A stretch of DNA of 49,638 bases, from the NCBI GenBank assembly GCA_905178155.1, contig CAJINV010000023.1:754775-804412 (forward strand), given 5' to 3'. The position numbers were made by a program, and so were the translations under genes. Below are positions 1 through 49,638 of the stretch, piece by piece; within the stretch, counting starts at the first letter, position 1; every line of letters starts with the position of its first letter. Below the pieces are notes generated by a model. That model had not been told where the DNA came from. It searched no databases and was given only the letters and a program-made list of their open reading frames with translations. This DNA comes from Amoebophrya sp. A120. Taxonomy: Eukaryota > Protista > Dinoflagellata.

Positions 1-1960
1 GGCAGGCCGACCCGCGACTTGCTCGCGCTCTCTATTGTTTTCATTCTATGCGCTTATTGGCATCGGCTTTCGCGAATCTCTCGAGTTACGCCATTGTGTT
101 CCTGGAATTCGGCCATCAGAAGCACGCATGGCGTCGGACATCAGACCCCATTTCCTGGGACAATAGCTCCCGAGCGGCTAGCTAAGCAGGCCCGGGCACC
201 TGGCGAGGACAGAGAAAAAATGAAGGATTGCCAAGCCCACTCGCCGAAGCAAGCGAATCGCATAGGAGGCTGGCCGCGTCTTCCGCTGTCAGGACCGTGT
301 TCAATTTGGTACATAGGTGCGCACACGCATGGCGGCGATGGACAGCTGCTTCATAAGCTTTACCCCTGCACCATCCATATTTTTGAGCCAGTGGGCCCCT
401 TCGTGGACAGTCTGAAGAAAGTTTGGGGCGCAAAGGGGCTGACTCGCGTTGAGTTCCACACCTTTGGCCTGGCCGCAAAAGCCCGACGAATCAGCAATGT
501 CGTTTACGACTCCGGTGATGGATCATCAACATTCAGCCTGGGCGAATCGAGCGGCGGCATGTACGGCGCCGCACCCGGCCAGAAAACTACAGACTTGGAG
601 TTGCGATCCGTAGCAGATGTGTGGCAAGCACTGCAGCAAAAAGGTCCGAAGGGCAGCGCTGTCGTGGACTTCATCTTCATGAATTGCGAGGGGTGCGAGT
701 ACGAGGTACTGCCTGCGCTCAGCAGCGCCAACTTACTTCCACAAGTGAAGTTCATACAGTGGCGACCCCACGAAAATTTCGAAGAGCTTCCCAGCATTCC
801 GGAAACCTACTGCCGCATTGAAAATTTTCTCAAGGAGTCGCATCGCATTACGGAGCGAGACGGCGGGGTTGGAAAGCGCATTAACTGGGAACGTTGGCGC
901 AGTACTGCAGAGGCTGGCCCTGCCACCAGCATCAGCCTGACGGCCGCACCATCTGCCACGAGTGCCAGACCGGCCAGCGTGGACACGACAAAGCTGCGAA
1001 GCACAATGCAAACCTGTGAGGCCCGCTCGCCCAAGCAAGCGAATCGCATAGGAGGCTGGCCGCGACTTCCTCTGTCGGGACCGTGCTCAATTTGGTACAT
1101 AGGTGCGCACACGCATGGCGGCGATGTATCACATCGAAACGTTGTGTCCCTGCCCCGTTCACAGAAATAAGCGGCGACATTTGTATACGCACATTTCTCC
1201 AAAAAGCAAAACGACCGCGCGCGGCAAAGTATCTTGGTTATGTGATCACAAGAACACCTTATGCAAATCACAGAACCAATGGCGCATGAAAAAATGCAAA
1301 CTGCGCTCGCTTTCGTTTTGGTTGTGATTCCTGGAATAGTTATGAGGACCCTTTTCGGTGTGATATCACGGACAGCTGCTTCATAAGCTTTACCCCTGCA
1401 CCATCCATATTTTTGAGCCAGTGGGCCCATTCGTGGACAGTCTGAAGAAAGTTTGGGGCGCAAAGGGGCTGACTCGCGTTGAGTTCCACACCTTTGGCCT
1501 GGCCGCGAAAGCCCGACGAATCAGCAATGTCGTCTACGACTCCGGGGATGGATCATCAACATTCAGTCTGGGCGAATCGAGCGGCGGCATGTACGGTGCC
1601 GCACCTGGCAAGAAAACTACAGACTTGGAGTTGCGATCCGTAGCAGATGTGTGGCAAGACCTGCAGCAAAAAGGTCCGAAGGGCAGCGCTGTCGTGGACT
1701 TCATCTTCATGAATTGTGAGGGGTGCGAGTACGAGGTACTCCCTGCGCTCAGCAGCGCCAACCTACTTCCACAAGTGAAGTTCATACAGTGGCGACCCCA
1801 CGAAAATTTCGAAGAGCTTCCCACCATTCCGGAAACCTACTGCCGCATTGAAAGTTTTCTCAAGGAGTCGCATCGCATTACGGAGCGAGACGGCGGGGTT
1901 GGGAAGCGCATTAACTGGGAACGTTGGCGCGTTAACGGCGGACCTACCTCTGTGAAATAA
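1..1960 (+). CDS. FkbM-family SAM methyltransferase with two tandem near-identical domains and N-terminal membrane anchor (5' end probably outside window); one non-canonical intron ~1127-1370
   Basis: Motifs WYIGAHTHG, IHIFEP, FGLA and FMNCEGCEYEVL occur twice; frame 1 is open from base 1; removing 244 nt joins ORF 19..1170 to ORF 1421..1960; hydrophobic LLALSIVFILCAYW. Confidence 0.85.
226..1930 (+). repeat. Intragenic direct duplication (~226-901 vs ~1014-1930)
   Basis: Near-identical nucleotide sequence; only copy 2 contains the 244-nt insertion. Confidence 0.95.
1127..1365. mobile_element. TIR introner (no family mate in window)
   Basis: TIR TATCACATCGAAA/TTTCGGTGTGATA; flanking 5-mers CGATG/TCACG; absent from the paralogous repeat; element+5=244 restores frame. 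Confidence 0.9.
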
Positions 1961-2874
1961 GTAGTCGCAGCGAATGTAGTCGTGCGCATTTTTACTTCGC
2001 GCTGAGCTAGACTCTCCTTCATCATGTTCACATCTACTTCAAATAAACATATTAACTCACTCGCCTTAGTGTTTGCCCACCGGCGCAGCCCTGGGAACTG
2101 GTTTTTAAGTATGCTTATTCTCGTTACACGCGGAGGAGCCATAACATATGTAGCAACAAGACTGCTTCTATAATCCAAGCGGGCGTCCTCCCCAATATCC
2201 TGGCACTGCGCGCAGTTGTGAAGAATCTTCTACGATTCTAGTATAATATCTGATGTGTAGTGCGTCGAGTTGGCCTGGTTCTTCCTCGATTCTCTCGCGA
2301 TGTGGTTGGTTGCATCCCGTGCAAGGTCATGCGTTTGCGCCTGCTCGTGTGAAAAAAGGAGGCCCCCACCTCCAGGGGAGGCCGAAGCCATGAACTGCTC
2401 GCTTCTGCTTCTAGGATCGATCTGCGTATTTTTGAAAGAGAAGAGTTATTTACTTCCCTAGCTGGTTTTTTCATGAGTGACGGGAAAAGAAGCAGCGGCC
2501 CTGGTCATTTTTTACCTCTGTAGCTTTTGAAGGCGTGCGCGTGCTAACCACCTCCAGCAAGTCCATTTTTACCAACACACGCAAAAAGATCTGGCACACA
2601 AATGCAAAGATAGAATCTTCGGCCTGCACTACGCGGGACACAATTGTCGTGCCTGCAGTTTAGCAGGTGTGGTGGAATTGTATGTAATCTCGGAACTTCA
2701 ATTCTATCACTAGGACGCTCGGCGCTACGCTGATAAGACCACCTCCTATTCGCAGTATCCCGAGAAAAAGCTGCTCCTCGTGGTGGCGCTGCGCTTGATA
2801 AAACTCGATGGCATGCAAGCAGCATTCGCCTAGGAAGTCTTTGCGCAGCCTCGGTCGAAGCGCGGTATCGTAAA

Positions 2875-5800
2875 ATGTCTGCGCCGCTGGTGGCTTCAGC
2901 GCAAGCGCACGCCGGTTTGGTAAGATGGTCACTGCTGTGGGTTTTGCTCGAGGCCGTCTTCCTTGCCTTGTTTTGGGGTGCGAGATACTTGACGATCAGC
3001 ACAGACAACCTCGCGCACTTAAGGCGGGTGACGAAAATAAACCGTAGTTATGTGACAAATCCACCAGGACCTCCCGCTGCGCCAACACCAACATCAAAAA
3101 GCAAACAGGAGACCGCAACAAAAACAAACGCCGGCGGTGCCGGAATAAATTCCCGCCCCGAGCGGCAGCGCAGAAGCCCTACTGAACTCCGCGGAGCCCA
3201 CGAAACTTTGCGGCAGCGTCTATTACCGTCCTTGGACGCGTGCTCCCTTTCTATCGTGAGAAAAAATCCCCCCTCCCCATATCGAAAACGAAATCTGTGA
3301 TGCTGTATTTGAGCCTCAAGTCGACTTGTAATGCTAGAAGGCCAAGAGACGCAGCTGTGGCCTCGTTTGCAGGCAATTTGTCACGCTGTTTCCCACTTCC
3401 AGCTGCCCCCTGTCATGCTGAAGATGCAAGGCTTTCCCACGCCAACCAGCGCTACAGTCCGCATCTTTTCCCTTCTAGCATGACACAGCTGATTTGTGAC
3501 CGCAAATCTGCGTCACAAATTTCTAGTTTAAGTATGGGGTGGGGGGATTTTTCCTTTTGATACTTTCCGTCGGATTTTCGAAGAAGACAAACGAGGGGAA
3601 CAAGACATCATCTTCGAAGCTGATCTCCCCCGATGTGGTTTCTGGAAAATTGCCGACGACGCATGCGTTCTGGCGGTCGCGAGCGGACTGCACTGCCCTG
3701 CAGTTCTGCCACGATCAGCGTCCCTCTCCACCCGAGTGTGACCTGTGTGTGGTCATTGGGCAATTTGTGGAGAAGGATCGCCTCTATTCGCAACGAATAT
3801 GCCGTGGCCGGTTTACGGGGGGGTCGTCCGCTATGGGGGTGTCAGGATCGTCGAAATCGACAAAGTAGAAATAATCTGTCATGCACAAAATGCGACACAG
3901 AGGGTGCCTCTATTGCAGGGGATGGAAAGGAGGCTGATTTTAGTCCTGCTAAGGGTCAAGAGTTGGGCTGCTGACTAGCACGACAGCAGGGAGCTCCTTT
4001 ACTTACCCTAAACAGCATGACAGATGACTCGCTTCCGGCGCGGGGAAAATTTGCCATGCGCCGACTATAAGCCCTGGGTCCAACTGGAGGTATCGCTTTT
4101 ATGCATTACAAGTTTTTCGTTTTTGTCGATTTCGCTTCTGACGCTTCCATATCCGCGTGGCAGGATCCGGTTCATTTGGGCGACTTCTCGGACCAGGCAG
4201 TGCCCGCACGGTATTGTGAGGAAAAATCCCCCATCCCCATACCAAAGCGGGATACTTCTGAAAATTTGTGATGCTGATTTGAGACCACAAATCGTTTCTG
4301 TATTGCAAGCAGGCAAATCCAAAAACCTGGCCGCGTTCTGCAGGTAATTTGTCATGCTGTATGGCCTACGGAGGAAATGCCTGCCTTGCTAGGCGCCTAC
4401 ACCAAAACGCACCTAGTCCCGCTTTGTACTTACTTGCCTGCACTCCTCTCCTGCAAGACAAAGCCGACTCGTGTACAGAAGTCCCGCATCACAGATTTCC
4501 ATTTCGACATGGGGAGGAAGGATTTTTCCTTTTGGTACACGGATCACCTTCAACATGAGCGGGTGGCTGGATTTCCGGGTGAATCCTCTGAACTGGGGCC
4601 ATTTCCTTCGCGGCAACTTGGGATTCGGCAACGCACTCCTGAAAGGAATCGACGCCCTTCCGTGCGTATCAAATGCAAATATCGATCTGCGTCTGGAAGA
4701 TTGCAAGGTTTGTCATGCATATTTCGCATGAGCTATGATGCCTGTAATGCATGACCGAGCATCACAAATTTTTTGCGGGTATCTAGATGTCTATTCCGCA
4801 TGACAAATTCCCGCTCCGGAGCAAAAACTGGACGCCTCGTCTTGCTGCTCATGCAATACAGATTTTTTTAGATTTCAAAAATAGCATCACAAGTTGCATT
4901 CTTCCAGACCCAGACACTTTTGCAATCCATAGTGCGAGGTTCGTGGTCCCGAGGTGGCCTACAACAACTGGTGGACTATGTTGGCGAAGCGCAACATATC
5001 CTGTGCAAAAACGTCCCCACCCCATAGTCAAATTGGTAAATCTGCAACACAAATCTCCAAGTTTTGGAAGTTTTGCAGGACAAATTTTCATCTGTAGTGT
5101 AGGGCTGTTTAGCAAGTGCAGCTGCATGAGAAAGCCAGCTTCTCATCCTGTTTCCAGCATTGCAAAGTCCAAAACACGATTGAAAAGGCCTCTCATGCGC
5201 ATTACAAATGTTCCTGTCATTGCACATTTGCACGACAACTATGGGGTGGGGACGTTTTTACTCGGGATACAACAACACAAAGTGTGACCAGGCTAAAAAG
5301 GACAATCGCCTGGCCTCGATCGAAGTAGGCGTGGATCCGGAACTTTCAAAATTGTTTCCGGACAACGCGACGAACAAAGTTTTTTCTTTTCCAAATGAGG
5401 CGCGCGTCCAATATCAGAATGAAAAATCCCCCCTCCCCATACTCAAACTAGAAATTTGTGATGCAGATTTGTGGTCACAAATCAGCTTTGTCATGCTAGA
5501 AAGGGAAAGATGCGGACTGTAGTGCTGGTTGGCGTGGGAATAAGCCTGTGCGTCTTCAGCATAACAGGTAGCAACTCGAGGCGCGAAACAGCATGACAAA
5601 TTGCCTGCAAACGAGGCCACAGCTGCGTCTCTTGGCCTTCTAGCATTACAAGTCGACTTGTGTACTCAAATACAGCATAACAAATTTCGTTTTCGATATG
5701 GTGAGGGGGGATTTTTCCTTTTGATATCCAAGCACAGCTTGCTACGGGGATGACGTGGTCGAGAACCATCCGACTTGGCGGCGCGCCGTTCAATATGGAT

Positions 5801-8800
5801 TGCAAAAATGTCTGGGTCTGGAAGAATGCCAGACTTGTCATGCAGGTTTCCCATGACCCATGAGGTGTGTGGTATGTAGGACATAGCATGACAGATTCTA
5901 CTGTGAGAGTTCTATCACGCCTATCCTGCATGAGAAACTGCCTCTCGATTAGGTCCAAAGTGGACAGCTTTTGGTAATCATGCAACACAGATTTTTCCAT
6001 GATTTTTCAGATTTAGCATGACAAGGTGCTTCTTTCCAGACCCAGACACTTTTGCATTTGATATTCAAGTACGACGACCAACCTGACTACATCACGTTCA
6101 TTCGGAGAAAAGGGCACCGGCAAATTGAGGGCTGGAAGATTATCGCAGATCTTGCGAAAACCTTTGCCGCTTCCCTCGGTATGGAGTACAAAGAGGTATT
6201 CATGGAAGAGAAAACACCAGACGAGCACGCCGCAATCTCACGCGGCTCCTGCGTGGTGCTGATGGGCATGGGGGCGGGTCAGTACACCCTCGAGATGATG
6301 CAGCCAGGCACATTATCCTGTGTAAAAACGTACCCACACCAGAGTCAGGATGGGGATTTTGCAACACAAACCTAGGAGTTTTGTGAGTCACGCATGACAA
6401 GTTGCAGGCTGTATTGTAGTGCAGTTTAGCAAGGGAAGCCGCATAACAAATCCACCTCCTCATCCTGTCCACAGCATCACAAATTCCAAAACACGATTGG
6501 AAATGGCTCTCATGGGGATGCGCATTACAAATCTTCCTGTAACTGCAAATCTGCATTACAACTCTGGTGTGGGTACGTTTTTACTCAGGATACACATTCA
6601 TGGTCTCCATAGATCCCGTGGATTTTCCCTGGAACCAGTACACAAGGTCCTACGCGTATCAAAAGAAAAAAGTTCGTCACGATCACTCATGGGCATTTTT
6701 GCAATACAAAAAATGCGTGTCATGCGGAAACATGCACTACAGCCGAACTTCATACGGGATTTCCTTTAGTGTTTCTGCAATACAGGCAAAAGCTGTGATG
6801 CTAAAAAAATTTGTAATGCAGAGCCTCCAAGTTAGTGAGTGTGACAAACTTTTTTCTCTCCATAACGCGATGTCCAGGGGGCTCACGTATATTGAGTCCG
6901 TGGGTTACAGCAAATACAAAGAACTGCATCTGTACGGCTTCCCCAATCCGGGCAACATTAGAAATTTGGGCCGGGACCCTGTCAAGCGTGAGATCGAGAA
7001 CATTTTCACAGCCATTCGACACGAGCTGCCAGGTTCTCCTTGTCGAACGAAAACAAAAACGACGAGACGCACATCTTCAACCACCGGAGGAATGAGCCGA
7101 GAGCTAAAGACCGGCTCAGCGTCAGCAGCAGTCGCTGCACACGACCCCGGGCGCCCGCTCTGGGCCCGAAACCACGGCAAATCACTAGAGCGCGCACGCA
7201 GCACCGACACAAAAGACTGCGTCGCGGCGCACTTGGGCAAATGGCGCGTGAATAAGACAGCCACGCCTTCGGACGCGCACCTAAACTGCATCGGACGCCT
7301 TTTCGGCTACGACGATCGCATTCACCCGATCGAGTGCGATCTTTGCCGTGGTATCGCGAGGAATCATTTCCAGGCCGACAAGCTCTACCACTTGCGGTAC
7401 TGCAGTGCGTGGTATTCGGAAGCAACCCAGGCAGCGTGGAGAGAGTTAGCTACTGGCGTCGGGTTCAACAAAACGGCCGGGGCCGCGAGGGCGCTACTGG
7501 AAAATAAGCCACAGGTTGTTGTGGACCGGCCCATATGGATTGTAAAAATGTCTGGGTCTGGAAGGATGTAACCTGTGATGCGCATTTCAGAACACACAAA
7601 AATCTCTCATGCATGGGTAGCAAAAGCTGCCCACTTTCTGTCACCAAAATGAGGGATTTGTCATGCGGGTTCGGCATTGCGGAAGCTTCTCGAAACCTGT
7701 GATGCTAGAGCTTCCATGCCAGACCTCCCGTGTCATGCAGAAACAGCATGACTCTTCCAGACCCAGACATTTTTACATTTGATAGCCCACGCAGGTAGAA
7801 ATTTTTGGGACTATGAAGCGTGAAGACATGGAGCCGGGCGATTTTGTTGGGGGACCACTTGTATCCAGTGCAAATATAATGTGTGGGTCTGGAAGGCTAC
7901 AACTTGTCATGCAGATTTTACATGGCCCGCGACGTCTGTGATGTATTCGCTAGAAGCGTCACAGATGTTCTGAGTGCTCTTTGATGCCGATCCCGCATGA
8001 GAACAAATGTCCTGCTCACATAACAAAAACTAGATTTCTCCTGCTGCTCAGGCAATCCAGATATTTTTGGAAAAATCCAAGAGCAGCATGACAAGTTCCA
8101 CCTTTCCAGACCCAGACACCACGACATGTTTGCATTTGATAACTTGGGTATGTAGCCGCGGTGCTGTACTCGGGACGGGTCTTCAGTCCGTGCGCAATGA
8201 TCGTCAAGGGCAGCGCGGCAAAGTTCGAAACTTGGCTCCGCATGGTGTTTTTGCGGGACCCGGGTCGTGGCGACACTGCGAAAGCCACGCCCTGTCCGGC
8301 GGGCGCTGCAACGCTGAAAATAGACTTGACAAACTGGGACTCCGCAGAAATGGCGATGGCATACGAAGCCAGGAGGTGGGCGCGCAACGGCCATGCTGTT
8401 GGTGCACAAGTGTAGTGCAGGGAAAATTATTCTCCATCTCGTCATACAACTACTCAAAAGCACAACATTCCGAGTGCGCGATCTGTTAATCATAATCACA
8501 CGACAAATGTCGACTTGCATTGCTAAAAAATCAACAAGATACGTCAGCACACCTGCGGCCTCATTTATTGCAGGCTATGTCTCATGCTATACTTCGCGGC
8601 TGTGTAGAAGTTGCTGCTTCTCATACTGAAGACGCGAAGGTTCTTTATCACGCCAACCAGCCAGCACTACGATTCGCATTTTTATTTCCTTCGTAGCATG
8701 ACAACTTTGCGTCCTCGATGATCACAAACCATGCTACATAAATTTCATGCGAAACATGGCGAGGTCGAGTTGTTTTTGATTTTGATAAAATGCTTCCTTA

Positions 8801-10319
8801 TCTGATTAGCATTCCTGCACCGGAGGGACCCCGCCGCGAGCTGGCGGCAAGTGAGCACGAAGGCAGGACAGGTGATGACCGACGGCAGGCAAAGGCAACA
8901 CTGCCTAAAACGCTGGTGTTTGTGCACGCGGACGGATCCTATTCGGGTAAACAAAAAGGTGCGCAGGCAGCTGCTACAGCACTGAATAGTACTGCGCTGC
9001 CGCGCTTAGCGAAAAAGCTGGGACTCTCGTACAAGGTCCTAGATCTTGGCAGCGCGCAGAAGTCTTCGAAGCTTGCGAGCGCAGCGACACTGGCCGGCTC
9101 GCTTGCTTCCGCGTGCGTTATCGTTGGGGAAATAAATCCCCCCTGCCAATACGCAAGAGAGGACTTGTGATGCTTCATTTGTGGTGTCTACAATATAGGT
9201 TTGCTTGCTGTGTGGGACTACAGGCACGGGTCGTGTCCTGTTGTAGGAACTTAGTGTGGCCGATCGATCCTCTGCTCTGCAGGCCCAGCAGCATTTTTTC
9301 GAAGCGCTTGCTTGATGCGGCGGAGTCTGTGGAGTTGCCATCTTCTTGCAAGACGGAGTAGAACTACATCTGTTGCCACAAATGGGCATCGCTCTCAGTA
9401 TGGGGACAGGGGTGGATCTTCCCTTACGATATGCGTTCTCGTTTCCCTAGTGGGTCCCGGGCAGGGGTTATTTTCGATTGCCAAGCCCGGCACGTTCGCA
9501 GTTTCCATCAGCCCAACGGACTGGGTCTACAACGAATGGGCCCGCTCCCGAGCATATGCATTGCAAACATGTCTGGGTCTCCTGGGCTTGTGATGCGAGA
9601 ATTATCGGATGCCGCGACCAAAAATATCCGTACTGCATGAAGAACCCTAAACCCTAAACCCTAGACTGGCTTGCTTTTTTGCCGTGCAAATAGAGAGCAA
9701 TTTTGCAAGCGATGTACGACAGAATCTGTAAGGAAATTGTTCCTAAAGCTTGGCATCCCGTCGTGCCGACGTTTCAAAAGGAGCCGCTGCGTCTTTCCAG
9801 GACGTCGACTCAGCAACACGAATTCGCTGCATCTTTCCGGACCCAGACATGTTTTCAGTGGATAGAGCAATCGCGCGCGGCTTGCATTATCTCGAGCTTT
9901 CCGAGTCCATCTTCTACTCCGCAGTGACGAAAGAGGAGCAGCTACCATTTGTGAAAACGTGCCCACACTATAGCCAAGTCTGGAACTTTTACTCCGCAAG
10001 ACAAATCCAGAACTTTTGGGAGTCGTCGCGCATGATAAGTTTCGACTTCAGTGTGGTCATGCCTAGCTTTAGACCAGCTGCAGAACAAACTCAGCCTCTG
10101 CCAGCGACTAGTTCGCGAGATGAAATTTCCAAACAGGACTAGAAAACGGTGAGAAATAATTTTACGACTTTGCAAATACGCATGACAAGAAATATGGGGT
10201 GGGTAAGTTTTTAGACAGAATAGGAGATTTGGGGACGGGACCGCGAGATAAATGCAGGGGAAATCGCCGCTCTGGAAAGCTTTCTGCTCGCTGAGATGCC
10301 TCATTCAGAGGCCTGCTAA
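2875..10319 (+). CDS. Type II membrane protein with two tandem GT61-like glycosyltransferase domains; 16 exons, 15 non-canonical introns
   Basis: TM WSLLWVLLEAVFLALFW; reconstructed NWGHFLRGNL, FIRRKGHRQI, VVLMGMGAGQYTLEMMQPGTFMVSIDP, YAMSRGLTY; second repeat ECDLC...VSLVGPGQGLFSIAKPGTFAVSISP...AIARGLHY; stop TAA 10317-10319. Confidence 0.8.
3252..3562. mobile_element. TIR introner, family A
   Basis: TATC..AAAAATCCCCCCTCCCCATA termini; perfect 5-mer CTTTC; 316 nt restores frame. Confidence 0.95.
3832..4151. mobile_element. TIR introner, family D
   Basis: TATGG..GTCAG..CGAAATCGACAAA TIR; perfect TCCGC; 325 nt restores frame. Confidence 0.9.
4212..4537. mobile_element. TIR introner, family A
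   Basis: Perfect CACGG; 331 nt restores frame. Confidence 0.93.
4667..4931. mobile_element. TIR introner, family B
   Basis: TATCAAATGCAAA..TCTGGAAG / CTTCCAGACCCAGAC termini; perfect GTGCG; 270 nt. Confidence 0.93.
4997..5269. mobile_element. TIR introner, family C
   Basis: TATCCTG..AAAAACGTCCCCACCCCATAG TIR; perfect CAACA; 278 nt. Confidence 0.95.
5412..5726. mobile_element. TIR introner, family A, opposite orientation to 3252-3562
   Basis: Perfect TCCAA; 320 nt; interior is the reverse complement of 3252-3562. Confidence 0.95.
5794..6063. mobile_element. TIR introner, family B, opposite orientation to 4667-4931
   Basis: Perfect TTCAA; 275 nt. Confidence 0.95.
6314..6592. mobile_element. 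TIR introner, family C
   Basis: Perfect CACAT; 284 nt. Confidence 0.95.
6657..6864. mobile_element. TIR introner, stop-free in frame
   Basis: Perfect ACGCG; 213 nt; ORF 6567..7571 reads through it. Confidence 0.88.
7534..7784. mobile_element. TIR introner, family B
   Basis: Perfect GCCCA; 256 nt. Confidence 0.93.
7862..8141. mobile_element. TIR introner, family B
   Basis: Perfect ACTTG; 285 nt. Confidence 0.93.
8413..8787. mobile_element. Degenerate TIR introner, family A-like
   Basis: AAGTG/AAATG; 380 nt joins ORF 8161 to ORF 8790. Confidence 0.8.
9119..9431. mobile_element. TIR introner, family A-like
   Basis: Perfect TGCGT; 318 nt. Confidence 0.9.
9555..9864. mobile_element. TIR introner, family B, containing a telomeric tract
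   Basis: Perfect GAGCA; 315 nt. Confidence 0.9.
9645..9663 (-). repeat. Interstitial telomere-type repeat (TTTAGGG, ~2.7 units)
   Basis: CCCTAAACCCTAAACCCTA on + strand. Confidence 0.7.
9943..10222. mobile_element. TIR introner, family C (decayed)
   Basis: GCAGC/GGAGA; 285 nt gives last exon WGRDREINAGEI...EAC*. Confidence 0.82.
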
Positions 10320-11104
10320 GTCCTCTGCTCCTTCGTCATTGATGATTCTTGCGTAGCGAATGATCTTCGGCGTCGCTAGCCAGAAATGCAGGTTTTCGGA
10401 GCACGACGCCAATCGAGGTTGAACGCTAGATGGACACCTACCGGGACGCCGCCGGGAAACCTTCACCATCCACGACCGTGCGCGCACAAAGTAAGCAGTC
10501 CTTGCTGGGTTTATGTGTTACGGCGCAGTTTGGCGCTCAAGCGTTTCATGGTGACCATCACCATCAACTGTTTGCTTATTGTCCAAGCGCAGCACCTTGC
10601 TAGGCGCAAGAAAGTATCTTAAGAGAGAGTCTATCTATAGATAGCGGAGGATTCTGCAGCGCACTATTTGGTTGGTAGAATAACGAATCAAGGCGCTCCG
10701 AGAGGCGCGGAGTTGCTATGCTGTCTAAGGTTTGGCAGTCGCGGACGCATTTTCTGTATCATCTTAAGTCTGTTTTTCTCTGCTTGAAGTTGTGCGGTAA
10801 GGAAAGAATTTCAACAAGCGAAGGAGCGTCGAAGGGCAACGCTTCTACTTTCAAGGTCATGTTGCTGGGACCTCGATGGAAATGCAAAAATATTGCGCAG
10901 GGAACGAAAATATTTACGTGAGAAGTCGAATAATCTCCGCGGGGACGGGTGTGAGAAAAGGTCTGAACTTTGCGCGGACGCCTGGCTGAATCATTTGCGT
11001 TCTTGTTGGTGTCTTCAATCTTGACTTCGCTTCATCTCTACTGGGCGAGGCTTACTAGTATTGCTAGCGTGGCAAAATGATTTGGCTACCTACGCCTGGA
11101 CTCG

Positions 11105-11388
11105 TGCGTAGAATCAACACAAATTACATGAACTGCAAAAAAGTTGCAAGAGGAACCTATGGTTCTTGTCGTCTCTCTCTATGTAAGAGCAAGCACATTT
11201 AGTATCATGATCCCGCCATCGAAAACGACGCTGATTTTTGCAGCACAAAAGGTATCATGGTAGCCACAACACCACCCCGCTTCTTCAACATAGCCGCAGT
11301 ACTTCCGCTGCTTGCGCGGCATCTTTGGTCGTCCTTCTGCCTCCGGAGGTGGTTCTGGCGACCAAGTTTGCAAGCCAACGCCGCTTGT
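11105..11388 (+). pseudogene. Frameshifted copy of the upstream region and 5' CDS of the GT2 gene (~27505-27780)
   Basis: Shared CTCTCTATGTAAGAGCAAG, CATCGAAAACGACGCT, ATGGTAGCC, CATCTTTGGTCGTCCTTCTGCCTCCGGAGG; 2-nt deletion shortly after ATG 11257. Confidence 0.8.
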
Positions 11389-11511
11389 TCGACAAGTGTG
11401 TAACTGTAACGCTTTTTTCTTGGGATAGAAGCGGAGCATATTATTTCTCGGTGGCGGCATTTGATGTTGAGTGCGACAACCTCGTCGTTTAGTCAGCAGC
11501 AGCAGGATCAT

Positions 11512-14500
11512 ATGTTGGAAAAACATGATCCTCGGGCGACGTCGTCCAGGGAGGGCATTCACGGAACAAGCATGTCGAGACGACGGCTCGGCCTCGGTAC
11601 CGCCGCGTGTTTGGTCCTTCTCTTACTGCAGATCGTGCTTACGCGGATTCTGCTTGCTGCGGTGCAGGTAACAGATGGTGGAGGAGCAGTCGTGTGTGTC
11701 AAGACACAGCATCATTCGGGGACAGGTGCACGACCACAGGGAGTAGAACCAGCAGGAACATCTTCCCCATTGGCGCCTGTCCCCGGGGACAGGGAAAAGA
11801 ATCAAAGCACTAATAAAGGAGAATCTTTACAAAAAATGCCGAAGAACGGAGTAGTCCTCTCCTGCGGGAATGGTGCGCCAACCCTGGAAGCCGGACCGGG
11901 GGGGCGATTCTCATCAGAGGAGCTGGACAAGTTTGACTTGGAAGACCCTCGAGTGAGTCGGCTTCAACTAGTCGACGCCGTGAAGCGGTTCCGAAAACGC
12001 GTGAAGCAGCTTTATTCCAATAAAAAATCCACGACCCTCCCCACGCTCAAACGGAGATTTGTGTACCATGATTTGTGATCACAAGTCACCGATTGATTGT
12101 CATATGCTACAAGGGAAGTACAAGTAGAGACGCGAACTGTACTAGTAACGCTGGCTGGCGTGGGCGGTACTAAGCCTTGCGTCCTCACCAGCATGAACAG
12201 AAGCAACTGGAACGACGGGAAACAGCATGACAAGATGCCTGCAAACGGGGCCGCAGCTGTGTGGTCTGTTAGCCCTCTAGCAATATTACAAGGCAATCCT
12301 CCTACGCAAGTCCAGCATCACGAATTTCCTTTTCGATATGGGGAGGGAGAATTTCTCCTCGCAATAAGCCCGACGAGATGAACGCACAGCTGACTGCGCA
12401 GGTCTTGCAAGCAACAGAAACGCAGCAAATAACAGGCGGCGCTGCCTCGTCCAGCACCTCGTATCAACTGCAAATATGATCCCTGGACGATGTCTGGAAG
12501 GATGCAAGGTTTGTCATGCGAGGCTACCACAGCTTCCAACTCTGTAATGCGCGTTAAGTTATATCCCAAAAGCCACATTTCTCTGCAATACAGCGACGCA
12601 GTTTGTGATGCAAAGACAGCACAACAATACTTACAGTAACTGAAAAACAACTTGTCATGCTTGGCTGTCAATGGAGGCGCCCGCATGATTTTTCGCCAAG
12701 CAGCATCATAAGTTTCCAGACATCCAGGGATAATTGAAGTGGATAAGTCGGCGGGAGGTACGACTTCTACCAGTACTAGCGCGGGCTCTATCGAGAGGAA
12801 AAAATCTGCCCTCCCCATATCGAAGCAGAAGTTTATTGTAGTGCTGTATGATCTATTGCGTACACAAAGAAAGCGACTTGTATTGCCAGGAGGCCAAGAC
12901 TACACGCGGTTGCGGCTTTGTCTGCAGACATATGTTCTCGCGCAGTTTCCCGTCGTTCCAGATGCTGCGTGTCAACATGCTGAAGACGCAAGGCTTGATG
13001 TTACCAACGCCAGACGCAGTCCGTTGTTACAACGCACGGCGTTGTGGTGTCGCAGCGCCAAGCCCAAGGCCGGGGGGCAAAGTTGCCACAAAATCGATTT
13101 TGTGCCCCCCGCAGCGCGAGCGGCAGCGCCAGGTCTAAGGCCGCGGGGCAAAATTGCCGGGAAATCGATTCTATGCCCCTCTTGGCAAGGGCGGCGCCGC
13201 AGCCCCGCAGCGCCAGGCCGGAAGGCGCCGGGGGGAATTGCCGGAGAGCCGACCGACTGCTCGGTCGCCTTCTGAGCAAAGGCGGCGTAGCGGTGTCGCA
13301 CAGCCGGCCCCTAGGCCGCGCGGCAAAATTGCCAGGAAATCGATTTTGTATGTCTTTTAGCAAGAGCGGCGCTGCGGAACCGCAACGCCGCTCGCGCTAG
13401 TAGGCATACAAAATCGATTTTCGGGCAATTTTGCCGCGCGACCTTGACGAAACGAGGCCGGCGCGCCGGGAATTTTGCCCCGCTGCCCCAGGGCTGGGAT
13501 TGCTGGCGCTGTCACGCTGCAGCATCCCGCTTGTCAAGAGGGGCACAGGTTCGGTTTTCCGGCAATCTTGCCTCGCGCCTGCCTGGCGCTGCGACACTGT
13601 GGCGCGGCTGTTGCTAAGAGCGGCACATAATCGATTTCCCGGCAGTTTTATTCTGCCCCGCGGACTTAGGCCTGGCACTGCGGCTAAGGCGGGAACAGAT
13701 TCGGTCTTCCGGCACTTTTATTCTGCCCCGCGGCCTTAGACCTGGCGCTGCCTGCAACGAAGACGGGCACAGAGTCGATCTCCCGGCGATTTTGCTTTGT
13801 GGCCTTGTGCCTGTTGCTGCGCCACCGCAAGGCAGTAGTTGCACTGCCCCGCGGCCTCAGGCCTGGCGCTGCGAGTAAGAAGGGCACAGAGGCGATTTTC
13901 CGGCAATTTTGACTCGCGGCCTTGGCTTGGCGCAGCGACGCTAAAAGCCAGCTCTCTCTAAGATGCGCACAGACAAAACCGCCCCGCCGGCTGATTTTGC
14001 TTGCTTGTCGAAGTTGGGTCGCTGGTCGAATCATCATGGCGATTCTATCGCCAAAACCTCGCACACTTCCACAAGAATTCGGCGCATATTATGTAGGTAT
14101 TTGGACACCCAAAGGCGTGGCATTTGGGTACTCAAATACAGTAGCAGACTTCGAGCGAAGTGATGATGCAGGGGTTGTATAACTGAGTAACAACATGCTG
14201 AAGACGCAAGGCTTGTTGTTCCCAACGCCAGTCGGCACTACGGTCCGCATGATCTCTACTTCCCTTCTTGTAGCTGCATGACCACGTAAATATTTAAAAT
14301 TTGTGATCACAAATCACAAGACACATCAAATCTCCGTTTGAGTACTATGCTGGGGACAACGAGGGCGGATTTTTCATTGGAATAGGCTCAAACTCTTCAA
14401 AAACGTTACTGCTCGGCGGGAAAAAGGGCGGAGGTGGCCTGGCGAAGCAGAAAGGCGCGGCTCCATGCGGCGGCAATAAAACAGATCAGTTTCTAAGACC

Positions 14501-17500
14501 GTCTGCGATTCCGGACAAATCAGTAGCACCATGCGCAACGGCGTGGGAAAGAGTGGCGCCGTCACGGGACGCCGGCTTTGAAAATGGCACGAGGTACGCG
14601 GGCCCTTGCGACGTCGCAGCGGTGGACGGCAACATCACGAAAAAGTATGATGTGTGGCGGTGCCCAGAAACCGCGACGCGTGGGCACTTTTTCGTCCGAA
14701 ACCTGCGGTGTCAGGAAGGAAACGTGACTTTTTCCAATGATGCCGCCTACGTGCAGCGTGTCAAGAAGCTGGTTGGGTCCGACGAGTTCGAGTTCTACCT
14801 GTTGGGACCGGAGCTTCACGCACTAACGGATATCCTGAGTAAAAATGTCCCCACACCAGATTCAAGATGGGAAATCCGGTAGACAAATCAGCCACCTCTG
14901 GTTGTTTCGCATGACAAGTTTATCTCCGTAGTGTAATCCTGTTTAGCTAGTTGCGAAGCATTACAGATGTAGCACATCGTGCTGATTCTAGCATTGCAAA
15001 CTCCAAAACAGGACCAGAAAATGGCTCTCTTGGGGCTCCGCATGAGAAACCTTTTTGGCATGCAGGTTTGCATGACAAATCTGGGGTGGGGACATTTTTG
15101 CTCAGGATAACGGACCCCTCGGGTTTTCGAGTCCTCGGGGACTGCCAGTACCAGCTGCTGTACAACGTGACGACGCCGGGACGCTACCGCGCCGAACTGT
15201 GGATGCAGCGGGAGCGGTGGAGGGGAATCAGCGAAGCGGAGCCGAGAAAGTGGATAGCAGGGAACAACGACGACGTTCTAGGCTCGCAGGTGTTCATAGA
15301 CTTGGGAACAAGTGGAGCCGCCGCGGAGGGGGGCGCAAGCACAACCAGTACAACTGGAGCTGCTGACGTCCTCGCTGCCGGAACCGCTCAACAGCAACTT
15401 CCTCGGTGCGACTTGAAGAAAAATCCGGGTGACTTCGGGTTTGGCCGTATCCTGTGGAAATAAAACGGGGCCCACGACACCCCAGAGTTGTCATGCAGAT
15501 TTCTGATAATTCCAGGATAGAGCGCATAACCGTCCCCATCGTCTACTTCAGTAGAGGCATTATTATTTCAAATCGTGTACGAACTTTTGACATTTGTAAT
15601 GCTGAAAACAGGATGAGGAGCTGCAGGTGACATTTGTAATGCGTCCACGGCTGTGGTCCTTGCTAGAAGTACTAACCTGCTGAACTACAGTACAGAGAGA
15701 AATTTGTCATGCCTGCGCCCAAAACCTCTGGATCTGTGTTGCAGCATCGTGCCCATCTTGATTCTGGGGTGTGGGCGGCCCCTGATCTTTGCTCAGGATA
15801 GGCCGCTGGGTTTTTCGCGGCAACGGCACCGCGGGAGACGCGAAGCTGGCTATCCCACAGAAAAAAGCAGGTAGGGCATTTTCATATATGCAAAAATAGG
15901 TACGCAGAAAAATCTGCCATGGGCAACCCCATAGCATGCTGTTTAGGACATGCAGTGCAGATTTTTTTGTGGATTCATTTTTGCATTACAAATCTGACCT
16001 GCCTGCATTTTTCTGTGCGAAGCTGGCCGCGTACCGCCCAGAAATGGTGGCCCGCGAGAATTTATCCATTGCAAATATGTCTGGGTCTGGTAGAGTGCAC
16101 GAGGACAAATAAATGCTTATTTGCCTAGTAAGAAATGGGCCGCTTTTGGCGCGGATGCATCCAAAAATTTTTCCTATTCCAGAATCTGCATCACAAGTTG
16201 CAAAACCCTTCCAAACCCAGATCGTCGATATTTGCACTGCATAGAATTTGGGAACCTTCAAGGATCACTACGTGTGGGAGCCGCGCAACTGCCACCTGCC
16301 GTACTTGCCTGGGGACCGCGCCGCGCATATCCTGGGTAAAAACGTCCCCACACCTGAGTCAAGATGGGAAATCTACAACACAGGCCCCCAAGTTTTGAGA
16401 GTCCTGCATGAGAAGTTCTCATCTGCAGTGTAGTGCTGGTTAGCAAGCAAAGGCGCATGAAATGAAAGCCATTTTCTCATCGTGTTTACAGCATTACAAA
16501 TGCAAAAACACGAGTGCAAATGCCTCTCTTGGAAATGCGCATTACAAATGTTCCTGTCATTGCGCATTTGCATGACAACTCTGGGGTGGGGACGTTTTTA
16601 CACAGGATAGCGCAGTGCCTGCAGGGCAAGGGCATCCTGGTGGTGGGAGACTCACACGCGCGCACGCTCTACAACGCCCTCGTCAGCCACGTTTGCGGGC
16701 CCAAGGGGCCTCTAGGTGGGTGGCACTCGAATTCGTGCCTCGAAGGCAATGGCCTCCCGGACCGTTGCAAAAACATCAAGCTGTGCGTGCAGCACGACGT
16801 GTTCAACACCCAGCTGGCACAGACGCCCGAGAAGTCCAATCTTCAGAACTTTTATCGGAAGGAAAAGTCCCCCCTCCCCATATTGCAAAGGTATGTTTCC
16901 GAAAATTTGCGTTGCTGATTTGAGGTCACAAATCACATTTGTCTTGCAAGAAGACAAGGGCAGAAGCTTTCGCCCCATTATGGAAGCGATTCGCCATGCT
17001 GTTGGACCTAAAGAGACGCCGTTTGCCATGCTGAACAACTAGACCCAGACGCCCCTACCTAGCCTGGGGATCTGGCCGCAATGCCTCTCTGCAATACACA
17101 GCTGATTCGTGTACACAAATCCAGCGTCAGAAATTCCGTCTTGATATGGGGAGGGGGGATTTTTCATTTTGATAACTTTGACCTGGTCATTGCCGGGATG
17201 GGCCAGCACTCCTCTGCGGGTAACTCCCGCTGGAAAATTACCCCAGAGAAAAAGCCTGGCAGGGCATTGCTATCTACTATGTTCATGCGAAAAAAGAGGT
17301 CTACAGAGGCAGAGGTGGCGGGGAGGTCAAAAAGAGGTCGACAGAGATGGAGAGAATATATAGCAATGCCCTCGGCAGCTTTTTTCTGTGTGATAAAAAC
17401 AGCGAAGTACGTGGAGACAGTTTCGGCTCTATCAAAAGGAAAAATCCCCCGTCCCCATATCGAAAAGGAAATCTGTGATGCTGGATTTGCGTTGTACACA

Positions 17501-18072
17501 TATCACATCTGTCTTGCAATAGAGGACTGCAGGCATACGCCAACCCTGGGCAGCGAGGTTTTCACATAGGCGCCTAGCATTTTTACAAATGTCCACACTG
17601 TAGACCCACCAGCATCTTCACAAACCGCCTGCATAATGCGGCGTAGCCTGCTGTGGGGTTGCCTTCTTGCAACACAGGGACGATTTGTGCCCACAAATCA
17701 GCAGCGCAGATTTCCCGCGGCTTCCTTTTCGATATGGGGAGGGGGGTTTTTTGCTTGCGATAGGCCCGGGGTGCGGGTTTTGCGGCGGCGGTGAAAAAGT
17801 TCGGCAAGCCGATTTACTGGCACGATTTGAACGACTTTCCGTTTCGCAACGACGGGTTCGTCCGCGGCTTCCAGGATCGCCGTGGCCACTCTTTCATGCG
17901 GCTCTGGAACACGTACGCCGCCGAGGAAATGGACAAAAGACATATTCCGGTTCTACCCGCGTTTCCTAGCAGCCAAGCCTGGCAGCGCCAGACCGATGCC
18001 CACATGCCACTGCCAGTTCTTCAGGCGAGCGTGGCACAGTTTATCTGGAACGTCCTTGGCTGTAGTACGTAG
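11512..18072 (+). CDS. PC-esterase/NXPE-TBL-like (SGNH-fold) O-acyltransferase/esterase, type II membrane protein; 11 non-canonical introns (alternative ATGs 11464, 11572)
   Basis: TM LGTAACLVLLLLQIVL; GSDEFEFYLLGP; YQLLYNVTTPGRY; YVWEPRNCHLP; CLQGKGILVVGDSHAR (GDS); C-terminal TDAH; stop 18072. Confidence 0.85.
12013..12366. mobile_element. TIR introner, family A (decayed)
   Basis: AGCTT/AGCCC; 359 nt gives open exon DEMNAQL. Confidence 0.82.
12462..12745. mobile_element. TIR introner, family B-like
   Basis: CCTCG/AGTCG; 289 nt. Confidence 0.85.
12789..14384. mobile_element. Family A introner expanded to 1.6 kb by a nested insertion
   Basis: Perfect GGCTC; 1601 nt joins ORF 12739 to the frame of ORF 14553. 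Confidence 0.88.
13040..13960. repeat. GC-rich foldback array of degenerate units (GGCAAAATTGCC-GGAAATCGATT), inverted near 13400
   Basis: 13316-13357 is the near reverse complement of 13402-13440; units repeat on both arms. Confidence 0.8.
14831..15109. mobile_element. TIR introner, family C
   Basis: Perfect ACGGA; 284 nt. Confidence 0.95.
15448..15800. mobile_element. TIR introner, family C, reverse orientation
   Basis: Perfect GGCCG; 358 nt gives GRWVFRG. Confidence 0.9.
15851..16022. mobile_element. Short TIR introner
   Basis: CTGGC repeat (extends to GCGAAGCTGGC); CACAGAAAAA.GCAGG TIR; 177 nt. Confidence 0.82.
16063..16243. mobile_element. TIR introner, family B (short)
   Basis: Perfect GAATT; 186 nt. 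Confidence 0.9.
16328..16609. mobile_element. TIR introner, family C
   Basis: Perfect GCGCA; 287 nt. Confidence 0.95.
16853..17174. mobile_element. TIR introner, family A
   Basis: Perfect ACTTT; 327 nt. Confidence 0.93.
17239..17395. mobile_element. Short TIR introner, stop-free in frame
   Basis: AGGGCATTGCTAT/ATAGCAATGCCCT inverted repeat; AAAAT/AAAAC; 162 nt. Confidence 0.8.
17430..17762. mobile_element. TIR introner, family A
   Basis: GGCTC/GGCCC; 338 nt joins to ORF 17791. Confidence 0.9.
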
Positions 18073-18862
18073 TTGGAGCTATCCTCCATTCAAAAGCTCC
18101 ACCCCAGAGCGGCCGTATAACCTGCAAATATCGATCTGGGTCTGGAAGGTTGGAACTTGTATGTAATGCTGGTTTTTTTACCTTGTTCCTGTGAATAAAT
18201 CTGTGGGCATCGACCTGCACGGGCTCCATGTGTGCCGGAAGTAGCAGTGCAGCTACTGTGTGAGATGAGTTTTTTCTGCTCTCCCCGATAGAGAAAAGTG
18301 AAATGAAGGAAAAGCAGCCAGCGGAAGGATCATGACAAGCATGACGAGCAACCTTTTTGCCGCCCCCTTTTTTAGAAGTGCAACTTACAACTCCCTTGCG
18401 AGCATTAACACAAATAGCGCTCTCCGACCAAGAATGTAAAGTAGTGCAGTTGCACCAGCGTGCATAAACTTAGCCAATCAGATTACGCGGAGATCAGATG
18501 TTCTAAAATGAAACTAAACTATGCTGGTGCGGCGCGCTGAAGCGCGCCCCTAGTAAACTTCCTCATAATTTTGACTTCAAGTCCGTGGTTGAGGTCAGTT
18601 ACGTCTTCAAGCCTACTTGCGTAGTACTATGTCATACGCGGACGCAGCAGTTCCTGCGCCCTCGTGCAGAAGTGGGGTAGTAAAGTACCCCACGACCTCG
18701 CCCTCGGGGCAACTTTATTATTCTGTACCGAGGGACACAAATAAAAGTACATATAGAAGTATGGTCGACGCAGAAGGGGGAAGGACCACTACACAAGCGA
18801 CGGCTTTCGTGACGTGGCACAAGGACAGAGTGTTTCTTTCGTCTTGATAGCCTCGCCATTCC

Positions 18863-21733
18863 ATGCTCTGCGTGCTGGGCCTGGACCGTCTCGCGCGGTC
18901 GCTGGTGATCGCGTATTTTCTTTTTTTCTTCTTTTGCCTCGTGCGACACCGGCGCTCAGCTGCCCTCGGGCTGGAGGTGGGAGTAGCGCGCAGCAGTCCG
19001 CTAAAGGGCACACTGCCAACATCATCACACCTCGCGCGACCCCGAAAAAGGCTATTACAATGAAAAACGCCCCCTCCCCATATCAAAATGGAAATCTGTG
19101 ATGCAGATTTGTGGTCACAAATCAGTTTGTGATGTTAGAAGGCAAAAGATGCGGACTGTAGTGCTGTCTAGCGTGGGAAAGCCTTGCAGCTCCAGGATGA
19201 CAGGAGGCAACTGGAAGTGGGAAACGGCATGACAGATTACCTGCAATTTAGGCCGCAGCTTCGTCTCTTGGCCTTCTAGCAATACAAGTTGATTTGTGTA
19301 CTCAAACACAGCATCACAAATTCGCGCATCTTCCGTTTCCGATATGGGGTGGGGGCTTTTTTCACTTTGATAAAGGCCCGAGCCCGTTCACTTTGCGGAG
19401 GACCACTCTAATCTGGATCTGCACTTTATCAAAAGGAACAATCCCCCCTCCCCATATCGAAAAGGAAATCTGTGATGCTGGATTTGTGTACACAAATCGG
19501 ATTTGTCTTGGGGTGAAGGACTGCAGGCAGATATAAAGTCTGAGCAGGGTGCTTTCGTGTAGGCACCTAGCAAGGCAGGCGTGTCCTATGTAGGCCCTAC
19601 AGCATTACGAATTGCCTGCAAAATGCGGCGGAGTATAATCTGGATTTGCCTTCTTGCAATACAGAGACGATTTGCGCTCACTAATCAACATCACAAACTT
19701 TCAGAAGTGCCTCTTTTTGGTATGGGGAGGGGGAATTTTTCCTCTTAATACCCTTTCCAAGAACGCTATCCAAGTAGAGAAAATCAGCTGTCGATTAGTG
19801 TAGTAGTTGTCTTCGAGGAGAGGCATGACAATAAACTTCTTCCGAAACAAGACAGAGAAAGTTTGTCATGCGCAGCTGCTTAGGAGGTGTCTTCGAGGGA
19901 AGGCATGACAATAAAGTTCCTCCGCAACTTAGTTGTTGTACTATCGGTCTATATGAAAACAGCGATGAGAAGTTGACAATTCGTGGCTTTCTGGTACGAC
20001 AAGTGCTTATTGTTTGACATAGAAGTTCTGCTGCACATATTATATAACTTAAACTTTACACTCAGAATAGCTGCACAGAAGAAGTTTTTTTCTTGCATAA
20101 ACGCTCGGAAAGCTTCCGAAGCAGAGGTACACGGCGACCGCGAGGGCCGGCAACGATGAGGTTCTGCGGCTACTGCGCAGCGACAAGGTTTTCGTCGCGG
20201 CACGCCTTTCCTATAAAGGGGCAGAGGCGCAGGTTGCGCAGGCGATGATTCTCGGGAATACGAAAAGCGCCGGAACGCAGCTCCTGAAGGACGCCACCAT
20301 TATATTCAGAGGAAAAATGATCCCCCCTGCCCATTTTGAGAAGGTATGTTTTCGCAAATGTGTGCTGCTGAGTTGTAACCACAAATCAAGTTTGTCTTGC
20401 AAGAAGACAACTGCACAGGCCTCCGTGCCATAATGGAAGCGATTTGGCATCCTGTTGAGCCTAGAGGGCAGTCGTTTGCAGCGTCAATGCTAACCAATTA
20501 GACCCAGACGCCCCTACCTAGGCTACAGATCTGGCCGCAGTGCCTTACTGCAAGAAAATTATAGAGCGTATTTGTATAAGTACGCAAATTCAGCATCAGA
20601 AACGTCATTTTGATATGGGGAGGGGGGATTCATTTTCCTTTTTATACATCAATGCGGGAATCTATCCCATGACACAAGACGGGGTCGCCGCCTACGCCAA
20701 GGAGCTGTCGCGCTCCCTGGCCGAGCTTACTGAGGACGATCTCATCGCAGCGTTCGATTATTCAACCCGACCAAATGGAGAGATAGCGTCTCTCGAATCC
20801 AAGCTCTCCCGGGCCAAGGTTTACCCGAACCGTTTTTTGGAACCCTGGTATTTCCCCGAGAATCCGTGGTCAAGCGTACCAAATGAAAAAGAGATGTCCC
20901 GTCCCAACCCCAGAAGTTTCAAAAACGATATGTGTTGCATAAGATTTTCAAATGCGAATCTTTTTACCTATGCGTGCTTGGATTGGAACGCTGTCTCTCA
21001 TGCAGAGTGTAGGCACGCGAAGAAGTTCCTAGCTGACAGCCCAGCCTTGTAATGGGCCTTTTTGCAACTGAAATTTTTGCTATTCTTGTTCGAAAATAAC
21101 GCGTGACGCTGATACAAGAAAGGCGGCAGATGTTTCCATTGGGAACTTTTGCAACACAAACACCTTCATATTCTGGGGCGGCGGTAACATTTTTCACTTT
21201 GATAAAGCGCACTCGCCGGAAAAACCGTTCTGGTCATCGCTGCGATGGTAGAAAGTTTTCGATGCCAAATGCGTGAAGACCGCCGCCCAACCATTTGGAG
21301 CCACGTCAACAGCTCCATACTTCCCGAGTTTTCCATAAAATACGTGCCCTCGGTGCAATCCTGTTGCGGCCTCAGGCCCCACGCAAGCTGGACAGAGTCG
21401 CTCAAAGTGATGCAGAAGGCCATCGACGCTGTTGGCCACTTCGACGTGGCTCTGGTCGCGGCCGGGGCCTACGGCTTCCCCCTGGCCGCCTACTGCCGGC
21501 GCAAGCACAATCGGAGCGCCATAGTGATAGGAGGCGGGCTCCAGTTGCTTTTCGGAGTGAAGGGAAACCGTTGGGAAAAGCATCCCATAATTCGCCCGCT
21601 GTTCGGGTCGCAGTGGATTTACCCTCTGCTGTCTGAGGTCCCGAAGCAGGCTAATCTGGTAGAGGGCGCATGCTATTGGGGGCCCAAGGCTTTGAGCCTG
21701 GAGTACTGCCCCGCGACCCGGGGAAAGAAATAG
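18863..21733 (+). CDS. GT-D-fold-like putative glycosyltransferase of bacterial polysaccharide-locus type, with N-terminal anchor; 5 non-canonical introns (start uncertain)
   Basis: TM LVIAYFLFFFFCLV; NAGIYP; LEPWYFPENPWSSALAGKTVLVI; FDVALVAAGAYGFPLAAY; IVIGGGLQLLFGVKGNRWE; VEGACYW. Confidence 0.8.
19053..19372. mobile_element. TIR introner, family A (close relative of 28463-28783)
   Basis: Perfect AAGGC; 325 nt. Confidence 0.95.
19427..19750. mobile_element. TIR introner, family A, opposite orientation to 4212-4537
   Basis: CACTT/CCCTT; 329 nt. Confidence 0.9.
19767..20099. mobile_element. TIR introner with internal direct duplication
   Basis: Perfect AACGC; 338 nt; internal repeat TGTCTTCGAGG..AGGCATGACAATAAA. 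Confidence 0.85.
20303..20646. mobile_element. TIR introner, family A
   Basis: CATTA/CATCA; 349 nt joins ORF 20245 to ORF 20540. Confidence 0.88.
20877..21204. mobile_element. TIR introner
   Basis: Perfect AAGCG; 333 nt. Confidence 0.9.
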
Positions 21734-22465
21734 CACTGCCCCGCTGGACCCTCGTCCCCAAGGTTGAAAAACGTGCCGTGCGAGACAATAGTCCAAAACA
21801 GCTCTTGTTGTGATAGTAGCCGAATAAACCAAACGCCCGCACTGATGTCGGAAAGAATGGCGTCCAGACGACAGAAGTTCGTGGTTCTATGGTGGCACGC
21901 AAGACGCAAGCGGTTCGATAGTCTCATCTTTTTCCGTACAGCTTATCAATAGCCACGTAGCTGAGTGCGTCTAGACCTCTAGTCGGAACCAACAGCGAGG
22001 AAGGACCCATAATAAGCAGGAGGCTGCCGTTTCTATAGTACGAGGGAGTGCGTATAAGCATCTCTAACTCAGCGCAGAAGTTCGCTCCGGCTATTGTGCT
22101 CTACAACAAACACTTTACTTTTTGACTTTGCATGGCAATATAAGAAGGCTGCTGTTTCTAGCAACGCGGCCAGCTCCCGAGCTCGTTCGCCTGGCATATT
22201 CATTTGTCTGCAGCGATCGAGTAAACTTCGTCAGAATGCTGGCCCAGCGCGCTCTCTCTTGAACTGCGTTTCAAGGTCTTTTTGATTTGCTGCAGAGGGA
22301 AATAAACGCCGAAGAAGCCAAGCACCTGCCTGCTCTCGACTGTGGACCACGGTGCCAAACATTTAGACCCCCGCAACCCAGCCCAAAAACGAGGCGAAGA
22401 AAGAAACCACTGACCGAGTTAGCAGAAGTCGAGGCTGAAACATCAAGGCTAGTAAAAAATAAAGG

Positions 22466-25400
22466 ATGTCCAAGCTTTCCCCACTGCTGTATGTCTGCGC
22501 AACCCTGGGTTGCGTTTTTGCTTTCCGTCAGTTACTGTGGCAGTCTGGGGGTGGCAACCAGGCGGCATCCTGCGGTAGCGGCTACTTTCTGCGCGAGGTG
22601 CGCTCGTCTGGAACTTCGCCGCAGCTCCTGCAGTCCGGGACCACTATTTCAACACTCCAATCTATCGCAAGAAAAAACTGTTTCACTGTGAACTTGTGAT
22701 GCATAGAATGGAACACTTTGTCTTGCTACACCTGCAAGGCATGGGATTTTGAAGCGTGTTTTCCCTTTGAAAGCGCGTATGGCAAATTTTCTGTGTCGTG
22801 TGCAGCAAACTTGTGATGCGGATCTTGCAAAACCATCACAGTGAAGCAGTTTTTTCGTGGGATACAATCGCAGAAACCACAGCAATCCGAAAGCGGCCAA
22901 ACACAAGGAACGAGCTCCAAAGCCGCAACAGAGCAGGGGCAGGCAACAGCGGGAATCAAGCCACAACAACAAGACCTTGAAAAGAAGATAATCACGACCC
23001 CGACTGCAACAAAGGCCGCATCCCCAAACTCCGCCACAGATGGTTCCGCCGTCCCGCTTGGAGAAGAGGCCGCAAAACTGTGGGCCGACGAGGCGGACCC
23101 AGCTGGGGGCGGGGGCGACGGGAAAAAGAGCAGGCTCGGGCCGTTGTCGTGCGACAAAATCATCGCAAACCATGCAAGTGCCGACGAGGGTGTCGCGTAC
23201 GGGTACTTCAAAAAGGTGAAGGAGGTCTGCGGCGACTTGTGCAAAGTCGAGGACGTGAGCGAGATGAAGGCGGGCGCGAAAAAAAACTTCCACGCGGTTA
23301 TGACCTGCTCAAACGTTACAGTCTCAAACGTCACAATAGAGTCTGGATTTTGTCTTGCATGAAGCGCATGAGGAACTTATGTAGAGTTGCGCCTTTCGCA
23401 ATACAAATTTCGCCAGATATCAATGGGGTTTTGGGTGCAGAAACTTGCCATGCGCAAACCTATGGGACTACGGTAAATCATGCACTTCCTGCATCACAGA
23501 TTTCCATATTCTATTGTAACGCTTGAGATTGTAACACCTGAGCAAGTTATATCGGTCCGAACGAGTGTGGCACCTTTCAACTGTGAGTATCGTAAGGAAA
23601 AGTCCCCCCTCCCCATAGCGAAAAGGAGCGCCTCAGGGAATTTGTGATGCTGATTTGTGACCACAAATGGTGTTTGTCTTGCAAGAAAGCATCGACGTAG
23701 ACTCCGACCCATTATTCAGGCGGTTTGTAATGCTGTCGGTCCTACAGCGTAGAAGACGTTCCTCATGCTAAGTGCCTAGGCCAAAACCTCTCCGCATTGG
23801 CATGGTGTGGGCCTGCAGTCCTCTACTGCGAGCCAAGTAATGACTTGTGTACGCAAATCCAGCATCACAAAGTTTTTTTTCGATATGGGGAGGGGGATTT
23901 TTCCTTTTGATAGTGAGAAGCTGATGAACATGCCGTACGCGGACTGCCCAGCCGGCGCACCGAAAGCTGCGAAGGTCATTCCGCAGCTGTTGAAGTGGGA
24001 TTACACCCTCGGCGGCAAGGTGCCGATCAAGAGCGCGTATTTTTCCCATATCATGGCGAAAAATCATTAATTCCCCGCCCCACCCTCACAAGAAAAAAAC
24101 TGTGATGCAGAATCAGCCCTGTCTTGCAGCAAGAAACCTTCTGCGGGCGCACCCTGCGTCTACTTTTTGGGGATTTTCTCGCAGTCTAGCTCTTCCGCGT
24201 GCTAGACGTTCTTGACTCGGTAGGCAAATTCGCGTCACAGATTGCCTGCCCATTGCTTCCTTTCGCTCTTGCTTCCCAAGTATGCAAGACAGAGGCGGAA
24301 CTTCTTGCGGACAAAAATCAACAGCGCAAATCTTTCCTGTGATGCGGTTGCAATGGAGGGAGGGAAGCTTTTCCTCAGGATGTCCTAAGTAAAGTTTAAC
24401 ACGAAGAGAGATACGCCAAAAACCTGGACCAAGGAAATGCTGCAGGAGAGCGCCGAAAAATGCCGCACGGGGAGGCTCTCCGGCACGTACGGCGTTCAAC
24501 CATCAACCAAGATGTTCGAAGCATTTGCGGCCGCGCCGGGCACAAAAAACGGGACTGTGTTGGTCATCGGCAGCGAGACGCCCTGGGTGGAGGCGTGTGC
24601 CCTGGGTGCAGGTGCGAAGCAAGTGATCACATTGGAATATGGGGTGATCCACTCCGAACACCCGAACGTGAAAACCATGCTACCCGGAGAATTCTTGGAG
24701 GCATGGAAGACCGGCGCGCTGCCGAAGTTCGACGTCGTGTCCAGCTTCTCCTCGCTTGAACATTCCGGACTGTATCCACTGTGAGTAAAAACCAATAGTA
24801 CCAGACCCATATTTTTGTCACTGTCAAGGGTTGGCGATAAAAATCAAAAAGCTGCTGCTGCCGTCTAAACGCTGCATGAAAGGTTTTCATCCGAACGCGC
24901 AGTGTAGTCAAGCCTGGCAGTTGATGTAGCTGCCGCGTCCGAAATGATTATGCTCGTTTTTGGCTCGTGACTAGGGCATGACAAAATCCCCCAAAAACGA
25001 CTACAAAAACCCGTCAATGGGGAGCCGTGTGCAAAGTTCTGCTGGGTGGAATGTAAGTTTGCGTGTAAATATGTCTGTAGGGGCGTGCGTTTTTCCACAG
25101 GATGGACGGGGCCGATATGGCGACGCATTGAATCCATGGGGCGACGTCTTACAGGTAGCGAGGTCGTGGTGTGTCACGCGCGACGGAGGCATATGGAAGT
25201 GTCAGGATTAGAGAAAGCGACAAAGTAGTTGAAATGATTTGCAATGCATAAAATCGATACGAGTCGGGCCCTCAGCTTCTCAGTGGCGCATGACAAGTTT
25301 TGGTAGGGCGGAAATCCAGTCTGTCGCGGTGTTTGGGCAAAGAAGACTGCTTCTGTCATGCTATTCTTAGCTGCTCTATTTCTATCCCTAAACAGGCTGA

Positions 25401-26552
25401 AGTATAATCGGCCCCACATACCGACTGTCCAAGACACGCGCTGTGTGGCAAGTAGTTTCATTGTGTACGTTGCAAGGTTTTGCTTCAGCTTTATCGATTT
25501 CGATCCTGGCACTCTGATAAGGCAACCTGGTGGCATCCCAAGGAAACATCCCTCCTCCCCATATCGAAAAGGCATGCCTTTGCAAATTTGTGGTGCTGGA
25601 TTAGTGATCACAAATCGTGGCTGTCGTGCAAGAGAGCAAGGCCAGTAGAGCTTGCGCCGCATTATGCAGGCGATTTGTAATGGTACGGGTCAACAGGGCG
25701 ACAGGGCGGACGTCTGTCATGCTAGGCGTATACCTCATTCAAAACATCCCTGCCCAGGTTTTTTATTTGGCTGCAGTCATCTACTGCAAGGCAGCGCTGC
25801 TTTGTTTACACACGTCCCGCGTCACAGATTTCCTTTTTGATGGGGGGAGCAGGATTTTTTCATTTTGATAGATGGTCGGCTTGCCTGCGGGTGCTGACTC
25901 GCTGCTCTGGACCGCACATCGCCTGTACGGACCAAAGCGATGGCCTTACATTGGCACTAACTGGAAGCAAATCACTATCCTGTGAAAAAACTGGGCCCGC
26001 GCCCCATAGTCAAGTGGGGAACTCTGCAGTACAAATGCACGAATCTATCTGGGAGGCACGCAGGACAAGTTTTTGTCTGTAGTGTACTACTGCACCAGTT
26101 TAGCAGAGATAAGGGCATCTTCACAAGCCCATCTGCTGATCCTCGATCTTCTATAGCATTACAAATTGTACCAAATAACGACTAGAACCGGATGCTTCTC
26201 ACGGGGATGCGCATTACCAGCATTCCTGTAATTGCAAATCTTTGTGCTGATATCAACTTTGCTGGGGCGGGGACGTTTTTCCTCAGGATAGTCATGTCGC
26301 GAGGAGGTGGCGTCGGGCATATCACCAACATATACGAAAAACCGTCTCCGCCTACTATAAGCTGCTCAGGTGTTAAAATCTCCAGCATTGCAGTAGCGGA
26401 TACTGTCTTGGGGACAGTATCCGAACTCTCTCGCAACATTTGGGACTGTAACACCTGAGCAGCTTATACTCACCTCCGGAGGGTCGGCCCGTGTGCTGCG
26501 CGCGATTTCGCCAACATCTTCTCCGCGCGAGAAGGTAGATACTTCTTCGTGA
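22466..26552 (+). CDS. DUF268-family methyltransferase-like protein with N-terminal anchor; 9 non-canonical introns (last exon/stop uncertain)
   Basis: VLVIGSETPWVEACAL; ITLEYG; FDVVSSFSSLEHSGLGRYGDALNPWGD; GGNLVVGLPAGADSLLWTAHRLYG after excision. Confidence 0.85.
22663..22864. mobile_element. TIR introner
   Basis: Perfect CAATC; TTCACTGTGA/TCACAGTGAA inverted repeat; 207 nt. Confidence 0.9.
23299..23551. mobile_element. TIR introner, family E
   Basis: Long imperfect TIR (~40 bp); GCGGT/TCGGT; 258 nt. Confidence 0.88.
23588..23912. mobile_element. TIR introner, family A
   Basis: Perfect GTGAG; 330 nt. Confidence 0.95.
24049..24382. mobile_element. TIR introner, family A (decayed)
   Basis: TCCCA/TCCTA; 339 nt joins to the frame of ORF 24437. 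Confidence 0.82.
24773..25104. mobile_element. TIR introner (decayed)
   Basis: GACTG/GACGG; 337 nt restores the EHSGLGRYGD motif. Confidence 0.88.
25192..25519. mobile_element. TIR introner, family D
   Basis: Perfect AGGCA; 333 nt. Confidence 0.9.
25534..25870. mobile_element. TIR introner, family A (5' end CATC)
   Basis: GGTGG/GATGG; 342 nt. Confidence 0.88.
25976..26290. mobile_element. TIR introner, family C
   Basis: ATCAC/GTCAT; 320 nt. Confidence 0.87.
26356..26468. mobile_element. Miniature TIR introner, family E
   Basis: Perfect 20-bp TIR TATAAGCTGCTCAGGTGTTA; CCTAC/CTCAC. Confidence 0.87.
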
Positions 26553-27650
26553 TGGAGCTGGCGTCTCCCTTTTCGCAGGGTCGTAGCAGCCGATCTGCAG
26601 TTTCGGGCTTCCACTGTGAGTGCGTGCTTTTGCCACTATTGCAAGTTCTTACCTACGAAGCCGCGAACTCGTGGCCGCGTAACATGAACATGAAGGAACA
26701 AGCAGGAAAGTCGTAATTGAAAACAAGCAAATAACAAACACACAAGCAAAATAGCGCTTAGCTTGCCGCAGAGGTGCGAGCACAACGTGATGAAGAATTA
26801 TGGGCAGTTGTATTTTTCCTATTCAATGATTGTAGTCGCATTCGAGCAAGGGCCCAGTGAGTGCGAGATACGCTGCCGCCTACTGGTGCTCCAGGTTGGA
26901 GAATGAACTGACCTGAAGGCGCAATATTCCCTTTGGAATCCAGGACGTCACCTGCCCAAAAAATGTATTTCCACAGGGGAGAGCACATTGTAAGTTTTGT
27001 GCAGCTTTTGGTTGGATCCATACACCTGTAGCGCACGCCCGCGGGCCCTTTTCGAGTTTTCCCCACGGCTTGCCTGCAGTTCCATAACCAGCGCACGGAG
27101 CTCTTGGAACTGTTCCGAGTGAGTGCCCCAATTGGGATTGCAACCCGCCAGCACGCGTGGCGAATATGCAGCAAGGCATGTGCTGCTTACAATATACACT
27201 TGCTATGCTGTCCAGCCGCCAGGAGGTCCCCTTTTCATATGTGTTTTCACCGCTGCTAGTTTTGCACGACCAAAGGCGGACGTCTCTCTGATGCAGAGCA
27301 GCTTTTTCAGGCGGTCAGCATTGCAAGACCAGTAAAAGCCGTGCACTAGTTGAAAAACCAAACAGTTTAAATCCACAGGAACTTCCGGCAGTGGTCATTT
27401 TCCACTTGCACCTCGCGGAAAGAAGCATGTGAGTGCAACATGGACATGGTTAAGTGTCACCTCGTAGTGGTATTTTGCTTCCTTCGTCGACAACAACGCT
27501 CTCGCTTGTGCGTAGAAACAACGCAAATAACCTGCAACGAGGTTGTAGGAGGAGTCTAGTGCCTTCTCTCTCTATGTAAGAGCAAGATGCATTTAGTGTA
27601 GTAATTCCATCATCGAAAACGACGCTCATTTATGTAGCAAAACAAGCACC

Positions 27651-30318
27651 ATGGTAGCCGCAGCACCACCTTCCCGCTTCTTCAACACAGCCACAGTATC
27701 TACACTGCTTGCGCTTCATCTTTGGTCGTCCTTCTGCCTCCGGAGGCCGTTCTGGCGACCGAGTTTGCAAGCCGACACCAAGGAGGCGCACCGCTTTGGA
27801 TTTGCGTCGAAAAAGGAAGCTCCAACTCCTAATCCAACTCCAGCCGACGGGGAGGCTACAACACCTGGAGTTGCAGGCGCTGCTGCGCAGCAGGCCGGCG
27901 GTAAAATTGGATTTCCTACGGAAGTGGATACGACGCTCGCTCCGAGCACTGCGGGAGGCACTCCTGTCACGTCGACGCCATCTTCTAAGAAGACCGCATC
28001 CACCACCTCTGTACAAGCAAGTCCTGCTCCCGCTCCCACTTTCGCCGTCGGCGTCCCTTTGATTCCTCGCGACCTACAAAAAGACCGGCTATCAGTAGGA
28101 AAAATCCCCCATATCGAAAACGAAATTTGTGATGCTGTATTTGAGGACACAAATCGACTTGTAATGCTAGAAGGTGGCCAAGAGACGCAGCTGTGGCCTC
28201 GTCTACAGGCAATTTGTCATGCTGTTTCCCACTTTTAGTTGTTTTCTGTTATGTTGAAGACGCAAAGGTTTATTCCCACGCCAACCAGCACTACAGTCGG
28301 CATCTTTTCCCTTCTAGCATGACAAAGCTGATTTGTGGCCACAAATCTGCATCACAAATTTCTATTTTGAGTATGGGGCGGTGGGATTTTTCACTTTGAT
28401 ACCGGCTACGCGACCTTCTGTACGACTCCGTCGTGAATCAAGAGGTGCCGCCGGAAGAATTCTATTACCATGAAAAATGCCCCCTCCCCATATCACAACG
28501 GAAATCTGTGATGCATATTTGTGGTCACAAATCAGCTTTGTGATGCTAGAAGGCTAAAGATGCGGACTGTAGTGCTGTCTAGTGTGGGAAAGCCTTGCAG
28601 CTCTAGGATGACAAAAGGCAACTGTAAGCGGGAAACAGCATGACAGATTACCTGCGATTTAGGCCGCGCCTTCGTGTCTTGGCCCTCTAGCAATACAAGT
28701 TGATTTGTGTACTCAAATACAGCATCACAAATTCGCGCATCTTCCGTTTCCGATATGGGGAGGGGGGATTTTTCCTTTTGATAAATTCGTGGTCTTCTTC
28801 AGCGGAAAAGTGTCTACTATGAAAGCGGAAGCAGAGCACCAGCAGGCATCGAGCTCGAGCCCAAAGATCCTGCTTTCGGCGGCTGCGAGAGCGGCCGTGC
28901 TGGCTGCGGCGGCAAGGGCAAGAACGGTGGACAGCACGCATCCAATTGCAGTAGTGCCAGAAGCTGCTCCTGCGGTAGCACAAGCACCAGGGCGGTTTCA
29001 CCAGCTTCAAGAGAGTGCTCAGATTTTCAGTTGCCGCACGGAATACAACGCTACCACGGCCGACCGAGCCGTGAAAAACATCGAGGTTGAGACCTGTCGC
29101 GGAAAATTGGTAATCCCGCCAAGGTCCACCTCCGCCAAGTCGGAGGTAGAAGAAAGCGCACAAAAGCAGGTAGCCGTAACACTTCTGTGGGCGAAGCGTG
29201 TGGGGGAAAAACCGCTGGCGCGGTCCTTTTCACCGGGGGTGGGAAGAAACTGGATCGCCCGGGTAGCGGCAAGCGAGTACATCGCTTTTTTGGACAGCGA
29301 TGACTTCGCGTTTCCGGACCGCATCAAGTGGCTCAAAAAAGCGGCGGTGAAATCGGGATTGCCACACCTCATAGCCGCCAGATGGAGCTTTCCGGTGGTG
29401 CGGGTCGTGCGCCATCAAAGTCAGGCTCGCGGAAAAAGTGCAAACGAAGGCCTCCGTGGTCAAGCACAACTACTAGAAGAGGGGTCCGAGGACAAATTGA
29501 TGTACGATTCTGGTGAGTGTTCCGGTTCCTGCAACGGGTTTGGGCCGCAGCTGCGCAAATTCGTCCAAGCTCTCCCGGTGTACGAGCATTCTGCGCTGGG
29601 AGCAAGACAAGGAGAGCAAGCAAGCGGGAGATTGCGCAGGCTGATATTGGTGGGTCATTTCGTCGGCGACGTGCGGGCTGCGAGACGGTATGAGGAAGCG
29701 AAATGGAGCGACCTGTCCCTGAGCGCTCTCTCGGTGCAGTGTGGCGCTGGGGAAACAACTGGCGCACCTGGCAGAACGACGACTGCTGAGACGAACAAGG
29801 GCAAGGGGGAGGACTCTGAATATGTGAAAGTGAACAGAACAGCATCACCAAGTAGTAGAAATTTCGTCGAGCTGAAAGACGGGAAGATGGACTCACAACT
29901 CGCTCTACTAGTATCGGAGCGGTCCAGCACGATCACGGAGGGAACAGATTGCGTGTCCTTGGATACTGAGAACGCCGAAAACCGCGACGTTTTCTTGCGG
30001 TTGACGCCTCACATTTTGAAGCGGTACAAGGAACGGGGAAGGTGGTATCTAGAATGGTATCCCTATGGGCACATAACGGTGAAGCGGGAAGCTGCTGTTC
30101 GGATGCCATACCCCGAGATACCGAAGTATGGAGCGCAGCGCGGCGAAGACCAACGCTTTATCAGCAGAATTCTCACTTCAACTTCTACGACCGCTAGCAA
30201 TCGCATGGCCTTTTTGGAGAACTTGCCGCTCACGGCAAAATACATGGGGCGCCGGAGATCGTCTGCCTCAGCAGTAGCAGGCTCGACTCTTCGTCGTCTA
30301 GACAGAAAAACGACTTGA
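27651..30318 (+). CDS. GT2 (GT-A fold) glycosyltransferase with N-terminal hydrophobic segment; 2 non-canonical introns
   Basis: Reconstructed VGVPLIPRD...LLYDSVVNQEVPPEEFVVF; SPGVGRNWIARVAASEYIAFLDSDD (DxD); GEDQRF. Confidence 0.85.
28090..28401. mobile_element. TIR introner, family A (close relative of 3252-3562)
   Basis: Perfect CCGGC; 317 nt. Confidence 0.95.
28463..28783. mobile_element. TIR introner, family A
   Basis: Perfect AATTC; 326 nt. Confidence 0.95.
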
Positions 30319-30412
30319 GTCCATTGCAAGCGAGTCCGCTGCCGCCTCGAAAGAAATCTGCTGAGAAAAAGATGGAAAAGGCACTATCTTTTCAGTCAGT
30401 GCTTCCGTTTTC

Positions 30413-30948
30413 GGGGCCGCTACGTCAAGAACGACTCAGCAGCACGAATTCGCTGCGTCTTTCCAGACCCAGACATGTTTTCAGTGGATAGAGCAATCGT
30501 GCGGGGCTTGCATTATCTCGAGCGTTCTGAGCCCGTCTTCTACTCTGCAGTGACGAAAGAGGAGCAGTTAAGTACTTATCATTTGTGAAAACGTGCCCAC
30601 AACCCTATAGTCAAATCTAGAACCGCTCCGCAAGACAAATCCAGAACTTTTGGAAGTTGTCGTGCACGATAAGTGTCGATTTGCAGCGTGGTCAGTCCTA
30701 ATTAGGCCAGCTGCAGAACAAACGCAGCCCCTGACAAGCACTAGTGTGTGAGATGACATTTCCAAACACTACTAGAAAAGGGTAAGAGATTTACGACCGT
30801 GCACATACGCATGACAAGAACTCTGGGGTGGGTAAGTTTTTAGACAGAATAGGAGGTTTGGGGACGGGGCCGCGAGATAAATGCTGGGGAAATCGCCGCT
30901 CTGGAAGGGTTTCTGGTCGCTGAGATACCCCATTCACAGGCCTGCTAA
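30413..30948 (+). pseudogene. Duplicated 3' end of the GT61-like gene (copy of ~9779-10319), including a half family B element and the family C element 30577-30851
   Basis: High identity to 9779-10319; extra bases at the exon end shift the frame. Confidence 0.88.
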
Positions 30949-32041
30949 GTCTCTCTGGTCATTGATTCTTGAGCAGCGAATGATCGGCGTCGCTAGCCAC
31001 CCGTCAGGAGCACGACGACAATCGAGGTCGAACGCTTAAACTACACCTACCGGGACGGGAAGCCTTCGCCATCCACGACCGTGCGTGCACAAAGTAGTCC
31101 TCGACAGGTTTATGTGTTACGGCGCAACTTGGCGATCAAGCGCTTCAGGGTGACCATCAACTGTTTGCTGATTGTCCACTACTGCCCAACGCGACCACTA
31201 CTGCGAATAACCAGGACATCTTAGACGCGCTGCACATGAGCTTCACGTAAACGAGTGAGAATGGTACGGCAGCAAGTGTTGTTGGGAATGAACAGGCCGG
31301 CGGGAGCTCTTCCAGCACGGCAAACGCAGCAGACAGTGGCGGTTCGCTAGCGGCTGCGAGCGCTGCGGCAGAAGCGAGTGGTGCGTCTGGACCGGCTTCT
31401 CGCAATAAAGGCGGCGCACAAGCCGCGCCTTCTTCGAAAGGAGCTGCTGCATCAGGTGGAAAGAACGGCGCTACAGGGAAAAAAGCAGGAGCAGCAGTGC
31501 CTGGGAAGAACGGAGCGAAGTCTGCAAAGGGTGCTCCGATCCCTGGCGGAACTTCAAAGGCCGCCCCCGTGCCTCCATCGAAAGGCGCGGCGGTTCCAGG
31601 GGGGAAAGGGGAAGGGCGGGAAGGCGAAAGGAAGTGGGAGGCGGAAGACTCGGGAATTTCATACATGGAAGCAAGTTGCGACCGGTGTTCTGGTGGCAGA
31701 TGCACGATGTGGATGCTGGTATAAGAACTACTTCGACGTTATCCTTGATGCTACTTTGTGTTTAGTAGCTGTGATGTTCTTGCTGTGGTCGAGAGAATGA
31801 AGAAGTCTATCACGTTTCACCGTTCACTGATTTTGCATATCTGTCTTCGTCATCAACCTTGTAAAACCAACACCTCATGAACATGATCTCAGCCTCCCTG
31901 TGGGCCAAGCTACCGAGCGGCAACACCGGCGTCGAGGATACTTATTTCTTCCGAAAAGATGAAACCCCAACAAAACCCGGATGTTCCGAATCTCTCCGCG
32001 GAGAAAATGTTGGCGACGCTGAGCCCGAATTTCGAACAGCT

Positions 32042-32194
32042 TATGAATTGCAAAAGTATCGCACTCGTATAAATGCATTACAAATCTCCTCAGCATGACA
32101 AATGGAACAAACGTCTCATGCTGATTTAGCTTGGCAAAGAAATTTGTCTTGCATAACTGCAAGTACTACGAATGCGATACTTTTGCACTGGATA
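32042..32194. mobile_element. Short TIR element
   Basis: TGCAAAAGTATCGCA/TGCGATACTTTTGCA; CAGCT/CAGTT. Confidence 0.85.
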
Positions 32195-32258
32195 CAGTTT
32201 TTGGAACAGCAATTCCCGGTGACGCAAGCAAAGATCCCAATGCAGGCTTCCGATGCGA

Positions 32259-32481
32259 TATCAAATACAAATGTGTCTGGGTCTGGAAGAGTGGAACTTG
32301 TAATGCTGCCTGCGGATTCTGAAAATATCTGTGCTGCATGAGCAGCAAGAAGAGTCAGCTTTTGGCACGCGGTGAGAGCATCTCCCGTGCGCCCAGCATG
32401 ACAGACCTCACGGGTCATGCAGTAATGCGGGCACCAGCATCCCGACTTCTCGAGACCCAGGAGACATATTTGCATTGGATA
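32259..32481. mobile_element. TIR element, family B
   Basis: Perfect TGCGA; family B termini. Confidence 0.9.
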
Positions 32482-34015
32482 TGCGAACATGCGTTTCATG
32501 GCGACTAGCAACAGTTTGCTGATTGTCCAAGCGCAGCATCTTGCTAGGAGCAAGAAAATATCTGAAGACCGAGTCTATCTGTAGATAGCGGAGGACTCCG
32601 CAGCGCACTATTTGGTTGATAGAATGACCAAGCAAGGCGCTCCGTGAGGTGCGGAGTTCCTATGCTCTCCAGGGTTTGGCAATCGCGGACGCATTTTGTG
32701 TATCGTCTTACTTCTATTTTTCTCTGCTTGAACAAGTTGGGAGACAAAAAAAGACTTCCAACAAGCGAAGGAGCGAAGGCCAAGGCTTCTACTTTCAAGA
32801 TTATGTTGCTGGCACCTCGATGGAAATGTAAAAACATCCCGCGAAGAATGAAAATACGCACATGACAAGTGGAATAATCTCCGCGGAGGCGGAGGTGAGA
32901 AAGGTCTGAGCTTAGCACGGACGCCTGACTGAATCACTTGTGTTGTTGGTGTCTTTCATCCTGACAGTGCTTCATCTCTACAACTCCTGGACGATGCTTT
33001 ATTATTGCTTGGCTTGCGAAATGATTTCGGTTTCGCTACCTACGCCTGGACTTGGCTCGCTCCTCCGGCTTGATAATGAAGAGGCGGTGGGGGTGCAGCA
33101 TCCGAAAATAAAGAAACCGTGCCCATTAATATCGTATCAATGCTAATACTGCTTGCAGTAGCAACATGCAGTAGCAACACATTGTAGAGAATCTAGAGAA
33201 AATTTCTCTGACGCTATTGCGGATTGCTTTGAAGATCAACACTTTCCTGACGTCTTCGTTTTTCCGTGTATTCCGTAGCGTATCAACTACATGCAAAGTG
33301 GAAGCTTTTGACCTCTGACGCCTGTTTTTGAAGACTGCGTATTAGGATAGGCTAGTAATGCTCCCGCGTAAAAGACTCAAAACCCGACCCAGAGCGAACA
33401 CAAACAGGAAAAAGATCTTCAAATGAGAACAAGAGCAAATAACATAAGCGGGATGACAAGAGCAATAACAATAGTGAGGGAACAGACAGAAGACGCAATA
33501 CCGATGGCACGCATGATATGAGCGCAAATCCTCAATCAGTCTTGATGTTCGTAATCCACAGGCCTTGACTCATACGAAGTAGTTGTACATGGGATATTAA
33601 AAAGCGGATACCCAAATAGAAGACTTCAGATCCAATCGAGAAGCCTCTCCGAGTTCCTGCAAACAGGACGCGTCGAGTATTGCATGCACCTTCGGCCGTG
33701 TGCGTGTCGCATAGAAACTATTGTAGCAGAAGTGGAGAGAGAGTAACACTATTTGTGGCAAATTCGTTTGTCGGAGTTGCCTTTGTCACAAGTAACACGA
33801 GACCACGGCGCGCCGTCTTCCCAGCACGAGTCCCAGCAACATCTAGGCCAACTACATCATGCAAGGGGCGCGCTTCTACACCTGCAAAGAGCCGGACGAC
33901 CGTTCTTCGTCCCGCGACGGTACTTATACTACACTGTAGCGCTTTGCGTGCTCATTCGCTGGCCGCATAACCTTCATAGTTTTTAGACCGCATGAAGTTG
34001 CAAACTCTGCAAGGA

Positions 34016-34273
34016 TACACATTGCAAATACGTCTGGATCTGAAACACTCCAGCTTGTCATGGTAAATCTGGACCGCGAAAATATCTGTGTTGCATGAAC
34101 GCCAAAAGTCGTGAGCTTTTTGCTATGGAAGCTGCGACCTTTCCATGCGGACTGGGCATGAGCTTGCTCTTGCAAAATCTGTGATGCTTCTGTGTGCATC
34201 CGAGATAAATAATCCACGAGATGCATGACAAACACGCACAGTATTCCAGACCCAGACAAAATTGCAATGGATG
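34016..34273. mobile_element. TIR element, family B (host frame unresolved)
   Basis: AAGGA/AAGCA. Confidence 0.8.
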
Positions 34274-34330
34274 AAGCAGTTTCCGCTGTGTCAGCCTGTA
34301 TGGTTTAAGTAATCCTTTTTCTCTTTTGAT

Positions 34331-34596
34331 TATCAACTGCAAATATGTCTGGGTCAGGAAGAATCCAAAATTGTGATGCGTGTTGCAGATCATACAAAGA
34401 CTTGTGTTGCATGACCAGCAAAGGATGCCCCCTTTTGGCCATGCTGAGAGGGCATTTCTCATGTGGATAGGCATCATAAAGGGTCTACAGAACCTGTGCT
34501 GCTAGGCACTGCATTCCAGACTTGAGGAAGCTTCTTGAAAACTGCATGAGAAATCTCGGAATCTTCCAGGAGACCCAGTCATATTTTCATTTGATA
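34331..34596. mobile_element. TIR element, family B (host frame unresolved)
   Basis: TTGAT/TTGAA. Confidence 0.8.
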
Positions 34597-34601
34597 TTGA
34601 A

Positions 34602-36219
34602 CAGGTCGTGAAAACTCTGCCGAAGAAGAACCCAGTGCCCTGCTCGGGAATAAATCGTCGAAATCTACTGCGCTGGTGCATCAGCACCACGTGCGCGACT
34701 CCAAACATTATCAAAAAAAGAACATCGCCGGCGCAGCCACTTTTTATGTGTGTTTACTTGTTGGCCATCTACCGAACGCGTCCTGCGCGAAAATTCATCA
34801 CAGTCAAGCTTATTTCACTGTTTCCAATGGAAAGAAGCAATTGTCATGCACGCCGGGTCCTCATTTCCATACTTTTTGCAAGGAAGTTGTGACTGCGATG
34901 CATTTTTTTTTTTGATAAGCGGACCAACATGTCGGGCGTCAGTGCCGGGCACTGCCACATCGTGACTGGCAACGAGAAGAACTTCAAACCGGTGGCGCAG
35001 TATAAAACAGCAAAAGAAGTCATGGACGATCCAGCTGTCCAGGAGCAACGCAAGAACCGTATCGACGTGTTGATATCAAATGCAAACATATTCGGACCTG
35101 GAAAACTGTCATGCTCTTATGTGTGTGAGCGACATCAAACTACTGACTGCAGTACCTGGTCCAGCACGGGGACTGGCACTCGCTGAATAGTTCTTATTTT
35201 GTTGAGCGTGGGGCGCATAGGACAGCGTGATTCTGCATGACGACGGAGACGTACTATTCCGCAAGAAGATTCATCTACAAAGCTCATCTTCACGAGCATG
35301 GAGTTATTCCAGAAATTCGGCATTACATCAAGTTTTGCAATTATTTTCCAGACCCGGACATGTTTGCAATGCATAACTGAACAACAAAAACGGCAAAAAA
35401 AAACTGCACGTTGATATTACAATGAAACGTCCCCCATGCCCGTACTCAATCGCGACCATGAAGAGCGTGGTCATGCTACAAGGAAGAGATACGGAATGTC
35501 GTGTTGGCTGGCGTGGGAACGCCTTGCGTCTCCAGCATGACAAGAAGCTACTGGAGGCGGGAGACAGGATGTCGACAAATTGGCTGCAAGCGAGGCTGCA
35601 ACCGTGTCTCTCGTCCTTCTAGCAGTCATGGGTAATTTGAACGCAAATCCAGCATTACAAATTTCTTTTTCACTACGGATAGGGGGGATTTTTCCTAACA
35701 ATAATTCACTTCGTGCTGGACGACGAATTGGTTCAATTCATTAGGTATGCTTTGCAAATACGTCTCGATCTGGATTTGTGATGCGGAAGTTGCGAGACGC
35801 CAAGATCTGTATTGCATCAACGGGACTGAACAGTTTTTTTTTTCGTGCTGGCAGACAGTATGCCATGCTAGATACGAATCAACTTGCAAGAACACCGGAA
35901 AAACTTGTAATGCGTTCACGCCGTACAAAAGACTGCTTTGTCATGCAAGGCTCAGCGTGCCTTTTATCCAGACCGAGAAATATTTCTATTTGATACGCGG
36001 GAAAATGCGGTTTGGGAAAAAGAGATGCTTGCCAGTAACAAAACGAAAACGAAGACGAACGGCAATAAAAACCGAGAACTTCTGGCCAACAAAGACCCAA
36101 TCGTCCGCTTGAGCCTCGCTCTGGACTTTTGGGGGTACGAGATCGATCTCGAATTCCAGCCGGACGGTATGCAAACACTTTCAAGAGTTGGCTTTTCTCT
36201 AAGCGCCTACGTGTTGTAA
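34602..36219 (+). CDS. Hypothetical protein with four older introners; 5' end unresolved
   Basis: Element+5 excision gives ...HVRDSKH-TNMSGV...RIDVL-NNKNGKKKLHV-DFVLDDELVQFIR-ENAVWEK...LALDFWGYE...*. Confidence 0.55.
34709..34917. mobile_element. Decayed TIR introner
   Basis: TATCAAAAAAA/TTTTTTTGATA; 5-mers largely lost (AACAT/AGCGG); 214 nt restores frame. Confidence 0.7.
35074..35375. mobile_element. TIR introner, family B
   Basis: GTTGA/ACTGA; 307 nt. Confidence 0.85.
35415..35703. mobile_element. TIR introner, family A
   Basis: GTTGA/ATTCA; 294 nt. Confidence 0.85.
35746..35995. mobile_element. TIR introner, family B-like
   Basis: TTAGG/CGCGG; 255 nt joins to ORF 35938. Confidence 0.78.
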
Positions 36220-36326
36220 GACTTTTGATTTATCATTATTTGCGTGGTGCTATGCGAATGCGCTTGCATCTTTTCCACTGTTCCGGCGAGTAGCCGCGTT
36301 GTGTATGAATATCTCTCTCACCTCCC

Positions 36327-37450
36327 CCAGGTGACGGAAGTTGCCTATACCGTGCGATAGCGGAACTGGTGTACGACTGGCCAGATTTCTGGTCCAAAGT
36401 GCCGCAATCCAAGAAGAACACGCGCGAGGAACACCGCTTGCAGGATCTTTACTACTCTCTGCGGCAGCTGGTAGATTTGCGTTTCATTTTCCGCATGAAT
36501 GTGATGAAGTGCAAAAGTTGCCCACTTCTGTGCCTTCGCTTTTACAGTTACCTTGTTCATGCTCGGAGTGGATGCCGAGTCGCGACCTAATGCCAAGAGA
36601 TATGAAAAACGACAGGTCGCGACTTACTACCAACACAACCGCGCTTATTATGAGTCGCTCGGCCTCTTCCCCGCGTTGGGTACTATATCGAAAGACAAAA
36701 GCGATATCATTACACAGCGCGCCGAAAACTCCACACTTTTACTGCCCTGAAGAGTGGCACTTTTTGGCGTGCCGGGAAGCCGTCCCGTTTTCCCTGTGCG
36801 ACGTTTTAGCACTTCGCCCTGCAGGTAGCGAGCGGCTGCTGCCGTTGTATGTTAAACTGGCTAGCTAAGGAGGCATGCGGTTTGGGTGTCTGTTCCGGAT
36901 TGGCAGTCCAGCACGAAGGTTGCCGGCGTGACGCCTCCGGGCCCCACCTCGTGGGGCCAGCGGGCTGCCGGGCCTGAGATTAAAAAGCACGCTCTTGACG
37001 TGGTCCGCGATATCGGGCAGCTGGCCTCCTTAGCTAGAGTAGTCAACTGAAGCAACCGTACGTAGCTGCTTACAGACGCTCTTTTTTCATGGAAAACAAA
37101 GCAAAGCGCAACGGACACGACCGCCAGCAAAATGCTCAAAAGTATTTTAGTCCAGTTCTTGCACCATGAAAAAAACGGCATTTTCGGCGCGATGTGTAAC
37201 TGCGTCGCTTTTTTCTTTCGATGTACCACCCTGGACGAGCATTGCAGGAAGGTCGCGGACGAGACAAACCACGAATGGGCGGACGAGCACGATATTTTGG
37301 CCCTCGGCGAGGCGCTGGGGTTGGAGAAGATCCTACGCGCTGCAGTTCTGCCCTAGCCCTGCAGGCTCAGCAATCCCGAGCACGATTGTACGCCTCCTAT
37401 TTCTGTATGGCAATCGTTGCGCGTCGCTCTCGACGGGTCGCGGGTCATGA
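36327..37450 (+). CDS. OTU-like cysteine protease (deubiquitinase fold), exon structure unresolved, possibly inactive or a pseudogene
   Basis: GDGSCLYRAIAELVY (Cys box); TLDEHCRKV...EWADEHDILALGEALGL; LLFLYGNRCASL where HY is expected; pyrimidine-rich CAG acceptor-like sites. Confidence 0.6.
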
Positions 37451-38574
37451 TTGCCCCATAACCCCCATCCACGAGCGCAGTGCTGAGCCTTGGACTAGGG
37501 CAAGTTCTTTCGACGTGATAGCCAACGATCATGCACGATAAGGGTAAGGAGCCACGTGTTTACAATCTCGGGACGAATAATCTGGTTACCCGGCCGCCAC
37601 GGTATCGCTCGGAAAAAGAACCACGCCCATAGATTATTCTAAGCAAGTTGCGGCGGTTGTGTAGTGTGATGGACAGCCGCCTTCTCGGCGCTCAGCGAGC
37701 ACTGCAAGCCTATCAGTTGCCCGGCTTTTATATTATAAAAGCCGGGCATGAGCAAAGGACTTAAACGTAGAAGTGGCTCAAGGAAGTGCGATAGTTTTCG
37801 CGTGCTTTTTTTGCCTCTTCTAAGATTACAAGCAAAACGCATGCTATGGCCGCGCTTTTGGGTGGCCGGTTTGGAACCTAGCCACCCCTCCGCCGCGGCC
37901 CCACTTTTCAATGGCCCGCTTGGGCCAGGGTTGCCGGTGGGCTCCGCATATTGAAGAGGGTGAGAACTTCTAGAGTTATGGGCGCCGCCGACAGGTGGCA
38001 TCTAGGGGGCCAAAAATTGCTGCATGTGTGTGTTGCGGATGAGGGAGTGTTGAAGTGGGCGCTTCAACTTTCCCTCGATGAGGGAAAGGCGAAGTGGCCA
38101 CCTCAACTCTCCTTCTATAAAAGTGGCCACTTCAACTTTCCTCCAATGGAGGGAAGTCGAAACAGCCATCGCCACACTTTTGCGCTCCTTTCTGCGTTAC
38201 AAATTGCCGACCATGGCGGCAATTTGTAACGCAGAAATGAAGGACAGCAGCAAGCTCGTCGCATTTTCTCCTTTTGTTCTTCTTTTCTGCATCTGTAATG
38301 CAGAAATGAAGGGAAGGAGTAGAGTTTTTGAAATGGCTATTGTTGAAACGGCCACTTCAACAACTCCGCATTTCTTTTGTCCTTCATTTCTGCACTAGAA
38401 ATTGCCCAGCTTCTGGTCTACAAATTGCCACTACTGGCCTACTGTACAGAAGGCAACAGGCTTGCGGTGCTCGTTTGCTTTCGAATCAATGCAAAAAAGC
38501 GATTGGCTGCGTATGGGGTGAATGAATGCAGCGACCCAAAAAATAAAAAATTGCATGATAGAGGCAACTTGCAA

Positions 38575-38682
38575 TATCGTATTGGCGTGTTTTTGTATTG
38601 GATACGCTAGAAACCATCCAGAAATACCTGCCGGTCGACCCCGACAGCATGCCGAGAAAGATCGTTATCGCCAATTACGGTA
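38575..38682. mobile_element. Miniature TIR element
   Basis: TATCGTATTGGCG/CGCCAATTACGGTA; TGCAA/TGTAA. Confidence 0.6.
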
Positions 38683-39417
38683 TGTAAGACTAATATCTGG
38701 GGCCAGCTTGTGCTGCCTTTGGTCTTTTGAAATTGTCACTGAATGCGTGGAGTGTCGTCTCACTGGTCCTGGCCCTGTGCCAACGGAGAGACGAAACGAA
38801 AAAAATCTTGAAATAAGAAAAAAAGGAGCGCTAGCGTCGACTAACACTACAACAGGGGAGGTGCACTACGTACTGCTGAGACATGTCTTACCCGATTCGA
38901 AGCCCGACCTCGGCAACATCGTCAAGCGCGTAGCCGGGAAAATGAAGAAAAAGAGTGCCGCTCGTGGTGGGGCTACGTCTTCTGCCTCGGGCAAGAAGAC
39001 CGGAATCATATCAAAGTGAAAAGCTCCCCACCTCCAGAAGTAAGAAACGTTTCTGAACTTACCTAGGCGCGAGACTGTTGATCTATGCATGCAATGACTG
39101 GAAGTAGTCGCCGCCCATCACGAAGCTCTTGATTTTCTTTTCCGCACCATCGCAAATTTGTGTTGCTGGCATATGCAGGACCATGAGAAGGGTTCCCGTA
39201 GTTGTGAAATATTGCAACTCAAAGGACGCTTGTCCTTCCTGGGGTAGGGGGCTTTTCAATAGGATAAGCGAAGAAGTCCCAGTCCAAGGTACTACCATAT
39301 GGATCTCACTGGCGCAATTCGGAATGTTCAAGAAGAACGCCGTACGTTTGGTATTGTTTCCCTGCCCGTCATTCAAGCAGGACGCATGTTGTTGTAGCAT
39401 TCTCTTCTAATAGTATA

Positions 39418-40159
39418 TTGCGCAAGACTGTCGCAAACGCAAAACTACAGAACCCCAGTTCGAAAAACGGTTCTTCCAAGGGCAAAAAAATGGCAACGAT
39501 GAAGGCTCCGGCGACGAAGGGGAAAGCGGCTGGCACGACGAATACCACGCAAAGTGTGAAGACCAAGCGTAAAAAACAAACCGGCAAGAAGAACTCCCCC
39601 AGTGTGCAGACAACGAAGAAGTCGAGTGTGCAGACAACGAAGAAGTCGAGTGTGCAGACGTCCAACAAGTCGAGTGTGGCTCCGAAGTCGTCAAAGGGTG
39701 TGAAGATGGGAACTGGGCAGAAGATATCCAACGCAAATATGTCGTGGCCCCTAGCAATGCACACTGGTGACTTGCTGACATTCTAAACTCAAAAAAACTG
39801 TCACGCGTGGGCCGAAAGTTGGCAAATTTGTACTGAAAGAGGGGACCTCTCATGCCCAATAGGCATCGAAATGTCCTTTCTTTAAAGAGAACGCGTTGCA
39901 CTGTAACCTGCTTTCCAGGAGACCTGTTGGGGCAGGAGCATACAGAATCAACACAATGGCATGTTGCAGTCAGTGTTCCAGGCACACACGACATATTTCC
40001 AGTGCATAGACCAAGAAGTCCTCCGGCGGTGGGAAGAAACCAACCGGCGCTGCTCCGAAATCGACAAAAAAAACCGGTGGAAACAACACGAAGAAAATGA
40101 ACAAGATGAAGAGCGCAAAAAATGTAAAAAAGACCGACGGCAAGAGAAAGATGCAGTGA
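39418..40159 (+). CDS. Highly basic Lys/Ser/Thr-rich low-complexity C-terminal region; upstream exon(s) probably ~38690-39008
   Basis: ORF 39418 joined across 39725-40013 to KKSSGGGKKPTG...KRKMQ*. Confidence 0.55.
39601..39677 (+). repeat. 24-bp coding minisatellite, ~3 units (SVQTTKKS)
   Basis: AGTGTGCAGACAACGAAGAAGTCG tandem. Confidence 0.9.
39725..40008. mobile_element. TIR introner, family B-like
   Basis: AAATATGTCGTG/CACGACATATTT; GAAGA/GACCA; 289 nt restores the Lys-rich frame. Confidence 0.8.
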
Positions 40160-41365
40160 GGTGCATGGTGGTGACATGTTTTTCCAGTGCGAAAAAGTGG
40201 TGAAGTTGATCATGGTCGAGTATTTTGATTTACTCCTCTACTGCTCCTACCGACTGTAGTTCAAATGTGCTCTTTCCTGATTTGCTAAGCCCACACAAAA
40301 ATGTTGGCTCATCGTGGCTGTAGGCTCCTTTCCTTTTTAACTATGTGCTACTGATTTGATGCAGACACATTCACTATTCGACTGACTATTTTCACGGTTT
40401 TGCTTTCGATAGCATTTTGCTGCGGGCGATACCTGGCCAAACGCTCTGATGATATGAGACATGATTTTTTTGAAGCTAAAAGCTTTCGAAAGAATACGAC
40501 AAGCAGCTTCTGACTAGCGGTTGTTGCATTTTCTTGCGCCACAAATTTTGAATGTGAACGACTATTCCCCTGCTCGACCGAACTCCCGACGCGGGTCTTT
40601 GTAACCTGCCCGTGTTCCTTCTTGTCGGACCGATGATGATCGAGATCAGTTTACAGCCTGGGTAATGGTAAATGCCAGTGCTGGTAAAACTGATTCTTCT
40701 TGATGTTCAACTTCCTTGATCGCAACCGATCAATGTTGTGGTGCTCGCAAGTGTATAGAATCATCCGAAAAGTGGAAACGGTAAAGCTATCGCTATGGCA
40801 CCGAAGTTTTTTTTTTTGTTTTGTAAGTGCTCGGACCTAGCGGCAAAAGTGTATTGCTCAAGTCCAAAGCTTCGTGCTTTTTTCTTGGTTTCTCGAGAAG
40901 ACTGTTTTTTTGAATGGACGTTGCGGCACTTTCTGAGTGTATGAGCGCGGGGAATCTCCTGTGTAAAAACATATCCCCAGCTGCCCTAGAACCAAATTGC
41001 GATGTCTCATATACTAATAGACTTTAGCACAAGAAACTTCGGCGCTGTAGCATGGTCGTGCAGCTTACCGGTGTCAGCGGCTACTAATGGCCACATCGCG
41101 GTCTGACTTTGAGAGTCTGAGCAGATCGTCGCATATCTTGAAACACGATTATAAAATGCTCCCATGCGTTGACCCGCGACGCACTCACTGGGCGTGCAAA
41201 CACGCATAAGAACTGCTGGGCTGGCGCGTCGGGTTGCCACAGGATGGAGAACAACACTTCCTGACGTGGAAGTCTCTTCATAGACGTCCAGTATTTGGTT
41301 CTCACTTGGCGCCGGTGATTGTTGTGGAGTTTCGTCTGCTTGTTGTTGCTTTACACTTCGGCACG

Positions 41366-43569
41366 ATGGGGGGCCCCAATTTCTTGGAAAAAGTCAAGCT
41401 CCACGTGCAGTACGCGTATGTAGCGGTTAAGGACAAGAGGACGAACGTTTCCGGCAGAGCAGTCGAGGAAGCTCTGCGCATCCTACTTGAGCTTGCGGAG
41501 AAGTATGGACATTTTATCGACAACGTGGAGCCGTTCACATCGCTGCAGAAAGTAGCAGGCGCTAGTGCCGTTCATCAAAAGAATAAGAAGGACCTTCTTC
41601 GAAGTCAAAGCTGCCCACCTCAGGCGTCTTCGCATGTCAGCGGCAAGCGACCCGGGAACAAGTTTCAGCCAGGGCGCCGCGACGGAGATAACAGCGCGAA
41701 GCTAGCGCGTGAGCAACCACAGCTACAAAAGCAGAACGCGGAGGAGCCAGCCCGTCCGCGCAGACTTTCAACCAACAAAAGAATGGCGATCAACGCCAGC
41801 CCAGAACAAGGCGGCGGCAGTTGTTCCGTCGACCTTGGAGCTAATGCTGCAGAGCAGAAAGAGGATGAGGACGCGCTCCCAGAGACGAAGGCGAGCGCTA
41901 AGGCAGTTTCCGGTCGTGGGGCCAGTGCACAAGCAGTACCAAAAGCAAAGCCGTCCGACCTCGCCTTGGTGGCAGTGCGTCACAACGGAATATCTGCTGA
42001 AAATATGATGTCTGGGTCCCGAAGGTTGCAGCGAGTTTCATCCTTGAATAGCAGAAACGCATAAAGTTATGCGCTGCATTTAGCTCATGCAAAACGAAGG
42101 GCAGCTTGTTTGTCATGGGTAGCTGTGCACTGAGGTCTGCTTAAAACAGAAGAAGTGCGCTTTGTTCGTTATTGCAACTCTCCAGACTGAGACACGTTCG
42201 CACTTGATACGGGAGAGCCGCTTCCTCGAAGAAATTACGGAAAGTGGCATCAGCGGAGCATTTCACCGCTGGCGAAATTGGTGACGACCGGGATATGAAG
42301 CCGAAGGAAACGATGACGATGAGCAGTATGAAGGTGAGTAAGAGCGGCGGCATCTTTTCCGGGAAAAACCACGCACCACATGCCTCCTCCGAACCGAAAG
42401 CGGGAAGCGCGGGAGTATCAAATGATAACAACGCCGCCAACTCTCGCGCAGATAAAGCGGCAAAACAGGCCGGCGAAAAGTCGCCCGCTGCAGTGGCGGC
42501 ACCCTCGAAGCTGGAGAACGTCGGCGAGCTGAATCCTGCTGCGGTCGATGACGATGGAAATCTGGAAGACGCCGTATCCAGGCTGTTGGCGTTTATGGGG
42601 CCGCTGCTATCCTGTGTAAAAACGTCTCCACCGCAGAACTGTCATGCAGGTTTACGAAGACAGGATCATTTGTGATGCGCATCCCCAAGATAGGCAATTC
42701 TAGTACTCGCGTTGGGAAATTTGTAATGCTGTAAACAGCCTATAAGGAGATGGATTTGTATAATGCGGCTGTCCTTGCTAAATCGCATTACCCTACGGAC
42801 TGCACTTTATCATGCGTGAATCCCACAAATTCTAGGTTTGTGCTGCAAAGCCACCATCTTGGGTCTGGAGTGGAGACGTTCTTCCTCAGGATAGCTGCTG
42901 AACATGAGCAACAGCCAAAAGCAGCACGGAATTGAGGTTGAGAAGAAGTGCAGGAAGTGGCTAGCAGACACGGCAGCGAAGATGCTTAACCGAGTGCGGC
43001 TTGTATCCAAAATAAAAGCACGCCCGTGCCATATACAACAGGCCGAAAGACGAACGCTCTGAGCCCGATGTATATATCCAGGCTTACAGGTCGCATTCGT
43101 CGTCCTTGTCGCGCCTGTTGATTTTGATGGAGACTGGCACCCAATGAAGGCAAGATGGTCGAGAATGGGATGCCCGCGTCCTTCTCTTTTTCAGGAGCAA
43201 CATGTCTACCCACCCACATTCGAAGGATGGCGCTTCGTATTTGTCGCCGCGGGCTGCTTTTGTTTTGGATACGCCGACGAAGATGGAGAGGACAGGGAGG
43301 AACAGATACTCTGCGACGAAACATCCCCGGAAGGGGTGCTGGCAAGCTCTTTCAAGACGGTGGCGGGTTTGCGGGTGCTCCAGTCGCGGGGCAGCGGATC
43401 TTTTCCGGACCACTGCTTCCGAGACGAGGTCCACGAGCTGACCCCGCTCGCCGTTCTGCAGGTTGTGCCGGGGCTATCCATCAGACAAATCCAGCAGCAA
43501 GCAGCTGGAGCAAACGGGCCTGCGAGGTGCGCGCCGTCGAGGCGCGCCCGTTGTCGCTCGCCTTCGTAA
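41366..43569 (+). CDS. Hypothetical protein with three introners; may be the N-terminal part of the downstream kinase-like gene
   Basis: ORFs 41234, 42244 and 43144 join in frame after element+5 excision; ATG 41366. Confidence 0.6.
41991..42209. mobile_element. TIR introner, family B-like
   Basis: CGGAA/CGGGA; 224 nt. Confidence 0.82.
42608..42893. mobile_element. TIR introner, family C, reverse orientation
   Basis: Perfect GCTGC; 291 nt. Confidence 0.92.
43004..43271. mobile_element. TIR introner
   Basis: TATCCAAAA.AAAAGCA TIR; GCTTG/CGCCG; 273 nt. Confidence 0.82.
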
Positions 43570-44149
43570 AGAATAAAGCGCGGCGCAGGCGGGCGCGAGC
43601 GTGCCGGCCGGCCGGCCGTGCGCTGACTGTTTGCCCGTGCGCAAAAACCACGGATGGCGCGGACTCACGCACGCTGCCGCAAGCCCTACCAACGCCAAAG
43701 AAAGGACAGCCGGCCCTGCATTAAAAGCGGCGCCGCGCCCTGCACGCCCTCTAACCCAGACAAGACAGCCCCCCATCGCGGGCCGGGGCGGTGGGAGGGG
43801 GGGCTGGAACGCCAGCCGCGCCGCAAAGCGCAAAAGAACGCTGGCCGGGGCAGGAAGCTGCCCCGGGATTGCCGCAGCGCCCGGGCGCATCGCATGGACT
43901 GGGGTCCGCCCAGCGACTGCCAAGCCGGCCCGGTGTGGCGCTAGGGGAGGTAGATAGCATCCCGCGCGCCACCGTTCGTACGGCCGGTGTTTAGGGTGTC
44001 ACGGGAGAACGCCGTCGGGGCCCATCGCTGCGCGCATTCCAGCTGCGGCCATGTATCACGCAATCATTGCCGAAAGCTGTGAAAAGTAGCTGCGCGTGCT
44101 AGTCGCGGCTCGTGGCACTAGGCGCGCCCCGTGATCGGCACTGTCCCGC

Positions 44150-47100
44150 CTGCCTATTAACAGCCCCGCTACGCGGCCAACTTCCCCACCTGAGGGAGGA
44201 GCGCTACCGTCGTAAGTCCAAACAATTGCGCGCCGGCGCTCGCGGTGTGAGGAAGGGCGGCGTCGCAGTCGTCTTGTTACGAAAACGCTTGCGCCCAGCG
44301 TCTGTGTGTGCCCATCCTGGTTTTGTCTGATAGAGATGGACACCCCTCTCCCGTTGTACTTCGTGCGGATATGTGTTGCCCATCCAGTACAAAAACCAGA
44401 AGCGGGATTTTTTCTCAATGCTCCGGTACAAACTCAGCGATGAGACTGATGCCTGGCGACGCATATGCCGGATGTGCCGGCAGGCTTTCGCCATGTGCTA
44501 CGATAGTGGCAAGCGCCCCTCCCCCAGAGCAAGCAAACGCGCGTCATGCAAATTTGCCAAAAGAAGTCCGTCCGACCTTGCATGAATACGCACCAGAAAG
44601 ATTCGGGGCCGAGCGTGTGCGGAGGTCATTGCTTTTCAAATAGCTAGATTGCGGGCAGCGATTCCCCATTAGTTACAGAGATTGCAGAGATGTCTGTGCT
44701 TGGAAGAGTTCGCGAACATTGATATTGCAGTTTTTCGGCTTGCAGGAACTTGTGCCGGCTATGCAACACAGATCTTCTGGACCCACGCCAGATGATCGGC
44801 GCAAGGCTACTTCCTTCTGTCTGCAAGCAGATGAGCCAGACACGTCTGCAACCAAGCAAAGACATGTCAGCAGAGATGTCTCCAACGTGTTTGCCCACCT
44901 CTGTTGTTTCTGTCCGGCTCATCTGCCTCGCGTTGAGCCCTGGAGGCGTGTTGATATTGGGGATAGCGAGGCAACTTGGGCCGACACTAATTTTGGCCAG
45001 CACCTGACGCATTCTCTCCCCCACGAAAAACAAACACTTGCTACGTCGAGGCCTATTTGCAATGCAAGGACTTCGCACATTTCTGCGGGGGGGGGCGCTT
45101 TTCATTTTGATAAGAGCGACGAGGCGGTCGTCGTTAAAAGCGAGTCCGACTACCTTGTCGCGAATCCTCGCCCAACAAAAATCGACTGGCGGTATTTTTC
45201 GGCACGCGAAAAGGAGCAGGCGGCCAGATACGCTGACACATGGAATGGCGATGAAGTAGGAAAGCGGCAAAAACTACGCACAGCCGCTTTGCGCCGAGCA
45301 GCCGCACAGAAGTACGCCGAACGCAAATTCCTAGCCGCGTACACCGACAGGGAGTACTCGAGTGACCTAGTCCTGGGAGACATGCCACATCTGCGCAAGG
45401 TGCGGAGGAAGGGCAGCGTGTCAATCCAGAAGACATTTCGCTCCTACAAGGCGTTCCGAAGGGAGCTCCTGGGGCTTTTGGAAATGCAAGAAAACCCGCA
45501 CGCCCAGCAGCTCGCGGAGAGCACGAAGCGGCGCTACAAGACCGCGCGCGATCTGGAGTTAGTCGGCCCGTCCCTGCGCCGTACGCAACAAAGTTCTCAG
45601 CCGCCATGTCCGCTTGTCTCGCTCGGACGGGGCCCCGCTTCACAAACGAAAACAAAACGTCGGCGCGTTTTGTTTTTCTGAGCTTTGCAAGCGTTGCCTG
45701 GAGCATCATCTGGCGCGGTGTTTTTCTCTAGTGCTTCTCTCCCGAGATCATAGCGCAGGGCGCTCTCTCTATTTTCATGGATCGGCTTCCTGGATGGTTG
45801 CAATCGCTCACGCCCCGCATGCATGACAAGCAAGGCACCGCATGAGAAGTTTGTATTCGGATAAGCAAAAGCGACTGGGTCTTTCGAACCGAGCAGGCGG
45901 GCATCTGCCTCGTTGAGATCTTGACCGTGCTCCCGGACTACGTGCGGCGGGATCTCGCGAAACAGTATTTCATAAATTTTTTACACAGCCTATCCGTGAC
46001 AGAGGCCGGACTCCCATACCGAAGTGCCAGCTTTTCGTGTGAAAGGGGGCCGGCTCTGGACTGCCCAGACCAACTATGTTTGTGACGCTTTTCTGATCCC
46101 TATTCTGTGTGACAGTGTTGCTTGTCCATGATGAGGTAGCACGAAAGGAAAATGTGTCTGGGTCTACAAAACCTGTCATGCCGAAAAATGGCCTCGATTG
46201 ATTAAAGTGCAGCAAGGCATGAAAATCCTGTCGAGCGCTTGCTCATGCGTGGCGTGCATTACAAGCTGCGTTTTCGCATTCCGGCTTCTATTCTTTGTTG
46301 CTTTTTTATATATGCGATTCAGATTTATTGCAAGTGCTCGACGCGCAAGACAGGTTGCTGCCTTACAAACGCAGAGATATTCTCGACGCATAGGCCGAGC
46401 GGCATCCTGATCACACATCTCAAAATCAGGTTTCAAAGCACGTGCGAGGACATTTGGGGAAAAGAAATGCTCCACAACGACCTGAAAATGGATAACCTCT
46501 GCGTGAAGTTAATTGACCAGACGAAGGCCGACAGGAGGCAGAGCACCAACTCCCAGCACACTTTGTGGCACTTGACATTTATCGACTTCGGGTCCGCGTT
46601 AATTCTTCGGAAGAAAAACCGAAACAAGAAGCTAGAGCAAGAGCCGATCTATTTCTGCAGCATTGGAGTCACCTGGCCGTTCCTCGAGAAGGATTTTTGC
46701 CAGAAGTACCACGAAGCCGTGGAGATCAGTCTGGCGGCCAGCCGTGCGAATGAGGTCGTAAGCCGTGCCGAAGAAATCCAGGTAGAACAAGTGCTGCATG
46801 ATGGGGATAAGCATAGTGGAAGGGGTTTCCTTGTAGAAGGTTCCAGGCCTTTCAAATTTTGGTCTTTGGCTTTTTCTTCTGCCAGAACATGCGGGTGAAA
46901 ATGAAAATGAAAAACTTCCACAGATGAATGATGAAAAACATCCATGGACATGACAAATAAAAACCAGAAACTGATCTGCGACCTCCGTGTGCTGGCCCTC
47001 CAAGAAGCATTTTGCGCCTCTCTTGTCCTGAAGTTCTTCTTGGACATGACGAATCAGTGCTATACGGACACGGCGGAACTGGAGAGTGGCAAAGAAGACG

Positions 47101-47276
47101 AAGAAAGAAAAGCGAAGCGATCGAAGAAGCCACTGGATGTCGAAGCGGCCAGAAGACGAAATGACAAGTTTCGAGAGGTAGTCACAGTAGACAAGAAATT
47201 GGTCACGGATTTCAACAAGTGCATTGCAAAATCGCTGGCCTTGTCGCTTCCTCAAGGATGGGAGTACGACGACTAA
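44150..47276 (+). CDS. Divergent protein kinase-like gene in many fragments; exon structure not resolved
   Basis: AVVVK (~45124, beta-3 Lys), MLHNDLKMDN (46467) and FIDFGSA (~46578) in order; decayed introner termini in between. Confidence 0.55.
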
Positions 47277-47704
47277 GGCCCCTGCGGGTGTTGCGCTCAT
47301 GAAACTTTCTGGCAGCGCATATGAACAAGAAGGAAAAATCTCACCTCGTCGAATTTGAATACTTCTAAGTAAGGACGCCATCGCGACCCTGCGCGCTGAG
47401 ATTACAAAACGCCAGGGGCCACGATTTCAAAAGGCCGCGGCTGCATTCGCCTGGGCTCAGTTTCCTTGACTTTCGAAGGCCAGGCGCTCAAGAAGTCGCA
47501 GGGCCGCCAGAGTGTTCGGCCAATTGCTTGCAAAAGCATAGTGCCCCCCTGCTTGCCGGACGCGCGAGGGGCTGGCAGGTGCTGTCGTGGTTCGGTATTG
47601 AGAGATTTTGAAGGAAGGTCCTGCAGGAAACGCTAGCGGCGTCGTGGCACGCAAAGGACGGCCCCTAGAGTGACACCGCGAGGGCCTGTGCAGTCCTTGA
47701 GAAA

Positions 47705-49638
47705 GTAATTGCAAAAGCGCGAAGAAGCCGAAACCAAGGAAGCCCTCCCACCGGGCTCATCCGCCCCGCTCTGGGACAGAGCGGAGGGCCTTGGTTTCAG
47801 GCTTCCTCTAAGTTCGGGGCGGGGTTTTGGCAGCTTTAGGACTTGGGCAGGCAGCTGCAAAAGTGGGAAGAAGCCGAAACCAAGAAAACCCCGCGGGCCT
47901 ATCCACTCCGCCCCGTGACATGGCGGAGGGGTTTGGCTTCCGACCTTCTGGAGGGTTTCGGGTTTGAGTTTTGGGCCTTTTCGATAGGGTTTGGGCCGGC
48001 ACTTGCAAAACCGAAAAGAGGCCGAAACCAAGGAAACCTATCGGGCTTGTCCACCCCGCCCCGTGAAGGAGCGGACTGCTTTGGCTTCCGCCCTCCTGTA
48101 GGGCTTGGGGTTTTGGCCTCTTTAGGATTTGGGCGAGCAGTTGCAAAACCGTCGAAAAGCCGAAACCCAGGAAGCGCATAGGGCTGACCCACTCCGCTCT
48201 GTCACAGGGCGGGGCGGCTTTGTTTCCGACCCCCTTTAGGGTTTGGGCTTTGGCCCCTTTAGGATTTGGGAGGGCAAGCAGTTGCAAAACCGCGGAAAAG
48301 CCGAAACCAAGGAAACCGCTGGGGCTTATCCAGTCCGCCCCTTCACAGAGCGGGGGGCGTGGTTTTGCTTCCGACTCCCTTTGGGGCTTGGGGTTTGGGG
48401 CTTGGCCTCTTTTGGATTTGGGCAAGCGGTTGCAAAACTGTCGAAAAGCCGAAACCAAGGAAAGCCACCGGGCCCCCCCTCCGCTCTGTCAAGCGGCGGG
48501 GCGGTTTTGCTTCCGACTCCTTTCATGGAGGGCCTAGGCTTTGGGTTTTGGCCTCTTTAGGATTTGGGCAAGCGGTCGCGTTCTCCAAAATGGCCAAAAC
48601 CAACCTCCACCGTGCCCCGCATTCCGGCAAGCAAGCCCCGCAGGGAGCTCCGCGAGCAAGCCGCCCGCGCGTCCAAATTGGAACGCGCCGCGGTGTGCTT
48701 GCGTAGAAAGGCCAGCGGGTTGGTCGGAAATTTTGCCGGCTCGGACTTGGGCCGGCAAGCATTTGCGAAACGGTTGAAAAGCCGAAGCCAAGGAAACCCG
48801 TCGGGTTTTCCTACTCCGCTCTGTCGCAGAGCGGGGTGGTTTTGTTTCCAACCTCCTCCCTGTAGGGTTTGGGCTTTGGGCTTTGGTTTCTTCAGGATTT
48901 GGGCAAGCCGTTGTGAAACGGCTGAAAAACCGAAACCAAGGAAACCCATCGGGCTCCCCCACTCCGCTCCGCCACAGAGCGGATTGGTTTTGTTTCCGAC
49001 CTCCTTTAGGGTTTGGGCTTTGGTCTCTTCAGGATTTGGGCAAGCAGTTGCGAAACGGCTAAAAAGCCGAAACCCAGGAAACCCATCGGGCCCCCCCCCA
49101 CTCCGCTCGGTCACAGAGCGGAGCGGTTTCGCTTCCGGCCTCCTTTGGGGTTTGGGGTTTGGGCTTTGGCCTCTTCAGGATTTGGGCAAGCAGTTGCGAA
49201 AGGGCTGAAAAGCCGAAACCAAGGAAACCCATCGGGGTTCCCGCTCCGCCCTGTCATGGAGCGGAGTGGTTTCGCTTGCGACCTCCTCTGGAAGTTGGGG
49301 CCTGGGCTTTGGCCTCTTCAGGATTTGGGAGGGCAAGCAGTTGCGAAACGGTTGAAAAGCCGAAGCCAAGGAAACCCGTCGCGTTCTCCCACTCCGCTCC
49401 GTCGCCGAGCGGAGTGGTTTTGCTCCCGACCTCTTTCAAGCAGTTGCGAAACGGCTGAAAAGCCGAAACCAAGGAAACCGGTCGCGTTCTGCCACTCCGC
49501 TCGGTCACAGAGCGGAGTGGTTTTGCTTCCGGCCTCCTTTAGGGTTTGGGCTTTGGGCTTTGGTCTCTTCAGGATTTGGGCAAGCAGTTGCGAAACGGCT
49601 GAAAAGCCGAAACCAAGGAAACCCATCGCGTTCTCCCA
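47705..49638. repeat. ~140-bp tandem satellite with degenerate telomeric motifs and an internal hairpin; runs off the window
   Basis: AAAGCCGAAACCAAGGAAACCC recurs about every 137-148 bp; TTTAGGGTTTGGGCTTTGG; CCACTCCGCTC...GAGCGGAGTGG; interrupted ~48575-48760. Confidence 0.92.

Follow-up and report, generated by a model that had tools for sequence, protein, structure and literature searches.

A fixed cut register and direction-dependent end bases of introner elements in Amoebophrya sp. A120

Introners and comparable introns

Non-canonical introns make up more than 60% of the A120 total, and the published account left their boundaries and mechanism open. In that account, the introners of Amoebophrya sp. 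A120 have an inverted repeat (TAT, 7 nt, AAA), direct repeats of 3-5 nt and non-canonical ends, occur in many families and as singletons, and are described as having variable, signature-free splice sites (Farhat et al. 2021, PMC7789003). Among the nine top non-canonical classes compared from Table S4 of that work, T is the second base in 9/9 for A120, and TT is found in 9/9 for A25. A published survey described a near-complete A120 spliceosome with U2, U4, U5 and U6, while U1 was not detected.

The elements analyzed here lie in a 49,638-nt stretch of an A120 contig (the window). They share with the introners of Farhat et al. the TAT-N7-AAA inverted repeat, border repeats within the 3-5 nt range, the organization in families and removal from transcripts without GT-AG ends. 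In contrast with that account (PMC7789003), the present elements show a 5-bp repeat, a single register and conserved bases that depend on direction. Base positions are counted below from the intron ends (+1, first base; -1, last base), and offsets from the start of the element.

Nonconventional introns of Euglena are alike in several respects: their ends are inverted, direct repeats mask the exact junction, a base-paired triplet sits at fixed spacers and GT-AG is absent (PMC12501133). However, the triplet is UAU/AUA here and CAG/CUG in Euglena, the spacers are 1 and 4 instead of 3 and 5-6, the first exon base follows no purine rule (37/58 are purines) and, as in spliceosomal donors, U is kept at +2; the lineages are unrelated. 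MITE-derived introns of Fritillaria borealis resemble the present elements in transposon origin, inverted repeats and duplications and are reported to be spliceosomal following U2AF and snRNA changes (PMC11282704, PMC13326754). In Fritillaria, though, the ends AG-AC and AG-AT are preferred and U1 is kept, whereas the A120 elements leave +1, -2 and -1 unconstrained, and no U1 was detected in A120. Finally, introns of Yarrowia, Trichomonas and Giardia also end a short, fixed number of bases after a conserved A (PMC2483917); we computed from the same source a branch A at -6 to -8 for these three and Candida guilliermondii. Unlike those introns, which have a strong ACTAAC and a terminal AG, the A120 elements have neither, and a branch at -7 is a candidate.

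Elements and element-bearing genes of the window

Between positions 1127 and 43271, 59 elements with inverted ends of the TA(T)-N7-AAA type were catalogued, and three more outside this range (43475, 44499 and 45582) were added by way of deposited protein P0050. The initial annotation had counted about 55 elements, bounded mostly by TAT...ATA and a 5-bp duplication, in at least five families plus singletons; its count is slightly exceeded, and five large families, common to the window and other contigs, were indeed seen alongside small families and singletons. Elements of the window occur in both orientations. An automatic scan, with a matrix trained on the window's own elements, returned 54 pairs, 50 of them already catalogued, whereas each of 10 resamples that preserved dinucleotides gave 0-1 pairs. 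Two of the scan candidates, 11127-11427 and 40181-40411, were excluded because unbroken contigs span them nearly and wholly, respectively; candidates 38292-38401 and 38483-38604 were also excluded.

A perfect 5-mer flanks 30/59 window elements, and at its register no element (0/59) has a perfect 3-, 4-, 6- or 7-mer. At other loci, 251/335 elements have a perfect 5-mer, in a set pre-filtered for at least 3/5 matches. No Rfam match was found in the window, and among 8 proteins or ORFs searched none matched a transposase. Three exons are 100% identical to deposited Amoebophrya sp. A120 proteins, all encoded on one contig of 808,777 nt. Because of this identity, and with matching repeat features, the window elements are on sequence grounds the introners published by Farhat et al. 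(2021), as their earlier assignment to Amoebophrya introners had it; the elements are already known, and the splice code is apparently new.

Table 1. Elements, element-bearing genes and canonical introns in the window
Feature	Coordinates	Strand	Remarks
Element in second FkbM-like methyltransferase repeat, ORF 1-1957	1127-1365	+	Decayed repeat CGATG/TCACG
1043-codon ORF	2737-10316	+	Broken by 15 elements
1043-codon ORF, elements 1-8	3252-3562, 3832-4151, 4212-4537, 4667-4931, 4997-5269, 5412-5726, 5794-6063, 6314-6592	+	
1043-codon ORF, elements 9-15	6657-6864, 7534-7784, 7862-8141, 8413-8787, 9119-9431, 9555-9864, 9943-10222	+	
Gene of deposited protein P0048	11410-18069	+	11 elements; weak SGNH/NXPE-like match
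P0048 gene, elements 1-6	12013-12366, 12462-12745, 12789-14384 (nested insert), 14831-15109, 15448-15800, 15851-16022	+	12462-12745 discordant, CCTCG/AGTCG, deposited model cuts element+5 at offset -7 to -5; 15851-16022 with 3' triplet broken (AAG for ATA), perfect 5-mer
P0048 gene, elements 7-11	16063-16243, 16328-16609, 16853-17174, 17239-17395, 17430-17762	+	
Lone 5' element end	18116-18160	+	No partner found
402-codon ORF	18851-21730	+	5 elements; basis: frame only
402-codon ORF, elements	19053-19372, 19427-19750, 19767-20099, 20303-20646, 20877-21204	+	
DUF268 gene (deposited protein P0001)	22463-26549	+	9 elements; joints and protein match
DUF268 gene, elements 1-5	22663-22864, 23299-23551, 23588-23912, 24049-24382, 24773-25104	+	
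DUF268 gene, elements 6-9	25192-25519, 25534-25870, 25976-26290, 26356-26468	+	
692-codon ORF	27597-30315	+	Weak glycosyltransferase family 2 match; elements 28090-28401, 28463-28783
Lone 3' element end	30435-30490	+	Kept in contigs X4 record 7, X6 record 18
Intron	30576-30855	+	Exactly fixed: 1 nt + element 30577-30851 + 4 nt; GTACT/GGAGG; X4 record 7
Elements	32042-32194, 32259-32481	+	Joint seen for the first; loose end, compatible with removal, for the second
Elements	34016-34273, 34331-34596	+	Outside long ORFs; absent among joints listed
Intron	34708-34921	+	Exactly fixed: 1 nt + element 34709-34917 + 4 nt; AACAT/AGCGG; ends TT..CG
Elements	35074-35375, 35415-35703, 35746-35995, 36686-37223	+	Joint for each
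Canonical GT-AG intron	36167-36330	+	Missing from contigs that lack elements
Canonical GT-AG intron	36471-36615	+	Missing from contigs that lack elements
Elements	39009-39266, 39725-40008	+	Joints
Canonical intron	39289-39450	+	Same stretch as elements 39009 and 39725
Element	40955-41246	+	TCT start
P0050 gene, elements	41991-42209, 42608-42893, 43004-43271	+	
Element (via P0050)	43475-44332	+	GGGGC/GAGAT; offsets -3 to -1 allowed; inner stem displaced 4 nt
Element (via P0050)	44499-45112	+	Offsets -2 to 0 allowed
Element (via P0050)	45582-45863	+	CGCCG/AGCAA; deposited residues given by offset -1 only

The first FkbM-like repeat of ORF 1-1957 is an intronless copy, that is an empty site. It matches the site at 1127 if the left repeat is retained, in line with its earlier use as a guide to the 5-nt rule. 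In the P0048 gene, the reading frame and the deposited protein both fit removal of element+5 at 15851. Beyond this gene, the lone 5' end at 18116 is kept in contig X4 record 18 (17797-18488). A micro-exon of 9 nt separates elements 25192 and 25534 of the DUF268 gene.

Removal of the elements and its register

Junctions were taken from contigs X3-X6 of one sample, whose label as RNA is a guess; 15 of 29 junctions are covered, and contigs lose minor forms. From the raw RNA run X9 only 8 reads aligned, all of them partially, and they supplied no junction. In the DNA-like run X1, the 15 of 1143 joint rows considered were all paralog artefacts, so contig pieces were used instead.

At 15/15 resolved junctions, the likely-RNA contigs lack the element plus 5 nt. 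For 15 further elements, removal of exactly 5 nt in excess of each follows from summed length; in 2737-10316, the summed skip in record 10 of X3 and in record 16 of X4 is exactly element+5 per element. Deletion of element+5 places 54/59 elements inside + strand ORFs of at least 250 codons, compared with 15-30 for +3, +4, +6 and +7, which bears out the frame rule proposed in the initial annotation.

Conceivably these contigs are DNA with empty sites, the elements being eliminated from the DNA during part of the life cycle, as ciliate IESs are. The guessed label of X3-X6 and the dominance of paralogous elements in the joint table of X1 leave room for this. The X3-X6 contigs without elements, however, also lack three GT-AG introns, and X1 contigs cross element-exon borders (7967-9584 and 12759-14437), making removal at the DNA level highly improbable.

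As to the position of the cuts, offset -1 is compatible with 15/15 junctions, offset 0 with 12/15 and offset -2 with 6/15. Offset -1 is forced at elements 34709 and 30577, and a contig piece ending at 12011 gives the same offset for element 12013. Since decayed duplications leave one register that fits all 15 junctions, the register is resolved: cuts fall 1 nt upstream and 4 nt downstream of the element, and the intron is N-TAT...ATA-NNNN. The fixed geometry claimed earlier was thus right, and comparison of junction offsets with the ends of the inverted repeats sharpens it to -1/+4. Removal had also been claimed for decayed repeats: AACAT/AGCGG (34709) is joined exactly in the X3-X6 contigs, and for GCTTG/CGCCG (43004) P0050 fits with 3-5 left letters retained. 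A GT-AG reading by sliding is possible at 1/15 joints.

The deposited proteins P0001 and P0050, which may share their RNA data with the contigs, agree with this register. P0001 shows 0 differences from the -1 model over 475 aa and 8 elements, compared with 1-6 differences for other registers, and the three later elements (43475, 44499 and 45582) all permit -1, which is the sole option for one of them. When codon likelihood and stop codons were used to test the register on 78 independent elements with decayed repeats, 41 agreements and 52 disagreements did not discriminate between registers.

The +5 length could nevertheless be general and -1 only the commonest of several offsets, in keeping with the published description of the sites as variable. 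P0048 departs from -1 at element 12462, and the same residues occur in its paralog P0049; moreover, -1 is forced as the sole solution by just four junctions (two contig joins, one piece end and one protein), with 15 of 29 joints considered. Yet none of the joints listed rules out -1, and the model at 12462 may be biased by transcripts of the close paralog. We therefore consider a mixture of offsets improbable.

Conserved bases, the terminal stem and the possible machinery

For the independent set, 457 distinct elements were reduced to 350 that were stranded with a positive coding score, and then to 335 by requiring at least 3/5 matches in the repeat and discarding one call that was probably false. 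The set excludes loci below 1500 nt as well as 9 records that are not part of the main assembly.

In contrast to U2-type introns, the elements lack GU/GC...AG ends; like them, they have U at +2 (393/394), the lone exception being a G-C donor. A at -7 is found in 390/394, the exceptions including 4212, a removed element. G at +1 (132/394) and terminal AG (25/394) are about at chance level, GT-AG is found in 6/394, and +1, -1 and -2 are unconstrained in the 394 elements; the signature is N1 UAH...AUR N4. Separately, the -1 base shows a weak tilt to C/G (14/16 in the window, 16/22 at other loci), noticed post hoc and left unused.

The two terminal triplets are conserved differently according to direction (interaction p 5e-4, strand-flip p 4e-4). 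Among the 335 independent stranded elements, deviants number 0 at +2 U compared with 9 at its pairing partner -5, and 10 at +4 compared with 3 at -7 A. Around -7 A, no flanking branch-point consensus is enriched, and U two bases before it shows no acceptor-side enrichment (150 vs 172 of 350). In the AAA/UUU run, 25 donor A-to-G changes compared with 7 acceptor U-to-C changes fit real pairing and a U-tract equally.

We lean towards the view that a divergent major spliceosome recognizes N-U-A together with the A at -7, disregarding G+1 and AG. A transposase acting in trans would insert the element and make the 5-bp duplication, and the left element end would contribute U-A to a GUA-type donor that lacks its G; all five canonical introns in the window start with GTA. 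The inverted repeats may help to approximate both ends, possibly replacing U1, and the 3' site would be picked a fixed 4 nt past the A-U-R triplet, AG not being required, with -7 A as candidate branch point. Insertion with an intact duplication would be silent in either orientation, since the mRNA keeps 4 nt of the left repeat together with 1 nt of the right one.

Alternatively, a separate non-spliceosomal machinery, either endonuclease plus ligase or an unknown euglenid-like complex, could bind the paired triplets and cut at a distance of 1 nt on their 5' side and 4 nt on their 3' side. Such a machinery amounts to the ruler of the initial annotation with some base-specific contacts. This reading would accommodate the freedom of +1, -1 and -2, a mean predicted pairing of 0.7-0.75 in the A/U run and about 0.6 in the terminal triplet, the U-G wobble kept in 13/15 informative first-pair changes and the retention of lone element ends in contigs. 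The tested code of Euglena is built in the same way, around a paired triplet whose 5' spacer is shorter than its 3' spacer (N3CDG...CH'GN5-6|R; PMC12501133), although this very signature is absent from A120 elements.

On the other hand, +2 U hardly ever varies and is in no case compensated, and the third pair is broken mainly on the donor side (A-C 11 vs G-U 4), the opposite of what G-U wobble tolerance would lead one to expect; no G-U/A-C bias is found at repeat positions 4-10 or 16-20. Moreover, terminal pairing is predicted to be at most 0.05 in 6/30 RNA-supported elements and, at a cut-off of 0.2, predicted terminal pairing is lacking in 82/386 folded elements. The inner stem of element 24773 has its best register displaced by 4 nt, and the cut is still at the TAT motif. 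We consider a separate machinery less likely than a spliceosome. The proposal that cut sites are set by stem distance, not by splice-site sequence, stands as regards fixed geometry; its strong form is not supported, given the asymmetric triplets, the 6/30 elements with almost no predicted terminal pairing and 24773.

Two further ideas were rejected. Inspection ruled out a bulge-helix-bulge substrate, as direct repeats do not let exon and intron pair. Compensation of a weak stem by a G+1 donor, suggested in the window (p 0.03), disappeared in 335 other elements (p 0.75).

Returning to the divergent spliceosome, a broader proposal can be put forward more tentatively. The A120 spliceosome, with no detectable U1, may have dropped both the terminal guanosines and AG and may recognize only N-U-A at the 5' end and an A at -7 that the transposon supplies, the inverted repeat serving as a complete splice code in both orientations across tens of thousands of introns; A25, with repeats starting TTA and TT-NN introns, may share the +2 U/+3 A code while drawing on another family of elements.

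One register with defined conserved bases makes the branch site, the key bases and the need for snRNPs directly testable, and tens of thousands of A120 junctions could be re-annotated exactly. The register also accounts for the harmless flooding of genes by a transposon. If truly spliceosomal, removal of these elements would accept every base at positions +1, -2 and -1, a relaxation that goes further than those described in the literature compared here.

Known introner elements in the window

Elements were catalogued with a scan for TAT...ATA pairs, a matrix trained on those pairs and subsequent manual resolution, yielding 59 elements at 1127-43271 with a total of 18,119 bases. At their ends, seven variable bases separate TAT from an A run. 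The automatic scan found 54 pairs in the window; 10 resampled windows gave 0-1 apiece. A perfect flanking 5-mer is present at 30 of the 59 elements, while a perfect 3-, 4-, 6- or 7-mer repeat at the 5-mer register is present at none. Once each element is deleted together with 5 nt of flanking repeat (element+5), 54/59 fall inside plus-strand ORFs of at least 250 codons, compared to 15, 30, 17 and 30 upon deletion of +3, +4, +6 and +7, respectively. The elements proposed in the initial annotation, with TAT...ATA ends, a 5-bp repeat and a frame rejoined by element+5, are borne out.

Deposited Amoebophrya sp. A120 proteins, all on one contig, match three exons at 100% identity. Given this identity and the same TAT-N7-AAA motif in published introner elements (Farhat et al. 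2021; PMC7789003), the window elements are already known. The accessible part of that paper reports no clear splicing signature, sites that vary relative to the hairpin, and a nearly complete spliceosome in which U1 was not detected. Register and conserved bases are not described in the accessible parts of PMC12130899, PMC11453091, PMC12005148 and PMC9860276 or in the literature searched, although Fig. 3 and S19-S25 of Farhat et al. may bear on the point. Gozashti et al. (2025) have 58 A120 rows in their dataset, and the 21 covered here show 2-5 nt duplications with a mixture of co-opt and carry calls; the other 37 may bear on novelty. The splice code of these known elements is apparently undescribed, its support here being the contigs of one sample.

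Features of the window and their coordinates
Position	Feature	Observation
1-1957	FkbM-like methyltransferase domain, tandemly duplicated (below family cut-off)	element in second copy only
9820-10320 / 30420-30950; 11160-11400 / 27570-27780	paralogous segments (by eye)	one with truncated element, lone 3' end retained
12789-14384	1.6-kb element	GC-rich insert of ~70-nt direct and inverted repeats
12965-13016; 14183-14234	52-nt duplication	flanks this insert
13341-14007	inside 1.6-kb element	depth zero in X3 and X4; covered by X1
18116	lone 5' end	kept in contigs
25525-25533	9-nt micro-exon between two elements	present in all four contig sets
26356-26468	113-nt near-perfect palindromic element	absent from contigs, kept in deposited model P0001
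30490	lone 3' end	kept in contigs
36471-36615; 39289-39450; 45965-46429; 46782-46967	canonical introns ending A-rich + CAG	A-rich stretch, not pyrimidine tract, before CAG, A at -7: 4/5 canonical introns, sample too small for use
37880-38450	short direct and inverted repeats	contig depth very low; two weak element-like candidates close by
47680-49638	tandem array of ~148-nt units	70-80% identity

Removal from transcripts and intron register

Contigs were compared for a DNA-like run (X1) and four runs from one sample (X3-X6) whose RNA label is a guess. X3-X6 are read as cDNA, because three GT-AG introns are missing from their contigs along with the elements, whereas X1 contigs continue across element borders; excision at the DNA level is highly improbable. 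At 2672-10959, where skips were summed over groups of 9, 3 and 3 elements, the totals amount to element+5 per element for all 15. At 23950-43400, where the 15 joints listed out of 29 resolve 14 elements and one further table adds a fifteenth, the skip is exactly element+5 at all 15 elements resolved. The contigs reveal presence only, not the usage frequency of alternative sites.

Decayed repeats limit how far a junction can slide and fix the cut. Starting the intron one base upstream of TAT (offset -1) is permitted at 15/15 junctions, offset 0 at 12 and offset -2 at 6; offset -1 is forced at elements 34709 and 30577. A piece end at 12011 likewise gives offset -1 for element 12013, via the tool's placement convention.

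Deposited proteins, which may derive from the same RNA data as X3-X6, were also compared. P0001, from the DUF268 gene, shows no differences from the -1 model over 475 aa and eight elements, versus 1-6 for other registers; the ninth element of this gene is retained in P0001 and removed in contigs. P0050 exposed three uncatalogued elements, each element+5, permitting offsets of -3 to -1, -2 to 0 and -1 only. P0048, a protein with a weak SGNH/NXPE-like hit, disagrees: at element 12462 it can be fitted only with an offset of -7 to -5, and its paralog P0049 has identical residues there; this element is either a true exception or the P0048 model was pulled by paralog transcripts. A codon test of register at other loci leans neither way (41 agree, 52 disagree). 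A mixed register is unlikely. The intron is N-UAU...AUA-NNNN; with offset -1, the mRNA therefore keeps four left-repeat bases and one right-repeat base.

Conserved bases in independent elements

A metagenome scan yielded 94 loci, most of them contigs of one assembly, in which the window's element families recur at identities of up to 96% while the exons do not overlap those of the window. This assembly (L002-L093, for the most part JACKZZ01) represents an A120-like genome that could serve for studying insertion polymorphism. Strand was assigned by a codon model (51/54 held-out window elements correct), and filtering left 335 independent elements. Since families occur in both orientations, donor/acceptor differences reflect transcription-tied constraints.

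With labels such as +2 and -7 presupposing the window register at these loci, +2 has 0 deviants and its counterpart -5 has 9; +4 has 10 and its counterpart -7 has 3 (p 5e-4 for the interaction, p 4e-4 by permutation of strand flips). This asymmetry was first noted in the window and then replicated in the 335 elements. U-G wobble could explain +2 versus -5, but +4 versus -7 runs against the wobble expectation. Among 394 elements, +2 has a single exception, a G-C, and -7 is non-A in four; +1, -2 and -1 are unconstrained. In the A/U run, donor A-to-G changes (25) outnumber acceptor U-to-C changes (7), a bias that fits pairing or a U tract and is absent at repeat positions 4-10 and 16-20. Table S4 of Farhat et al. 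(PMC7789003) gives, for each strain, the nine non-canonical classes that predominate: T is second in all nine of A120, and the A25 classes are all TT, A25 repeats starting TTA. This cross-check may carry bias from aligner placement inside repeats.

Candidate machinery

We consider it somewhat probable that a divergent U2-type spliceosome removes the elements. The near-invariant +2 U, then A, would act like a GTA donor start, and all five canonical window introns start GTA. The A at -7 is a candidate branch point; by our own arithmetic on the accessible part of PMC2483917, it lies within the fixed branch-point range of Yarrowia, Candida guilliermondii, Trichomonas and Giardia. No U2-type consensus was found around this A, and G+1 conferred no detectable advantage.

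A separate, Euglena-like machinery is a less likely candidate, to which the same geometric form of Euglena introns, in the accessible part of PMC12501133, lends support. Against it, predicted terminal pairing, from folding across 300 nt that is rough, is at most 0.05 in 6/30 RNA-supported elements; at element 24773 the best inner register is displaced by 4 nt and the cut stays with TAT. For the divergent spliceosome, Fritillaria offers a precedent of adaptation to introns of this sort (review PMC11282704; PMC13326754, both as accessible). The removal mechanism of A120 elements is now open to direct testing.

What the first reader, a model, noticed from the sequence alone, without database searches (positions are those of the whole stretch)
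3252..19750. Same element families interrupt sense-strand exons in both orientations
Seen: 3252-3562 vs 5412-5726 (family A), 4667-4931 vs 5794-6063 (B), 4212-4537 vs 19427-19750 (A) and 14831-15109 vs 15448-15800 (C) are oppositely oriented, yet all sit in + strand genes and obey the same excision rule. Established: spliceosomal signals (donor, branch point, acceptor) are polar. Inference: all information needed for removal is symmetric, i.e. the TIR stem, so an insertion is tolerated in either orientation.
Basis: partly seen in the sequence, partly recalled or inferred. Interest (0 to 1): 0.85.

Follow-up and report, generated by a model that had tools for sequence, protein, structure and literature searches.

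The report
Two-way transposon introns in Amoebophrya
In the parasitic dinoflagellate Amoebophrya, already-described transposon-like introns sit in genes facing either way and, with five duplicated bases, are missing in both directions from likely-RNA contigs and annotated proteins, likely because their mirror-image ends show the same signal either way while the cell likely cuts at one fixed off-centre spot.

Summary
The window matches Amoebophrya sp. A120 (three exons 100% identical to proteins so named). The repeats are the introner elements of Farhat et al. 2021: ends TAT-N7-AAA…TTT-N7-ATA, with a 5-bp target duplication.

Pair B (4667/5794) has its interior in the same orientation, but family B has opposite members elsewhere (7534). 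Family A splits 9:8.

Likely-RNA contigs lack all 15 elements of gene 1, averaging element+5 nt in every block. Protein records show the same removal for 26 of 27 elements in four more genes.

The two ends are statistically indistinguishable, so the signal is symmetric. The cut is not: diverged duplications place it 1 nt before TAT and 4 nt after ATA (4 of 4 contig junctions, 8 of 9 annotated junctions; 12462 disagrees). Introns read N-U-A…N-N, and 0 of 41 are GT-AG. That the stem alone suffices is not shown.

Two-way introners are known in Polarella and Aureococcus. I did not find orientation independence or a pinned cut stated for A120, although its paper hints at the cut.

The parts
3252..3562 (+). 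Family A element, reference orientation; perfect 5-bp target duplication; intron in gene 1
   Evidence: removed within block 3246-6865 of contigs X1 and X4
5412..5726 (-). Family A element, opposite to 3252 (89.5% as reverse complement); intron in gene 1
   Evidence: removed within block 3246-6865
4212..4537 (+). Family A element (second subfamily), ends GTA; intron in gene 1
19427..19750 (-). Family A element opposite to 4212; intron in gene 3; duplication differs at base 2
   Evidence: removed in annotated protein P0004, cut 2-5 compatible; no RNA junction seen
4667..4931 (+). Family B element; interior in the SAME orientation as 5794
   Evidence: removed
5794..6063 (+). Family B element; same orientation as 4667, outer ~10 bases swapped
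   Evidence: removed
7534..7784 (-). Family B element opposite to 4667, 5794 and 7862: the valid family B example
   Evidence: interior scores -20/72, -17/71; removed in block 7528-8791
14831..15109 (+). Family C element, same orientation as 4997, 6314, 16328; intron in gene 2
   Evidence: removed in P0002
15448..15800 (-). Family C element, opposite orientation; intron in gene 2
   Evidence: removed in P0002 and its paralog P0003; present in DNA-like contig X5 record 17
8413..8787 (+). Family A element with imperfect duplication; contig end fits a cut after base 3, 4 or 5; weak predicted end-pairing
9943..10222 (+). Family C-like element with imperfect duplication; contig end fits a cut after base 2, 3 or 4
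12013..12366 (-). Family A element; contig end fits only a cut after duplication base 4
   Evidence: annotation fits 4 or 5
17430..17762 (-). Family A element; contig end fits a cut after base 4 or 5
12462..12745 (.). Family B-type element, orientation unassigned; the exception: annotated protein fits only a cut before the upstream duplication copy
   Evidence: same residue in paralog P0003
12789..14384 (+). Family A element swollen to 1596 bp by an inner insertion; removed all the same
   Evidence: depth 0 in X1 and X4 at 13412-14045 vs 46.6 in X5
24049..24382 (.). Element ending ATG; a cut before duplication base 4 would create a stop codon
24773..25104 (.). Element ending ATG inside the DUF268 domain; annotation fits cut 4 or 5
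25976..26290 (+). Family C element; annotation fits cut 1-4
2737..10316 (+). Host gene 1: 1043-aa open frame after 15 removals; weak glycosyltransferase 61 match
   Evidence: contig lengths 3837 and 3771 reproduced exactly
11410..18069 (+). Host gene 2: 764-aa frame after 11 removals; weak SGNH/NXPE match; annotated protein P0002
   Evidence: 745 of 746 residues
18851..21730 (+). Host gene 3: 402-aa frame after 5 removals; weak GT-D-like match; annotated protein P0004
   Evidence: 398 of 398
22463..26549 (+). Host gene 4: DUF268 protein; profile positions 5-76, 78-104 and 108-133 run on across exons
27597..30315 (+). Host gene 5: glycosyltransferase 2; holds opposite family A elements 28090-28401 and 28463-28783; annotated protein P0001
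   Evidence: 674 of 674

Best explanation
These are Amoebophrya A120-type introner elements, likely non-autonomous DNA transposons, that sit in + strand exons in either orientation between 5-base duplications and are absent, with one duplication's worth of sequence, from likely-RNA contigs and annotated proteins, likely because each end carries the same motif (TAT-N7-AAA and its mirror image) from which a direction-aware enzyme, most likely a modified spliceosome, would measure a fixed cut 1 base before TAT and 4 bases after ATA. The 1+4 offset equals the 5-bp duplication, so the pre-insertion reading frame comes back whatever the element's length, target sequence or orientation. The intron then reads N-U-A-U…A-U-A-N-N-N-N: the element's first T and A stand where +2 U and +3 A of a normal donor stand, while +1 and the last two bases are free. 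End-to-end pairing likely helps bring the ends together. Shown: orientations, symmetry of the ends, removal length. Inferred: exact cut (12 of 13 informative readings at 12 sites fit), role of motif vs stem, identity of the enzyme.
For: Removal = element + 5.0 nt in all five contig blocks covering 15 elements of both orientations. Spliced lengths 3837 and 3771 equal the contig lengths. 26 of 27 elements in genes 2-5 are removed as element+5 in protein records. Cut position: the four informative contig ends allow {3,4,5}, {2,3,4}, {4}, {4,5}; 8 of 9 informative annotated junctions allow 4, and 4 is their only common value. At 24049 an earlier cut gives a stop. Of 41 removed elements, +2 is T in 40 and +3 is A in 41; +1, -2 and -1 take all four bases; 40 different target sequences. 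Ends symmetric. 9 of 9 predominant A120 non-canonical splice pairs in Table S4 of PMC7789003 begin N-T. That paper found most spliceosomal proteins and the U2, U4, U5 and U6 snRNAs in A120, but no U1. 51 of 54 elements fold with at least 10 of the first 30 bases paired to the far end.
Against: 12462: the annotated protein and its paralog fit only cut 0, and PMC7789003 calls the splice position variable relative to the hairpin. 26356 (113 bp) is read through in P0124. The cut is pinned exactly at one contig end only (12013), whose far side was not displayed. No reference-orientation family A element bounds the cut from above, so identical geometry in both orientations is compatible with the data but not proven. 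X1 and X4 are one sample and only guessed to be RNA, and the protein records may rest on the same transcripts. The N-T bias in Table S4 could partly reflect aligner preference. TAT and AAA lie one helical turn apart and may be conserved as a transposase site rather than as a splice signal (inference). The ending TTTGATA is commoner at the 3' end than its mirror at the 5' end (16 vs 8 of 55, p 0.10), a possible polar preference. Nothing here touches the enzyme.
Confidence: 0.6

Rival explanations
1. Same symmetric signal and fixed staggered cut, but made by a non-spliceosomal endonuclease and ligase that reads the end-paired RNA, as proposed for Euglena nonconventional introns.
For: No conserved base at intron +1, -2 or -1 and 0 of 41 GT-AG; no sense-strand branch-point excess; U1 not found in A120. 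Euglena's tested code is also a paired triplet with unequal spacers, 3 nt at the 5' side and 5-6 nt at the 3' side (PMC12501133 abstract and section 8).
Against: +2 U and +3 A match spliceosomal donor positions (established knowledge). A120 keeps most of the U2-type spliceosome. Fritillaria's transposon-derived non-canonical introns need the U2 spliceosome.
Confidence: 0.25
2. One reading: the paired stem alone carries all the information, and any hairpin of this shape would be cut out.
For: 51 of 54 elements are predicted to pair end to end. At positions 16-35 an element's own two ends match better than shuffled partners in families A (p 0.002, n=17) and C (p 0.0002, n=9).
Against: No such excess in family B (p 0.25) nor at positions 4-10 in any family (p 0.71-0.87), and subfamily structure alone can produce it. 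G-U vs A-C 55:37 (p 0.076) and 126:118. TAT and AAA are near-invariant rather than co-varying. 8413, 12013 and 19767 have 0, 8 and 4 of 30 bases paired in the best fold, yet are removed.
Confidence: 0.1
3. The elements are cut out of the DNA (like ciliate internal eliminated sequences) and X1/X4 are DNA of an excised genome form.
For: X1 and X4 are only guessed to be RNA. Symmetric ends and orientation independence suit a DNA reaction. X5's joint table was swamped by repeats, so a minor excised DNA form is not excluded.
Against: X5 contigs have even depth (38.5-45.7) and run through whole elements (records 14, 16, 17). X1 contigs vary 18.6-64.8 and stop between genes. PMC7789003 validated these introns by RNA-seq.
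Confidence: 0.03
4. The joins are reverse-transcriptase template-switch artefacts at hairpins flanked by direct repeats.
For: A hairpin plus a short direct repeat is the known setting for such artefacts (recalled, no call).
Against: All 15 removals occur on one contig and build a 1043-aa frame. The DUF268 profile runs on without gaps across three removals. Unspliced gene 1 has no frame over 342 aa.
Confidence: 0.02

Closest known systems
Introner elements (IEs) among the non-canonical introns of Amoebophrya A120 (Farhat et al. 2021, PMC7789003; abstract, sections 10-12 and 16, supplement legends and Tables S4/S7 passages read; figures not seen)
   Same: Same organism label on the matching proteins. 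IR motif TAT + 7 variable bases + AAA, direct repeats of 3-5 nt, hairpin, no canonical ends, about 240 nt mean length.
   Different: The text I read does not mention element orientation relative to the host gene (term searches). It reports no clear splice signature and a variable cut. [quoted passage not shown]
Two-way introner-like elements of Polarella glacialis and Aureococcus anophagefferens (bioRxiv 10.1101/2020.10.14.339549, passages read; the Aureococcus paper itself not read)
   Same: TIR/TSD transposons that create introns in either orientation.
   Different: There, ordinary or near-ordinary splice sites (GT/GC/GA…AG) come from the element or the target, so the target is constrained and one orientation is favoured. 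Here 40 different targets in 41 sites, no AG, and family A splits 9:8.
Euglena nonconventional introns, code 5'-N3CDG…CH'GN5-6|R (PMC12501133; abstract, sections 8 and 12 read)
   Same: No GT-AG; a paired triplet at fixed, unequal distances from the two cuts, the 3' spacer longer by 2-3 nt; MITE origin proposed.
   Different: Different motif and spacers (here N1-TAT…ATA-N4). No purine rule after the cut here. Tested by knock-in there, untested here. Unrelated lineage.
Non-canonical MITE-derived introns of Fritillaria borealis (seen only through PMC11282704 section 6 and bioRxiv 10.1101/2025.08.15.670264 passages)
   Same: Transposon ends supply non-canonical splice sites on a genome scale.
   Different: Preferred AG-AC/AG-AT ends and shown dependence on the U2 spliceosome; here both terminal dinucleotides are nearly free.

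Membership tests
Amoebophrya A120 introner elements | Occurs in A120 | tested here: met
   three exons 100% identical to proteins named Amoebophrya sp. A120
Amoebophrya A120 introner elements | Inverted repeat starting TAT, seven variable bases, then three or more A | tested here: met
   of 41 removed elements, 36 start TAT, 37 end ATA, 33 have AAA and 35 TTT at positions 11-13
Amoebophrya A120 introner elements | 3-5 nt direct repeat at the exon/intron boundaries | tested here: met
   5-bp repeat, 83% match vs 20-29% at other offsets, n=55
Amoebophrya A120 introner elements | Removed from RNA with non-canonical ends | tested here: met
Amoebophrya A120 introner elements | Repeated in families | tested here: met
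   families A, B, C in the window; element sequences draw contig depth in the thousands in X5
MITE (non-autonomous TIR transposon) | TIRs, fixed-length target duplication, short and repeated | tested here: met
   113-375 bp except 12789. Coding capacity of the elements was not searched.
MITE (non-autonomous TIR transposon) | Cognate transposase that mobilises it | not tested
   no whole genome held; PMC7789003 reports none in A120; PMC12130899 assigns some A120 introners to TIR transposons
MITE (non-autonomous TIR transposon) | Empty and filled sites | tested here: inconclusive
   a paralog pair in the window differs by element 1127-1365 plus 5 nt; gain or loss cannot be told
Canonical U2 spliceosomal intron | GT/GC…AG ends | tested here: not met
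   0 of 55 under the rule; at most 4 of 55 at any one cut position within the duplication
Canonical U2 spliceosomal intron | Polar branch point and pyrimidine tract | tested here: not met
   simple motif and pyrimidine counts are equal on both strands; a hidden branch site inside the symmetric end is not excluded
Canonical U2 spliceosomal intron | Lariat, dependence on snRNAs | not testable with these tools
   needs lariat sequencing or snRNA blocking
Euglena-type nonconventional intron | N3-CDG…CHG-N5-6|R signature | tested here: not met
   +2..+4 read TAT and the motif ends 4 nt before the cut; it works like one but is not a member

The most novel reading that the evidence does not exclude
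Amoebophrya A120 has a second splicing code written wholly in its transposons' palindromic ends, N-TAT-N7-AAA…TTT-N7-ATA-N4, read as a ruler by a U1-free or non-spliceosomal machine whose 1+4 offset equals the transposon's own 5-bp duplication. Any insertion, at any target and in either direction, is then born a perfect intron, convergently with Euglena's code.
Probability: 0.4. Interest if true: 0.75.

Novelty: already known. Interest (0 to 1): 0.45.

Why it matters
The elements are published, but how they are spliced without GT-AG or U1 is an open question. If the reading here holds, it turns 'no clear splicing signature' into a precise, testable code: mirror-image ends, and a fixed cut 1 nt before and 4 nt after them. 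It would explain why tens of thousands of insertions were tolerated, since neither target sequence nor direction matters. It would also fix intron boundaries in A120 gene models and allow a direct comparison with the Euglena code.

Tried and rejected
Whole genome: none held, so no genome-wide tally.

Raw-read RNA run X9 laid only 3 reads, all partial: no use for efficiency or strand. X2, X3, X6-X8, X10 and X11 were not examined (4 of 11 listed runs laid). No listed holder is on record as RNA. In one search all 15 displayed joints came from repeat noise in X5 (560 more hidden), so junctions were read from piece coordinates instead.

A first scan assuming a TA duplication gave mixed frames and was dropped.

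The end of element 15851 was first set one base wrong and corrected; the 126:118 count and the duplex-energy test (sense better in 35 of 55, p 0.14) come and include that error.

A polar branch point or pyrimidine tract was looked for and not found. 18 of 48 elements were unassigned to an orientation; five family B-type elements (9555, 12462, 16063, 35074, 35746) stay unassigned or weak. Genes beyond 30400 were not modelled fully, so the + host strand for 32259, 34331, 35415, 39725 and 42608 is likely but not protein-checked.

Earlier findings: none for this genome or for element 3252.

Literature searches found no statement of orientation independence or of the 1/4 cut for A120. Figures of PMC7789003 and the supplements of PMC12130899, PMC9860276 and the Polarella preprint were not seen and may hold it.


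Full report
WHAT IS THERE. The window is a run of + strand genes broken by short repeated elements. I catalogued 55. Each begins TAT, has seven variable bases, then AAA, and ends in the mirror image, with a few variants. Each is flanked by a 5-bp direct repeat: 83% of flank positions match, against 20-29% at shifted offsets, and 30 of 55 are perfect. The catalogue was built with this motif, so it is biased outside genes 1-5. Inside gene 1 it is complete, because it accounts for the contig lengths exactly; in genes 2, 3 and 5 it accounts for the annotated proteins. Single exons are 100% identical to proteins named Amoebophrya sp. A120. The end motif is the one Farhat et al. give for A120 introner elements (PMC7789003 section 11).

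ORIENTATION. 3252/5412 is 89.5% identical as reverse complement vs 69% forward, and 4212/19427 is 80% vs 60%. 14831/15448 is weak directly but clear through 4997, 6314 and 16328. The fourth, 4667/5794, is not opposite: its interior aligns forward (205 vs 89; 117 vs -15) and only the outer ~10 bases are swapped. Family B still goes both ways (4667, 5794, 7862 vs 7534, 32259, 34331, 39725). Tallies are A 9:8, with 0 of 51 pairwise calls inconsistent and 12789 added; B 3:4; C 7:2, one of the seven being the paralogous copy 30577. None differs from 1:1. A fourth pair, 3832/25192, also scores opposite (28 vs 100).

REMOVAL. In one search, contigs of runs X1 and X4 (one sample, guessed to be RNA) span gene 1. 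Their coordinates give removed lengths of 2612, 1839, 921 and 918 nt, which equal the summed element lengths plus exactly 5.0 nt per element in all five blocks. Simulated splicing gives 3837 and 3771 nt, the two contig lengths, and a 1043-aa + strand frame. These 15 elements include both orientations of families A (3252, 4212, 8413 vs 5412, 9119) and B (4667, 5794, 7862 vs 7534). Block sums could hide offsets that cancel, but shifting any one of the 15 ends by one base shortens the frame, only slightly near its end. Run X5, with even depth, holds whole elements in place (records 14, 16, 17). For genes 2-5, the same rule reproduces P0002 (745 of 746), P0004 (398 of 398), P0001 (674 of 674) and P0124 up to element 26356: 26 of 27 elements are removed and 26356 is read through. 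This covers 14831, 15448 and 19427, whose junctions I did not see in RNA data. The protein records may rest on the same transcripts as X1 and X4. Independent of them, the DUF268 profile runs 5-76, 78-104, 108-133 across consecutive exons. Contigs cannot measure efficiency, so partial retention of one orientation is untested.

WHERE THE CUT FALLS. Where the two 5-bp copies differ, the joined sequence shows which copy each base came from. I took the tool's pieces to be left-aligned at joints, as four perfect sites show. Four contig ends are informative: 8413 allows a cut after base 3-5, 9943 after 2-4, 12013 after 4 only, and 17430 after 4-5. At 12013 and 17430 the contigs match this locus where the paralog's DNA contigs differ (table 3), but the far side of each joint was not displayed. 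Nine annotated junctions are informative. Eight allow 4, and 4 is their only common value (12013, 17239, 19427, 23299, 24049, 24773, 25534, 25976). One, 12462, fits only a cut before the upstream copy, with the same residue in the paralog. At 24049 a cut before base 4 makes a stop. An empty/filled paralog pair at about 240-420 and 1025-1450 also keeps upstream bases 1, 2 and 4. So the usual intron is N-TAT…ATA-NNNN. Among 41 removed elements, +2 is T in 40, +3 is A in 41, and +1, -2 and -1 take all four bases; none is GT-AG; 40 targets are distinct (12462 counted under the rule). Table S4 of PMC7789003 lists nine predominant A120 non-canonical pairs, all starting N-T, although the text reports no clear signature and a variable cut. 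The same geometry in both orientations fits the data but is not pinned: the upper bound comes from reverse family A and forward family C, and forward family A gives only 'after 3 or later'.

WHAT IS SYMMETRIC. The two ends do not differ at any of 16 positions (smallest p 0.15). Branch-like motifs and pyrimidine content are equal on both strands. The one polar hint is TTTGATA at 16 3' ends vs its mirror at 8 5' ends (p 0.10). Positions 1-3 and 11-13 are complementary in 50-54 of 55 elements, positions 4-10 in only 26-39. For a stem: 51 of 54 elements fold end to end, and own-end matching at 16-35 beats shuffled partners in families A and C, not B, with subfamily structure as a confounder. Against stem-only: no clear G-U excess on the transcribed strand (55:37, p 0.076; 126:118, which includes one mis-set end), and 8413, 12013 and 19767 pair poorly in the best fold yet are removed.

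MECHANISM. Inferred: a transposase inserts the element either way with a 5-bp staggered cut. On the pre-mRNA both orientations show the same ends, which likely pair and are read as motif plus stem. A polar enzyme cuts 1 nt upstream and 4 nt downstream, removing element+5 and restoring the target. I favour a U1-free U2/U5/U6 spliceosome (0.6): the element's U and A fall at donor +2 and +3 (established knowledge of donor sites), A120 keeps most spliceosome parts, and Fritillaria offers a precedent. A Euglena-like non-spliceosomal route is the main rival (0.25); its tested code also has unequal spacers around a paired triplet. Stem-only (0.1), DNA excision (0.03) and an artefact (0.02) are weaker.

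WHAT IS KNOWN. The elements, their repeats, the hairpin and the missing U1 are in PMC7789003 (sections and supplement passages read, figures not seen). Intron creation in either orientation is reported for Polarella and Aureococcus introners, but with ordinary-type splice sites and an orientation bias (passages). PMC9860276 allowed for opposite-orientation insertions in its method (passage); PMC12130899 required the same orientation (passage). PMC11453091 (passages) repeats the 2021 description. In seven searches I found no statement of orientation independence or of a fixed 1/4 cut for A120. [quoted passage not shown]

VERDICT. A known system with a real, apparently unstated property. Novelty: already known. 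Interest 0.45, because the sharpened rule makes the open splicing question testable.

Noticed in passing
window about 240-900 vs 1020-1930: Tandem duplicate of an FkbM-like methyltransferase gene part (weak Pfam match); the first copy lacks element 1127-1365 plus 5 nt, an empty/filled pair.
   Followed up: partly
window 12789-14384: Family A element holding a ~1.2-kb GC-rich repetitive insertion flanked by a 52-bp direct repeat (about 12965-13017 and 14183-14235); still removed as one intron.
   Followed up: partly
element ends, positions 4-10: These bases vary far more than the interiors even between 90%-identical copies, and appear swapped between ends (4667 vs 5794; 3252 vs 5412 both end TTTTGATA). 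Unexplained; may reflect the transposition step or a weak 3' preference.
   Followed up: partly
window 9790-10560 vs 30420-31160, and 10560-10788 vs 32504-32732: Duplicated pieces of the end of gene 1, including a paralogous element (9943 vs 30577) with a small insertion beside it; likely a gene fragment.
   Followed up: no
window 26356-26468: 113-bp element with perfect inverted ends related to those of 23299; read through as coding in protein record P0124. Either unspliced or missed by annotation.
   Followed up: partly
window 19755-19765 and 25524-25532: Micro-exons of 11 and 9 nt between adjacent elements, kept in the protein records.
   Followed up: yes
window 47821-49638: Tandem array with a period of about 141-148 bp containing TTTAGGG-like words; possibly subtelomeric (the telomere motif is recalled).
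   Followed up: no
window 9646-9665: Three CCCTAAA-like units inside element 9555.
   Followed up: no
window 2737-30315: Cluster of co-oriented glycan-modifying genes (glycosyltransferase 61, SGNH, GT-D-like, DUF268, glycosyltransferase 2; several matches below Pfam cut-offs). The named relatives of gene 3 are bacterial (43-44%), a possible horizontal transfer. Gene 2 has a 94% paralog.
   Followed up: no
window 36168-36547 and 38680-39450: Stretches that look by eye like ordinary GT…AG introns, in the same genes as introners; none occur in genes 1-5.
   Followed up: no

Follow-up and report, generated by a model that had tools for sequence, protein, structure and literature searches.

The DNA analysed here, referred to as the window, is a stretch of 49,638 nt from the genome of Amoebophrya sp. 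A120 (contig CAJINV010000023.1), in which the 11 longest spliced ORFs all lie on the plus strand. It contains a gene with a DUF268 domain interrupted by introners, among them two focal ones flanked by mismatched copies of a 5-bp repeat, and FkbM-like copies whose FkbM domain matches (E 0.003 and 0.001) are both below the Pfam cut-off (Table 1). Within the DUF268 gene, the exon stretch 24389–24772 is 100 % identical to the public protein P0001 of Amoebophrya sp. A120, an identity on which a diplonemid or euglenid origin was set aside.

Transposon-like elements of the window and of related loci

Elements of 110–540 nt (one of 1.6 kb) that start with TAT and end with ATA are present throughout the window, placed between direct repeats of 5 bp. 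In a set of 56 elements curated by hand (median length 285 nt), a perfect 5-bp repeat was found in 29, compared with 0.54 expected when the pairing of left and right flanks was shuffled, the curation itself having made use of the repeat. Related loci provided a fairer test, as the element finder applied to them ignored the repeat: a scan with one element end yielded 58 metagenome loci, 57 of them from one assembly, and 55 were kept, an unrelated AT-rich locus and two that overlapped having been removed. In these loci 276 elements were found, of which 183 had a perfect 5-mer repeat, and in the 255 with at least three matches the identity between the copies was 0.92–0.95 at the five positions and 0.19–0.28 outside them. 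The terminal inverted repeat starts with TAT and runs into an A run (consensus TATCAAATGGAAAAAT, 112 ends). Since empty paralogous sites carry a single copy of the 5-mer (seven rows of empty sites), the repeats are target-site duplications.

With terminal inverted repeats, a duplication of constant length, one-copy empty sites and no coding capacity, the elements have the features of MITEs. They also have those of A120 introners, namely the strain, a TAT inverted repeat with an A run, borders marked by direct repeats, repetitiveness and non-canonical removal from RNA. Element families are present in the window, where neither focal element found a BLAST partner at 1e-6, and related elements occur both ways round, those at 17430 and 19427 being opposite to that at 25534, and 17430 being opposite to 20303. 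Paralogous pairs of loci with shared elements had repeats without differences, and Rfam gave no match within the window. We also observed an element (9555–9864) containing three telomere-like AAACCCT units at 9645–9665, another (12789–14384) enclosing a GC-rich repetitive stretch of about 1.3 kb, over which the sequencing runs X3 and X4 had no depth at 12838–14105, an element outside the catalogue (8428–8787) whose flanks are offset by one base (AAAAT/AAATG), and a tandem repeat at 47683–49630 with a unit of about 140–148 nt in at least 12 copies.

The introners of A120 have been described as carrying inverted repeats that start with TAT, continue with about seven less strictly conserved bases and lead into a run of A, with direct repeats at the borders and RNA-seq support (Farhat et al., 2021; PMC7789003). 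The passages of that paper considered here give repeats of 3–5 nt, 'no clear splicing signature', splice sites that are 'variable' and a border position that is 'unknown' (Fig. 3 legend), and one sentence on the position of the repeat is ambiguous. The elements of the window agree with this description in the organism, as judged by protein identity, in the TAT inverted repeats, in the border repeats and in ends other than GT-AG, and differ from it in a repeat of exactly 5 bp and a cut fixed between bases 4 and 5 of the repeat (hereafter the 4+1 register). The same passages report no cognate transposase in A120, and a later study, as far as the part considered goes, describes a family with integrase-like ORFs. 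A survey of introners from 2025 gives, in the 19 of its 58 A120 family rows considered, mixed donors, duplications of 2–5 nt and conflicting mechanism labels.

Table 1. Positions in the window of the genes, repeats and introns discussed in the text (all on the plus strand)
Feature	Position	Strand	Remarks
Empty site CGATG	336..340	+	Intron-free tandem FkbM-like copy
Predicted intron	1126..1369	+	FkbM-like copy, repeats CGATG/TCACG; predicted by the 4+1 rule from sequence
Intron, repeats AAAAT/AAAAC	17238..17399	+	Base 5 from downstream copy; joint 17233>17396, slide 4, in X3, X4 and X8
DUF268 gene, whole	22466..26552	+	10 exons, 9 introners, 500 aa; end computed from exon lengths
Upstream repeat TCCCA	24044..24048	+	Bases 1–4 exonic, base 5 is intron +1
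Intron, 339 nt	24048..24386	+	A, element 24049–24382 (TAT...ATG), TCCT; joint 24047>24387 in X3 and X4
Downstream repeat TCCTA	24383..24387	+	Bases 1–4 intronic, base 5 exonic
Exon, first half of DUF268 domain	24387..24771	+	PF03269, E 2e-11
Upstream repeat GACTG	24768..24772	+	Supplies Leu of GLGRYGD
Intron, 337 nt, GT-CG ends	24772..25108	+	G, element 24773–25104, GACG; joint 24771>25109 in X3, X4 and the polyA run X8
Downstream repeat GACGG	25105..25109	+	Bases 1–4 intronic
Intron, repeats ATCAC/GTCAT	25975..26294	+	Base 1 upstream, base 5 downstream; joint 25971>26292
Intron, decayed repeats GTACT/GGAGG (2/5 match)	30576..30855	+	X3 pieces end at 30575 and start at 30856
Intron	41990..42213	+	Skipped in X3, intact in the DNA-like run X1

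Splice register in transcript contigs

Sequencing runs were placed on the intervals 8400–27400 and 27400–47300, and the informative runs all consisted of assembled contigs; of the others, X11, a set of raw reads labelled as the same species, contributed one read and X10 none. For the former interval, joints were taken from a listing of 15 out of 46, while for the latter contig pieces were read for three sites, since repeat contigs of run X1 filled the joint table. It was possible to resolve 12 junctions whose repeats are mismatched (17239, 17430, 19427, 20303, 23299, 24049, 24773, 25534, 25976, 26356, 30577 and 41991), and all 12 agreed with a cut that follows base 4 of the upstream copy, as compared with nine for a cut after base 5, six for one after base 3 and three for the mirror cut after base 1. 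With independent uniform cuts as the null, the probability of 12/12 at one register is 7e-5. Mismatched bases at positions 1–4 derived from the upstream copy in 13 of 13 cases and those at position 5 from the downstream copy in three of three, so the intron takes the form N-TAT...ATA-NNNN, cut one base before the start of the element and four bases past its end. Several unrelated element families are represented among these junctions, and at 17430, 19427, 25534 and 20303 upstream bases were kept at positions 2 or 4 in all four, whatever the orientation of the element. The junction at 39725, for which one side only was listed, was left out of the 12 and agrees with the rule; that at 12013 was excluded on account of a base 5 that differs from both copies, and the joints listed did not include 9943, 11203 or 12462. 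We conclude with high confidence that the cut has a fixed position, directly behind base 4 in the upstream copy.

This refines a preliminary description of the sequence, which had taken the upstream copy to be exonic and had placed the 5' junction after its base 4 or 5. The former statement held for bases 1–4 and failed for base 5, which came from the downstream copy at two of the sites proposed there for checking (17239 and 25976) and additionally at 30577, and the latter could be narrowed to base 4. Similarly, an intron expected to start with NT or TA and to include at least four bases of the downstream repeat starts with N-TA and includes exactly four.

At the DUF268 gene, the coordinates previously given for TCCCA/TCCTA and GACTG/GACGG were all correct, and both predicted junctions were observed in transcript contigs (Table 1). 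Cutting after base 4 at 24044/24383 gives the 500-aa protein, which is the same as P0001 over residues 1–475, while keeping downstream base 4 ends the protein at 262 aa, in agreement with the in-frame stop that had been anticipated for the downstream copy. At the second site the upstream copy had been expected to give GLGRYGD, and this was supported by both the joint and the database: the variable residue of G-x-GRYGD is Leu in 43 of 47 database matches (P0001 among them) and Arg in none. It should be noted that the P0001 gene model is possibly not independent of the runs used. A further intron of 118 nt (26355–26472), seen in X3 and X4, is unspliced in P0001, whose C-terminus past residue 475 reads into it.

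The FkbM-like locus, for which it had been noted that the intron-free paralogue keeps upstream CGATG, gave a concordant result, the empty site being equal to the upstream repeat (1122–1126) and different from TCACG at 1366–1370 at all three mismatched positions. Empty sites agreed with the upstream copy at this locus and at one related locus (L025).

The junction at 30577 is informative as to what sets the position of the cut: its repeats share two of five bases and permit a cut after base 4 only, which argues that the element ends, and not the repeat, are decisive. In a duplicated gene end (30440–31100 and 9800–10560), the second copy has eight extra bases directly before TAT, and the cut tracks TAT. 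Under the 4+1 rule, the 118 oriented elements of the related loci have intron phases 0:1:2 of 55:33:30. Among 28 oriented mismatched junctions of these loci, one stop arose, only if base 5 was taken from the upstream copy, too few to weigh, and synonymous mismatches (15/34, where random changes would give 0.31 and a single unconstrained copy 0.47) were not decisive. Micro-exons of 9 nt (25524–25532) and 11 nt (19755–19765) between neighbouring introners were kept in transcript contigs. Contigs of X3 and X4 also spanned 21205–22657, crossing the stretch from a gene end at about 21740 to the start of the following gene at 22466, possibly owing to overlapping UTRs, read-through or assembly joining.

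Level of removal and generality of the register

The preliminary description had favoured removal at the RNA level, with a polarity that follows transcription. In the interval 27400–47300, run X1 covered all 30 bins at never less than about 40x and passed through the elements without gaps, with pieces of 5.1 kb and 7.7 kb that traverse elements unbroken, including the one at 41991 that is skipped in X3. Runs X3 and X5 had uneven depth, skipped or flanked the elements and fell to zero at 40680–41343, where X1 reached 42x; X3–X5 are classed as RNA by inference and not by record, and the window may itself derive from X1. Run X8, recorded as polyA RNA from a separate study, contributed three joints on two low-depth contigs. 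Since the elements are retained in the DNA-like run and the rule applies to elements of either orientation, removal at the RNA level is supported, and since elements in both orientations all keep the upstream bases, the polarity follows the gene, as had been predicted.

Two ways in which such joints could arise without splicing were weighed against these data. Were the elements cut from DNA, by programmed or transposon excision, the spliced contigs would represent rearranged DNA, an idea that suits MITE-like elements with empty paralogous sites, the lack of a record of X3–X5 as RNA and the intergenic stretch spanned by their contigs; a minor excised fraction could also escape contigs that drop rare variants. 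The unbroken X1 pieces and the depth gap shared by X3 and X5 speak against excision, as do the identical joints in polyA run X8 and a retention that tracks the gene and not the orientation of the element, and we consider this explanation very improbable. An equally slight probability attaches to template switching by reverse transcriptase over a hairpin between short direct repeats, a known source of false junctions, which is difficult to reconcile with a single register at 12/12, with an exact joint at 30577 where no base is shared at the cut, or with the recovery of the 500-aa frame and the conserved GLGRYGD upon removal.

Removal from RNA at a fixed register being our reading, its generality was also considered. 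The 4+1 register might be dominant and not universal, some families or older elements being cut elsewhere, as the 'variable' sites of the original paper imply. All 12 resolved junctions come from one window, the published family tables, in the part considered, also contain GC and GA donors, and two observations here are discordant. At 12013, base 5 is G in one X4 contig, unlike in either copy; this contig may derive from a paralogue, given two further X4-only differences nearby. The other concerns the expectation that minus-strand genes show the mirror pattern, which was contradicted by one comparison in a related assembly: the two copies of the repeat at locus L028, a minus-strand gene, disagree at position 3, and the residue found there in its A120 orthologue, P0048, is that of the downstream copy. 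The two are 93 % identical over the exon concerned and the stretch around the site is otherwise identical; an exonic substitution in the lineage would explain this sequence comparison, which would otherwise break the rule. Orthologue searches for L009 and L023 gave no usable orthologue. On the other hand, the 12 junctions that fit belong to several unrelated families, and alignment sliding in perfect repeats would by itself be expected to yield the published spread, so that we regard departures from the register among A120 introners as improbable.

Intron ends and candidate machinery

Under the 4+1 register, the 56 elements of the window have 37 distinct pairs of intron ends, none of which is GT-AG. 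The hallmarks of canonical U2 introns (a GT or GC donor and an AG acceptor) were largely missing, with G at +1 in 13/56 and AG in 2/56. Enrichment of +1 G is at most weak (13/56 in the window; 49/118 in related loci against 38.6 expected, symmetric test, p 0.09), and the 3' arm showed no branch consensus and no bias towards AG (2/56 in the window, 6/118 in related loci). In contrast to +1, position +2 is T in 55 of the 56 elements and A at +3 is nearly invariant; the sole element with C at +2 (25533–25874) has G at +1 and thus a GC donor.

The ends of the elements were found to decay unequally. In 238 oriented elements, positions 1/2/3 of TAT were changed 2/2/7 times in the 5' arm and 10/0/2 times in the 3' arm (Fisher p 0.009 pooled, 0.08 and 0.19 per set; a post hoc comparison). 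Thus, ends that are symmetric as DNA decay with transcript polarity, an observation that appears to be new. A transcription-linked A-to-G bias was considered as a cause and set aside, as it suits position 1 of TAT and not position 3. The arms pair best at positions 1–3 and 11–14 and weakly at 4–8, and the minimum-energy fold paired the outer arms in two of four introns tried. G-U pairs were not in excess over A-C (87 and 70 in the window, p 0.2; 111 and 124 in related loci), which gives no support for a selected RNA stem.

Comparable introns are known in other lineages. According to the part considered of the report on Polarella glacialis (bioRxiv 10.1101/2020.10.14.339549), class 12 introners share with the window a 5-nt duplication, a donor made in the NNAGG frame of the last repeat base and the first element base, an acceptor in the downstream repeat and hence the 4+1 geometry; they differ in needing AG and G in the target, in having two frames and in lying in one orientation, while A120 elements use any target in both orientations. 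The nonconventional introns of Euglena, in the passages considered of PMC12501133, likewise have inverted ends, slidable direct repeats, a register derived from non-slidable junctions and an N6 stagger, in an unrelated lineage with CAG/CTG at +4 to +6, a purine following the 3' cut and a reported importance of base-pairing. The consensus of positions +1 to +8 in the window, N-T-A-T-C-A/C, does not match the Euglena signature (N3CDG...CHG-N5-6, then a purine): TAT/ATA begins at +2, and no wobble signal was found. In Fritillaria borealis (PMC11282704 and PMC13326754, in part), introns are also MITE-derived with inverted repeats and target duplications and are removed by a modified U2 spliceosome, with preferred ends AG-AC/AG-AT and a conserved U1 snRNA, as opposed to NT-NN and an undetected U1 in A120.

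As regards the machinery, the cited parts of PMC7789003 report that A120 keeps U2, U4, U5, U6 and 83 of 89 spliceosomal proteins and that U1 snRNA was undetected; of the predominant non-canonical ends listed there, 9/9 start with NT in A120 and 9/9 with TT in A25, whose repeats start with TTA, so that both strains may keep the UA of the GUA donor. On balance, we consider it probable that the 4+1 register is cut by a relaxed U2-type spliceosome that has no need for the terminal G and the AG. Several observations lean this way: placed on an NNAGG target, the register would read as GT...AG, the frame of Polarella class 12; +2 T and +3 A are near-invariant, with a single window exception that reads GC; and the ends decay by transcript polarity. 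The +1 G and the −1 G pair in the second step of splicing, so their joint loss is possible.

The same fixed register could instead be produced by a non-spliceosomal endonuclease and ligase reading the hairpin of the inverted ends, as proposed for Euglena. Such a machine would require no terminal dinucleotide, in keeping with the variety of end pairs, and would suit the report that U1 snRNA was undetected in A120; moreover, T at +2 paired with A at −5 gives, by our own derivation, the stagger of the N6 form as described in the Euglena passages considered. It is not favoured by the balance of G-U and A-C pairs, by weak pairing at positions 4–8 or by folds that joined the outer arms in half of the introns tried, and the terminal bases are conserved by transcript polarity and not as pairs; we therefore view it as rather unlikely. 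A tRNA-type bulge-helix-bulge cut was rejected, as its geometry would leave six bases after the stem and not four.

For the relaxed spliceosome, we suggest the following sequence of events. Insertion creates the 5-bp duplication, as seen at the empty sites, and splicing retains upstream bases 1–4 and downstream base 5, as at the 12 junctions, so that one 5-mer is rebuilt at any target and in either element orientation. The cut would be placed by the element ends and not by the repeat, as suggested by the one junction with a 2/5 repeat. TA at +2/+3 may replace the UA of the GUA donor, the 3' cut may be counted from the last TA of the element and, more speculatively, the A at −7 is a possible branch nucleotide. 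In its full form the proposal is tentative: the A120 spliceosome may have dropped both terminal Gs, the acceptor AG and U1 snRNA, transposon ends alone defining introns by a donor N-UA, a 3' site four bases past the terminal UA and perhaps a branch A at −7, with traceless splicing at any sequence and orientation and with +2U/+3A shared by A25.

The elements are already known, and the fixed 4+1 rule appears to be new: it was not found in the literature searched, which included text passages of PMC7789003, and is not given in the passages considered of two reviews, a 2022 survey, the 2025 Amoebophrya genome paper and a 2026 tunicate paper. The host is a marine parasite whose transposon-derived introns are without the usual GT-AG ends, and the way in which A120 removes about 60 % of its introns in the absence of GT-AG has been an open question since 2021, partly because the repeats mask the true borders. 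A fixed rule of the form N/TA...TA-NNNN/ makes removal testable, as it points to where lariats or circles should be sought, to the bases worth mutating and to the changes to be expected in U6, U2 and Prp8. It would also correct gene models such as P0001, which is without the last intron of the DUF268 gene. If true, the rule would account for the published diversity of end pairs, which would then reflect random target bases together with sliding by the aligner, and for the tolerance of tens of thousands of insertions.
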